In this document: positions 1 through 50,740 of the stretch, piece by piece | Layout of the letters: each line of letters begins with the position of its first letter | Numbering within the stretch: position 1 is the first letter of the stretch | Virus record (IMG/VR): IMGVR_UViG_3300033067_001948 | Location: 1 to 50,740 of that record | Origin: a virus | Taxonomy: Duplodnaviria; Caudoviricetes | Direction: 5' to 3' (one strand) | Length of the DNA stretch: 50,740 nucleotides | The notes under the pieces: generated by a model | Told to the model about the DNA's origin: nothing | Database searches by the model: none | Seen by the model: only the letters and a program-made list of their open reading frames with translations | Made by a program: the position numbers and the translations under genes

Positions 1-157
1 AGCGGGCGCCGGGTGTTCTCCATTATTGGGACCCCTTATAAGCGCGGTAGAGCAGAATCAGCGAAAGCACGAAAACGATCACGGCCAGGATGAGCGACAG
101 GGAAGAGCTTCGATCTTGGGTCAGCTCGTCGGCCAGCTCGGGCGGGAGAGGTATCAT
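1..157 (-). CDS. small membrane protein, runs off the left edge
   Basis: ATG at 157 overlaps the stop of the LuxR gene; MIPLPPELADELTQDRSSSLSLILAVIVFVLSLILLYR contains one hydrophobic helix. Confidence 0.45.
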
Positions 158-345
158 GCGGCGGACCTCCGGAGCATGAGCACGATGAACTGGCTCCGGT
201 TCGAGACGCCGGCTCGTCGATAGATTTCGACGAGCTGGTTCTTCACGGTCTGTTCGACCAGGCCGAGCTGCTCGGCGATCTGGCGATTCGAGCGCGCGGC
301 GACGACGAGCTGCGCGATCGCGAGTTGGCGGGGAGAAAGGTTCAT
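154..345 (-). CDS. LuxR-family HTH transcriptional regulator (stand-alone DNA-binding domain)
   Basis: LSPRQLAIAQLVVAARSNRQIAEQLGLVEQTVKNQLVEIYRRAGVSNRSQ fits the LuxR/GerE C-terminal pattern; ATG 345 has GGAG upstream. Confidence 0.85.
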   Translation of the reverse strand: MNLSPRQLAIAQLVVAARSNRQIAEQLGLVEQTVKNQLVEIYRRAGVSNRSQFIVLMLRRSAA

Positions 346-776
346 AGCTCCCACGTTTCTCCGTCTGTTGCGCGTTCGTCCATGTATTCGCGCAGCTCGG
401 TAGCCCATCTGCGGGTCGCTTCTAGGAGATCATCAGCCATTCGGACAAGAGACTCGTCACAGTCTCCGAAGCGAGCGCCGATCGCTAGCGCGCACTTCTC
501 CACGTTGTCATCCAAGCGCCTCAGGTCTCGATCCGTAAGCCGTATAGCCTTACATGGCGGTTTCACTTTCGAACCGGGCAGAGAGAAACGTACCAGCCAG
601 GACGGACCGAAGGTGTTCCTGAGCTGTTGGAGCAAGTCCTGACGTTCTGTTCCTGGATAACTCGAGTAGCATCCAGCTTCCCAGCAGTGACGAAGACTCG
701 CTTTCCACTGGCGTCCGTTGGCGGCGGCGAATGCCGTCAAAGCGTTAATTTGTTCAGCGGTTGGTGTGTTGTTCAC
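342..776 (-). CDS. hypothetical phage protein
   Basis: 144 aa ORF, GGAGG upstream, 4-nt overlaps with neighbours. Confidence 0.6.
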   Translation of the reverse strand: MNNTPTAEQINALTAFAAANGRQWKASLRHCWEAGCYSSYPGTERQDLLQQLRNTFGPSWLVRFSLPGSKVKPPCKAIRLTDRDLRRLDDNVEKCALAIGARFGDCDESLVRMADDLLEATRRWATELREYMDERATDGETWEL

Positions 777-859
777 AGATTTGGCCTCCAGAGAACCGCC
801 ATCAGAAGTGCGGCGATCAACAGCAAAATAATCACAAGCAGACCAGCTTCAAAAGACAT
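773..859 (-). CDS. 28-aa hydrophobic peptide
   Basis: MSFEAGLLVIILLLIAALLMAVLWRPNL, GGAGG RBS, fills the gap exactly. Confidence 0.45.
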   Translation of the reverse strand: MSFEAGLLVIILLLIAALLMAVLWRPNL

Positions 860-1164
860 CAGAGTGCCTCCGTCGTAGGCGAAGCGTCGAAGGAGCCGAG
901 CAGGCCCATCGTCTCTTCGGTCAGGTGAATAACGCCGGTATGCAGAGCCGGAAAGTAGAGAATCGAACCGTCCGGAAGGTGGACCGTGACAGTGTTGGTG
1001 GGCTTCGGCCGGAAACGCTTCGGCACTTCGACCGTGGGGGCGAGTTCGCGCCGCGGCGGTTCGTACGTGTCGAATTCGAAAACCTTGCGGTAGTACGCCA
1101 GGCGCGCCGGATCGGCCGGCGCGCTGCGAACCTGGCGAAGGAAGCGATCACTTACTGCTTCCAC
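859..1164 (-). CDS. hypothetical protein
   Basis: 101 aa ORF in a tightly packed operon. Confidence 0.55.
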   Translation of the reverse strand: MEAVSDRFLRQVRSAPADPARLAYYRKVFEFDTYEPPRRELAPTVEVPKRFRPKPTNTVTVHLPDGSILYFPALHTGVIHLTEETMGLLGSFDASPTTEAL

Positions 1165-1643
1165 GATGAGCCTCCGGATTTCGAATGCTGAATGTAGAGG
1201 GACGCGGCGATCGCACGCACATCTTCGGAGGTGAACTGGATACCGTAGCCCTTGGCGGCCGCGTACTTTTCGGTCTGGATGCAGGAGTCAACAGCCTGCA
1301 TCAGACAAGCGGCCATAAGGTTTGCGTCCGGTGGGGCGGCGAGCTGAGGCGGGAGCGCGATCGCGGCCGCGGCCGTCGGCGCCGGCTTGGGAGCGGCGAC
1401 GGGTTCAATCTGCCATTCGGTGGTTCTGCCCGACTGACGTTTGCAGATCCGGAGCGGCTGCCGCGGCTGGATGCCGGCGGCCGTGATCTTCTCGGCCACT
1501 GCGGAATTCACGTAGAAAACGCGCCCATCCGTGCAGCTGAACATCTTCTGCGGTCCGTACTGGCCTTCGACATCGCGGCCGTCGGCAAACTTCAATGCGA
1601 CTTCGACGGGTACGTTTGGTTCGAAGCGGATGATCTCACTCAC
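1152..1643 (-). CDS. hypothetical protein, possibly ssDNA-binding/recombination related
   Basis: GTG 1643 after GGAGGTG; beta-rich N-terminus (GQYGPQKMF), Pro/Ala linker, helical C-terminus; function is inference. Confidence 0.55.
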   Translation of the reverse strand: MSEIIRFEPNVPVEVALKFADGRDVEGQYGPQKMFSCTDGRVFYVNSAVAEKITAAGIQPRQPLRICKRQSGRTTEWQIEPVAAPKPAPTAAAAIALPPQLAAPPDANLMAACLMQAVDSCIQTEKYAAAKGYGIQFTSEDVRAIAASLYIQHSKSGGSSWKQ

Positions 1644-1873
1644 GACTTCACCTCCGGTTTCGTTGCGAGCTTCACGTAGGGCAGCTTGCGCATATTGCGA
1701 GAGAAGAACGAGCCCTTTGAAGGGCTCGCCATCAGCGCCACGTGTGTGGCCGGTTCGACGGCCGGGTACTGATAACGGCCGCCGCTTTTGAAATCGATCT
1801 GGAGGGTGCGCGAATCGGCATCGTAGCCGATCGCGCGAATATTGGAAGACTGCACAGGAACGGTGTCCATCAC
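1640..1873 (-). CDS. KTSC domain protein
   Basis: VQSSNIRAIGYDADSRTLQIDFKSGGRYQYPAV...LMASPSKGSFF is the KTSC signature. Confidence 0.9.
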   Translation of the reverse strand: MMDTVPVQSSNIRAIGYDADSRTLQIDFKSGGRYQYPAVEPATHVALMASPSKGSFFSRNMRKLPYVKLATKPEVKS

Positions 1874-2481
1874 GCAGCCTCCAGTGCATGCTCGCGTTCC
1901 TCTTCGCCGAGCTTCACCAGGTCAGCGTCTTCGTTGAGAGCCTTGCAATCTTGGCACGCAAAAGCGTTGTTTCCGTGATCGTCCTCGATTGCAGTGATGC
2001 GGGGAGAACCGCAGCACATGCAGAAGCTGCGTTCGCCGATGATCCACTGGCGATAGCGATCCTGGATCACCTTCTGGATCTTGGTGAGATCCGCAGGCGG
2101 GAGAAACGGAAACTCCCGCATGATTTTTCCGATGGCGAGGACGGCGTAGCTGTACGACGCCTCGAAGAGTTTGGTATCTTCAGGGTGGATCTCGCGAGAA
2201 AAAGAGACTCCGATCATTGGGCTTGTCGGTCTGGCCACCGGCAGGCCCAAACTCATTTGGGACATACTTTCCTTCCTTTCGATTTCTGAAATAAAACGGG
2301 CATAGATTTCGGTGATCTGGTTTTCGAGGTGCCAGTAGGCGCGCGCTAAAACGATGCGTGCGTCTTCACGCTGCCGGGACACTTCGTTGTCGAGCAAACG
2401 CAGCGTTTCGCAAGCCTGGCGCAAGTTCATCACGGCTGGCAGGGCCTCGATTTCATTGCGGTGCGTGATTGCTTCGTTCAT
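1870..2481 (-). CDS. hypothetical protein with C-terminal CxxC...CxxC zinc ribbon; first gene of the early operon
   Basis: CMCC...CQDC; ATG lies 5 nt from a TATAAT box. Confidence 0.7.
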   Translation of the reverse strand: MNEAITHRNEIEALPAVMNLRQACETLRLLDNEVSRQREDARIVLARAYWHLENQITEIYARFISEIERKESMSQMSLGLPVARPTSPMIGVSFSREIHPEDTKLFEASYSYAVLAIGKIMREFPFLPPADLTKIQKVIQDRYRQWIIGERSFCMCCGSPRITAIEDDHGNNAFACQDCKALNEDADLVKLGEEEREHALEAA

Positions 2482-2486
2482 GATTT

Positions 2487-2515
2487 ATTATACGAACCCC
2501 CTTCGTATAAGTCAA
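2487..2515 (-). promoter_or_regulatory. sigma70 promoter TTGACT-N17-TATAAT, leaderless, overlapped by a palindromic operator
   Basis: -35 at 2515-2510, -10 at 2492-2487; palindrome TTATACGAA-CCCCC-TTCGTATAA at 2488-2510. Confidence 0.85.
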
Positions 2516-2537
2516 GTACTTTCGTCATGCCAAAACA

Positions 2538-2569
2538 CAAACAAACCGGGTTCGTATATACTCTCGGCT
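2538..2569 (+). promoter_or_regulatory. divergent promoter (-10 TATACT) with a second operator half-site
   Basis: TATACT 2557-2562, 7 nt before ATG 2570; TTCGTATA at 2551-2558. Confidence 0.6.
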
Positions 2570-2785
2570 ATGGCAACGAAACAAAAAGCGCTCTCAAAGG
2601 AGGCGCGCGAGTTTTTTGTGAGTGAAGGCAGAAAAGGTGGCCGGGCGAGTTGGAAGGGATACTCGAAAACTGAGCGCTCGGATCGCGCCCGATCGGCGGT
2701 TGCTGCCCGGTGGGCACGCTGGAGGCGCGACAACGGCAAGCCGCTTAAGCCGGGTGATAAGGAATTATTGGAAGGTACCGAATGA
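2570..2785 (+). CDS. small basic GRKGG-motif protein, candidate repressor
   Basis: SEGRKGGRASWKGYSKTERSDRARSAVAARW. Confidence 0.75.
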   Translation: MATKQKALSKEAREFFVSEGRKGGRASWKGYSKTERSDRARSAVAARWARWRRDNGKPLKPGDKELLEGTE

Positions 2786-2973
2786 TCGAAGCCGTGTTTT
2801 CAGTCTGCGGAATGGCGCTGCTTTGGATCTGCGCTGTGATCTTACACGGCATATTCGAGGACAGTCCGGGGATGTGGATCTATTTCATAGATTTTGTCCT
2901 CGGAGCCGCCGCGGTTTATTGCGTGGTGCGCTTCGTTCATTGGGCATGGATGAATCCGATGCCTTTCGTGTAA
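2782..2973 (+). CDS. two-TM small membrane protein
   Basis: two hydrophobic segments, ATGA overlap with the upstream gene. Confidence 0.6.
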   Translation: MIEAVFSVCGMALLWICAVILHGIFEDSPGMWIYFIDFVLGAAAVYCVVRFVHWAWMNPMPFV

Positions 2974-3054
2974 CTCAGTTCATTGTTCAATTCACTCCAG
3001 TACCACGCAGCCAATTAGGGAGGGCAGCGCGGCACGAAGAAAGGAGTACTCCCC

Positions 3055-3402
3055 GTGAACTCCATTTGGATCATGCTCGTGATGGCCGGCCTTGCGAAAC
3101 AGCAAGCGACGGACATCGCAAATAAGACGGAAATGCAATTGCACGCGAACCTCGCCGCTTACACCTCGGGAGTCGCTTCTCCGGAGAGAAAAGCCGAAGC
3201 GCTCAGAAAATTCGATGAAACGTGGGAACGGTTCACCGGTCCGGACGGATGCGGATCCGCGACGCTGCGCCAGTATGGAGAGCGCTGTATCAGCGAGCGG
3301 GAAGAACGCGGTAAGTTTGACTGGATCCGCACGTACCGGCAGCCGATCGCGGACTCAGTGATCATCACCGTCGGGCCCGGCGGAATCGGACCGCCGCGTT
3401 AG
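3055..3402 (+). CDS. hypothetical protein
   Basis: AAGGAG RBS, 115 aa, hydrophobic N-terminus, two Cys. Confidence 0.65.
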   Translation: MNSIWIMLVMAGLAKQQATDIANKTEMQLHANLAAYTSGVASPERKAEALRKFDETWERFTGPDGCGSATLRQYGERCISEREERGKFDWIRTYRQPIADSVIITVGPGGIGPPR

Positions 3403-3738
3403 CTTTATGTTGCAGAGAATTCGGTTGCGTCTGCTCTTCTGGTGGTATGAGTTGCGATATCGGGATGTACGCCGTTACCGCGATCGTGCTCTCACTGAAA
3501 TGGGTCAGTGCGCGGTTTGCGGGAATTATTTTAAGGGTTCAATTTGTACGTGGTGTCGCACCTCGCGGTAGCTTTTCTCCTAGCCAGTTGTCCGCTTGAA
3601 TCGGACAACTGAAACCGCCTCCAGTTGCTCATTACTGGAGGAAAATCGCCAAAAGCGCGAACACAGAATCAGTCACTTAGGGACCCAAAAACGGCCTCAG
3701 TTGCTCACTATCCGAATACTGGGCAATTCAAATGGAGC

Positions 3739-4284
3739 ATGGAATCTGACCGTAAGTACCTCACTGAACACGAGTTAAAAGCGCTACTGAAGAGCATCAA
3801 GAAGCCTCGCGACCTGGCTATTTTCACAATTTCGTACTGGCGAGGACTGCGTGCGAGTGAGGTTGGGAAGCTCACGATCAGCTCATTTGATGCGAAAGCC
3901 GGCCGCCTGCACGTGCGTCGATTGAAGCGATCGCTGGAGGGTAGTTTTCTGCTTGGTCCACCCGAACTGTCAGCGATGCGCGCCTGGCTGAAGATCCGCG
4001 GGACGGCGCCGGGTCCGTTGTTTCCTTCTCGAGAGAAACGTGGGATCAGTCGTCGCATGTTGGATGTGCTGATGCGCAAGTACGGAGAGCTCGCCGGCAT
4101 CCCGCCGCACCTTCGTCACTTTCACACGCTGAAGCACTCGATCGGAACGCATTTGCTTGGTAAGCTCGGTATCCAGGAGGTGCAGGATTGGCTCGGTCAC
4201 CGAGACATCAAATCCACAATGGTTTATGCGGCATTCAGGAACCAACAGAGAGATGCGGCGGCGCGCCGAGTGTACGAAGACTGA
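3739..4284 (+). CDS. tyrosine recombinase, FimB/FimE-like (catalytic domain only)
   Basis: RKYLT, GLRASE, VRRLK, HTLKHS, LGHRDIKSTMVY; start uncertain (ORF open from 3625). Confidence 0.9.
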   Translation: MESDRKYLTEHELKALLKSIKKPRDLAIFTISYWRGLRASEVGKLTISSFDAKAGRLHVRRLKRSLEGSFLLGPPELSAMRAWLKIRGTAPGPLFPSREKRGISRRMLDVLMRKYGELAGIPPHLRHFHTLKHSIGTHLLGKLGIQEVQDWLGHRDIKSTMVYAAFRNQQRDAAARRVYED

Positions 4285-4423
4285 CGGGAAGCTGTTCGAG
4301 ATCTACAAACTCAACAGGACCCTGACTGCATATCTGGCAGCGTTCATTTGGAGGAGGGAGTCGATGATGTCCCCTGTCTACGCAGCCCTGAGAAAACATC
4401 GGACAGGCGGCGAGCGGTAAGCT

Positions 4424-4732
4424 GTGAGCATGGACAGGCGATCGTTTCTGATGGCGGCCGCGGGCGCTGCGTGCGCTCCCACTGTGGCGGCCGCGGGCGC
4501 TCCCACTGTGGCAGCCGTCGATGAGAGCGTGACTGTCTTGGGTGCTGCGCTTGTGCTGTCGACTCTGCACTGCGAGATTCACTATCGCTCCCGCCATGGC
4601 GAGTTTCTGGAGAGATTCAGCCAGGAGGCGATGGAAGAGGGCCGCGTCCGTGTTGTGGACGGCCGTCTTGTTGTGACGAATGAAGGCCGAGTTCCCGACG
4701 GCATCATTCCTCTTTCAAAGTGGGTCCGCTAG
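4424..4732 (+). CDS. hypothetical protein with twin-arginine-like leader
   Basis: MDRRSFLMAAAGAACA; tandem duplication APTVAAAG/APTVAAVD. Confidence 0.55.
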   Translation: MSMDRRSFLMAAAGAACAPTVAAAGAPTVAAVDESVTVLGAALVLSTLHCEIHYRSRHGEFLERFSQEAMEEGRVRVVDGRLVVTNEGRVPDGIIPLSKWVR

Positions 4733-4889
4733 CGGCAACATCGAGCTGACGGTGCCCGCGTCCTCCGAAGAGCATTAAGGCGTTTAGCAGCACGGGCACC
4801 GCGGCCTTTTACAGCACGCGCCCGCCTCGTCCACTACAAGCTTCGCATCTCGAAGGATAGAACGCTCGCTATCCGGCAAATAGCCGGGC

Positions 4890-5090
4890 GTGATTCTCTC
4901 TCCAGACGGCCGCCGTCTTCGCCGTGTCATTGGATTCGAATCCCGCTGGATCTCTGAAGGCGACAACGGCGGCCAGGTGGACCTGGTCTCTTACCTCGAA
5001 GTGGCAACAGATTCCGCAGATGCCACAGAAGAAGACGACAGACTTGGAGGCGCAGCGCGCCGCGATCGTGGACGAATTCGGCCGCGTTGA
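4890..5090 (+). CDS. hypothetical protein (probably leaderless)
   Basis: GTG exactly 10 nt after GGCAA (4875-4879). Confidence 0.5.
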   Translation: MILSPDGRRLRRVIGFESRWISEGDNGGQVDLVSYLEVATDSADATEEDDRLGGAARRDRGRIRPR

Positions 5091-5424
5091 TGCCGAGTTG
5101 GGCCCTTTGAAGAAGCGTCACGAACAGCTTCGAAAGGAAATACTTTCCTGGCTGCCTGCAGGGACTCTTCCGAGTGCAGTCATAACGCAGCAAGGGAGTA
5201 CACATGTCGTACAGATCGGTGCAGCTGGAATCGATCGAACGATCACCGGTATCGTTAAGCTCTTCGATCGCGTGGGCAAGACTCAATTCCTGAAACTGTG
5301 CACCTTTCCACTGAAGGCCTTTGACTCTCTGATTCCGGCAGACGAGCACAAAAAGTACCTCAAAGAAGAGCAGACCGGCAGCCGTAAGGTGACTGTAGTG
5401 GCCAAGTTCCAGCCATCAGCTTGA
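5020..5424 (+). CDS. hypothetical protein with N-terminal coiled coil
   Basis: MPQKKTTDLEAQRAAIVDEFGRVDAEL... Confidence 0.6.
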   Translation: MPQKKTTDLEAQRAAIVDEFGRVDAELGPLKKRHEQLRKEILSWLPAGTLPSAVITQQGSTHVVQIGAAGIDRTITGIVKLFDRVGKTQFLKLCTFPLKAFDSLIPADEHKKYLKEEQTGSRKVTVVAKFQPSA

Positions 5425-5564
5425 AGGAACATACGCTTACAATTTAGATATCTGTTGATTTTAGGGAAGTTGCGCCTGGCCGCCGAGCCGGCGCAAAAAT
5501 TTCTCGTGCAGAGCTGTGCAGTCTCTACGCGCGCGCGAGCTGTTTGGCAATACAGGGTCACCCG

Positions 5565-5960
5565 ATGGCGAAGAAGTTGGCGGTTGCGAAGAAGCAGATC
5601 ATTGCGGCCGGCAAAGTGGCCGGAAAGAAGCACGCTGTCATCGCGCGTGAAGCACGCGTATCGGTAAGTACAGTTGATCACGCTCACCAGGACACCGAAA
5701 CGCGCGCTTATATGGAGGAATTCTCCGCGGCGAGCGCAGAGCACCTCCGTGAGGCTTTTCGCATTGCGTGCGAAAAGCTGAAAGAAGACGTCGCGAATCC
5801 GGATCCGCAGGTGCGCAGCTTCGCCAGGCGCGATCTGTTGAGCTACGTGCAGGGCGCAGACAAGGGCCGCGGTTTAGAGCGCGGAGTGGGCGCAAAAGAC
5901 GGCCAGGGCGAGTTTCTGCTGGCTGATCTCATGAAGATTTTCGTGAGGGACGTCGAGTGA
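5565..5960 (+). CDS. HTH protein, possible terminase small subunit
   Basis: KKHAVIAREARVSVSTVDH HTH followed by helical region; TerS role is inference. Confidence 0.5.
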   Translation: MAKKLAVAKKQIIAAGKVAGKKHAVIAREARVSVSTVDHAHQDTETRAYMEEFSAASAEHLREAFRIACEKLKEDVANPDPQVRSFARRDLLSYVQGADKGRGLERGVGAKDGQGEFLLADLMKIFVRDVE

Positions 5961-6481
5961 AAGCGCTCACCGGTTGGCGCTTGGAGCTGTTTGAAAAACA
6001 CACAGCGTGGGCCAAGGGAATGGGCGCGTCTGTTGTGCGCAAGCTGCCACCGTGTTTTGATCGCGATGAGATCGAGCAGGCCTGTCTCATTGGTCTGATG
6101 AAGGCCTGCAGTAAATACAGGCGCAATGCGCCCGTTCCCTTCCGCGCTTTTGCCCACGTCTACGTGCAAAAAGAGCCGTTTATGGCGGTGCGCCGGAAGG
6201 AATACACCGAGCGCACGCACGTTGAAATCACGCACGACGTGCCCTGTGAGGCAGCGCCCGCGCATCTGCCAGAGCGCGATGAGACCTTGCTTGCGGCAAT
6301 ACGTACGCTGCAACCAAACGAGCGAAGCGTGATCGAGCAGCATTTTCTGTTCGGCGTTGGCCTGGCGAACCTGGCGGACAGGTTCGGGGTTCGCCGTTCT
6401 GAGATCGAACAACTGCGCGATGGCGCACTAGCCCGTCTCCGGGAGGCGATGAGTGCTGTCGACCGAAAACAAGCTAGCTGA
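5957..6481 (+). CDS. phage sigma-70 family sigma factor, FliA/WhiG-like (regions 2 and 4)
   Basis: DRDEIEQACLIGLMKACSKY...VPFRAFAH; LQPNERSVIEQHF...LADRFGVRRSEIEQLRDGALARLR. Confidence 0.85.
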   Translation: MKALTGWRLELFEKHTAWAKGMGASVVRKLPPCFDRDEIEQACLIGLMKACSKYRRNAPVPFRAFAHVYVQKEPFMAVRRKEYTERTHVEITHDVPCEAAPAHLPERDETLLAAIRTLQPNERSVIEQHFLFGVGLANLADRFGVRRSEIEQLRDGALARLREAMSAVDRKQAS

Positions 6482-6881
6482 GCTCGCATCTCAGATCAGA
6501 TACCAGGATTCGCAGGCGACCAACGGCGCCGTAGTCGCCATCGCCCGCAAGATCGAAGTCGGAAAGCTCCTGATGGAAGCGCGCAAGCTGTTCAGCCACC
6601 GCGGCGGCGAGTTCGGCGCGTGGGCGCAACGGGAGTTCGGATGGCGGCGAGCGCACGTGGCTCGTCATCTCCGCCTGGCTCGAAATGGATCACGCGTGAT
6701 ACAGATGGCCAACGGCGATGTATCTCTGCGCGGTGCATTGCGGCTCATAGGCGGCGAGCGCGAGAAGGGTGAGCACGAAGAAAAGTACGTCCTGGTGGGC
6801 GTGCTCGATGGGCCTCCGGGCGAAGTACCCGCGGCCGAGTTGGTAAACCACGTCAAGGAATGGAGAGTGAGAAAAGCATGA
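6453..6881 (+). CDS. DUF3102-domain protein
   Basis: IEVGKLLMEARKLF...GEFGAWAQREFGW...ARHLRLA. Confidence 0.75.
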   Translation: MLSTENKLAELASQIRYQDSQATNGAVVAIARKIEVGKLLMEARKLFSHRGGEFGAWAQREFGWRRAHVARHLRLARNGSRVIQMANGDVSLRGALRLIGGEREKGEHEEKYVLVGVLDGPPGEVPAAELVNHVKEWRVRKA

Positions 6882-8275
6882 GTGAACGAACCGTCGAATA
6901 CAAGATGAGCGAAGGCGAATTGCAGAGCATCTTTCCGCCGGTCGATGGCGTGATCGCGATGCAACTGCAGGAAGAAAAGCAGGAAGCGGCAGTGCTGCAC
7001 ACACCGACGCGAATACTCACGGTCGAAGAGACAGCGGCGCTGAAAGCGGAAGCAGCGGCGAAAGAAGCGACGCGCCGGACTCTTCTTACGAACGAGGAAA
7101 AGGCGGCGTTGTTGGGCAAAGAGCCCACCATCAGCATCGACACGCTGAACGCGTTGCTCGAATCGAATCGCCAGTGGAATGGCGTGAAGGCGCTGCTCGA
7201 ACCGCTAACGGTCGAAGGCACGTCGTATCTCGGGACACTCAAAGGGCTGATTGAATTGAGAGACCATCAGCGTGGGTACGCTCGCCAAATTGAGAACTTC
7301 CGCTCTCTCAACTCGCGGATTATGGACTCGCTTGCTGCCGAACGAAGCCTGACTGATCAGTTGGTGCGGCAGCGCGACGCGGCCGAGAAAGAGCTGGAAA
7401 TCGTGCGGAAGCGCCTCGAGGAAAGCCACCACAACGTCAGCGTGCTGAAGGAACAATTCGCGGAGTGGGAAGCTGCACGCGATGCGGCGGAGAAAGAGCC
7501 GGAGATCTTGCGGAAGCGCCTTGATGATCCGGCTGAAATCGTGGGCCGGTATCGGGCGTGGCTGAATGGGCAGGGCTTGGCGTACAGCACCTACGCTGTG
7601 AAGGGCGACGAAGCGCTGCCGATCGACGCGAACGCTACTCCCAAGCCTGCGACAAGCTCATTCGTCATTCTCGGCGAGCCTGCGGAACAGGCGGACCAGC
7701 AGAGCGACAAAAAGCAGACCGACGACGAAGAATCGCAGTTTGGAGTTCCAACGTGGACTTTGGCGGCACTGGTGACTCTGGCCGTCATGATTATCTACTG
7801 TTTGGTCTCCATCGGCGAGCTGCCGACCAAAGCGGATTTTAAAGCAGCGGTGTTCACGGCAGCCAACGCGCAGAGCGTAGCTTACAGCGCAGACAGCACG
7901 GCGAACTCGGCCTGGGTGCGAACGAAAGACCTTGAACTGAAGCTTAGCGATGCCTCGACGCAGGCGATCGCCGTTGCGAATCAGCTCAACAAAAACGACC
8001 GCGAGTTAGCACGCGTGGCGGGAAAGACGGTCGAGGCGATCGTCTCGCACGAGCAGCGCATCTCCTACCTGGAAGGGTTTCAAGCAACCAGCGGCGCGAT
8101 CATCCTTACGCCGGGCGATGCGAACGCGACGACGCCGTTTACTGTGGCGGAACCGGACGCAGCGCAGCCACTGCGATTTCGCAGCCCGGCTGCAGCGGCC
8201 GCGGCGGACCAGTTTTGTTATCACGTCGAAACGGGCGAGATGACGAAGGGGCCATGCAAGACAAGCCAACAGTAA
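6878..8275 (+). CDS. coiled-coil membrane protein
   Basis: coiled coils on both sides of one TM (WTLAALVTLAVMIIYCLVSI); internal duplication RDAAEKE-x-EI-x-RKRL. Confidence 0.65.
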   Translation: MSERTVEYKMSEGELQSIFPPVDGVIAMQLQEEKQEAAVLHTPTRILTVEETAALKAEAAAKEATRRTLLTNEEKAALLGKEPTISIDTLNALLESNRQWNGVKALLEPLTVEGTSYLGTLKGLIELRDHQRGYARQIENFRSLNSRIMDSLAAERSLTDQLVRQRDAAEKELEIVRKRLEESHHNVSVLKEQFAEWEAARDAAEKEPEILRKRLDDPAEIVGRYRAWLNGQGLAYSTYAVKGDEALPIDANATPKPATSSFVILGEPAEQADQQSDKKQTDDEESQFGVPTWTLAALVTLAVMIIYCLVSIGELPTKADFKAAVFTAANAQSVAYSADSTANSAWVRTKDLELKLSDASTQAIAVANQLNKNDRELARVAGKTVEAIVSHEQRISYLEGFQATSGAIILTPGDANATTPFTVAEPDAAQPLRFRSPAAAAAADQFCYHVETGEMTKGPCKTSQQ

Positions 8276-8429
8276 GGCTGAGCAATCCCGAGCTGAGGCT
8301 TCGACTGATCTGGACAACGGCAGCCGGCACTGTGACCGGTACCGTGCTCGAATCACTGACCGACGCAGGCCAGTATGTTTACGGTCAGCCTGTCGTAGGG
8401 GAGTACTCCTCGGCTTTCCCAGTTTTAGA

Positions 8430-8618
8430 GTGGACCCGGAGGAAGAGGAGTTGCTGCTCACAGCGCTGCGCGCGATCGCAGAACGGAGGCGAAGGCGCAG
8501 CTGCGGTGAGTGCGGAGGGACCGGTGTTCTTGTCAACGATGGTCCACGTAGTCGATGCGACGATTGCGGCGGAACAGGGCAATCCCCCGGGCATGAACCT
8601 TCGAAGATTCGTCCCTAG
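8430..8618 (+). CDS. small CxxCxGxG zinc-finger protein
   Basis: CGECGGTG...CDDCGGTG (DnaJ-type repeat). Confidence 0.55.
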   Translation: MDPEEEELLLTALRAIAERRRRRSCGECGGTGVLVNDGPRSRCDDCGGTGQSPGHEPSKIRP

Positions 8619-9222
8619 CCTTTGTGCGATCGCAGTGATTGCGGTGCTGGCTGCCACAGCCAACTGCATGGTGTTCGGCAGCCTCGCACCGTTGCACCAA
8701 TTTCCCTACTATTCGACGTGTGACCAATACACGGCGAAAACCTCGAAACCCTGTCCGGCGTTTGACCCTGCCTATCCAGTCAAGAGTTGGGTGGATCCGA
8801 ATCCGCCTGCACCTGATGAGGACGGCATGGTCACGTATCTCGGCATCGCTTTGGCGAAGGACGGCAAGACTCCGCTCGTCAAAGACGGTAAGCCGTATTT
8901 GAAGCCGTTCAAGATTCCGGCGGAGCTGGCCGGCCGCGTGAACATCGCGTTTAAGACCACATCGCCATCGGATAACCGGGTGGACACGCCCAATCCAAAG
9001 GGCGAATATCAGATGCCACTGCGCGAGCTGCAGGGCGCAGAGCAGCTTGGCTTTGGATTCGGTGGAATCCCGATCGTACAGGCCGCGATAACAATGTCGA
9101 GCGGCGGTCCAGTGGCGACGGGACCACTGAGCAGCTCGGCCGATGCCGCGATTCAAAAGCTCGCAGATTTGATTGAGGTGCTGTCGGCAAAGCTCGATCT
9201 GCTCATTGCGACAGCGAAGTGA
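8593..9222 (+). CDS. putative exported protein
   Basis: MNLRRFVPSLCAIAVIAVLAATANC signal-like leader; ATG 10 nt after GGCAA. Confidence 0.7.
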   Translation: MNLRRFVPSLCAIAVIAVLAATANCMVFGSLAPLHQFPYYSTCDQYTAKTSKPCPAFDPAYPVKSWVDPNPPAPDEDGMVTYLGIALAKDGKTPLVKDGKPYLKPFKIPAELAGRVNIAFKTTSPSDNRVDTPNPKGEYQMPLRELQGAEQLGFGFGGIPIVQAAITMSSGGPVATGPLSSSADAAIQKLADLIEVLSAKLDLLIATAK

Positions 9223-9228
9223 ACCGTA

Positions 9229-9256
9229 CGGGCTTCGTCAGTGCTGGCGAAGCCCG
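9229..9256 (+). terminator. 12-bp hairpin after the gene (no U-tract)
   Basis: CGGGCTTCGTCA-GTGC-TGGCGAAGCCCG. Confidence 0.4.
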
Positions 9257-9313
9257 CTCCTAACATGATTGTGAGGCGTGCTCGCGCCTCTGTTTGAAAA
9301 GGATGGTAACAGA

Positions 9314-9775
9314 ATGAGCGCTGTACTGATGATTGGCTCCCACGCCTGCGGCTGTGGCCGCACAATCTCCGCAAATAAGAACGTCTGCAAGCCGTGCCTG
9401 GATGAAGCGGCGGAGATTCAGAGGGGCGCAGCGCAGTACGGCTGGCATCACTGGGCCGTCGTTGCAGCTTGCGAACGGCAGTTGATGTCTCACGGTTGGG
9501 GCATTACCGTAGCGCGGGCGCAGAACCTCCAGAACAGCATGTTCGTGCAGCGCGTCAAGGCAGTCCACCTGCACCGGCCGGAAATCATGTTTGAATCCGT
9601 CTTCACCCGTGAGATGGTGATGGACGCAAAGAACGGAGACGTGTTTCGCGCAGCGCACGCGCACTGCATCCGCCAGATTCACGAGAAGGTGTTTCCGGCA
9701 GACGCGGCGGCGCCGTTGATTCACACGCCTTGCTCATGTGGACACTGCGAGAACTGTACCGGCCGCGTGGTGTAG
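9314..9775 (+). CDS. Cys/His-rich hypothetical protein
   Basis: CGCGR...CKPC and CSCGHCENC. Confidence 0.55.
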   Translation: MSAVLMIGSHACGCGRTISANKNVCKPCLDEAAEIQRGAAQYGWHHWAVVAACERQLMSHGWGITVARAQNLQNSMFVQRVKAVHLHRPEIMFESVFTREMVMDAKNGDVFRAAHAHCIRQIHEKVFPADAAAPLIHTPCSCGHCENCTGRVV

Positions 9776-10013
9776 TTGCGCGGAAGGCCTGAGTACGCGC
9801 GCTACTATAGTTGGTCATGTGGTGCGAAATTCACAAGCGCGATTTTTCGGGTGATACAGGGCTTTTCAATGAGCCGCTCGGCTGCTGCGCGCTGTGTATC
9901 CTCGACTCTATGTATGCCGAGGAGGATGAACTGTACGGGCCGCCCTGCGACGACTACTGCTTTGATGCCGAATGATCCGACAATAGCCGTGCACCGGCCG
10001 TATAGTGTGAAGT

Positions 10014-10244
10014 GTGATTCAAGACGATGCGGCCGAGGTGGCTCAATACCTCGGAAGAATGATGAACGCGGCTCACACTGCGCGAGAGTACTATTGCGTG
10101 CAAGGTGAAGAAGTCGTCAAGGTTCGTATCGCAAGGCGATTCCTTGATGCGTTCGCGCGCAGCTCTATCCTCGAAATCGTAGACGAGGATATTTTTGAGA
10201 TCGAGGTTGAAAAGCGCGTAACGGACTCGGCAATAGCCGGGTAA
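10014..10244 (+). CDS. hypothetical protein
   Basis: 76 aa ORF. Confidence 0.4.
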   Translation: MIQDDAAEVAQYLGRMMNAAHTAREYYCVQGEEVVKVRIARRFLDAFARSSILEIVDEDIFEIEVEKRVTDSAIAG

Positions 10245-10339
10245 TGCAAATCCGAGACAGACAGCTTCGCGGCGCACGCGTCCAGCTCGGCACGATGCGC
10301 GCAACAATCGGCAAGACTTCCAAACCCCTTTCATAGCGT

Positions 10340-12034
10340 GTGCCCACCCGCTTGCCAACCGAGGAAGAGGCTCGGCAGATCCGTCGAGGGTTCAACGACC
10401 ACGCCGACTTCTGCCGCACCTCCCTCTTAATCCGAAATAAAGCCGGCGACAAAGTCCCGCTCATTCTCACGCCTGGCCAGGCGAAGCAGCAGATCTACAT
10501 CCGTAAACAGGAGCGGCTCGGCTTACCTGTGAGGCTGTGCGTCCTCAAAGCGCGCCAGGTTCACATGAGCGTCGGATCGTGCAGCCAGATCTTCAAGAAA
10601 GTCGCGTTTCTGCCAGGTCAGCAAGGCCTGGTGATGGCGGACATCCTGAAGCGCACTGCATCGCTCTACGACTACTGCAAGCAGTTCGTTGAATCCTACA
10701 AGCCGTATCACGGCCTGCGAATGCTCAACGTGCTGCGCATGGTCGACAACGAGCTGATCGAGTTCGAGGGTGGCAGCAAGCTGATCTTCTCGACGGCGAA
10801 CGACGTCAACAGCGGGCGTGCGTTCTCCATTCGTCACTTTTTGCTGTCCGAGTTCGCATTCTTCCGCGATGCGGCCGAGCTGATGCGTGGCCTGTTGCAG
10901 TCCGTTCCACGCGAGCCAGGTACCACTGGGATCATCGAGACCACAGCCAACGGCATGGGCGGACCCTTCTATGAGCTTTGGCAGGAACAAGAGTCGAACT
11001 GGGGAAAGATGTTCTTCGGGTGGTGGGAGCATCCCGAGTATCGCGTCCCGCTTCACGTTGGACCGTTGGAGTTCGAGCGCAGCCTAACCGCCGAAGAGCG
11101 CGAGATGCGGCGCCTCTATTCGCTGCACCTCGACCAGATCAACTGGCGGCGCTACTGCATCAAAAACGACTGTCTTGGCTCGCTCGACACCTTCAATCAG
11201 GAATATCCGCATTCGCCGGAGGTGGCGTTTCTCACCACCGGCCGGCCGAGGTTCGACCTGCGATCGCTTGAACGCCATCCGATCATCCGGGAGCCGATCA
11301 CTGGCGATCTCGAAATGGTGCGTGTCGGCCTGAAGCACGTTCCACAGTTCATCGTCCGGGAGGACGGCCAGGGAGCGCTCGACGTTTGGAAGCGGCCGGA
11401 GCCTGGCCACTTCTATGTGATCGGCGGCGATCCCTCGAAGGGTATCGACATCGGTGAGGACAGCGGCCGGCAGGATCCGGATTACGCCGTGCTGCAGGTG
11501 CTCGATTATGCGACCGGTGAGCAAGTGGCCCGCTTCCGCGCTCGCATGTCTCCTTACCCGTTTGCGGAATACACGGCCGCCCTGGCCGAGTGGTACAACA
11601 TGGCGTACGTCGTTCCGGAGGCGAACGAGCTCGGCTATATAGAGGCTCTGATCCGGGTCTACCCGATGGACCGGATCTATCACCGCCAGCGGGACGCCGA
11701 CGATCGGCGCCAGGCGACGCTGCACGAAGTTGGCTGGCTCACCACCCGTAACTCGAAGCTGCAGCTCATCAGCCAGCACGACCGAGCCTTGCGCGAGATG
11801 GATGTGATTATTCACGATCCGGCGACGATCCAAGAGCACCGCACGTTTGTCTATATGGCGGACGGCACCGTGCAAGGCCAGCCTGGCTGCCATGATGACT
11901 GCGTCATCAGTCTCGCTTTGGCCACGCTCGGCCGTACTCAGATGCCTCGCAACATCCTCGATCAGCGGGCCGGGCAATCCACATTGCAGCGCTATGGAAA
12001 ACAGCAGAAGCGAAGAGACGAAGACGACGACTGA
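10340..12034 (+). CDS. terL: terminase large subunit
   Basis: LKARQVHMS (Walker A-like), HFLLSEFAF (Walker B), ETTANG, nuclease GGDPSKG...DYAV and HDDCVISLAL. Confidence 0.93.
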   Translation: MPTRLPTEEEARQIRRGFNDHADFCRTSLLIRNKAGDKVPLILTPGQAKQQIYIRKQERLGLPVRLCVLKARQVHMSVGSCSQIFKKVAFLPGQQGLVMADILKRTASLYDYCKQFVESYKPYHGLRMLNVLRMVDNELIEFEGGSKLIFSTANDVNSGRAFSIRHFLLSEFAFFRDAAELMRGLLQSVPREPGTTGIIETTANGMGGPFYELWQEQESNWGKMFFGWWEHPEYRVPLHVGPLEFERSLTAEEREMRRLYSLHLDQINWRRYCIKNDCLGSLDTFNQEYPHSPEVAFLTTGRPRFDLRSLERHPIIREPITGDLEMVRVGLKHVPQFIVREDGQGALDVWKRPEPGHFYVIGGDPSKGIDIGEDSGRQDPDYAVLQVLDYATGEQVARFRARMSPYPFAEYTAALAEWYNMAYVVPEANELGYIEALIRVYPMDRIYHRQRDADDRRQATLHEVGWLTTRNSKLQLISQHDRALREMDVIIHDPATIQEHRTFVYMADGTVQGQPGCHDDCVISLALATLGRTQMPRNILDQRAGQSTLQRYGKQQKRRDEDDD

Positions 12035-12212
12035 GGCGGCGTTAGAGTACGAAATCGCCGAGCTGCAGAAGCCATATGTTGTGCGCAATCAACAGGGGTG
12101 CTGTGTGGACATGATTCGTTTTGCAACCGAGCAGCTTGAGCTGTTTCGCGCCTGGCTGAAGGCCTCCCGCCGATTGAAGGAGCTGCGGAAGGCAGCCGGT
12201 TGCACCGCATGA
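11994..12212 (+). CDS. hypothetical protein
   Basis: 72 aa ORF bridging terL and portal with ATGA overlap. Confidence 0.5.
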   Translation: MENSRSEETKTTTEAALEYEIAELQKPYVVRNQQGCCVDMIRFATEQLELFRAWLKASRRLKELRKAAGCTA

Positions 12213-14455
12213 TCGACCAGCCGGCACTCATCCGACTCCATCCGGAGGAACTGTCGCGCCTGCAGAACCGCATCGACGACATGTATCGGCGCGCCTCGAT
12301 GGATCACGAATTGCGGATGAAGAAGTTCCAGGGCTATTACCGCAAGTTCCGGAACCTCACCGATGGACCGCTCGCCGGCAACCGCCAGAAGCCCACCGCA
12401 AACGTCCCCTTTCTGCAGTGGCAGACGCTCACCAAGTGGTCGAGTGTCATGCAGGCGATTCTTGGCGACGATGCAGAGGTTCTAGCTCGAGCTGTGGGTC
12501 CGCACGATCAGAAGCTGGTGAAGAAGGTCTCGCGCTATGTGAACTGGCTGATCTTCGAATCCATGCGCGCAACGAACCCGCTCGCCGTGTTCTTCTTCCG
12601 CGCGATCGTCTTCGGCCGATCCCATGCGGCGATGCCCTATAAGACCGAATCGTTTTACTCTCCGGAGACGGGCAAACGTGAAGTCTCCTATGAGGGGCCT
12701 GACTTTCGGCCGCTGTGGCCGGATCAGATCGTCGTGCCGGCGGAGAATCCGGATGTGCAGCAAGGCATCGACGGCTTTTCGTGGGTGATCGAACGCAGTA
12801 TCGTGCAGCCGAATGACCTGTTGCTCGGTGAGCAGGAAGGGCGTTATTACAACATCTCCGCACCGGAATTCTGGGACAAGATCGTGAAGCAGGCGGAGTC
12901 CGGCGAGCTTCGCGACGTCGAACAAAACCAGGACTCGGTACAGGAAGCAGGCGACGAAGCCGAAGGTGTGACGCGCAACTACTCGCAAAGCGGCGCCGGC
13001 CTCGAAATGCAGAAGGTCTACATCAAGTACCGGCTGCCGAAGAAGAACCGCAAAGACGTTGCGGCGGACGATTGGCGCAATCGCAACCTCGAAGAGAGTG
13101 AGCTGCTGGTCAACTACCTCCCGCGGCTGAACCTCATCGTCGGTATTCGCGATCGCCAGGTGATGTATCCGCGGTCTCAAAAGCGGATCCCGATCGTAGA
13201 GAGCGCCCTGATTCAGGATGGAACGTACTGGGGCCCTGGCTTCGGCGAGCTGCTCAGCAGCATCCAGGATCAGCTCACCGACGTGGATCAGCGCGCGACG
13301 CGAGCCGAGCAGTTCTCGACCGGTCCCGTCATTTTCTACAACGCGCAGAGCGGCTTCAATGCGCAGACCTTCGAATACGAACCCTACACGTGCTGCCCGG
13401 TGAACGATGCGAGCGGCGTGCAGGTTGTGCAGATGCAGGCCAACTTCGAAGGCGCGATCATCCGGAGCCAGGCCATCAAGAGCTATGGCGAATCGGTGAC
13501 CGGCCAGAACGATCAGAGCCTGGGGCGGTCCATTGATCGGCCGAACGCGCCACGCACGGCCGCCGGCCAGATTGCACTGATCGAACAGGGCAACATCCGC
13601 GCGTATTTGGACACCATGTTTCTGCGCGAGGATCTGTCGAAGATCCTCAAATGGGCGTGGGCGCTCGAAGCCACGTTCGCCGGGCCGAAAAAGTTCTTCC
13701 GGGTTACCGAGGAATCGGCCGATGGGCTTTTTGAGCGTCGCAAGGGCGGCGCGATCATGACGGCCGACGAGTTCGCCGGCGCCTACGACTTCGATATCAA
13801 GTTCGCCACTTCCTACTGGTCAAAGGAAGCGCAGAAGGAACGCGATCTGCAGCTGTTCGGATTCGACCTGCAGAACCCGCTGTTTTTGACCAATCCGCAG
13901 GCGCTGTGGCATGCGACGAACCGCATCCACAAAGCGATGGGAGACGACAACCTGGCCGCAGTGCTTCCGCAGCCTCCGGAGCTCGATCTTCCGAAGTCGC
14001 CGAGCGATGAGTGGACGATCATGCTGCAGGGTGAAGCCGTAGCGGTGAACCCGCAGGACAACGACGATCTGCATCTGATGCAGCATTACGGCCAGATGCA
14101 AGACGAGCGCGATGCCCGGACTCCGGATCAGAAGGCGATGCAGGCACTTACGGTGCACATCATCGCTCACGAGAAGCAGAAGCGGGTCAAGATGCTCATG
14201 CAGGCGATGGCAAGTAACTTGTCGCAGACGATCGCGGCCAACACACAGAACGGAACGCCCGGGCTCAACGCTTCCGGCGGGATGTCGATGTCAATGGCGC
14301 AGCTGCAGGGATTTCTGGCGGAGATGACTGGACAACAGGGAGGGACGCCCGGTGGTAAGACAGTGGCTCAAGCGGCTCCTGGGGCCGGCGGAGGTGGAGG
14401 CGGAACGGGAATGCCCGGAGCAGGGGGAACAGGAGCAATGCCAGCTGCAGGCTGA
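12209..14455 (+). CDS. portal protein (podovirus-type)
   Basis: about 750 aa after TerL; YWGPGFGELL, RTAAGQIALIEQG, C-terminal Q/M-rich helical barrel-like region. Confidence 0.85.
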   Translation: MIDQPALIRLHPEELSRLQNRIDDMYRRASMDHELRMKKFQGYYRKFRNLTDGPLAGNRQKPTANVPFLQWQTLTKWSSVMQAILGDDAEVLARAVGPHDQKLVKKVSRYVNWLIFESMRATNPLAVFFFRAIVFGRSHAAMPYKTESFYSPETGKREVSYEGPDFRPLWPDQIVVPAENPDVQQGIDGFSWVIERSIVQPNDLLLGEQEGRYYNISAPEFWDKIVKQAESGELRDVEQNQDSVQEAGDEAEGVTRNYSQSGAGLEMQKVYIKYRLPKKNRKDVAADDWRNRNLEESELLVNYLPRLNLIVGIRDRQVMYPRSQKRIPIVESALIQDGTYWGPGFGELLSSIQDQLTDVDQRATRAEQFSTGPVIFYNAQSGFNAQTFEYEPYTCCPVNDASGVQVVQMQANFEGAIIRSQAIKSYGESVTGQNDQSLGRSIDRPNAPRTAAGQIALIEQGNIRAYLDTMFLREDLSKILKWAWALEATFAGPKKFFRVTEESADGLFERRKGGAIMTADEFAGAYDFDIKFATSYWSKEAQKERDLQLFGFDLQNPLFLTNPQALWHATNRIHKAMGDDNLAAVLPQPPELDLPKSPSDEWTIMLQGEAVAVNPQDNDDLHLMQHYGQMQDERDARTPDQKAMQALTVHIIAHEKQKRVKMLMQAMASNLSQTIAANTQNGTPGLNASGGMSMSMAQLQGFLAEMTGQQGGTPGGKTVAQAAPGAGGGGGGTGMPGAGGTGAMPAAG

Positions 14456-14576
14456 GGAGCAGACAGTGCAGGAATCCCCGGCTCCGCCCGCTTCGCAACA
14501 GGTCACAACGAAGGCGCGGATTACCGGGGATGCGCTGAAAGCAAAGCTTCGGGAGGAGCGCAGAAAACGTGGTTAA
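14352..14576 (+). CDS. hypothetical protein overlapping the portal 3' end
   Basis: GGAGG upstream; fills the gap to the next gene. Confidence 0.4.
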   Translation: MVRQWLKRLLGPAEVEAERECPEQGEQEQCQLQAEEQTVQESPAPPASQQVTTKARITGDALKAKLREERRKRG

Positions 14577-14841
14577 TCCGGACATCATCGACTTCGATGA
14601 GATGCGGGCCACGCTCGAATCTCCCGGCTGGCACAAGATCCGCGAGTTGTTCTTAAAGCCGCAGTTTCTGAACGCGACCGTTGCACTCCGAAACAAAAAC
14701 AACGACCACGGAGAAACGCAGCACCAGCGCGGATTCCTCGACGCTATCGAGTACGTGTTGCAGCTCAAGGAAAGAATCGCGGCCGAGGAACGCGCACAGA
14801 AAGGCGAACGTGCAAAGCCTCCACAAGTCCACAAACGCTAG
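14569..14841 (+). CDS. small head-associated protein
   Basis: TLESPGWHKIRE...QRGFLDAIEYVL; typical small gene after podoviral portals. Confidence 0.65.
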   Translation: MVNPDIIDFDEMRATLESPGWHKIRELFLKPQFLNATVALRNKNNDHGETQHQRGFLDAIEYVLQLKERIAAEERAQKGERAKPPQVHKR

Positions 14842-14857
14842 CGGCGGACACGTTGTG

Positions 14858-15202
14858 ATGGGTGAGCGGTGTCACTACTGCTCACGGTTCCGGCCTCCAT
14901 CGGAGGTGATGAGAATCGGCGGCGTGATCAAGATGTGCCATCGCTGCTATGAGCATCACGCCAACGCCATCAAGGCTTTCGGCGGTACCGCGCAGCCGGA
15001 GTGCTACGACTGCCAGCGCAAGCTCAGCGAAATGGAAGATGAGGACGGTAAGGGCAATGTCCGTATGCACCTGCACGTACGTGACGGGTGGTTTTATCAG
15101 CTACTGTGCGGACCCTGCTCCGCCAAATACGTCCGCAAGCGCGTGGACCTCTTTGGAGATACCCCTTACGGCGACAAGTTGAAACTCAAGGGGACCAAAT
15201 AG
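14858..15202 (+). CDS. zinc-finger protein
   Basis: four CxxC pairs. Confidence 0.6.
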   Translation: MGERCHYCSRFRPPSEVMRIGGVIKMCHRCYEHHANAIKAFGGTAQPECYDCQRKLSEMEDEDGKGNVRMHLHVRDGWFYQLLCGPCSAKYVRKRVDLFGDTPYGDKLKLKGTK

Positions 15203-16042
15203 GTGGATCACGAAGACGAAGTGCTTGAGGGTGATCATCAGACAGATGATTCCTCCGAAGATGGCGGTTCTGCCAAGGGCGGCCGCAAAGACAAAGACAC
15301 CGTAACGATCTCACGCAAAGAGTATGAGGCGCAGCAGCGCCGCATCGGAGAGCTGGAAGGTAGCGAGCGCTACTGGTCAGAACGCGCCACGCGCGGCGGC
15401 CGCAGCGAAGAGGAAGAGGAGAACGAGGACGAAGAGGAAGACGACGCCGGCGGCCGTGGCCGCGGGCGTAACAGCCGCAAGTCTCGCCAGGAAGACGACG
15501 ACGAAGAGGACGGCTTGCCCGATGACACGCCCACCAAGCTCACGGAGGATCTCACCGAGCAAGGTCTTGAGGCACTCCGCAAACGCGGCGTCATCACCAG
15601 AAAGCAACTGAAGGAAATCCTCGCGCGCCAGGCCGAACAGACCCGCAAACAGGTCGAAAAGACGGTCCGCACCGCAATCGACCGAACCACGAAGACACTC
15701 GCGGCCGATGCAAAGCTCATGGAGCAGTATCCGTTTCTCGCCAAACCGGATTCGGAGGCCTTCAAGCTCGCACAGAAGTACTACAAAGAGGAGCTGCGGG
15801 ACGATCCCGACGTTCCTCAAAAAGTCGCGTTGCGCCATGCAGCGAAGCTGGCGGCCGCGGAAATCCGTTCGACCGATCGCGATCGGCGCCGTCGGATCCA
15901 GGAGCAAGGCGACGACTACTCTCCCCGCCAGTCCGGCTACTCCGACGAAGACGATGATCTGGGCCCGCAGTCGCGCCGCATCATCAGCGATTTCGGCATC
16001 GATGAAAAGACATTCCGCAAGTACCGCAGGGGTGACAACTAA
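15203..16042 (+). CDS. capsid scaffolding protein
   Basis: acidic low-complexity N-terminus, coiled coil, basic C-terminal helix; upstream of the capsid genes. Confidence 0.7.
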   Translation: MDHEDEVLEGDHQTDDSSEDGGSAKGGRKDKDTVTISRKEYEAQQRRIGELEGSERYWSERATRGGRSEEEEENEDEEEDDAGGRGRGRNSRKSRQEDDDEEDGLPDDTPTKLTEDLTEQGLEALRKRGVITRKQLKEILARQAEQTRKQVEKTVRTAIDRTTKTLAADAKLMEQYPFLAKPDSEAFKLAQKYYKEELRDDPDVPQKVALRHAAKLAAAEIRSTDRDRRRRIQEQGDDYSPRQSGYSDEDDDLGPQSRRIISDFGIDEKTFRKYRRGDN

Positions 16043-16743
16043 TGGCTGAGAAGAAAACAGCACGGCAGCGCTCTGAAGAGCGCCTGGCTCGCAAAGAGAT
16101 GGCCGGGATTCCGGATTCGAGGCCGTTCGCCCAAACCGGAAACGATCCCTATGCCCACTTGCGTGAGCTTCACGTTGGCGGAATGCGCGTCGGAGACCTC
16201 CCGGAAGACGTGATCGCGCGCATGTCGTACGATCACACCGACGAAGGGATTGAAGAGCGCAACGCCGGAAAGAAAGAAGGCGCGGCACGCGAGATCTCCG
16301 GACCGCGTGAGAAGAAGATCGCGCAGCGACGCGATCATCTTGGCAATGATTCGTTGGAACCGTGGATGGCTCCGGACCCGCTAAAGCAGTTGGCCGATGA
16401 GCACACCACGCCCGGGTTCAGTCCAAAGTTCCTGTCGCCTGATCTGATCAAGCGCAAGGGAACGCGGGGCTTCCAACCCGTGATCAAGAATGGCGAGCCG
16501 GTCAAGATGGGCGAGCTGATACTGGCGCAAATGCCGATCGAGCAAGTCCAGCAACGGAACCGGAAGTATCGCGAGCTTTCTAACCAAGCGCAGCGCGAGG
16601 TTAGTCAGAATTTTGCGGAGCAACGTGGCGGGCGAGCGAGTGACTTCGATGACGACGTCCCCTCGAACCGACAAGGGCGAGCACTCCCCGTGCTCGGTGA
16701 TGGTCTCCAGAACGATCGGGGCTTCGCTGCACACGACGACTGA
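16042..16743 (+). CDS. head-module hypothetical protein
   Basis: 233 aa, TAATG coupling. Confidence 0.7.
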   Translation: MAEKKTARQRSEERLARKEMAGIPDSRPFAQTGNDPYAHLRELHVGGMRVGDLPEDVIARMSYDHTDEGIEERNAGKKEGAAREISGPREKKIAQRRDHLGNDSLEPWMAPDPLKQLADEHTTPGFSPKFLSPDLIKRKGTRGFQPVIKNGEPVKMGELILAQMPIEQVQQRNRKYRELSNQAQREVSQNFAEQRGGRASDFDDDVPSNRQGRALPVLGDGLQNDRGFAAHDD

Positions 16744-16768
16744 TCTTTTTTAGGAGACCGACAACAAC

Positions 16769-17293
16769 ATGGCGAACAACGATAACCCGCATGGGCTTCG
16801 TCCGCTCGGCCGCGTTATCGGAGGTGGCGAACCCGAAATTCTGGGGTTCGATAAAGATGCCTCCGAGGCCGCCGCTATCTTCATGTGGGATGCGGTGAAC
16901 CAGGAAGCCGATGGAAACATCGAGGCCAACAGCGCCACGCCTGGCACCACACTCTACACCGGCGTTTCGCTCAACTACGGCGCCGCGTCGACGCTCACGC
17001 GCCATCTGGTGATGGTGAGCCCCAACGCGCTCTTTGAGGCGCAGGACAACAACGACACTGACGGCTTTGCGGCCGCTGATGCTGGTCTCGGCTGCAACAT
17101 CGAACTCAACGCAGGTAGCACCACCACGCAGGTCTCGGGTCACGAACTCGATGAGTCCACCGCGGCGGCTTCCTCGCTCGACGTGAAACTGCTGGAGCTG
17201 CTCGACGTTCCGGACAACGCTTATGGGGCGTTCTCGCGGTGGGTCATTCAGTTCAACAAGCACCGTTTTGCCTACGGTACGGCCGGAGTTTAA
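16769..17293 (+). CDS. capsid decoration/cement protein
   Basis: MANNDNPHGLRP start, beta-rich, directly before the major capsid gene, AGGAG RBS. Confidence 0.7.
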   Translation: MANNDNPHGLRPLGRVIGGGEPEILGFDKDASEAAAIFMWDAVNQEADGNIEANSATPGTTLYTGVSLNYGAASTLTRHLVMVSPNALFEAQDNNDTDGFAAADAGLGCNIELNAGSTTTQVSGHELDESTAAASSLDVKLLELLDVPDNAYGAFSRWVIQFNKHRFAYGTAGV

Positions 17294-17305
17294 GGGAGAG
17301 CATCA

Positions 17306-18229
17306 GTGATCATTCGAGGACAATTTTCAGACTTTTTCAACGAAACGATGCTCCCCGCGCTTCGCGCGACTCTGTGGAACGAATACGATGCGTATCCGAC
17401 ACAGTTCACGGAGATCTTTCAAATCGAAACCTCTACTCGCTCCATCGAGCAGTACAGCGGCGTGACTGGACTCGGTCTCTTCCGTGAGATCGAAGAGGGC
17501 GAGGGAATCTCCTTTGATTCTCCGCTCCAGATGTTCGACAAGACTTTCAAGCACAAGCGTTACGGTTTGGGCTTCAAGGTTTCGCAGGACGTCGTCGAAG
17601 ACGACAAGATCAGCCTGGTAACCAAGCAGACCAAAGAATTGGCCATGTCTGCGAAGGAAACGCAGGAAATCGACGCTGCTTCCACGTTCAATAACGCCTT
17701 CACCGCTGCGTCCTACGCGGGACCGGACGGTAAGGCCCTCTGCGCTTCCGATCATCCGCTCATCAAAAGTGGCGGCAGTCAGTCCAACATCCTTTCTGTC
17801 GCAGCCGACCTCGACCACACCAGTCTGGAGCTGGCACTCACCGACTTTGAGATGATGCGCGACGCGAGCGGCCGTCTACGCCACGTGCCCGTGAAGCGCG
17901 TGGTTGTCGCACCGCAGAACCGCTTCAACGTCCACGAGATTTTGAAGTCGGTGATGCGCAGCGATACGGCGAACAACACAACCAACGGCCTGAAGTATGC
18001 GACCGATGGTATGCCTGATCCGTTTGTGTGGCGTTATCTGACCGATCCGGACGCGTGGTTTCTGACCAGCGCGCCTGGCCGATCCGGTCTCGTGTGGTTC
18101 TGGCGTCGCAAGCCCTACACCAAGGCGGGCACCGACGATCTGACCGAAACGGGACGCTTCATGATGCGCTACCGGAAGTCGCACGGCTTCTATACGTTTT
18201 ACGGCGTTTACGGTACTCCCGGAGCTTAA
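17306..18229 (+). CDS. major capsid protein (HK97 fold, Mu gpT-like family)
   Basis: EGEGISFD, HKRYGLGFKVS...VEDD, GPDGKALCASDHP, YLTDPDAWFL, YGTPGA end. Confidence 0.9.
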   Translation: MIIRGQFSDFFNETMLPALRATLWNEYDAYPTQFTEIFQIETSTRSIEQYSGVTGLGLFREIEEGEGISFDSPLQMFDKTFKHKRYGLGFKVSQDVVEDDKISLVTKQTKELAMSAKETQEIDAASTFNNAFTAASYAGPDGKALCASDHPLIKSGGSQSNILSVAADLDHTSLELALTDFEMMRDASGRLRHVPVKRVVVAPQNRFNVHEILKSVMRSDTANNTTNGLKYATDGMPDPFVWRYLTDPDAWFLTSAPGRSGLVWFWRRKPYTKAGTDDLTETGRFMMRYRKSHGFYTFYGVYGTPGA

Positions 18230-18253
18230 CTCCGGGCTTTCCTTGCAGTGGTT

Positions 18254-18285
18254 AGCGGAGGCCTCCGGGTCTCCGCTCTTTTTCC
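18254..18285 (+). terminator. Rho-independent terminator after the major capsid gene
   Basis: AGCGGAGGCC-TCCG-GGTCTCCGCT followed by a T-run. Confidence 0.8.
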
Positions 18286-18312
18286 CCAGATTTTGAACCC
18301 GAGGTGTGAGAG

Positions 18313-18894
18313 ATGAGAGCTACGCGCTTTTCGAAGCTCCTGGTGAAGGGTGCGCCCGCCAGTGAAATTCCCCTCCAGATCAAGCAGGCTGCCAGCCAGA
18401 CCGGCAAGGCCCTGCAGATTGTGGACTCTTCCGATAACGAGATTTTTGCGATCGGAGCGAACGGCTACGGCGCCACGCGCTACGCCGAAGTGTCGCTCAC
18501 GAACGCGGAAATCAAGGCGCTGCGCGCCACGCCGAAGACGCTGGTTGCGGCTCCCGGAGCCGGCCTGTTGCTGGAATTCGTTTCGGCCGTACTGTTCCTC
18601 GATTACGGCTCGAACGTTCTCACTGAGAGTGCCGACAACATGGCCGTGAAGTACACCGACGGCAGCGGCACCGCGGTGTCCGAAACGATCGAGTGCACTG
18701 GCTTTATCGACCAAAGTGCGGACACCATGACGACGGCTCGCGCAAAAGTGGACGGCATTGTTGCGAAATCGGGCTGCGAAAACAAGGCGCTTGTTCTTCA
18801 CCAGACTGGCGACGGTGAGTGGGGTGGGAACGCTGGTTCAGACACCACGATGCGCGTGAAGGTCGCCTACCGCGTTCACAAGACCGATTGGTAA
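18313..18894 (+). CDS. virion structural protein (head fibre/decoration)
   Basis: GAGGTG RBS; beta-rich; follows the major capsid gene. Confidence 0.65.
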   Translation: MRATRFSKLLVKGAPASEIPLQIKQAASQTGKALQIVDSSDNEIFAIGANGYGATRYAEVSLTNAEIKALRATPKTLVAAPGAGLLLEFVSAVLFLDYGSNVLTESADNMAVKYTDGSGTAVSETIECTGFIDQSADTMTTARAKVDGIVAKSGCENKALVLHQTGDGEWGGNAGSDTTMRVKVAYRVHKTDW

Positions 18895-18904
18895 GGAGTG
18901 AGCG

Positions 18905-19177
18905 ATGGCAGATTCGAAAGCTGAAGTCGCGCGCTTTGGGCCCCAAGTGCCGGCGCGCAGCGCGGTGGCAGTCACACCGAGCGATTCGACCGACATCGTT
19001 CCCACCCGCGGCTTATACGTGGGCGGATCCGGAGCCGTGAAAGTCATCATGGCCGACGATGTTGCTGCCGGCGCAGTGACGTTTACGGCACTCGCTGCAG
19101 GCATCGTGCATCCGCTGCGCGTCAAGCGCGTGTACTCGACCGGAACGGCGGCGACAGGCATCGTCGCCCTGTATTAA
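18905..19177 (+). CDS. head spike base protein, RcGTA Rcc01079-like
   Basis: AVAVTPSD...TRGLYVGGSGAVKV...HPLRVKRVYSTGTAATGIVAL. Confidence 0.85.
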   Translation: MADSKAEVARFGPQVPARSAVAVTPSDSTDIVPTRGLYVGGSGAVKVIMADDVAAGAVTFTALAAGIVHPLRVKRVYSTGTAATGIVALY

Positions 19178-19181
19178 CGCC

Positions 19182-19463
19182 ATGGCGCAGATCGTTCCAC
19201 TTTCGGGTGAACCGCTCAACGACCGCGCGCGCGAGAAGCGGCGGCGAGGCTTTCACGTTGGGCCGAACGGCCGTTGCACTCGCACTCCGGAGTGGGAGGC
19301 CGAACGCAAGGGACACCTGAAGCGGAAGCGCGGGCTGCTTGAACAACACATGCGGCAGATCGACGCTCAGCTGAATCCGCCGGAAAGCGAGGAGACACCG
19401 TCATGGCTTCGTTCTTTTACAACAGCGCTAAGGCGGAAATTGTCGGCGGCGTTCAGGATCTAG
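19182..19463 (+). CDS. basic hypothetical protein
   Basis: 93 aa, overlaps the next gene by 61 nt. Confidence 0.5.
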   Translation: MAQIVPLSGEPLNDRAREKRRRGFHVGPNGRCTRTPEWEAERKGHLKRKRGLLEQHMRQIDAQLNPPESEETPSWLRSFTTALRRKLSAAFRI

Positions 19464-19834
19464 ATACCAACACTTTCAGGATCATGTTGCTGACGGCGTC
19501 CTACACGCCGAACATCGACAGCCACACGACGCGCGCTGATCTCACGAACGAAGTATCGGGTACGGGTTATACGGCCGGCGGCCAGGCGCTGGCCGGCGTC
19601 TCTCTGAGCGTTGATAACGCAAACGACCGGGCTGTTTGGGACGCAAACGATCCCACTTGGACGACGGCAACGATTACGGGTGCACGGTATGGAGCCGTGT
19701 ACAAGTCGAACGGCGGCGCCGCTTCGGGTGATCCACTGACGCTGCTGATCGACTTTGGTGCGGCCTACTCCTCGGTTGCTGAGGATTTTGTGATTCAACT
19801 GCCGGCTTCGGGGCTGGCGATTGTGACGGATTGA
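19403..19834 (+). CDS. virion structural protein (fibre-associated)
   Basis: DLDTNTFRIMLLTASYTP...EVSGTGYTAGG, a common phage structural family. Confidence 0.75.
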   Translation: MASFFYNSAKAEIVGGVQDLDTNTFRIMLLTASYTPNIDSHTTRADLTNEVSGTGYTAGGQALAGVSLSVDNANDRAVWDANDPTWTTATITGARYGAVYKSNGGAASGDPLTLLIDFGAAYSSVAEDFVIQLPASGLAIVTD

Positions 19835-19851
19835 GGGAAGGGAAGAGGTCT

Positions 19852-20490
19852 ATGTCGAGCATTGTGGTCACAGCGGTCGGCTTGGCGCGTGCGCCGCAGG
19901 CGTGTTCCGCGACACGGGAGAGAGAGCGCCGGCTAAAGCGTCTCGCAGCGTCCACGCTGATGAGACTGCCTGTCCGTGCCGAGCTGCGCGAGCAGTGGCT
20001 GCGAGAAGCATTCATGCGGATTCAATGGCTGTGTCGCATGGCGCCCTTCCGCATCGGCGGCGGTTCGATCGGCGACACCTTCGAAAACGACGTGATGCGG
20101 CTGGTTTTCAACGCAACGGCAATCACGAATATCGCCGACAACGCCGCTTCGAGCCCCCTGACAAACCTTTACGCTTCGCTCCATACGGCTGACCCGGGCG
20201 AGTCCGGAAATCAGACCACGAGCGAAGCTGCGTACACGAGTTATGCCCGTGTGGCTGTGGCGCGAACCACTGGAGGCTGGACGGTAACGAACAATTCCGT
20301 TTCTCCCGTCGCGACGATCGCATTCCCCGCTGGTACTGGCGGATCCGGAACGGCCACTCACTTTGTAGTCGGAACGGCATCCTCGGGCACAGGAAAGATC
20401 CTGTTTAGCGGGACCGTTTCGCCGAACATCGTCATGGGCAACGGTGTCACGCCTCAGCTGAGCACAGCCACTGCGATCACCCTCGACTAG
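19852..20490 (+). CDS. phage fibre-associated protein with N-terminal extension
   Basis: FEND...LYASLHTADPGE...EAAYTSYARVAV; alternative ATG at 20038. Confidence 0.75.
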   Translation: MSSIVVTAVGLARAPQACSATRERERRLKRLAASTLMRLPVRAELREQWLREAFMRIQWLCRMAPFRIGGGSIGDTFENDVMRLVFNATAITNIADNAASSPLTNLYASLHTADPGESGNQTTSEAAYTSYARVAVARTTGGWTVTNNSVSPVATIAFPAGTGGSGTATHFVVGTASSGTGKILFSGTVSPNIVMGNGVTPQLSTATAITLD

Positions 20491-20528
20491 GTTATGGCGA
20501 GCAATATTCGCTATGGAGATTTACCTAC

Positions 20529-20951
20529 ATGGCACTTTTGCTCGTAAGAACAATCGACAATACGCACGCTGATGAATCCCGGGATATCCGGGGAACCTGG
20601 AAAGCCGGGGATATCGTACAGGTGCTGCCCGATACCGCTTTCGACGGCGACACCCAGAAGAACCCGATCGCCGAGGGCTTCGCGCTGATCAAAGTCAATC
20701 GCGCAGAGGCGCTGCTACAGCAGTATGTTGGCCCTGCGAAGATCACGTTGAAGCGGGAAGAGGTCACTATGCGACGGCTGAATGGGCGTATTGTGGCCAC
20801 GCGACAATCAGTGGATGACGTCCAGCCCGTGGTACGGTCCCGCTATTCCATTAGTCTCGATGGGCTTCCAGCGAGCCGGTATGTCGAAATCACGGCAGCG
20901 CAACTGTTGGCGAGGTTAACCGACAAGTCGACGCTCGTGGATATCGAGTAA
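20529..20951 (+). CDS. hypothetical protein
   Basis: GGAG RBS, 140 aa. Confidence 0.65.
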   Translation: MALLLVRTIDNTHADESRDIRGTWKAGDIVQVLPDTAFDGDTQKNPIAEGFALIKVNRAEALLQQYVGPAKITLKREEVTMRRLNGRIVATRQSVDDVQPVVRSRYSISLDGLPASRYVEITAAQLLARLTDKSTLVDIE

Positions 20952-22667
20952 ATGGCCAACATCCGCTATGTAAATCCGGATTCGACCGCCGGCGGTAACG
21001 GCACTACGAACGCCACCACAGGTGCAAACCGCGCCTACGTCTCGTTGTCCGCGTGGGAAGCCGCAAGACAAGCGTCTCTCTCCGATGTAGAGGAGTGCGT
21101 TTGTGAAACAGGTGGCACGGCGGACTCGACTGCCGTTACCATCGACGGCTGGACCACGAGCGCGGCCAACTACATTTACATCCACCCAAGCGCCGGCCAT
21201 CGTCACCCAGGATACTGGGATGCAGCAAAATATCGCCTCACCGCGAACCTGAATTACTGGGAGGACTTCGTTCGCATTGAGGGTGTGCAGTGGCGTACAG
21301 CGTCAGGCACGATAGCTATACAGGGAAACGATACAGGCACAACCACGGCTGATGTCCGAATATACAATTGCGTCTTTGACGCCTGCGCGGGAAGTGGCGC
21401 TTTCGGTTATGTCGTCCGCATGGATCACCGCAAAACGATCATGTTCAACAACGTGTGGAACAATTGCGGGGGCGGTGCCTTAACGACGGTCTACGCTATC
21501 CGGTCCAACAATTCAAACGGTGGAATTTTCTTTTACAACAACACCATTCGTGGCTCCAACTCAAACTTCGACGTAGGTGTTGGTGCGGACAACGGCATCT
21601 GGAGAATCCGGAACGTAGCCGTGTTCAACGTCAATGGAGCTGCATTTATTGGAGGCGGCACCATCACTGCCGACTACCTTGCCTCCTCTGATGCTACGGG
21701 CGACGATCTGGGCGGATCGCATGACAAGATCAGCCAGAGCTTCACAAGCACGTTTGTAAATGCCGGCAGCGGCGATCTACACCTTCAGAGCGGCGACACC
21801 GTTCTGAAAGATGCCGGACAGGATCTGTCGAGCGATCCAGACAGCTATGGCGGATCCATCGGTACACCTCTTTCGCTCGACATTGACGGCGATTCCAGAT
21901 CCGCACCGTGGTCGATCGGAGTTGACGTCGTCGTCGCGACCGCCTCAGTTGGCACGGCGGGCGGAGTAGGAGCAGCTTCGGGCGTTGGCGCATCCATCGC
22001 TTCCGCGGCTGGTTCGGCTTCCGGAGTAGGGGCGGCGTCAGGCGTTGGTAGGTCAACCGCCACAGCGGCAGGGGCCAGCGCGGGCGTTGCTACCGTCTCC
22101 GGCGTTGGTGCCAGTACAGCGGCGGCCGCGGGTTCAGCATCTGGAACCGGCGCAGCGAGCGGCGTAGGTGTAAGCACAGCATCCTCGGCCGGTTCGGCTG
22201 CCGGAATTGGGGCGGCTTCCGGTGTAGGATCGAGCATCGCCGAAGCAACGGGTTCGGCAAGCGGAACAGCGACCGTCACGGGCGTTTCAGACGCCGGCGC
22301 AAGCACCGGAACCGCATCCGGACAAGCGACCGTCATCGGAGTGGGCGCGAGCACTGCTGTTGCCTCTGGTGCGAGCGCAGCAGTATCGACAGCCGCCGCG
22401 ATCGGCGCAGGCACGGCGGTAGCGACCGGAGCAGCTGCGGGAACGGCTTCGGCTTCGGCCGTCGCGACGGCTCGCGTGCAACTGGCCGCCGCATCCCTCA
22501 ATTTGCGGCTGCGCGCTGCCTCTCCAACCGTGGCGGTTGGGGCCACTGTCGCGATCTCGTCGGCGCCGTTCAGATTGCGAGTCCAGACACCTGCGATTCT
22601 TCCGGCGCTGCCCAGTGTGCCCGGGTCTCACAGTTCGCTTTCGATGGGCATCAGCGCCGGGCTCTAA
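20952..22667 (+). CDS. beta-helix fibre/spike protein with Ala/Gly/Ser repeat stalk
   Basis: Asn-ladder motifs (YNC, FNN, YNNT), GDLHLQSGD...DIDGDSR; 20-aa repeats. Confidence 0.75.
   Translation: MANIRYVNPDSTAGGNGTTNATTGANRAYVSLSAWEAARQASLSDVEECVCETGGTADSTAVTIDGWTTSAANYIYIHPSAGHRHPGYWDAAKYRLTANLNYWEDFVRIEGVQWRTASGTIAIQGNDTGTTTADVRIYNCVFDACAGSGAFGYVVRMDHRKTIMFNNVWNNCGGGALTTVYAIRSNNSNGGIFFYNNTIRGSNSNFDVGVGADNGIWRIRNVAVFNVNGAAFIGGGTITADYLASSDATGDDLGGSHDKISQSFTSTFVNAGSGDLHLQSGDTVLKDAGQDLSSDPDSYGGSIGTPLSLDIDGDSRSAPWSIGVDVVVATASVGTAGGVGAASGVGASIASAAGSASGVGAASGVGRSTATAAGASAGVATVSGVGASTAAAAGSASGTGAASGVGVSTASSAGSAAGIGAASGVGSSIAEATGSASGTATVTGVSDAGASTGTASGQATVIGVGASTAVASGASAAVSTAAAIGAGTAVATGAAAGTASASAVATARVQLAAASLNLRLRAASPTVAVGATVAISSAPFRLRVQTPAILPALPSVPGSHSSLSMGISAGL
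21940..22470 (+). repeat. 20-aa (60-nt) degenerate coding repeat
   Basis: SAAGSASGVGAASGVGRSTA-like units. Confidence 0.75.
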
Positions 22668-22686
22668 GCTCGGCAATGAGCAGGGC

Positions 22687-24702
22687 GTGCTGATCGTAAC
22701 GCTCCTCGCTGCCCTTGCCTTTGCTCAGAACACACGCGCGCCTGTCGGTGGACCTGGAAACACACAGCTTCTCCCTCTGAACACGATCGGCGGCTCTGTC
22801 ACAAACCGCGCGGTACGTGTCAATTCGCAGGGCCGCCTGGCCGTCGTCACCGGCACACTGACGGATTGCGTGCTCGTGAATGGATCGAGCGGGCCGTGCG
22901 GATCCGGCAGCGGCGACGTCCCCTCGACGCGAACCATCAGCACGACACTTCCGCTCACTGGCGGCGGAGATCTCAGCGCAAACCGTACAATCTCGATGCC
23001 GGCGGCCGCGACCGGCCAGAGCGGGTATCTCACCTCGACCGATTGGAACACCTTCAATAGCAAGGTAGGAACGGCTCGCACGATCTCCACTAGTGCGCCA
23101 TTGGGCGGCGGCGGCGATCTGTCGAGCGATCGCACCCTCACCTGCAGCACGTGCGAGGTGACCACAAACAAGAACGCAAGCAGCGGCTACGCTGGCCTCA
23201 GCGCGGGCAAGCTGACCGCCAGCGTGGGTCAGGAAGTCTGGAGCGTTGCAGACCTCACCGAGTACACCGGATCATCCGGAAGCGGCGCAACGGCCGTACG
23301 CTCAACGTTTACCAACCTAACGAACGGCGACGTTCTGACCTGGTCCGGCTCGAACTGGGTGAACCAAACCCCTACCGGCGTGTCTACGATTGCGGGACTG
23401 ACTGACACCCGAGTGACCAAAACGGACAATACGCACCTTGCGTATTCCGGCGGTTACGTCCGCTGTGGAGTCACTCCGGTGAGCACGGCCGCGATCGCGT
23501 CCATCACTCTGGCCAGTGGATCGGCCGGCACTGTCCATGTGGGCGTGAATTGCGCGGCATCTGGAGCCATCGTCATTGCGTCTGGCACGCTGAGTATTAC
23601 CGGAAGCGGCTTTACTCCTTCCGCGGACTCCGACCTCTCGAACTACCAGAACATCATTCCAATCGCATCCGTCACCGTAGCGACGAGCGCGTTCGGAACG
23701 CCAGTGAACTATAACTCGATGGTCTCCGGCGGCGGCGTCACTTGCTCAACCGGGCTCACGTGCGACATCGATGCTAACGGCCTGTGGCGCCTGGCTGTGG
23801 ATTCCACAATCGCGCTGCGTACGCTGTCGAACCTGTCGAGCGTTTCCATCAACACGGCGCTGATTCCCCAGACCGGCGTAGATCTCGGTGCGGCGGCAAC
23901 TGCCTTTCGCGACATCTATCTGTACGGGTCTGGCACGTTTGGCTCACACTCCATCAAACTGACCAGCGCACCGACCGGCAATCGCGTTGTCACACTTCCT
24001 AACTTCACGACGACACTTATCGGTACGAGCGGAAGCCTGACAACCAACAACATCGCGAGATTCAACGCAAATGGTGAAGTGATCGACGCCGGCGTCGCGA
24101 TCGGTAACGTTGTGCAGCGCACCAGCACGAACTTCACGGCCACCGAGATTCTGTTAGCCGAGACCAGCTCCGGAATAGGACACTCCGGAATTCTGGTGAG
24201 CGGAGACGACACCTCCGCATCGCGCACCGTTAGCTTCGGCGTCTCCGGAACTGATCCCGTCGTCACCGTCGGCGCGAGTTCGTTCGACATCTCCACAGGC
24301 ACCCTGAAACAGGGCGGAAACCCGGTCGAGACCAAGGCGGCGAACACACAGGTTAAGACCTTCATTATTCCCGGTACCGGCGTAAGCAACGTGCTGCAGG
24401 ATGCAGACGATCAGCAGTCCGTCTGGAACAACCAGCACGGCGGCGCGATCACGATCAGCTCTGTCACTTGCGAGTCGGACGCGGGCACGCCATCGATTCA
24501 ACTGCAGAAGGATGACGGCTCACCGACGAACATGCTCAGCGCGAGTCCTGGCTTTGGTTGCGCGACGACGCCGGCGACAACGACATCGTTCGTGAGCGGA
24601 GAGAACGTGCTGGCCGCGGGCGATCGCCTCGACTTCCTTTCGATCTCTGCAGGCGGATCCGCGCACTGGGTCTCCGTCACGTTCGTTTACACGAGGAACT
24701 AA
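22687..24702 (+). CDS. tail-fibre-like protein with signal peptide
   Basis: MLIVTLLAALAFA-Q leader; two GGGDLS(A/S)(N/D)RT fibre motifs; NGDVLTWSGSNWVN; GTG 10 nt after GGCAA. Confidence 0.75.
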   Translation: MLIVTLLAALAFAQNTRAPVGGPGNTQLLPLNTIGGSVTNRAVRVNSQGRLAVVTGTLTDCVLVNGSSGPCGSGSGDVPSTRTISTTLPLTGGGDLSANRTISMPAAATGQSGYLTSTDWNTFNSKVGTARTISTSAPLGGGGDLSSDRTLTCSTCEVTTNKNASSGYAGLSAGKLTASVGQEVWSVADLTEYTGSSGSGATAVRSTFTNLTNGDVLTWSGSNWVNQTPTGVSTIAGLTDTRVTKTDNTHLAYSGGYVRCGVTPVSTAAIASITLASGSAGTVHVGVNCAASGAIVIASGTLSITGSGFTPSADSDLSNYQNIIPIASVTVATSAFGTPVNYNSMVSGGGVTCSTGLTCDIDANGLWRLAVDSTIALRTLSNLSSVSINTALIPQTGVDLGAAATAFRDIYLYGSGTFGSHSIKLTSAPTGNRVVTLPNFTTTLIGTSGSLTTNNIARFNANGEVIDAGVAIGNVVQRTSTNFTATEILLAETSSGIGHSGILVSGDDTSASRTVSFGVSGTDPVVTVGASSFDISTGTLKQGGNPVETKAANTQVKTFIIPGTGVSNVLQDADDQQSVWNNQHGGAITISSVTCESDAGTPSIQLQKDDGSPTNMLSASPGFGCATTPATTTSFVSGENVLAAGDRLDFLSISAGGSAHWVSVTFVYTRN

Positions 24703-24703
24703 C

Positions 24704-25798
24704 ATGCGTTGGGCGATTCTACTGCTTCTCGCCATGCCGGCGAGCGGTGCCTGGACGAACTGCCGGCAGCTCACCCCGACCACACAGCCAGGCTCCTCAC
24801 TCACGGACTTCACCGCTCTGGTGAGTGACACCTATGCCTGGATGGCAGCCACAGGGAGCGGCGGAGATCTCCAGGACGCGCAAGGCGACGATTTTCGCTT
24901 CTACTCGAGCTCGGATTGTGCGACGGGCGCACTGAAGTACCGCCGGCTGAGCTGGAACAGCTCCACCGGCGCATTCTCGGCGTGGGTCAAGATTCCGACG
25001 TTCGCCAGTGGCACATCCATCTGGATCGGCACGGGTGACAGCGGTGTCACCACCGATGGATCGGACGCGGCGAACACTTGGCCGAGTTCGGTGAAGGTGG
25101 TTTATCAGATGGACGATAACGCCGCAAATACAACGGTTACGGACGATTTGGGTGCGACCAACCTCACCAACCAGGCGAACACCTCCGGAAAAACGACAAG
25201 CGGGCAAATCGGCTCAGCGCTCGTGTTTAACGACACCGGCACGCCAGACTATGCGACCGCGGCCGGCACGGCGATCAACAGCCTCACCACGAACTTCATG
25301 ATCGAAGGCTGGCTCTACCGAACGGGATCGTCCGCAAGCGGCGACTTCTGGCTTGCCAAGGGCCGCGGCGGTGCAAGCGGGTGGGCTCCGTTCACGCAAA
25401 GCGGAACACATCAGTTCGTGAAATTCGGCGTAGCGGCTTTCGATAGCGCCGTGTCCTCTTCCACAAACACCTGGGAGCACATCGTGTGGACGGTCGACGG
25501 AAGCAACGTCGCACGGCTTTACAAAAACGGCTCGCTGGTCTTTACGAGCGGGAACAATTCCGCGATCGGCGCTTCCACCAACGAATTCAATCTGGCGGTG
25601 GCACGCGACGGAACAGGCGCCGTCGACAACTCGACGCTCTGGAAGGGGCGGCTCGATTACATCGTCGTGCGAAACGCATTACCGGCCGTACCGGCGGATT
25701 GGATCGCGGCGGAGTATGCCAACCAGAGCAACCCTTCGGGCTACTGGTCTGTAGGTTCAGCCGGAACGACGAAACGACGGATCATTTTCACCCAATGA
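24704..25798 (+). CDS. DUF2341 + LamG/concanavalin-like protein with signal peptide
   Basis: MRWAILLLLAMPASG leader; GDDFRF...AWVKIP; WEHIVWT...LYKNG...GRLD...DWIAAEYANQ. Confidence 0.8.
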   Translation: MRWAILLLLAMPASGAWTNCRQLTPTTQPGSSLTDFTALVSDTYAWMAATGSGGDLQDAQGDDFRFYSSSDCATGALKYRRLSWNSSTGAFSAWVKIPTFASGTSIWIGTGDSGVTTDGSDAANTWPSSVKVVYQMDDNAANTTVTDDLGATNLTNQANTSGKTTSGQIGSALVFNDTGTPDYATAAGTAINSLTTNFMIEGWLYRTGSSASGDFWLAKGRGGASGWAPFTQSGTHQFVKFGVAAFDSAVSSSTNTWEHIVWTVDGSNVARLYKNGSLVFTSGNNSAIGASTNEFNLAVARDGTGAVDNSTLWKGRLDYIVVRNALPAVPADWIAAEYANQSNPSGYWSVGSAGTTKRRIIFTQ

Positions 25799-28590
25799 AA
25801 GCAGTATTCACTCTTTTACTCGTCGCAAATACGCTCGGGGCCGCCCTGCGCACCGTGTGCGCCTCCGGATGCGATCACCAGACGCTCTCGCAAGCGGTAT
25901 CGGCGCATTCGCCTGGCGACATCATCGAGATGGCATGCGGCGAAGACTTTCTGAACTCTTCGATCACCTGGCCGTGGAAGGACAACCCGCGCGGGCTAAT
26001 CACCACCGTCCGATCGAGCTGTTGGGAGAAGCTCCCGCCGCGGGGCGTGAGAGTGAACCCGACTCAGCATCGCAGCCTGATGCCTCACCTGTATCCGTCG
26101 AATTCGAGCGACGCGATCATTCGGATGGGCGGAAATCAGGCCGTCGTCACAAACGTAAACACAGCCACCAATACGATCACGCTCGATTCGTCCGCCGGCA
26201 TCACCAACGGGGCAGGAATCGCCTGCCGGACGGTCGGATCCATGCCCGGCTCAATGGTGGAGAACCGCGAATATATCATCTCCAGCGCCTCCGGAGCGAG
26301 CTTTGTTCCAACCGAGAACGGCTCTGCGGTCACACTAAACACCGCCGGCAGCGGAATCTATTGCACTCCGACGCGCGTCGCGAGCTACGTCAGATTTCTG
26401 GGGATCAACTTTGAACAGCGCGCCGGGACACCGTTTCTCTATAGCCTGCTTGAAATTGGGACGGGCTACGAAGCGGCCGTGGTGGGCACACCCCGCAACA
26501 TCCACTTCGACCACTGCATCTTCGACTCGCCGGTGAATGAGAGTGGGCCGCGGAATCACATCTTTCTGAACGGCCGATACGTCACGGTCGAGGATAGCTG
26601 GCTCGCCAACGCCAAGCAGAATTCGATTGAGTCTCACGCCATCGTGATGGTGCAGACTCCCGGGCCCGTGCTCATTCGCAACAACTATCTGAACGCCGCC
26701 AGTATCAACATTCTGACCGGCGGAGAAGATACCAAGATCCGCGGACAGATTCCGACGGACATCACGATCGTCAACAACCACTTCCAAAAGAGCGGCTACA
26801 TGCTGTGGATGCAGGGCACGGCGGCGCCAACCGGCTCCTGCCTGAATGGCCGCTACTACATCCGGAAGATCACACAGCCTAATGTGCTGTCCATCACGCA
26901 GACCGGAACTCCCGGCTCGACGGGCTACACGTACCAGGTTGTCGCGATCAATGGCGGAGCTGGATCACCAAAGACCAAGGGATACGACGCCTTCACCGGC
27001 ACCGGAAACGCTACGCTCAACAGCTCGAACTACAACGTCGTAACGTGGGCCGCGGTCACTGGAGCCAGTTCATACGACGTCTATCGCACATTCGGTGGAG
27101 CGAGTCAGGGAAAGATCGCCTCCGTTTCTTCCGGAACGCTCACCTACAACGACCAGGGAGCGGCCGGCGACGGAGTCTCGCCAAGCGATCCCACTTGTGC
27201 CGATGGTGGCTGCTACACCTGCACGGCAAGCGCATGGGCGCTTGATTCGTCAGCTCCCTACAGGTCCGAGACCTACAACGCCAAGGGCTTCTTTGAATCA
27301 AAGAAGTGTCTGCGTTGCTTGCTCGAAGGAAACTGGATGGACACCAGTTTCGCCGATATTGACCCCGGAAACACGGGTTACTGCTTCTTTCTCAGCTCCT
27401 ATCACGACGACACCAACAGGTACGTCACGTATCGAAACAACCACTGCGAAAAGATGTGGACCGGCATAGGTGTGGCCATCTCCTACGATGGCTATCCCCA
27501 TTCGAACTATCAGATTCAAATCGTGAACAACAATCTGCTCGATATGGGGATCAATCCCGACTACACATCGAATGACCCGGCAACTCCGGGGAACCTGTTT
27601 CACCGCAGATCGACGTACTTCGGCACGGCATTCGATGATGTGAGCGTCCGCAACAACACGATCAGGACAGCCGCCGGAATGACTTCAACGGGCGCTATCG
27701 TGTTCAGCAACTTTAGCGGCGGCGCCAACCTCAACTTCGATTTCCGGAACAACATCATTGACCAGGGCGGCGCCGGCATTCTATACGACACCACGGGAAC
27801 GGATGACTGCGCACCCGGCAGCAAGATGGGAGCGTTCATCGACACGCCGACCGGGCGGTTCCGAAACAACGTGCTGTACGGATCCGCCGGCATCTCGCCG
27901 AGCTGCGCCTTCACGAGTCTCGGAACACCCTCGACGGTCGATTTTGTTTCCGCTTCAGACAGCACCCTGCAGACGATCAGCCCGTACTCGCCGGGCTGCG
28001 CGTCCGGCTGCGCGTTTGTCGGTACCGACGGCAGAGCGCCAGGCGTCAACAAGGCACTGAACGACTGGCACACCTCCGGAGCGGTTGCGGGAACCCCGCG
28101 CTGGATGGCTGATTTTGAGGTGGAGGTGGGGAGCGCTAAGGCACTCTTGCGCTACACGGCGCCGACGACGGCGCCCTGTACGGTGGCGCTTTACACCAAC
28201 GCGGGAATGACCATTGAGCACGCCGATACCGACACGTCCGGCAAAAAGCTCGACTCGCGTTCCGGCAGCTATACGGACGGTCTCCGGCGCAATCACGTCC
28301 TCGGCCTCAACACGGCGCTCACACCCGGCGGCAGCACCCTATACGGAATGCTCACATGCGCCTCGCAGACGCGGCCGTTCGAGTTCGTGACGAAGGCCAC
28401 CGGCACCGGCCGCACCGTGCCGATCAGCTATGCGACGAGCCGCAATGGTCAGGTCTGCGACGATGTCGCGATGTCCACCAATTGCACCTCGTTCACGGGC
28501 ACGGCGAAACACAGCGTGGTGATGGGCTTCAACTCGGTGCGCTGGTATCAGGAAGAGGGCGGCCGGAAGCGGGCGCTGATCGAGCCGTAG
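25795..28590 (+). CDS. large pectin-lyase-like beta-helix protein (depolymerase/adhesin) with signal peptide
   Basis: MKAVFTLLLVANTLGA leader; TVCASGCDH...PGDIIE; GPVLIRNNYL, DITIVNNHF, FESKKCLRCLLEGN. Confidence 0.8.
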   Translation: MKAVFTLLLVANTLGAALRTVCASGCDHQTLSQAVSAHSPGDIIEMACGEDFLNSSITWPWKDNPRGLITTVRSSCWEKLPPRGVRVNPTQHRSLMPHLYPSNSSDAIIRMGGNQAVVTNVNTATNTITLDSSAGITNGAGIACRTVGSMPGSMVENREYIISSASGASFVPTENGSAVTLNTAGSGIYCTPTRVASYVRFLGINFEQRAGTPFLYSLLEIGTGYEAAVVGTPRNIHFDHCIFDSPVNESGPRNHIFLNGRYVTVEDSWLANAKQNSIESHAIVMVQTPGPVLIRNNYLNAASINILTGGEDTKIRGQIPTDITIVNNHFQKSGYMLWMQGTAAPTGSCLNGRYYIRKITQPNVLSITQTGTPGSTGYTYQVVAINGGAGSPKTKGYDAFTGTGNATLNSSNYNVVTWAAVTGASSYDVYRTFGGASQGKIASVSSGTLTYNDQGAAGDGVSPSDPTCADGGCYTCTASAWALDSSAPYRSETYNAKGFFESKKCLRCLLEGNWMDTSFADIDPGNTGYCFFLSSYHDDTNRYVTYRNNHCEKMWTGIGVAISYDGYPHSNYQIQIVNNNLLDMGINPDYTSNDPATPGNLFHRRSTYFGTAFDDVSVRNNTIRTAAGMTSTGAIVFSNFSGGANLNFDFRNNIIDQGGAGILYDTTGTDDCAPGSKMGAFIDTPTGRFRNNVLYGSAGISPSCAFTSLGTPSTVDFVSASDSTLQTISPYSPGCASGCAFVGTDGRAPGVNKALNDWHTSGAVAGTPRWMADFEVEVGSAKALLRYTAPTTAPCTVALYTNAGMTIEHADTDTSGKKLDSRSGSYTDGLRRNHVLGLNTALTPGGSTLYGMLTCASQTRPFEFVTKATGTGRTVPISYATSRNGQVCDDVAMSTNCTSFTGTAKHSVVMGFNSVRWYQEEGGRKRALIEP

Positions 28591-28610
28591 CCGGGCAATT
28601 GAACCGCAGA

Positions 28611-29405
28611 ATGAAGTTTTACACCAAGACTCTCGCAATTGCGCTATTCGCTTGCTCGCTGATGGCGCAGGTAACTTTCAATGGCATTCCGGACAACGCT
28701 CGACGGCCTTTCGCGCCGACCGAAGAGTTCCTCAAAAACGAGGTAAAGCAGACGCAGGATGCACTCAGCGTCCGGCTGATCTCTGAAAACGATTACGACA
28801 TGATCGTGCTGGCCAATGGCTACCAGTACGAGCGTGTTTTCAACTACGGACCCGCGGTTCCTTTCAGCTCCGATGGTCGCGTCAAGACATGGTGGAACGG
28901 CGGCCAGGCTTTTGAGGGCGTGTTCGTCGCGCGCAACCCTGATGGTTCGTGGGCGTGTGAGCTGAACCAGGAGACTATCCCGGGTATGCAGTGGGCGACC
29001 CGCGAGCTGTACGACTTTTACAGGCTGCGCAATCGTGATTTCCCGTGCGTCCCGAAGCTGGTAACTCGCATCATTGATGCGAATGAGGCGGGAAGGGCGC
29101 AGTTTGGGAACGGTCCGGCGGCCGATTTCCCACTGGCGAAGATCCTTCGCAATGATCCGACGGCGAACTTTCGCAGCACGTTTCCGCGGAACGTGGGCCT
29201 CCGGATCAACGCTCTCGGCGGGCTCGACTGGTTTCGCCTGGACGCTTACGATCGCGCCTATCCGGTCACCACAACGACAACGATCGGCTCACCTTCGGAG
29301 CGATCGCCAGGCGTGATCATGGCCACCCTTGGAATGCTTTTCAATAACCCGAACCTTTCCGCGGCCGAGAAGTTCGCGCAGATCAAAGCTCTGTTTGTTC
29401 CATAG
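28611..29405 (+). CDS. putative exported protein
   Basis: MKFYTKTLAIALFACSLMA-Q signal peptide. Confidence 0.75.
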   Translation: MKFYTKTLAIALFACSLMAQVTFNGIPDNARRPFAPTEEFLKNEVKQTQDALSVRLISENDYDMIVLANGYQYERVFNYGPAVPFSSDGRVKTWWNGGQAFEGVFVARNPDGSWACELNQETIPGMQWATRELYDFYRLRNRDFPCVPKLVTRIIDANEAGRAQFGNGPAADFPLAKILRNDPTANFRSTFPRNVGLRINALGGLDWFRLDAYDRAYPVTTTTTIGSPSERSPGVIMATLGMLFNNPNLSAAEKFAQIKALFVP

Positions 29406-29420
29406 GGCAACCTACCGGGT

Positions 29421-30278
29421 GTGACTTACGGCGAGATCCGTCTATTTCTCACTCAGTGGGCGCCCGGGACGCCACTGAACCTGATCAGCGGTTGGATACA
29501 GGACCGCTATAGCGAGATTCTCGGCCGGCTGATGTGGACCCGCCAGAAAGCACAGATCGTGCTGCAGGCGGCTGCGAGCTACGCAACGGGAACCGTGGCA
29601 GTGACTGCCGGCGGTACCGAACTTGTTGGCACCGGGACAACCTGGACCAGCGACATGAACGGCCGCCTGATTCGCATTAACGAGCAGGCGGCTTTCTACA
29701 CGTTCACGTTTGTGGATGCGACAAACGCGACGATCGACCGGGCGTATGAAGGCGAGACTGAATCGGGACTCAGCTACCGCATCGACCAGAACCTGATCTA
29801 TCTCCCTCCGGAGGCGCGCGCCGTCGAACAGGTGCGCCGTATGGATCCGCCCGGCGTCCTCACCAGGTGGGACACGCTCACGAGCGGCGAGGACATGCCC
29901 AACCGGGCGAGCTATGGCACTCCGCTGCACTGGCTGCAGCACATGGATAGTCAGACGGAGTATCCGGTTATCCAGCTGGAGTTACTCCCTATTCCGGAGC
30001 TGCTATCGAGCTACCCGATCACTTACTGGTACGAGGATGTTCCTCCGACGGCAACGGCGACGACGCTGCTGCCCTGGATGCAGCCAGGTGCGATCAAAGC
30101 GGGCGTGCAGGCCGACATCTCCGGCTGGCAGAAAGACTATACCGGTCAAGCGCTGTGGGAGAAGAAATTTGAGGATCGCGTGCTCCAGATGCAGGCGAAC
30201 GACCATCAGCGCAAGGGACAGACGCACATGCGCCTCTCTCCGTGGATGGTGCGCATGAGTAGGAGCTGTGACGACTAA
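29421..30278 (+). CDS. head-tail adaptor/tail ring protein 1 with inserted beta domain
   Basis: MTYGEIR helical start, YLPPE...V, GTPLHW, LELLPIP; insert GTVAVTAGGTELVGTGTTW. Confidence 0.7.
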   Translation: MTYGEIRLFLTQWAPGTPLNLISGWIQDRYSEILGRLMWTRQKAQIVLQAAASYATGTVAVTAGGTELVGTGTTWTSDMNGRLIRINEQAAFYTFTFVDATNATIDRAYEGETESGLSYRIDQNLIYLPPEARAVEQVRRMDPPGVLTRWDTLTSGEDMPNRASYGTPLHWLQHMDSQTEYPVIQLELLPIPELLSSYPITYWYEDVPPTATATTLLPWMQPGAIKAGVQADISGWQKDYTGQALWEKKFEDRVLQMQANDHQRKGQTHMRLSPWMVRMSRSCDD

Positions 30279-31015
30279 TGACGGCCGGAGATCTGAAGAC
30301 TCGACTGTTCAAGCGGCTCGGTGAGGATTCCTCCGCTCCGACCTATTACACGAACTCAGAAGTATTGAACGCGCTGAACGCGGCCGAACGGCTCTTCTGT
30401 CTGATCACGCTATGTCTCGAATCGACGGCCGTGCTCACGCTCAGCGCAGGCGTTGCCTGGTATCTTCCGCTCTCGACGCTTTCCAACTGGCTGCTTCCGC
30501 TCCGAATGCGGATCACGGGAGGAGCAAAGCTCGAGCCTGCCCGTCTCGAAGAGCTGGACGCGTTGAGTCTGACGTGGGAAGAGACGGCCGGAACACCTTC
30601 GCGCTACTGCTCGCTCGGCTGGAATCTGCTCGCTTTTTATAAGCAGCCGGCATCGGGCGGCACAACGATCGACGTGACCTATGCGCGCGGGCCTGCAGCG
30701 ATGACGACGGACGCATCGACGCCGGAGATTCCCGAAGAGTATCAGCCGTGCCTGGTCGAATGCGCGATTCCATTTCTTCGCATCAAAGAGGGTGGCCAGG
30801 AGTTTACAAAGAGCCTCTACCACTTCGATTCCTTTCTGAAGGACGCGGCCAAGATGGCGCTGTTTGTGCGCGCGCGCAACCTCTCGCAGCGCTATGACAA
30901 GCTACCCTTCGAACTCGAAAGTTTCGACCGGTCGAAGCTGCTCAAGCTGGCAATGAAGCAGCAGAAGCCTGCGGCGCTCGACATTCCCCAGGCAGCGGAG
31001 ACCAGTGGCGGATAA
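30278..31015 (+). CDS. head-tail adaptor/tail ring protein 2
   Basis: MTAGDLKTR...LNALNAAER, GTPSRY, PEIPEEYQPCLV. Confidence 0.75.
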   Translation: MTAGDLKTRLFKRLGEDSSAPTYYTNSEVLNALNAAERLFCLITLCLESTAVLTLSAGVAWYLPLSTLSNWLLPLRMRITGGAKLEPARLEELDALSLTWEETAGTPSRYCSLGWNLLAFYKQPASGGTTIDVTYARGPAAMTTDASTPEIPEEYQPCLVECAIPFLRIKEGGQEFTKSLYHFDSFLKDAAKMALFVRARNLSQRYDKLPFELESFDRSKLLKLAMKQQKPAALDIPQAAETSGG

Positions 31016-32294
31016 CACACCAATCACACCAGGCAGCGGCGTAGACATTGCGTCCGACGACGTCGGAGGAGTGCAGTTTCAGCGCGTAAAGATCGACATG
31101 GGCGGCGATGGCGCTTCGCTTCCCGCCTTCGGCGACGCGACGTATGGACTCGGCGTTGATGTGAAGCGCGTGGGCGGAAACGTCACTGTAGTGCAAGGCA
31201 CCGGCTCGAATTTGAAGGTGGACGCGAGCGGCTATGCTGTTCCTGTCACCGACAATGGCGGGTCGCTCACGGTGGACGCTGCCAGCCTTCCTCTACCAAC
31301 GGGAGCGGCCACCGAAGCGACTCTCGCCGGCATTAGGACCGGTACCGACAAGATTCCCGCGGCGCCGGCAGCCGAGCACGTGACGGCCGCCTCTCCCCAT
31401 GCGGCCAGGCTGAGCGATGGCAGCGCCTTCTACGATGCAACGAAGACCGGCCAACTCCCGACAGCGCTCACCGGCAGCGGAAATCTGAAGGTCGCGATCG
31501 TGGAGGCCTCCGCAACGGTTCCTGTCAGTGATGGGAGCGGTAGTCTGACGGTGGACGCTCCAGTCGGAACACCGGTGTTTGTGCGCATCTCGAACGGCTC
31601 AGCGGCCGTCGATGCTTTGCCTGTCACCGACAATGGCGGAAACCTCTCGATCGATGACGGCGGAAACTCGATCACTGTCGATGGCACGGTGACCGCGAAT
31701 CAGGGGACGCCTGCGGTTGCGTCGAACGCATGGCCCGTGAAGGTGAGCGACGGCACATCGTCCGTAGGAATTACGGACGTGGGCGGCGCGAAGTGTCTAA
31801 AGGTCGACGTCGTACAGCAGACCGTTCCGACGTCGAACCTGTTCTATGTCTCGGGTGTCGCTGTGGCGGTCGCGGCTTCGGCCGAAACAGCCAGCGGTGT
31901 TCAGCGCGTTGCGATCGTGGATGAGGCCGGAACCTACTTCAAGGAAGCGAACCCGCTTCCCGTGCGTTCCACCTATCCGGAGCACACCAGGCTGAAGAAG
32001 AGCATCGCCCTGAGTGCGAGCCAGACGGACATCGCCATCATCACGCCCACGTCGGGCAAGCGCTTCGTGTTGCTGAACGTGACGATCACGATCATCACCA
32101 GCGGCGCCCTGGCCGTGTTCGACAACTCGAACTCCGACACGAACATGATCTATCAGGGAACTCCTCCCGTGGGCGCCATCATCCCGCTGCACTTTGAACC
32201 AGGTCTGCCATCTGAGGCGATCAACAGTGTGCTGCGATACACGAGCGGATCCGGCCTGACCGGCCACCTGGTGCTCTTCGGCTACGAGGTGTAA
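31005..32294 (+). CDS. fibre-like structural protein
   Basis: repeated PVTDNGGSLTVD-type units; LPLPTGAATEATL. Confidence 0.7.
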   Translation: MADNTPITPGSGVDIASDDVGGVQFQRVKIDMGGDGASLPAFGDATYGLGVDVKRVGGNVTVVQGTGSNLKVDASGYAVPVTDNGGSLTVDAASLPLPTGAATEATLAGIRTGTDKIPAAPAAEHVTAASPHAARLSDGSAFYDATKTGQLPTALTGSGNLKVAIVEASATVPVSDGSGSLTVDAPVGTPVFVRISNGSAAVDALPVTDNGGNLSIDDGGNSITVDGTVTANQGTPAVASNAWPVKVSDGTSSVGITDVGGAKCLKVDVVQQTVPTSNLFYVSGVAVAVAASAETASGVQRVAIVDEAGTYFKEANPLPVRSTYPEHTRLKKSIALSASQTDIAIITPTSGKRFVLLNVTITIITSGALAVFDNSNSDTNMIYQGTPPVGAIIPLHFEPGLPSEAINSVLRYTSGSGLTGHLVLFGYEV

Positions 32295-32297
32295 CCC

Positions 32298-32948
32298 GTG
32301 AGCCTGTTACTGCTCTTCCGCACACCCGCGGCAGGGACGGGAATTGATGTTTCCGACGTTCTCAAGAGCCTGCTTCCCGCGCTGCAGGCGGAGAGCTTCA
32401 ATCAACTCGACTTCTGGACCGAAACCGAGCTGTATCAGTTTGCGGATGAAGCGGCGAAGCGCCTGGCTCGCGAGGTGGGCGGGTTCATTGTGCGCAGCTC
32501 CTTTGCGGTTGTCGCGAACACGGCCGAATACAGCGTGCCAGCCCGGCACATGGCGACGATCCGGGTCAGCCTGGCGGGCGAGGCGCTCTCGGTGTCCAAT
32601 TTTGAGGAGATCGACGCGCTTGATGAGGACTGGCCGACGACGGCGGCCGACTATTGCGATCGCGTCTTCCATCCCACGCTCGAAACGCTGCGGCTCTACC
32701 CGATACCCAACACAGAGGTGAGCGGTAGCGTTGCGATCGTCTTTGCGCGGTATCCGGCGGAGATCACCGCGGCCGCGGCGATCGTATCGGCTCCTCTGTG
32801 CCTGCGGGACTACTTCACGTGGAGTGTCCTGGCGGCCGCCAGGGAGCGCGAGAGCGAGGCGGCGATGCCAGAGGTAGCGCAGTGGCTCGGCGGCGTGGTG
32901 GGCCTCTATACGCAAATGATGAAGGGTTATTGGGGCGGCACGCAGTGA
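32298..32948 (+). CDS. head-tail adaptor/tail ring protein 3
   Basis: FWTETELYQFADEAAKRL, EYSVP, LRLYPIP. Confidence 0.7.
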   Translation: MSLLLLFRTPAAGTGIDVSDVLKSLLPALQAESFNQLDFWTETELYQFADEAAKRLAREVGGFIVRSSFAVVANTAEYSVPARHMATIRVSLAGEALSVSNFEEIDALDEDWPTTAADYCDRVFHPTLETLRLYPIPNTEVSGSVAIVFARYPAEITAAAAIVSAPLCLRDYFTWSVLAAARERESEAAMPEVAQWLGGVVGLYTQMMKGYWGGTQ

Positions 32949-33211
32949 CGCGGATACTGCTCATCCTGGCAGCCTGGACCCTGCTCGAAGCTACCCCCGC
33001 ACCTCCCAATTTGGAGCGGCTCAATTCCTTCGCCGAGCAGTACAACCTCTATGTGCAGCGGCTCAAGGAAGGGAAGCAGGACCTCGAACAGTGGGGACGT
33101 GTGCTGAGGGCCTGGCAGCGAGTGGCGAAGGGGCAATCTGCAGAGTGTGCCGTTCAAGAAAGACACCCAGAGAATCCTAGCCGGATCGTTGAATCTTCTC
33201 CCACCAGGTGA
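32945..33211 (+). CDS. small exported protein
   Basis: MTRILLILAAWTLLEA leader; GTGA overlap. Confidence 0.55.
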   Translation: MTRILLILAAWTLLEATPAPPNLERLNSFAEQYNLYVQRLKEGKQDLEQWGRVLRAWQRVAKGQSAECAVQERHPENPSRIVESSPTR

Positions 33212-35348
33212 CCTGATACCGGAAGGAGACTCGCTCCAGCTGCAGAACTGGCGCGTCGACCAGGCGGGGCAACTGCGATCACGCCGCGGGATGTCGGCAG
33301 ACTCGCCGGCGATTGCCTACAGGCCGATCCGAAAGCTTTTTCGCGCGGCGAATGACCGCTACGCCTATGCGGGCGACAGCGTCCTGCACGGAGCAAATCT
33401 TTCCACTGTGGTATTCAACGGCGCGGGCGGCGGCCTGGCGGGCTTTGTGTCGATGAATCAGCGCACCTGGTTCATGAACGCGTTCAAGCAGCAGTGGATG
33501 GCGGGCGTTACGACCGGACAGATGGGCATTTCGGCGCCGTCGTCCGCTCCATCGGTGGGCATCCCTTACGGCGCCGGACCTGGCTCCGGGGTGCTGAACT
33601 CCGGCGACTCGGGTTTTCAATACTACGTCACCTACTCGAATGTTTACGGCGACGAGAGCGCACCGTCTCCGATTTCGGATCCGATCATCGCCATCAATCA
33701 GCCGGTTTTGGTAGGGCTTCCTGCTTCCCCGGACTCCCAGGTGATCTATTGGAACATCTATCGAATAGGCGCCGGCGTGAACAGCCCGCTGCGGGTCGCA
33801 CAGGTGTATGGCGCCAGCAGTTTTTACGACAACGTCTCCGTTTCGCAGCAGCAGACCGATTTCATCGAGATGCCGCTGGACAACGACATGCCACCGGCCG
33901 CCTATGGCCTGGCTGGTCCGTTTCTCGGCCGCCTCATCGCCTTTCGGTCCATCGTGCAGCCCGGCCGTTACTGGTGGAGTAAGCCCGGGCAGCCGCACGC
34001 CTGGCCGGGTGCGCTCGATGATTTTGAGGGGAACTGGGAAGACGCCGGCGACGTGCGTGAGGCGATTCTGGCCGCCACACACGCAGGCCGCATGCTGCGG
34101 CTCTACAAAGAGAAAGGGATCTGGCGCGTCGATGGTGATCCCGACACAAACGATGTCGAGCGCACCAATGCCGATGTCGGACTCGTCGGGCCTGACGCGA
34201 TTGCTTCCCGCGGCGCGGTGGACTACTTCCTTGGTCCGGAGGGTATCTACGCATTCAACGGCGATCGCACGGAGTTAATCAGCCATCGCATTGCACCGAT
34301 CTTCAAAGGCGAGTACACCCGTGTCGGCGATGTTTACGTGCCACCGATCAACATTGTGGCTGCCTCACTCTCGGTGATGGCGCAGCGGTTTGGCCGATTG
34401 TATTTCAGCTATCCGAGCATCACATCCGAACCGGACACCACGCTGGTGTGCGACCTCGATAGCGGCCGCTGGTACACACACAAGCTCAGCGACAGCCTGC
34501 CGGCGACCGGATTCGCCGGATTGTACGACGAGGGAACCACGAGCGTCTTGCTTGGCTCCGTGAGCGGCGCGAGCACCTCGACGCTCTATCGGCTTGAGGA
34601 AGGGAATCGCGACGGTACCGCGGCGATCCCGCTCATCTGGCAGAGCCGCCAGGCCGATCAGGGCTTGCCCGATAACGAGAAGGTGTATCAGGACCTGGTC
34701 ATCGACTACCAGACGGCCGATGCGAACGAATCCGCCAGCTCGCTCACCGTCAAGGTGATCTATAAGAACCAGTTTGTGGACAACGTCGTTGAACCCGTAG
34801 GGACGATCCAGTCCGGCGATCGCGTCCGCAAGACGTTCTCACTTGGCGGCTACCCGGGCCTCATGGCCTACAACCTGGCTGTGCGCATTGAAGGCGATGT
34901 GACCTCCACCGTGCGGATCTATGAAGCGACGCTGCACTACTATGTCGAGCCGCGGCGATCGCGCCACTGGGACTCCGGATGGCTCGATCTCGGCACGCGC
35001 AATTTCAAGGAACTGCTCGCCCTCGAATTCGACATTGAGTCTGATGATGCGGTGGACTTGGGCATCCATAACGACGATGTTTTCTTCAACCAGGCAGCCG
35101 CGAATACCATCACCGCTTCCACGATTCGCCGGCGCGTCTACCTGCAGAACGAAACGCAGCCGCCCACTCTCTACAATGCAAGTCAGAAAGGCATCAACGG
35201 CCGTAAGTTTCGCTTTACGCTCGCCGTGAACGAGGGGAAGTACTTCAAGCTGTATGGCGCCCGGGTGAAGGTGCGGCCTCTCGGAACGCTGATCGACGGT
35301 GACACGAAGGAGTTCTGGGTTCCGACTCCCCTATCGCCGGGCAATTAG
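33147..35348 (+). CDS. tail nozzle/stabilisation protein (P22 gp10/T7 gp12-like)
   Basis: LQNWRVDQAGQLRSRRG start, YWWSKPGQPHAW, VGLVGPDAI beta-propeller-type motifs. Confidence 0.75.
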   Translation: MPFKKDTQRILAGSLNLLPPGDLIPEGDSLQLQNWRVDQAGQLRSRRGMSADSPAIAYRPIRKLFRAANDRYAYAGDSVLHGANLSTVVFNGAGGGLAGFVSMNQRTWFMNAFKQQWMAGVTTGQMGISAPSSAPSVGIPYGAGPGSGVLNSGDSGFQYYVTYSNVYGDESAPSPISDPIIAINQPVLVGLPASPDSQVIYWNIYRIGAGVNSPLRVAQVYGASSFYDNVSVSQQQTDFIEMPLDNDMPPAAYGLAGPFLGRLIAFRSIVQPGRYWWSKPGQPHAWPGALDDFEGNWEDAGDVREAILAATHAGRMLRLYKEKGIWRVDGDPDTNDVERTNADVGLVGPDAIASRGAVDYFLGPEGIYAFNGDRTELISHRIAPIFKGEYTRVGDVYVPPINIVAASLSVMAQRFGRLYFSYPSITSEPDTTLVCDLDSGRWYTHKLSDSLPATGFAGLYDEGTTSVLLGSVSGASTSTLYRLEEGNRDGTAAIPLIWQSRQADQGLPDNEKVYQDLVIDYQTADANESASSLTVKVIYKNQFVDNVVEPVGTIQSGDRVRKTFSLGGYPGLMAYNLAVRIEGDVTSTVRIYEATLHYYVEPRRSRHWDSGWLDLGTRNFKELLALEFDIESDDAVDLGIHNDDVFFNQAAANTITASTIRRRVYLQNETQPPTLYNASQKGINGRKFRFTLAVNEGKYFKLYGARVKVRPLGTLIDGDTKEFWVPTPLSPGN

Positions 35349-35354
35349 CCCGAT

Positions 35355-35687
35355 GTGCAGGGAGTAACTCAGTTCAAAGACGTGACGCTCGAATACGCGT
35401 CCACTGTTCCGTTCAGCGTGAACGTGTTGACGGATATGCCCGGCGATAGCCTTGGCATTCGGAAGTCGCTCACGTTTCCGGCGACCGGAGGAACCACGCA
35501 GCGCAACAAGATCACCCTGCCTCTCGATGGCGTCGAGGGGAAGCTGATCAAGTTCGCCGGCACGCTGCCTTCTGGCGGTGCCGTAGTGCTGTTTGCCGGC
35601 TCGTATCGAGCGCGCATCGTCGGCACGTATCTCGATGGCAGCCGCGGCGACTTTTGGGAAGTGGGCCCGCTCAGCCCGGGAGCGTAG
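35355..35687 (+). CDS. small paralogue of the nozzle C-terminal domain
   Basis: VGTYLDGSRGDFWEVGPLSPGA vs LGTLIDGDTKEFWVPTPLSPGN. Confidence 0.7.
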   Translation: MQGVTQFKDVTLEYASTVPFSVNVLTDMPGDSLGIRKSLTFPATGGTTQRNKITLPLDGVEGKLIKFAGTLPSGGAVVLFAGSYRARIVGTYLDGSRGDFWEVGPLSPGA

Positions 35688-35690
35688 GCC

Positions 35691-36302
35691 GTGGGCTTTG
35701 AGACGCTCTGGCTCTTCCGTTATCTCGAACTCGATTGCGACACGGACGCACCCGTCAACCTGAACGTTCTCACTGACAAGCCTGGCGACGTCATTTACGT
35801 GAAGCGCAGCCAGTCTTTCAACACAGAGGACACGACGACGGGGCGACGCACGGTGCGGATCCGCTTTCCTGGCTTCGCTAAGGGAAGGCTCCTGCAGGTG
35901 CGGATGGAACCGCTCGGTGTGATGCGCCTATACGGTGCGCGAGTCTATGCCAAGAAGCTCGGGGTGCGCGCACAGTGGGCCTGGTACGCGCTGCCGGTAG
36001 TTCCGACACCCGATCTATGGAGCACGTTCGGCATTCCCATTCCGGGCGTGCAGGACCTCTGGAGCGATGCGCCGATCCCGATCGAGGGAACACCGGACTT
36101 GTACGCAAGCGCTCCGATTCCGATCCCCGGAGTTTCGGAGGCCTGGTCGGAGGCTCATCTTCCTATCGCGCCCACTCCGGAGGAATACGCCTCAGCGCGG
36201 CTGCCGATCGCTCCGACGGCTGAGGAGTGGGGCACTATCCGGCTCCCGATCGCAGAGACACCCGTCGAGGGTATCTGGGTTGATCTGCCGGTGGAGGACT
36301 GA
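35691..36302 (+). CDS. nozzle-domain paralogue with 14-aa Pro-rich repeats
   Basis: LYGARVY motif shared with the nozzle; seven [LI]P[IV]xx[TV]xxx[WY]-type units. Confidence 0.7.
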   Translation: MGFETLWLFRYLELDCDTDAPVNLNVLTDKPGDVIYVKRSQSFNTEDTTTGRRTVRIRFPGFAKGRLLQVRMEPLGVMRLYGARVYAKKLGVRAQWAWYALPVVPTPDLWSTFGIPIPGVQDLWSDAPIPIEGTPDLYASAPIPIPGVSEAWSEAHLPIAPTPEEYASARLPIAPTAEEWGTIRLPIAETPVEGIWVDLPVED

Positions 36303-36778
36303 TGCGAAGAGGCAGTGGCATCAATTTCGAGATCCCGCCCAACACTCCACCGCAAGAGATGGAACGGGTACTGAACGCGATCTTTCGTAAGATCGCTGCG
36401 CAGTTTTCGCAGCTAAGCACCTCGACATCGAGCGGAGGAAGTAGCGGAAGCGGCGGCAGTAGCGGCGGTGGCAGCAGTGGGGGTGGAAGCGGCGGGAGCG
36501 GCGGCGGGACGGCCGAAGGATTTATCTCCAGGCGCGTGCTCATCACCGATGATCCGCACGGCATCGGCGTTCCTGTTCCCTCTACACCTACTCTCCTGGC
36601 GCTTCTGCTCGAGCAGGATGATCCGGGCGGACACTTCATCTACTGGGGCGCGGAGTTCGTTGACGCTCCGGATCCGGCCGGACTACCGAGAAGCCAACGC
36701 GCGAAGGTTCTCATTCTTTTTTGTTCGAGCGAGGACGGGACGGCCTGGCTACAGGCAGCCCCCATGCAAGTCACATGA
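36302..36778 (+). CDS. tail protein with Gly/Ser linker
   Basis: N-terminal helix, SSGGSSGSGGSSGGG linker, QDDPGGHFIYWG. Confidence 0.65.
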   Translation: MRRGSGINFEIPPNTPPQEMERVLNAIFRKIAAQFSQLSTSTSSGGSSGSGGSSGGGSSGGGSGGSGGGTAEGFISRRVLITDDPHGIGVPVPSTPTLLALLLEQDDPGGHFIYWGAEFVDAPDPAGLPRSQRAKVLILFCSSEDGTAWLQAAPMQVT

Positions 36779-39700
36779 TTCGGATTCTTCTCTGGCTACT
36801 ATTGGCGAACCAGGCGGCGGCGCAAAGCATCACACGCGTGCAGACGCTCGAAGTGTCCGCACCTTCGGCGACGGAAGGCGGGCGGATCCGCTTCCGCGAT
36901 GCGGCGAACCCGTCGCACTCGCTCACGATCCTTGCGCCGGCGTCCTTTCCTTCGCAGACCTGGCGGCTGCCGGCCACGCAGGCGGCCGGGCCACTCTGTA
37001 ACGATGGTCTCGGTAATTTGACCTGGTCCGGATGCGGCGGAGGCGGCGGCGGTACCGGCGACTTCTCGACCAACACGACGACATCGGCCGCCGGCGAAAT
37101 GGTTGTGTACGCGGACACCACGGGGAAGCTCGGCGGGCGATCGCTGTTTATTCTCGCTGGACCTGCGACGACGGCTAAAACGTACACCTTTCCAAATCAG
37201 AATTCCACGATGGCCGCGATCAACAACGTGCAGACCTGGTCTGCGGCGCAAACGATCAACGGCGGCTTGCTGATCGTGGACAACTTCGGAAACGCGCAGC
37301 ACAACCATACCAACGGCGTGAACGGTGGACAGATCACCGACGCGGCGCTGTCGGCCGCGGTGACGGTCCCGAAGGGTGGTACAGGACAGACGTCTCTTTC
37401 GGCACATGGCGTGCTCATCGGCAACGGCACGAGCGCTGTGACTGTCAGCTCGGCCGGAACAAGCGGCTATTGCTTCGTCAGCAACGGCGCCTCGGCTGAT
37501 CCCACGTTTCAGATCTGCCCGACAGGCGGCGGCAACGTGGCGGTCTCCGGATCCACAACGAACGGAAACATACCGTACTGGTCAAGCACGGGCGGAACTC
37601 TTCACGCGACAGGCCTGGCTTACGGCCAGGCGGCGTCAGGCCTTTCACTCGTTCAACGCGACTCCGGAGGAGCCATCGTCATTGCAGGACTGACCGCAAC
37701 GACGGGAACGTTCACCAACATCGTCGCGATCACGCCGAGCACTGCAACAACTGCACTGGCCATTCGGCGAGGGACGCTCGGACAGACAGATCCGATCGCC
37801 ACGTTCAGCGATCAGAGCGGAAACGTACTGAGCAGCATCGACAAGGATGGGAAGTTTCCGGCGACCATGCTGTTGGGAACCGTCCCCATCGCCAATCTAG
37901 GAAGTTCAGGAACCCCCTCGAGCTCTACATTTCTGCGTGGAGATAATGTCTGGGCAACGCCTGCAGGCGCGGGCACCGTGACCAACACAGGAACGCTCAC
38001 GAGCGGACGCATCATCAAAGGCAACGGCGGCACGGATATCACCGTAGGTGATCTCACTGGCGTCGTGACCACGTCGGGCGGCATGACAACATCTTTCGCT
38101 TCCTCATCCGGAAGCGGCGCAGTGATTCTGCAAACCAATGCTACGCTCGCCTCGACTACCGTACTCAACGGCAAATTCAACTCGCTTTACGGCTCCACCA
38201 GTGCTGCACCAGTCATCGAATTTCTGAACGCGGTGGGCGATGTGAACTACCTCCAGGTGCAGTCGAACATCTCAGGACAGTCCGTCTACTTGACCGCTGC
38301 GGGTTCGGATGCCAACGTGAATCTCACGCTTGGGCCAAAGGGAAGCGGCAAGCTAATCCTAGGAGCTGTCGGGGCAGTCTCCATCAACGGCGGATCTGTC
38401 GGCCAGTTTCTCCGCACGGACGGCTTCGGCGGCCTGAGTTGGCAGACAGTCTCCGGTACCGGAACGGTGACAACCATCGAAACGACGCTCCCTATCGTCG
38501 GCGGTCCCATCAACACGTCCGGTTTTATCTCGTGTCCCACGTGTGTCACATCAGCCGCGGCTCTCACAGCGAACCGCATCATGCTCGGCAACGGCTCACA
38601 GGTTGCCACCACAATGACCAGTCTCGGCACGACAACACAGGTGCTGCACGGCAACGCGAGTGGCGTACCTAGTTGGGGTCCAGTTAGCTTGTCCAGCGAT
38701 GTTTCCGGCACCCTGCCAGTGGGTAACGGCGGTATCGGAACCATCACGCTGACAGCCCACGGTGTGCTCATCGGTAACGGCACGGGCGCGATCGCGGCCA
38801 CCACGGCCGGACTCGCCGGCCAGTGCCTGGTCTCAAATGGCGCGTCGGCAGACCCAACGTTTCAATCCTGTCCTGGATCCGGAGGGACGGGCGATGTTTC
38901 GGCCACTGGCGCTACCACCTCCGGACGCATCCCGTTTTGGAGCGTGACGAACAAGACCCTCGACGCGGTTGGATATGCGGTTTCGAGCACTACGAACACT
39001 GCATCGGCGATCATCATTCGCGATCCGCTGTCCGCCGCGGTGTTCTTTGACAAGGGCGGACAGACGATCAACGTGCGATCGTACGGCGCGGTGGGCGACT
39101 GCTCAACCAACGACGCCACGGCCATTCAGAACGCGATCAATGCAGCGCAGACTTCTTCGTCTGGAGTCACCGAAGTTTTGCTTGACGGAAGCTGCTTCGC
39201 GATCTCGAACGGACTCACGATCGGAAACGGTGTGGCGGACACTGGATCGTCGGCAGCAACTGAGTCCACCAGGCGGCAAATCATCATGCGCGGGCAAGGC
39301 GGCCGCGGCGTCGACTCGGCTCGAACCGGATCAACCCGTATCAAGTGGATCGGCGGATCCACTGGAACGGAACTCACCATCCAGGGTCCGATGAACCCCG
39401 GTCCGGTGCTGGAAAACATCACGTTTGACGGCAACGGCGGAAGCAACGTCACGGGCATCAACCAGATCAACGCTTCCCATTCGTACTGGAACAATATTTC
39501 CATCATCAACGCCCGTCTCGGTGTGAACATGACCGCGAACGCGCGCGGAAACGTGCCGTATGGAAACTGCGACAACTCGTACTACAACCTCACCATCAGC
39601 ACGACCGTTTCAGGCGGATCCGGAATCAACCTCGACGGCCTGGATGTGGGCACACCGACCGACTTAGATGATCCTAGTCACGGTGGTTCGTACTCGAACA

Positions 39701-40443
39701 TCGACGGGCATGACTCTTGCTCGAACTTCTATTTTTCGCCGTACATCTGGCACGACGGTTATTCGAGCACGGCCTATGCTGTCCGCTTGGCTTACGCCGA
39801 CTCGAACACGTTCTACAGCCCGAACTTCTACGGTGGGCCATCGGACGGCAGCGGCCTGAGTAAGGGCGTGTTTTTCGATAACGCGGCACTGTCCGGTCCA
39901 CACAACTACTTCCCAACCGCAAACGTGTTTCACCGACCGGTGAGTCACCAGGGGTGGAGCGGCACGACGGGAACCGGCGCGAACAGTATCACGGACAAGC
40001 AGCTCGGTGACTGCTATCGCAATTGTGATCCGACCACGTCGCTAACAAGCGGCACGCTGCCACAAATCACCGAGACCGGCGGCTCGATCAAAAACTATCT
40101 CGGCATCAATCTGCTCGGCACACTGACCACGAAGAGCGGCGGATCGTCCTTCACGGCACTCAAGCATGTCGATGCCTCGAACACCGAGATTTTCTCGATC
40201 AGGCGCGGCACTGCCTACATGGAGATCTACAGCTTTGATGACGTCTCTTTCATCAACAGCGGAGCGGTACGCGGGAAGTTCAAGATCTATCACGGCACGT
40301 CGCAACCATTCGCCTGCAGCGGAAGCACCTTTGAAGGCGGCCTCTGGATCGACACCACACGGTCAGGGACCGGAGACATTGTTAAGGTCTGCGCTGCCAA
40401 TAATGCCGGCACGCTCGCCTGGCGGACGATCAGCACGTTTTAG
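36775..40443 (+). CDS. tail fibre/tailspike with pectate-lyase-3-like domain and signal peptide
   Basis: MIRILLWLLLANQAAA-Q leader; fibre motifs (GGTGQTSL..HGVLIGNGT, TFLRGD); NVRSYGAVGDCSTNDATAIQNAINAA. Confidence 0.85.
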   Translation: MIRILLWLLLANQAAAQSITRVQTLEVSAPSATEGGRIRFRDAANPSHSLTILAPASFPSQTWRLPATQAAGPLCNDGLGNLTWSGCGGGGGGTGDFSTNTTTSAAGEMVVYADTTGKLGGRSLFILAGPATTAKTYTFPNQNSTMAAINNVQTWSAAQTINGGLLIVDNFGNAQHNHTNGVNGGQITDAALSAAVTVPKGGTGQTSLSAHGVLIGNGTSAVTVSSAGTSGYCFVSNGASADPTFQICPTGGGNVAVSGSTTNGNIPYWSSTGGTLHATGLAYGQAASGLSLVQRDSGGAIVIAGLTATTGTFTNIVAITPSTATTALAIRRGTLGQTDPIATFSDQSGNVLSSIDKDGKFPATMLLGTVPIANLGSSGTPSSSTFLRGDNVWATPAGAGTVTNTGTLTSGRIIKGNGGTDITVGDLTGVVTTSGGMTTSFASSSGSGAVILQTNATLASTTVLNGKFNSLYGSTSAAPVIEFLNAVGDVNYLQVQSNISGQSVYLTAAGSDANVNLTLGPKGSGKLILGAVGAVSINGGSVGQFLRTDGFGGLSWQTVSGTGTVTTIETTLPIVGGPINTSGFISCPTCVTSAAALTANRIMLGNGSQVATTMTSLGTTTQVLHGNASGVPSWGPVSLSSDVSGTLPVGNGGIGTITLTAHGVLIGNGTGAIAATTAGLAGQCLVSNGASADPTFQSCPGSGGTGDVSATGATTSGRIPFWSVTNKTLDAVGYAVSSTTNTASAIIIRDPLSAAVFFDKGGQTINVRSYGAVGDCSTNDATAIQNAINAAQTSSSGVTEVLLDGSCFAISNGLTIGNGVADTGSSAATESTRRQIIMRGQGGRGVDSARTGSTRIKWIGGSTGTELTIQGPMNPGPVLENITFDGNGGSNVTGINQINASHSYWNNISIINARLGVNMTANARGNVPYGNCDNSYYNLTISTTVSGGSGINLDGLDVGTPTDLDDPSHGGSYSNIDGHDSCSNFYFSPYIWHDGYSSTAYAVRLAYADSNTFYSPNFYGGPSDGSGLSKGVFFDNAALSGPHNYFPTANVFHRPVSHQGWSGTTGTGANSITDKQLGDCYRNCDPTTSLTSGTLPQITETGGSIKNYLGINLLGTLTTKSGGSSFTALKHVDASNTEIFSIRRGTAYMEIYSFDDVSFINSGAVRGKFKIYHGTSQPFACSGSTFEGGLWIDTTRSGTGDIVKVCAANNAGTLAWRTISTF

Positions 40444-40493
40444 CTGGCAATAAAGAAATCGCATTGACCAATCTGCCCGAAAGGAAAAACAGA

Positions 40494-40925
40494 ATGCGAA
40501 TTCTCCAAATCGCTGCCCTTACCGCGCTCTTTGCGCTTGCCCGCGTCTCCGCACAGGAAGCCACGCCTCCGGCCGAATCCACTCCCGCTCCCGCGGCGGC
40601 CGCCAAACCGAAGGACACCCCGAAACCTCCCAAGCCCATCGACAAGGCGACGGCTCACGAGCTGAGCCAGATGCAGACCGAACTCTACCGCATCGAGGCG
40701 GAGTATCGCTCCCTCAACTCGCAACTGCTGGAACGCCAGGACTCGACCTACAAGCGCCTCCAGGAAACGATGGAGACCCGGAAGGGCGAGTTCGATAAGG
40801 CTGTGACCGCTTACCGGACCAAGCTGACCGAAGTGAAGAAAAAGAGCGGGGCGGCCGACGCCTGCGATATCGATCTGAAGCAAGAGTGGAACTGTCCGAA
40901 GGACGCAAAACCGCCGGCGAAGTAG
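40494..40925 (+). CDS. exported coiled-coil protein
   Basis: MRILQIAALTALFALARVSA-Q, Pro linker, coiled coil, C-terminal Cys pair; AAGGA RBS. Confidence 0.75.
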   Translation: MRILQIAALTALFALARVSAQEATPPAESTPAPAAAAKPKDTPKPPKPIDKATAHELSQMQTELYRIEAEYRSLNSQLLERQDSTYKRLQETMETRKGEFDKAVTAYRTKLTEVKKKSGAADACDIDLKQEWNCPKDAKPPAK

Positions 40926-40940
40926 TGGCAATTACCGGGC

Positions 40941-41471
40941 GTGACCAACCCGGTTCAAAACATTCGGATCGAATCGCCGTTTCCGGCGTTCGCACTCCCC
41001 AGACTCTGGACGTGGATGCAGGAATTCCGCTGGAGGGTATCTGACGACTATGGTCCTCAGAACCTGGACCAGTGCGTAGACCTCTGGGAGCGAATCCTTC
41101 AGACACAACAGACGTGGGCGGTGTACCGGGACAAAGAACTCGGCGGCGTCTTCAACTTTCAACTGATCAGTCCGGTTACCGGCGTGATTCACTGCATGTT
41201 CGCGAAGCGACTGTGGGGACACGCCGTAACTGTTCCTGCCGTCAAGATGGTGACTGCGGAGATCTTCAGGAGCGGCGTGAACAAGATCTGCGGCTATCCC
41301 TTTGCGGACAATGTGCAGCTGCTGCATTTGATGCGCCAGGTTGGCTATGTGAAAGAGGGAGTGCTGCGACAGCAGACGCTGCGGCAGGGTAAGCCCACCG
41401 ACATGCTGGCCGTGGGCATCCTCAAATCGGATTTCGAAGCAAGGTTTAACTCTCAAGCGGAGGTGGCGTAA
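40941..41471 (+). CDS. GNAT (RimJ/RimL-like) acetyltransferase
   Basis: DNVQLLHLMRQVGYVKEGVLRQ...DMLAVGIL; usual position before podoviral ejection genes. Confidence 0.85.
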   Translation: MTNPVQNIRIESPFPAFALPRLWTWMQEFRWRVSDDYGPQNLDQCVDLWERILQTQQTWAVYRDKELGGVFNFQLISPVTGVIHCMFAKRLWGHAVTVPAVKMVTAEIFRSGVNKICGYPFADNVQLLHLMRQVGYVKEGVLRQQTLRQGKPTDMLAVGILKSDFEARFNSQAEVA

Positions 41472-42187
41472 TGCCTGTCGGCGCACTGGTTCCATTGATT
41501 ACCACGGGTGTCTCAGCGATCGCGGGTGCGGTCAGTAACTCAAAGGGGGCGCGAACGGCTCAAACCAGCTCGGCGCAACGCTCATCGAGCAGCCAGTCTG
41601 GCGGATCGCGGCGCGTGCTCACCGACTCGCAGGCGTCTCTGCAGCAGCCCCTGTTTCAGGAGGCGATCCGCAGGATTACCGATCCGGCGAGCGTTGTCGC
41701 TCCATTGCGTGCAGGTGTCCGGGAGAACATCAACCAGAACTTCTCTGGTGTTCCTGATTTACTGCGCACCAAATACACGCCCTCCGGAGGCGGCGCAAGC
41801 GGGAAGCTCGGCAAGGCGGCCACCGGGGCGGAGCTGGCTAGGCTCCGGGCGCTCAGCAATTCGGACAACGATTTTGCGAAGTTGGTGCTCGACGTGCAGA
41901 ACGGCGGACTCGATTTCGGCCGAAGCCTCTATGGAATGAACGAAGGCACCGATACCTGGGAATCCCGCAGCCAGACGAGCGAAGGCAACGGGACACAGGT
42001 GAACCCGGGCAGCGCACTCGGCGGCGGCCTCACCGGCGGCCTTCAAATGTTCAGCATGCTCGACACGTTGAACCGGTTTCTGAACGGCGGAGGATTGTTC
42101 AGCGGTGGCGGCGGTGGTGGTGGCTTTACGGGATTTGGCGGAGGAAGCGGCTCGCAGTGGGGCAGCTTCGGCGACTGGGGAGGTTAA
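41471..42187 (+). CDS. DNA ejection (internal virion) protein 1
   Basis: hydrophobic Gly/Ala N-terminus, Ser/Gln tract, Gly-rich C-terminus; P22 gp7-like position. Confidence 0.65.
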   Translation: MPVGALVPLITTGVSAIAGAVSNSKGARTAQTSSAQRSSSSQSGGSRRVLTDSQASLQQPLFQEAIRRITDPASVVAPLRAGVRENINQNFSGVPDLLRTKYTPSGGGASGKLGKAATGAELARLRALSNSDNDFAKLVLDVQNGGLDFGRSLYGMNEGTDTWESRSQTSEGNGTQVNPGSALGGGLTGGLQMFSMLDTLNRFLNGGGLFSGGGGGGGFTGFGGGSGSQWGSFGDWGG

Positions 42188-42190
42188 GAC

Positions 42191-43741
42191 GTGGAATATC
42201 CGATTTCTCATGTGATCAGCGGGATGATGCAGGGCGCGCAGCTCGGCCAGATGCTTCGCCACCAGGCGATGCAAAACGAGATCATGGACCGGCAGCGCAT
42301 CCAGCTCGCACGCGAGCAGGAAATGGAGGATGTGCGCAACCAGATGCTGATCAGTCAGCATACCCGGCCGATCGAGGCCGGCATGGTGAGCGAAGATCTT
42401 CCTACGCCCTCCCTGCAGCAAACCGCGGATCCCGGAAATCCGAGTCTTTCGATGACTCCCACCAGGGGATCGTTGCGCCGCAAGGCGGACCCCTCTCGCA
42501 CCGTGAAGGTGAAGACACGCGACGGCCAGACGATCATGGGAGAGCTGTACTCTCCGGAAGAACAGATGCAGCGGCAGACCGCGATGGAGGCGAACCGCCA
42601 GCACGACCTGGCGAGCGCGGCGTTGCCGGATCACATCAACCGGATGCTAGCGGAAACTCGCGCCAAGCAATCGCTCGCCGATGAGGATCTGCAGAAGAAC
42701 GGCATCGAGCTCTCGCCTGAGATCTCAAAGACTCTCGGCGTACCGGAGCGTAAGAAATTCCAGCCGAGCCAGATTGACGAAATGGCGCGGGCGGCGGGCT
42801 CTTACGAGAATTACAAAAGCATCATCAAACAGCGAGATGCAAAGCCCACTCTCACTGTTCGAAGCTCCCACATGACCGCTGACGACAACGGCAATCAGAC
42901 CATCATTCAGGAAATGAGTGACGGCTCCATCGTTGAGAAACAACTGAACGCAAAAGGCAAGACGAAATCCGTCGCATCGACGAGCGACGAGAGCGCAATG
43001 GATCTCTCGGAGACCGCGAAGGATCAACTGGCGAAGATGTTCGCTGATTCCGGCAACCTCCCGCCGCTTGGCATGGGCAAAACAGCAACAAAGCTGCGTA
43101 GTGAAATCCTGAACCGAGCCGCGGAGAAGTACGGCAACATCGACCTGGCGACAAACAGGGCCGCATACGAAGCGAACCGGCGATCGCTGGCGAATCTGCA
43201 GAAACAACAGGATTCCATCGAGGCATTTGAGAGCACCGCCGGCAAGAACCTTGATCAGTTTCTGGAGACCGCGAAGGCCGTCGTTGATTCGGGTTCGCCG
43301 CTGGTCAACTCTCCGCTTCGCTCGATCAATGAAAAGCTGCTCGGCGCTGACAAGCAGACGGCGTTCAAAACGGCGCGCCAGGTCGCGGTCACCGAAATCG
43401 CGAAGGTACTCAACAACCCAAACGGCTCGGCGGCGCTGAGCGACAGCGCGCGTCACGAAGTGCAGGACCTGATTGGACCGAACGCCACGCTGAAACAGAT
43501 CTATTCCGCTGCGAAGATCCTACGCACAGACATGCACAATCGCAGAATAGCGGGACAGGAACAGATCAACGCCATCAACAAGCGGTTAGGTGCATCGAGC
43601 GGCGGAGCTTCACCAAATTTACCGAAGGGAAACGGGAAAGCGATCGACAAGGCTACCGCAACGCAGTTCTATGAGGCATCCGGGCGCGATCCGGCAAAGG
43701 CGAAGAAGATGGCGGAGGAAGCCGGCTGGAAGGTGAACTAA
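42191..43741 (+). CDS. DNA ejection protein 2
   Basis: Q/M-rich helical protein, position. Confidence 0.6.
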   Translation: MEYPISHVISGMMQGAQLGQMLRHQAMQNEIMDRQRIQLAREQEMEDVRNQMLISQHTRPIEAGMVSEDLPTPSLQQTADPGNPSLSMTPTRGSLRRKADPSRTVKVKTRDGQTIMGELYSPEEQMQRQTAMEANRQHDLASAALPDHINRMLAETRAKQSLADEDLQKNGIELSPEISKTLGVPERKKFQPSQIDEMARAAGSYENYKSIIKQRDAKPTLTVRSSHMTADDNGNQTIIQEMSDGSIVEKQLNAKGKTKSVASTSDESAMDLSETAKDQLAKMFADSGNLPPLGMGKTATKLRSEILNRAAEKYGNIDLATNRAAYEANRRSLANLQKQQDSIEAFESTAGKNLDQFLETAKAVVDSGSPLVNSPLRSINEKLLGADKQTAFKTARQVAVTEIAKVLNNPNGSAALSDSARHEVQDLIGPNATLKQIYSAAKILRTDMHNRRIAGQEQINAINKRLGASSGGASPNLPKGNGKAIDKATATQFYEASGRDPAKAKKMAEEAGWKVN

Positions 43742-43742
43742 C

Positions 43743-45188
43743 GTGCCGAGCGTGTTTGACGAGATCCACAAAGAACAGAAAGGCGCGAACCAGAACGGCG
43801 GAGACGTCTTCTCGCAGATCCACGCAGAAACCCAAGGGGCGGCAACCTCGGACACTCCGAAACCTGACCAGATGGACACGGGAGAAACGTTCCTCGGCGA
43901 GGTAGGAAAGGCGCTCAATCCCGTCACGATGGCGCAAGGGGCGGCAAATGCGGTGATGCACCCGATCGATACCGCAAAAGGTATAGTGCAGCTTTCCGCG
44001 GACCAGCTCACAAAGGCCAAAGACGCGTTTTCGAAGGGTCAGATGTCCGAAGCGTTCGGACATCTGCTCGGCGCGTTCCCGGTGATCGGACCGGCCGCGG
44101 CGGCCGCCGGCGAAACGATGGGAGGCACACCCCCTCAGCTCGATAAGTTCGGCAACGTGGTCGAATCCGGAAAAGCGCCGAATGTCGGAGCGGGACTCGG
44201 CAAAGGCGTCGCCGCGATCGCCGGCGTGCTTGCGCCCGGCGCCGTCAAAGGCGTGAAGGCGAAGCTCGGTTCTGAGGCGGGCGCGAACGCGTTGTACAAG
44301 GGAGCGCTAAAGCCTCCACCTGGCGCCGATCTCAACGAAGTGCGAACGGCTGTCTCTACTGGGCTCGAGAACGGGATTCCCGTGACGGAAGCCGGAGCGC
44401 AGAAACTAACCGATCTGGTAAACGACTTGAATACTACGATTCGCGCCAAGATTGCGGCTAAGCCTGGCTCAACCATCGATCCGAACGCGGTCGCTGTCCG
44501 CATGACGGATCCGCGATCACGGTTTTCTCAGCAGGTGAACCCTTCGAAGGATCTGAAGGCGATCAACGCGTCCGAACAGGAGTTTTTAGAGCAGCAGGGC
44601 GCCCGGCCTGGTCAACCGGCGATTGCTCCGCAGGCATCCAGCATCCTCGGGCCCAACGGGAAACCGGTGATGACACCTGGAAGCCCTGCGGTACCTCCGA
44701 CACCGGCACGTCCTATGTCTGGCACCCGGGCGCAGGATCTGAAAGTGGGAACGTATCAGCAGCTGCGCGCGAAATACGGCGAGCTGTCGAGTGCACAGGT
44801 GGAAGCACAGAAGGCCCTGGCGCGCGGCTTGAAGGAAGAGCTGGATGTGGCATTTCCGGAGATCACTGCACTCAACAAGGCCGAATCAAATCTTTTGGGC
44901 TTGCAGCCGATGATTGAGCGCGCAGTGGGAAGAGCGGCCAACGGCGAAGGGCTTACCGTTCACGGCGGAGTCATGGCGACTGCGACAAGCGCAATGAAAT
45001 CGGTTTTTAGCAGCCCTGCAATCAAATCGCGCCTTGCGCTCGCGTTGTATCGAGGAAGCAAGAAGGGCGCCAACCCTCTAACGATGCCGGCAGCGACGGC
45101 ACGCGTGAATCTCTTTCTGAAAAGCCTGGACGAGTCGGAAACAGACTCAGCAGAGCAGCAGCGATCGAGAACGTCGCGAATGGAGTAA
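43743..45188 (+). CDS. DNA ejection protein 3
   Basis: SVFDEI/DVFSQI repeats, Ala/Gly-rich membrane-like segments. Confidence 0.6.
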   Translation: MPSVFDEIHKEQKGANQNGGDVFSQIHAETQGAATSDTPKPDQMDTGETFLGEVGKALNPVTMAQGAANAVMHPIDTAKGIVQLSADQLTKAKDAFSKGQMSEAFGHLLGAFPVIGPAAAAAGETMGGTPPQLDKFGNVVESGKAPNVGAGLGKGVAAIAGVLAPGAVKGVKAKLGSEAGANALYKGALKPPPGADLNEVRTAVSTGLENGIPVTEAGAQKLTDLVNDLNTTIRAKIAAKPGSTIDPNAVAVRMTDPRSRFSQQVNPSKDLKAINASEQEFLEQQGARPGQPAIAPQASSILGPNGKPVMTPGSPAVPPTPARPMSGTRAQDLKVGTYQQLRAKYGELSSAQVEAQKALARGLKEELDVAFPEITALNKAESNLLGLQPMIERAVGRAANGEGLTVHGGVMATATSAMKSVFSSPAIKSRLALALYRGSKKGANPLTMPAATARVNLFLKSLDESETDSAEQQRSRTSRME

Positions 45189-45219
45189 GCGCCCTGGCAA
45201 TTAGCCAGGCGAGGAATGA

Positions 45220-45426
45220 ATGGTCGCATGGCTGCTTTTACAACAGGATCTCTTACCGGGGGGTTACGAGAAGCTCGGGATCATCGGGCTCTTGCTGGCC
45301 GCGGTGATTTATCTGGTGCGGGAGAACCGGCAGAAGGACCGGCTGCTGATGGAAGCGCTGATGTCAGTGGAGCAAACGCCAGAAGTGTTGAAGGGCCTGA
45401 AGGACGAAATCGCACGGCTCAAATAA
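45220..45426 (+). CDS. holin-like membrane protein
   Basis: one TM (LGIIGLLLAAVIYLV) plus charged coiled tail at the end of the late region. Confidence 0.5.
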   Translation: MVAWLLLQQDLLPGGYEKLGIIGLLLAAVIYLVRENRQKDRLLMEALMSVEQTPEVLKGLKDEIARLK

Positions 45427-45490
45427 GCCTGTCGGCGAAGGAAATCAGACAGCGCTTGCGCGGAGTGCGCGAGCGAATGACCGCTCTCGT

Positions 45491-45838
45491 CTAGGGAACC
45501 GTCACGTCTTTGTTCACCGTGAGCGAACCGTTAACACTCGCCTCGATGTGAAGCGCGGCCGTCGCGGTTGCTCTCTTGAGAAGCACGGTGATGCTCTCGG
45601 CTCCGACAGAATAGCCGATAACAAAACCTGAAGTGTTTCCTGCGATGGTTGTGAGGTTCACTTTCGCTCCGCTGAGGATCGGCTTGCCCTGCGTCTGGCA
45701 GTCGAGCTGAACGTCCGTGGCCGCGGTTGCAGGCGTGAACACGGCCGTGCACCTCGAACCAGTCGCGACGTCCAGGATGCTGGTGCTCTGCGCGATCGCC
45801 AGCACTGAGAAAAGAAACAGCAGTCGAAACAGCTTCAT
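45491..45838 (-). CDS. small exported beta protein
   Basis: MKLFRLLFLFSVLAIA-Q, one Cys pair, GGAGG RBS. Confidence 0.7.
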   Translation of the reverse strand: MKLFRLLFLFSVLAIAQSTSILDVATGSRCTAVFTPATAATDVQLDCQTQGKPILSGAKVNLTTIAGNTSGFVIGYSVGAESITVLLKRATATAALHIEASVNGSLTVNKDVTVP

Positions 45839-46257
45839 ACACGCGCCTCCATCTCCGGAAGAATCCATATCTGCCCGCATTGCTCAGCCCGCGTCCGGCG
45901 AGCGTTCGCGTAGTGCTGGCGAGTGTCATGCACCAGGTGGCAACGCTGGCAAAGAGCCGCCAGGTTGGCTTCATCGTTGTTGGTGTGATCGTGATCGAGG
46001 TGTGCGATTGTCAGCACGCAACGAATCACACGGTAGGAATCACCGATTGGTGGTTTGATGACGTATCCGCCGCGGTGGTCTCTCCATACCTTGGTGTCGA
46101 GCAGACACCAGTAACCGCCAAACGTTACGAGCATCTTCTGCGCGTTCGGCTTTTTGCACCGCTCGCAACGGTTCCCAGCGCGGGCGATAATTTGCGCGTG
46201 GATTTCGAGCCAGGCAGGCGAAGTGTAAAAGGCGCGCAACTCTGGACGGATGGGCAT
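45835..46257 (-). CDS. HNH endonuclease-like protein
   Basis: CERC...LTIAHLDHDHTNN...NLAALCQRCH. Confidence 0.85.
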   Translation of the reverse strand: MPIRPELRAFYTSPAWLEIHAQIIARAGNRCERCKKPNAQKMLVTFGGYWCLLDTKVWRDHRGGYVIKPPIGDSYRVIRCVLTIAHLDHDHTNNDEANLAALCQRCHLVHDTRQHYANARRTRAEQCGQIWILPEMEARV

Positions 46258-46713
46258 TCATTGCACCTCCGACCAGGCGTTCCAGTGATTCACGCAGTAG
46301 TGGCGATCGTCGCCAACCTCGCGAACGTGGAGATCACAGGCGGGCGAATCGCAGGTAGCCGTTCTGATCACACGAACCTTTTGCGAGACGTGGAATCGAG
46401 TGTAGACCTCAGTTCCGACCAGCCTCGCTCGCCCAACGGGGCATCGCGTTAGACAGAGCCTGAAATCGAAAAGATCAGCATGGGCGCGAATGTCGATTAC
46501 CCTGCCGATCGACTCGGTATAGTTCACGATGAGATCTCCGTGGCGAACATCGTGAGGCTTCACGGGCACCGGTTTCTCGACAGGCCAGTCACACAGAAAC
46601 TCTCCACGCGCGTTGCAGAATACGCACCGCTTCGGCTTCGGCAAGTTGCCGCAGAGAATGACCTTCGATCCCGCTAATGGGCCATCGCTTGGTGTGTAGA
46701 TGTGGCAGGACAT
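46258..46713 (-). CDS. Cys-rich hypothetical protein
   Basis: CVFC...LCDWP...TCDSPACDLH...YCVNH. Confidence 0.65.
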   Translation of the reverse strand: MSCHIYTPSDGPLAGSKVILCGNLPKPKRCVFCNARGEFLCDWPVEKPVPVKPHDVRHGDLIVNYTESIGRVIDIRAHADLFDFRLCLTRCPVGRARLVGTEVYTRFHVSQKVRVIRTATCDSPACDLHVREVGDDRHYCVNHWNAWSEVQ

Positions 46714-46859
46714 GGTGACTGGTCCACAGGGAGGGAGAAGGGAAGCGTTGCTGAATGGACCTTATCCCCCATACGCTTCCGCAACTCCCCGATGCCTGTT
46801 ACGAGCAGGGCCCTTTCTTCCCGCCTTTGCTTCCACCAGCTTTGGCAGGGGCGGTTTTC

Positions 46860-47060
46860 TTACTTGCTTTCGCCGACGTCTTGGACGCCGCCGCTTTCGT
46901 TGAAGTCTTTGCTGCAGCCATCGTGTGATTCTCCTTTGTTGATCGTTGCTGCCTGTGCAGCCCCTGGATTTACAGGCCCCTTCGTGTCGGGGAGGATTGA
47001 GGCGTACAGGCTGTTGCGCTTTGCGAGCGCGGCCATGATGTCGCGAGCTTTCTGGGTCAT
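46860..47060 (-). CDS. hypothetical protein
   Basis: 66 aa, ATGA overlap with the methylase, GAGGA RBS. Confidence 0.5.
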   Translation of the reverse strand: MTQKARDIMAALAKRNSLYASILPDTKGPVNPGAAQAATINKGESHDGCSKDFNESGGVQDVGESK

Positions 47061-47539
47061 GCGCGTCCTCGAAAAATAAGCAGCATGGAAGGAAACGGAG
47101 CGCGCTTCCTCCGGTTGTCATCGAACGACAACCGACCCTGAAGAAAACGGATTTCTGCCCTATCAAGGCAGTACTGGTGAAACCACTTCGTATCGGTGCG
47201 GGCGGGAAGGAGCATCACCACGGTCAGAAAGTGCATCGCGTTTTCGGCATGGGCCTTATAAATCCACCAGGGAAGTTCCTTGCCGTAGGGTGGATTGCAC
47301 CAGACTGCGCCCTGCTCCAAGGGCACCCAGGGCCTAATCAGCGCATTGGAGATTGATGGATCTATGTGCTCAATGCCCGGCCGCGGAAGATTCTTACTGG
47401 TTGCACACGCGTCCAGGGTGAAGTGAAATTCACGATCCAACATCTCAAACAATTGGCGAGGCGTCGACCAATCTGTTCGAACCGATGACATTACTCCTGC
47501 GTTCCAGCGGCGCCCTACTGCTGCGGCCGTGTCGATCAT
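47057..47539 (-). CDS. phage DNA N6-adenine methyltransferase (Dam-like)
   Basis: DWSTP, FTLDACA, VWCNPPYG, MLLPARTDTKWF, APFPS. Confidence 0.92.
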   Translation of the reverse strand: MIDTAAAVGRRWNAGVMSSVRTDWSTPRQLFEMLDREFHFTLDACATSKNLPRPGIEHIDPSISNALIRPWVPLEQGAVWCNPPYGKELPWWIYKAHAENAMHFLTVVMLLPARTDTKWFHQYCLDRAEIRFLQGRLSFDDNRRKRAPFPSMLLIFRGRA

Positions 47540-47654
47540 ATGCGCCTCGCAAGAGGACGCGCGGCCACGGACTTCACCGGCAGGACCGCGCGTCCCCGAG
47601 GGACTTCCACCCTCGGCTGTTCACTCTTCTTTGCGGAGGGTATGACAATAGGTT

Positions 47655-48185
47655 TCATGCGCCTCGCTCCAGCCGTTCCAGAGCAGCCCTTGCAGCAGCG
47701 CGCTCATGTTCCGTGGCTCCGTTCTCCGCGAGATTGCGAACGGCCGCCATCTTCGCTTCACGTCCATCCGGAGGAGCTGCCGGCGGAGCGATCCGTTTGA
47801 AGCCCGTGTACTGCTCACCATTCACCACGCCGTAGCGATCGACAGCCCGCAGCGCTTCGAGGCTCATGGCGATCGCGTACAGGTTTTCTTCATACGAACC
47901 AAACCGGACAGCACGGAAAGTATGGAGATCGCCTTTCACGCCGCGGCGGAATTGGAGAATCACGCCAGGGTGTTCGGGACGTGCAGAGCTGCGGGGCCAA
48001 CCATCGAGACGAATATCCTCAGCCCGGTAACCCGCCTGGATGGTCACGTCGATCGCGCCAAGGTGTTTCAGCTCGCGATCGAGAAGGTTCAGGATGCGGC
48101 TGTAGAAGCCGCCTCCCCGTTTGAACTGGCTGCGCGCGTAGAGCAGCCCGGAAGGGCGGACCAGTGGAACGAATCTGGCGTCCAT
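47655..48185 (-). CDS. conserved phage hypothetical protein
   Basis: HPGVILQF...ENLYAIAMSLEALRAVDRYGV...QYTGF; C-terminal ATEHERAAAR. Confidence 0.7.
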   Translation of the reverse strand: MDARFVPLVRPSGLLYARSQFKRGGGFYSRILNLLDRELKHLGAIDVTIQAGYRAEDIRLDGWPRSSARPEHPGVILQFRRGVKGDLHTFRAVRFGSYEENLYAIAMSLEALRAVDRYGVVNGEQYTGFKRIAPPAAPPDGREAKMAAVRNLAENGATEHERAAARAALERLERGA

Positions 48186-48308
48186 TTCTTCACGGCTTCC
48201 GCAAACGCGCTACGAACGCCCGCACGCCGATCGCAACCACCACAAAGATCATCGCCGAGACGGCGGCGCTCAACAGCTCTTCGCGATACATCGGAACGCC
48301 CTGCAGGA

Positions 48309-49622
48309 TCATAGGGTGACCTCAGCGGCCACCTGTTTTCGCAGCAGCCCCTCAGCTTCGGCGTACAGCTTCTCTTTGGGCCACATGGCCGCCACAGAAA
48401 ACTGCTGTTTCAGCTCTCGCGAGGCCGCCTCCAGCCTGCGTTTTCGCTCGGCCGGGTCGAGGTGCTTCAACCGCTCCTCTATCGCCTTGTCGAGAGCCGC
48501 CTGATCCAGAGTGCGCACCGTGGCCCGCTCTTCGGCCTGCATTCCGTTGAGCGGAGCGGAGGAGACGGGGCGCACCCTGGAGGCGATTCTCACGCAGTTA
48601 TCTACCACGACTGAGAGGAAGGGATAGCTCCTGAACCGTGGCAGATGCGAGGCAAGAGACTGCGCGAACTCGGACAACGGAAAGCCGGCCTTGTGAAGGC
48701 GCGCGGCTTGAGAAGAAATGAGATCGGGAGGTGGCATCTCCCGAAGTTTTGGCGAGAGCAGATCGGAAACCAGGTTGAATGCGGCGGCTTCGTACTGCTT
48801 GAGAGGTGGGATAGAACCGGGGGGCGGAGCGGGATCAGCGAGGGTGAGACTCAGAACACCGTCTTTTCCTGCGGGCTCAAGCTGAAAAGCGTATCCGCTG
48901 GTGTTCTTTACCGTGATGGAGTGAACGGGGGCGGGAAGTGCGACCGGAGCGGCAGGCTGATCGGATGGGAAAACGGATATCGCAGGGACCTTAAACTCTT
49001 TTGTGTCAACAGTCTTCGCCTTTTTATCACCCAATTGAGTTGGGGTTTCTTGCGGTGTTCCGAAGTGACCGCAGCGAATCGGACACTGATGATTATCGCA
49101 GGCTTCAGAGATCGGCAGCGTTGTTTCTTCGCCGGCCTTAGTGATTGTAACGATCGGCTCTGGATCGGGCTCTGGAGCTACGGGAACGGCATTTTTGGAG
49201 GCCTTCCGAGGTTTGTTACTGACGGCCGCACGGCTTACCCGCACGTCGGGATCCTGCACCCATCTGGTCCAATTTTCAACGGCAAGGCGGTAGGCCTTCG
49301 TGGCGCCGCGGCCGCGGCCTTCCGGTTGGGTGGGCTCGATCAGCTTGTTGACCTCCAGCGACTTGATCGCCAGAGAAACGCCGTTCGGTGTGGCTCCCAC
49401 CATCTTGGCCAGATCGCTGTGACTCAACCGAGCGCGTTCCGGCCGTCCGTGTTCTTTGTCGCCGACAGTCTTGCTGTGGATCGCGAGCAGTACCAGCCCC
49501 TCGATGTGTTCTAGTCCTGGCAGAACCTCCTGGATTACGATGTTGGCAACAGCGCTCCAGTCACCAGCTGGTCTATACCAGTTCGGCAGGGGAACCGATG
49601 ATACTGCGGCGGCGCGGGACAA
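48309..49622 (-). CDS. putative replication initiator with N-terminal winged HTH
   Basis: LVLLAIHSKT...LSHSDLAKMVGATPNGVSLAIKSLEVNKLI...YRL, lambda-O-like layout; start uncertain. Confidence 0.65.
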   Translation of the reverse strand: MSRAAAVSSVPLPNWYRPAGDWSAVANIVIQEVLPGLEHIEGLVLLAIHSKTVGDKEHGRPERARLSHSDLAKMVGATPNGVSLAIKSLEVNKLIEPTQPEGRGRGATKAYRLAVENWTRWVQDPDVRVSRAAVSNKPRKASKNAVPVAPEPDPEPIVTITKAGEETTLPISEACDNHQCPIRCGHFGTPQETPTQLGDKKAKTVDTKEFKVPAISVFPSDQPAAPVALPAPVHSITVKNTSGYAFQLEPAGKDGVLSLTLADPAPPPGSIPPLKQYEAAAFNLVSDLLSPKLREMPPPDLISSQAARLHKAGFPLSEFAQSLASHLPRFRSYPFLSVVVDNCVRIASRVRPVSSAPLNGMQAEERATVRTLDQAALDKAIEERLKHLDPAERKRRLEAASRELKQQFSVAAMWPKEKLYAEAEGLLRKQVAAEVTL

Positions 49623-49756
49623 AGGCTACACACTCCTTCATGTCGCTCCTTCAGGCGCAGCTATCCTACTTACCGTATTCTCCTTTTCTTCACCTTCTGC
49701 CGTCCTCCACAAAAGTTTACATAATACATGAACTCGCGGAGTTATCGGAAGCTGGC

Positions 49757-49969
49757 TCAGGTTGTGGAAGGATTTACGGTACTTTTGGACTCTGCCTCGC
49801 CTTGAAAGGAAGCGTGTTTTTTTGCCTGGCGAGCACGAACACCACGCATAGCGATGTCGCGGCGAACTTCGGCAGAGCGCCTGGACTGTGCGACCAGTCC
49901 GCCCTTCCGCCCCATCGTGCGGGCGGCCGAAGACATCGAATCGACTATTTGTTTCTGTTCTGTACTCAC
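49757..49969 (-). CDS. second small basic GRKGG-motif protein
   Basis: AARTMGRKGGLVAQSRRSAEVRRDIAMRGVRAR. Confidence 0.7.
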   Translation of the reverse strand: MSTEQKQIVDSMSSAARTMGRKGGLVAQSRRSAEVRRDIAMRGVRARQAKKHASFQGEAESKSTVNPSTT

Positions 49970-49988
49970 CTTACTACTCGGATGCTCA

Positions 49989-50017
49989 ATCCTAACCTAG
50001 CGACATGTTTAATGCAA
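49989..50017 (-). promoter_or_regulatory. sigma70-like promoter TTGCAT-N17-TAGGAT
   Basis: -35 at 50017-50012, -10 at 49994-49989. Confidence 0.6.
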
Positions 50018-50040
50018 GAGATTTTTTCGAAATAGAAGTT

Positions 50041-50124
50041 AAACCCCAACCCGGGTTGGGGTTTATTCGATGAATGAAGCCCCAACTCTGGTTGGGGTAT
50101 ACCTCCCAACTCCAGTTGGGGTTT
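50041..50124. repeat. three palindromes CCCAAC-N4-GTTGGG
   Basis: copies at about 50041-50064, 50079-50098, 50103-50122. Confidence 0.9.
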
Positions 50125-50170
50125 TCGACGCCGGTATCCTTATATGTTTTTTAGAGAGTAGAGAAATATA

Positions 50171-50213
50171 GTAGGTAGTAGGTAGTTCGAAGAAGAGAAC
50201 ACCTACTACCTAC
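50171..50213. repeat. perfect 13-bp inverted repeat
   Basis: GTAGGTAGTAGGT-N17-ACCTACTACCTAC. Confidence 0.85.
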
Positions 50214-50237
50214 CCCTTCCCGGAATCGAACCCGGAA

Positions 50238-50740
50238 TCAGGCAGCCCTGCAAAGACGGACCGCGAACTGATCGTGCAGAATGCCCAATAGCTCGTACTG
50301 CTCGACATAATCCAGCGCTCCCAGTTCCCGATCGAGCATCTGCCTGATGCGTGCCTCAACCTCGCGCATCGGAGGTTTCGGAACCGGCAGCCGGGAAGAT
50401 TGAATCGCCCGCGTCGCGATAGGCGCCAGGTCTCTCGCCCAACACCAGCTTATCGGCGACCGTGCGACCGAGTTCCTTCCACTCGCCACTATCGAGTGTC
50501 CAGATCAACCACAGATTTCCTTCCTTGTGCCTTTTCCAGCCGCCAGTGCTTCCGGCGGGCGGTCCGGCATGTTCGAGGATCACCGGGACCTTCGGATACT
50601 CTGGAGTCGGGAAAAGGTCGGACATCTGGATGGATGCTCCGGGTCGCAAAAACTTACCGACGAAATCGAACCCGGATGTTGCTTTGGGCAGGACGTCGAG
50701 CAGGAGCTTGACGAATGCGGTTTGGTTACGAGTGGCGGAG
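50238..50740 (-). CDS. 5'-truncated hypothetical gene, apparently frameshifted near 50450
   Basis: open frame from the edge (SATRNQTAFVKLLLD...GEWKELGRTVA); protein-like sequence continues in another frame (WARDLAPIA...LHDQFAVRL). Confidence 0.45.

Follow-up and report, generated by a model that had tools for sequence, protein, structure and literature searches.

Predicted Sec-type leaders on distal tail proteins of an uncultured podophage suggest particle assembly in two compartments

Seven genes in the tail region of an uncultured virus genome (the window, 50,740 nt in full) encode proteins that begin with compact Sec-type leaders, as judged by a heuristic scoring of their N-termini, while the capsid and the core of the tail are leaderless. 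Tailed phages are generally regarded as completing their whole morphogenesis in the cytoplasm. We consider it probable that this particle is made in two compartments, with exported distal parts docking at lysis on finished particles that consist of a leaderless core and anchor.

The window carries a podovirus-type gene set of terminase, major capsid protein, adaptors and nozzle (phrog_2, PF25209, PF24175 and phrog_511), and Pfam and PHROG searches of it gave no match to tape measure, sheath or tube proteins. The phage is an uncultured short-tailed podophage, and its host is likely to be a member of the Acidobacteria. GenBank phages gave no match for the products of genes 36775 or 22687 (genes are named by their start positions) and one weak match for the nozzle, and no cultured close relative was found among them. 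No exact terminal repeat was found in the window. The tail region is laid out as follows.

22687..24702, + strand: fibre-like protein, 671 aa, with a weak 13-aa leader, GTG start, 10 Cys and a knob-like, beta-rich end at the C-terminus
24704..25798, + strand: DUF2341 and LamG lectin-like tip protein, 364 aa, with leader, 2 Cys and a basic C-terminal tail (PF13385, E = 4e-9; PF10102, E = 2e-4)
25795..28590, + strand: spike-like protein, 931 aa, Gly/Thr/Ser-rich, with leader and 23 Cys, beta-helical in character by visual judgement only
28611..29405, + strand: 264-aa protein with leader and 2 mature Cys, not fibre-like, of no family
29421..30278, + strand: core tail protein in an adaptor slot, leaderless (leader score in 0/37 non-redundant family members)
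30278..31015, + strand: SU10-type adaptor, leaderless (PF24175, E = 1e-19)
31005..32294, + strand: fibre-like side appendage, leaderless, 1 Cys (leader score in 0/20 family members)
32298..32948, + strand: SU10-type adaptor whose N-terminus has a short hydrophobic extension (PF24175, E = 7e-13)
32945..33211, + strand: 88-aa helical protein with leader and 1 Cys, overlapping the nozzle start by 65 nt
33147..35348, + strand: tail nozzle-type protein, leaderless, named from position and weak matches (phrog_511, phrog_3287; profile matches 9nwi_Y, 8jov_A, 7eeq_1)
35355..35687 and 35691..36302, + strand: two small leaderless genes after the nozzle
36302..36778, + strand: fibre anchor stub, 158 aa, leaderless, with an N-terminal helix, a Gly/Ser linker and a small C-terminal beta-domain
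36775..40443, + strand: distal fibre, 1222 aa, with leader, Cys-paired repeats, a C-terminal tailspike-type beta-helix and 16 Cys
40494..40925, + strand: coiled-coil protein, 143 aa, with leader and a C-terminal Cys pair

Several of these proteins lack named relatives: 22687 had no match of note in Pfam, PHROGs or the PDB, 25795 none in Pfam or PHROGs, and 28611 none in Pfam or PHROGs and no usable family in the ESM Atlas. Homologues of 24704 occur with a leader in loci L039 and L058 and without one in L015, and small homologues of 32945 occupy the same slot in L004, L005, L007 and L045.

Leaders were scored with an n/h/c-region heuristic of our own, not a trained predictor, on ORF starts set by a leader-blind rule (the first start codon near the preceding stop). 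With 61 plus-strand ORFs called in the window, scores of at least 3.3 were reached in exactly seven: 22687, 24704, 25795, 28611, 32945, 36775 and 40494. These are the N-termini, all at the same positions, for which the original prediction had claimed hydrophobic leaders, most with a basic n-region and a small-residue cleavage site. Lys or Arg precedes the core in six of them (22687 has none), and all seven show, by the same heuristic, an uncharged hydrophobic core and small residues at −3 and −1. Since only 69 of 8,213 windows taken from inside fibre-like proteins set off the heuristic, the probability of seven leaders in about 33 late genes is about 1e-8; its errors include false positives in 6 of 81 adaptors, and false negatives are also visible. 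The uncharged cores span 8–16 residues, which is short for a membrane anchor. Read by eye, none of the seven N-termini has a lipobox Cys at +1 or a twin-arginine motif, and the sole leader Cys (28611 Cys15) lies four residues upstream of the A-Q site. The leader of 22687 is weak, with a GTG start, only 13 residues and no basic residue, and an out-of-frame ATG at 22676 begins a 5-codon ORF. Within the first 70 codons, six of the seven genes have no in-frame internal start with a Shine-Dalgarno-like word, the exception being codon 60 of the 88-aa protein 32945. All seven N-termini are spanned, with no indel listed, by contigs of run X1, which probably represents the source sample. The seven genes lie within a tightly packed late operon, with intergenic gaps of −65 to 50 nt and starts that abut upstream stops, and there is no excess of promoter-like sites in this operon that would point to separate promoters (2 vs 4.4 in shuffled sequence).

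The phage leaders resemble those of acidobacterial hosts, for which 31 of 167 ORFs from Acidobacteriota metagenome-assembled genomes (MAGs) were leader-positive in calibration. A small-residue-Gln motif was found in 41 of 67 phage leaders and 15 of 31 host leaders, compared with 53 of 330 core proteins. Several leaders are only 13–16 aa long, and the median length is 19 in phage and 23 in host leaders (p = 0.006).

Across the window phage and its relatives, the leader score was positive in 0/237 non-redundant core proteins from ten families (and in 0/50 of the nozzle-type family) against 39/85 fibre-like proteins. The selectivity claimed at the outset thus holds for the capsid and tail core, but several fibre-like genes are leaderless too (18905, 19403, 19852, 20952, 31005 and 36302), and two further leader-bearing ORFs lie beyond the tail module, at 8593–9222 (+ strand) and 45838–45491 (− strand). 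The leaderless products of 20952 and 31005 could provide adsorption without any exported part. Likewise, the label of tail fibre or tailspike suits four of the seven proteins, while 28611, 32945 and 40494 are not fibre-like.

At least 25 other loci show the leader pattern, and the four genome matches among relatives are all Acidobacteriota; relatives with leaders also encode endolysin-type proteins (L087, GH19). In the window itself, no gene was recognised as coding for an endolysin, holin or spanin. Conservation in homologues, which had been proposed as a check, is found across the family, although some homologues are leaderless at the same N-terminus. In such cases the leader is prefixed to a shared N-terminus, as in L011/L012 vs L018, L058 vs L015, and, among P-series homologues that come without genomic context and may in part be cellular, P0071/P0098 vs P0183 and P0163/P0175 vs P0159. 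Leader sequences diverge freely yet keep the n/h/c structure. On a FastTree tree the leader trait does not cluster, needing 5 changes against a mean of 5.7 after shuffling, a pattern that does not tell gain from loss. Export, as first proposed, is well supported by this comparison, through host-like leaders, recurrence in the family and prefixing to leaderless N-termini, and we infer with good confidence that the leader-bearing proteins would be exported by Sec and cleaved by signal peptidase I. Matched pairs with and without a leader (L012 vs L018, L058 vs L015) make the question directly testable.

All five Cys motifs that had been picked out are present, as Cys61/71 and Cys153/156 in 22687 and Cys233/248, Cys587/590 and Cys684/699 in 36775, and the first Cys-pair module of 22687 is shared with leader-bearing proteins of L010, L020 and L023. 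Mature Cys counts are 10 (22687), 2 (24704), 23 (25795), 2 (28611), 1 (32945), 16 (36775) and 2 (40494), so that 25795 and 32945 are odd in Cys. Leader-bearing proteins exceed leaderless ones in Cys per 100 aa, both in the loci (median 1.67 vs 0.53, p = 3e-4) and among homologues (1.04 vs 0.29; 47 vs 92 proteins, p = 2e-9), and even Cys counts were found in 34/45 vs 30/70; parity in the loci set is weak (23/36 even, p = 0.13 against chance). The core proteins of the window are mostly Cys-poor (0–5 Cys), and enrichment goes with the leader. The two cysteines of the fibre repeat are all-or-none (17 copies with both, 0 with one and 168 with neither, in 185 copies from 92 proteins), and the repeat lacks them in 23 of 31 leader-bearing proteins. 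Among four Acidobacteriota MAGs, none counted as high quality, a DsbA-like protein (PF13462) was found in all four and the oxidase partners DsbB (PF02600) and VKOR (PF07884) in none. Disulfide bonding of the exported fibres is suggested indirectly, with moderate confidence, by the strict Cys pairing and the Cys enrichment. Disulfides need not imply export, as the core virion parts of phage Milano carry a disulfide network (PMC10491603).

The main tail fibre looks to be split into a leaderless anchor stub (36302), a leader-bearing protein with a tailspike fold (36775) and a leader-bearing coiled-coil protein (40494). The stub shares its slot and N-terminal motif with anchors that are fused to long fibres in relatives; 36775, a separate gene, lacks this anchor motif of the family. 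Three layouts follow the nozzle in relatives: an anchor fused to a long fibre, an anchor followed by a leaderless distal protein, and an anchor followed by a leader-bearing one, the last being found in the window, L020, L026, L029, L032 and L062. The C-terminal domain type of 36302 is common to L026, L029 and L062, and a leader-bearing fibre follows in 4/4 of these anchors; this grouping, like that of the chaperone candidates below, is based on homology that is weak (E = 0.02 to 0.7) and in part on seeds of our own choice. The single-chain model of this domain is poor (pLDDT 56) and has no Foldseek match at E = 0.001. Its best VIA-align score (Z 4.6) is lower than chance typically yields; tailspike and baseplate domains of phages head the list, among them residues 76–180 of CBA120 TSP4 (Z 4.1, rmsd 3.5, 74 aligned), and we take this modelled likeness as a lead only. 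With moderate confidence, 36302 is predicted to be the docking site for 36775.

For 36775 itself, PF12708 was matched below cut-off (E = 3e-4), PDB sequence searches with it and with 22687 were blank, and a direct scan of viral contigs with 36775 returned nothing. Its AlphaFold2 model (pLDDT 59.6) has its best Foldseek matches to 7chu (E = 3e-7) and the Sf6 tailspike 2vbm (E = 1e-5, TMq 0.42), and by this model the C-terminal part is a right-handed parallel beta-helix of tailspike type. The coiled-coil protein 40494 has no named family in the ESM Atlas and a weak match to a tail fibre assembly protein (phrog_8746, E = 0.03), and its homologue P0199 retains both leader and Cys pair. A small coiled-coil protein after the fibre carries a leader in the window, L004, L026 and L062, where the fibre has one, and lacks it in L016 and L021, where the fibre is leaderless; an HMM of these chaperone-like proteins found no further members. 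40494 is therefore put forward, with weak to moderate confidence, as a candidate co-exported fibre chaperone.

In the two-compartment assembly that we favour, the capsid, adaptors, nozzle and short anchor 36302 would be made without export, while 36775, the 22687–24704–25795 set and the three small helpers would be directed by their leaders to the host Sec translocon. Leader cleavage and, probably, disulfide bonding would follow in the periplasm, and the exported parts would dock on finished particles once lysis breaches the inner membrane. Attachment to the virion at lysis is suggested by the gene slot and the split anchor; for the docking of 36775 on the 36302 stub and its timing at lysis, our confidence is moderate.

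The strongest competing explanation, which we nevertheless regard as unlikely, is that export occurs but the exported proteins stay off the virion. As depolymerases, lectins or adhesins, either periplasmic or released, they would work inside the infected cell or lysogen or on its surface, for instance stripping or masking receptors or opening the capsule at lysis. The beta-helix of 36775 matches secreted polysaccharide enzymes (AlgE epimerases, lyases) and PfbA about as well as tailspikes, three of the seven proteins are not fibre-like, two leader ORFs lie outside the tail module, and fibre folds exported by Bdellovibrio serve it as cell adhesins (PMC10769870). However, 36775 occupies a slot filled in relatives by leaderless or anchor-fused fibres, and 36302 would otherwise be a 158-aa stub; the N-termini that follow the leaders are shared with leaderless homologues, and neither a membrane anchor nor a separate promoter is evident.

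It is improbable that the leaders are not cleaved at once and hold the proteins in the inner membrane (a signal-anchor or SAR-like staging) until particles collect them at lysis. The unusual shortness of several leaders and the missing basic n-region of 22687 would fit such staging, but the cores are short for a transmembrane helix and small-residue/Gln cleavage motifs are no rarer than they are in host leaders.

Uncleaved docking peptides do seem likely at one place. The extension of adaptor 32298 has about five hydrophobic residues, no basic n-region and no cleavage site, and where a 31005-like gene comes before the adaptor such extensions are present in 20 of 23 (by regular expression; 23 of 23 by eye), as against 0 of 20 adaptors without such a gene, so this extension is likely to dock the 31005 product. 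To extend this reading to all the hydrophobic N-termini, with fibre segments joined in the cytoplasm and disulfides formed by air oxidation after lysis, is hardly probable: the disulfides in Milano core parts would agree with it, but the seven leaders differ from the 32298 extension in having an n/h/c structure, which they hold while diverging freely, and non-fibre helpers have them too. An artefact of wrong starts, or of chance hydrophobic stretches in low-complexity fibre genes, is very improbable, since despite the GTG start of 22687 beside an out-of-frame ATG and the use of our own start caller, the internal false-positive rate is low, starts adjoin upstream stops, the pattern returns in other loci and the X1 contigs list no indel.

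Beyond this phage, we lean on balance towards a widespread group of tailed phages in which leaderless anchors capture, at lysis, Sec-exported, disulfide-bonded fibres or tailspikes folded by co-exported chaperones, with the export tag gained or lost gene by gene. If so, a periplasmic branch would open oxidative folding and other envelope modifications to receptor-binding proteins, the end of lysis would become an assembly step, and fibres might be kept from cytoplasmic defence sensors. Such genes would be mistaken by annotation pipelines for secreted cargo of host type, and attempts to express their products in the cytoplasm may fail. A search of titles and the starts of abstracts found no literature on exported tailed-phage fibres, though SignalP columns of supplementary annotation tables could hold unremarked precedent; passages of PMC3426561, PMC13274417, PMC5723332 and PMC3556154 concern methods, lysis proteins or unspecified proteins.

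Compared with known systems, the window shares Cys-rich structural proteins with a soil phage, Agrobacterium phage Milano, but in that phage neck, collar and capsid carry the disulfides (PMC10491603), whereas the core here is mostly Cys-poor; the Milano main text contains no occurrence of 'periplasm', 'cytoplasm' or 'oxidi'. It resembles the SU10-adaptor podophages in its SU10-type adaptors and a Gp80-type fibre gene, and the modelled right-handed beta-helix of 36775 is like those of podophage tailspikes (Sf6, Geobacillus virus E2 ORF18, CBA120 TSPs). Podophage tailspikes attach via their own N-terminus, and that of P22 is described as lacking a signal peptide (bioRxiv 10.64898/2026.09.13.751334); in the window, a leaderless gene of its own encodes the anchor, and it is the spike that bears the leader. 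The nearest known systems are the coat proteins of filamentous phages and the MAT fibres of Bdellovibrio. Ff pIII and pVIII, likewise structural proteins of a phage, are directed to the inner membrane, and their displayed domains fold in the periplasm (PMC4823517). Ff virions, however, assemble during extrusion from membrane-inserted subunits, whereas the window phage has a tailed capsid made from leaderless parts, with leaders on distal appendages only and no membrane anchor. The MATs of Bdellovibrio bacteriovorus form trimers that resemble phage fibres and have signal peptides and disulphides (PMC10769870). They differ as cellular adhesins with a beta-rich domain, conserved and ~130 aa long, after the leader and an S74 domain at the end of 13 of 21, a family with no Pfam or PHROG match in the window, whose genes lie in a phage late operon. 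As exported proteins with phage-fibre folds, the MAT fibres provide a precedent for the feasibility of exported fibres (PMC10769870).

The seven Sec-type leaders and five Cys motifs described in the original prediction all lie at the positions given there. Leaders were scored with an n/h/c-region heuristic written for the analysis, with starts chosen independently of it, and among the 61 + strand ORFs called in the window exactly seven were positive (22687, 24704, 25795, 28611, 32945, 36775 and 40494). As gauges, the heuristic scores 69 of 8,213 windows taken from within fibre-like proteins and 31/167 ORFs from stretches of Acidobacteriota MAGs, with up to six starts tried per ORF. The weakest leader, that of 22687, has a GTG start, 13 residues and no basic residue. 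An out-of-frame ATG 11 nt upstream opens a 5-codon ORF (22676-22693, +) overlapping this GTG, and could mean that translation is coupled or that the leader start is frameshifted; no indel at the 22687 start is listed in contigs of sequencing run X1. Scanning all starts gave two further plausible leader-bearing ORFs beyond the tail module, and ten other matches were set aside as shadow frames or internal starts:
8593-9222 (+), strong Sec-type leader, no family match
45838-45491 (-), strong Sec-type leader, no family match

Phage leaders are shorter than host leaders (median 19 vs 23). The motif of a small residue plus Gln is found as often in the former (41/67) as in the latter (15/31; p 0.28), and much less often in core proteins (53/330); a glutaminyl cyclase was found in two of the four MAGs. 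At the other end of the protein, 24704-25798 (KRRIIFTQ), 25795-28590 (RKRALIEP), the LamG protein of locus L058 and others carry short, basic-then-hydrophobic tails, and those of 24704 and 25795 are possible C-terminal docking peptides.

The nozzle alignment gathered 64 loci (36 from viruses, 4 from genomes and 24 from metagenomes), and a capsid query added four. In all, 969 proteins were collapsed to 853 before leader scoring. Proteins of at least 250 aa with at least 28% Gly+Thr+Ser were taken as fibre-like, a count that excludes L030, L033, L036 and L064 as weak matches. The predicted selectivity largely held: the heuristic scored 39/85 fibre-like proteins, but none of 237 core proteins from ten families, 13 anchors or 20 proteins like the side appendage 31005 (31005-32294, +). 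The exception was the adaptors, 6/81 of which score because of a short hydrophobic N-terminal extension that tracks the 31005-like gene. This extension (as in 32298-32948, +) is present in 20/23 cases by regular expression, and 23/23 by eye, where a 31005-like gene lies upstream, and in 0/20 without one. It likely stays uncleaved and serves to dock the side appendage, which would be optional, and it provides a useful internal contrast to the leaders.

Among relatives, leaders recur in many records and are absent from others. A leader-bearing protein of at least 200 aa occurs in 26 of the 57 records whose nozzle is long, after manual removal of two calls, and in 10 of the 16 spanning capsid to GNAT; in one of the remaining six, L023, leaders are present but missed by the cut-offs. 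The trait is scattered throughout a nozzle tree of 31 rows, from which 25 partial negatives and L030 were dropped. L085, the nearest relative by capsid, carries leaders on four genes in a row following its capsid gene. In a wider set of homologues matched to the N-terminal part of 36775 (proteins without genomic context), 48/150 including the query are positive by the heuristic, and the five homologues of the 36775 beta-helix region all begin with leader-like sequences (three scored by the heuristic, two judged by eye).

The leader is an add-on to an otherwise shared N-terminus. In several pairs among the matches listed, a leaderless protein aligns from its first residues with the mature N-terminus of its leader-bearing counterpart:
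L011/L012 (leader-bearing) vs L018 (leaderless), both sides matching tailspike or pre-neck appendage PHROGs
L058 vs L015
P0071/P0098 vs P0183 (wider homologues)
P0163/P0175 vs P0159 (wider homologues)

The window, an entire virus record of 50,740 bases, has a podophage layout (terminase, major capsid protein, SU10-type adaptors, nozzle-type protein and GNAT protein), with large genes at the ejection-protein position and its late genes tightly packed in a single run. In the family a leaderless anchor follows the nozzle block, in three arrangements:
Fusion of anchor and long fibre: L011, L012, L016, L021
Short anchor, then a leaderless distal protein: L002, L006, L022, L035, L040
Short anchor, then a leader-bearing distal protein: window, L020, L026, L029, L032, L062

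The small C-terminal beta-domain of the window anchor was seen in four anchors, all followed by a leader-bearing fibre (weak homology; two were chosen seeds), and the mature N-terminal module of 36775 is common to the L026 fibre, again by weak homology. The small coiled-coil gene after the fibre mirrors its leader status, with a leader in the window, L004, L026 and L062 and without in L016 and L021; leader-bearing versions carry a Cys pair, at alignment identities of 14-21% except P0199. The C-terminal 468 aa of 36775 were modelled as a beta-helix (pLDDT 59.6). Tailspike structures of Geobacillus virus E2 (ORF18) and Sf6 are among the best matches to this model, alongside secreted polysaccharide enzymes. 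For a virion role, gene position is a stronger argument than this fold.

The most likely mechanism, with somewhat better than even probability, is a two-compartment assembly. The core particle and anchor stub would form in the cytoplasm, while the leader-bearing proteins would cross the inner membrane by Sec, lose their leaders, and fold and pair cysteines in the periplasm; docking onto particles would follow once the inner membrane gives way during lysis. In P22, tailspikes are added late and spontaneously to finished heads. The main rival, that the proteins are exported but never attached to the virion, is rather improbable. Leaderless 31005 and 20952 could provide adsorption, so necessity alone cannot decide attachment. 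The latter, with a stalk of long Ala/Gly/Ser repeat, belongs to a cassette downstream of the capsid gene:
18905-22667 (+), leaderless cassette: phrog_12296, phrog_644, Gp80-type fibre gene (PF23140), 20952

Two Cys positions in the fibre repeat cited in the original prediction are both filled in 17 copies, singly in none and neither in 168 (185 copies, not independent, from 92 proteins). The pair occurs in 8/31 leader-bearing and 4/61 other proteins (p 0.018), the four being two fragments and two with hydrophobic N-terminal segments. Cys density tracks the leader in both loci and wider homologues; the wider set shows an excess of even counts (34/45 leader-bearing vs 30/70), which in the loci is only weak (23/36 vs 16/40). 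Against pairing, Cys counts are odd in 25795 (23) and 32945 (1), and most leader-bearing repeats are Cys-free. Virion disulfides can also sit in core parts, as excerpts of the account of Agrobacterium phage Milano describe (PMC10491603), which counts against the disulfide argument. No DsbB or VKOR match was found in the four Acidobacteriota MAGs (G001-G004), though all four have DsbA-like proteins.

The four genomic nozzle matches all fall in MAGs of Acidobacteriota, in one case on a contig of 7.9 Mb, and as this link comes from relatives, we infer an Acidobacteriota host for the window indirectly. Pfam and PHROGs searches of the window turned up no endolysin, holin or spanin; relatives encode M15, Tlde1 or GH19 proteins. 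In L087, an ORF between head genes (6890-7204) resembles a GroES co-chaperonin and may be one. Other features of the window are:
2782-2973, 63-aa hydrophobic ORF
3625-4284 (+), gene for a short tyrosine recombinase of 219 aa that consists of the catalytic domain alone (phrog_216)
6860-8275, hydrophobic segment flanked by coiled coils

A literature search covering titles, abstract openings and selected passages found no description of exported tailed-phage fibres. Judging by excerpts of the respective accounts, among the nearest precedents are the coat proteins of filamentous phages, for exported virion parts (PMC4823517), and the mosaic adhesive trimers of Bdellovibrio, for exported fibres (PMC10769870).
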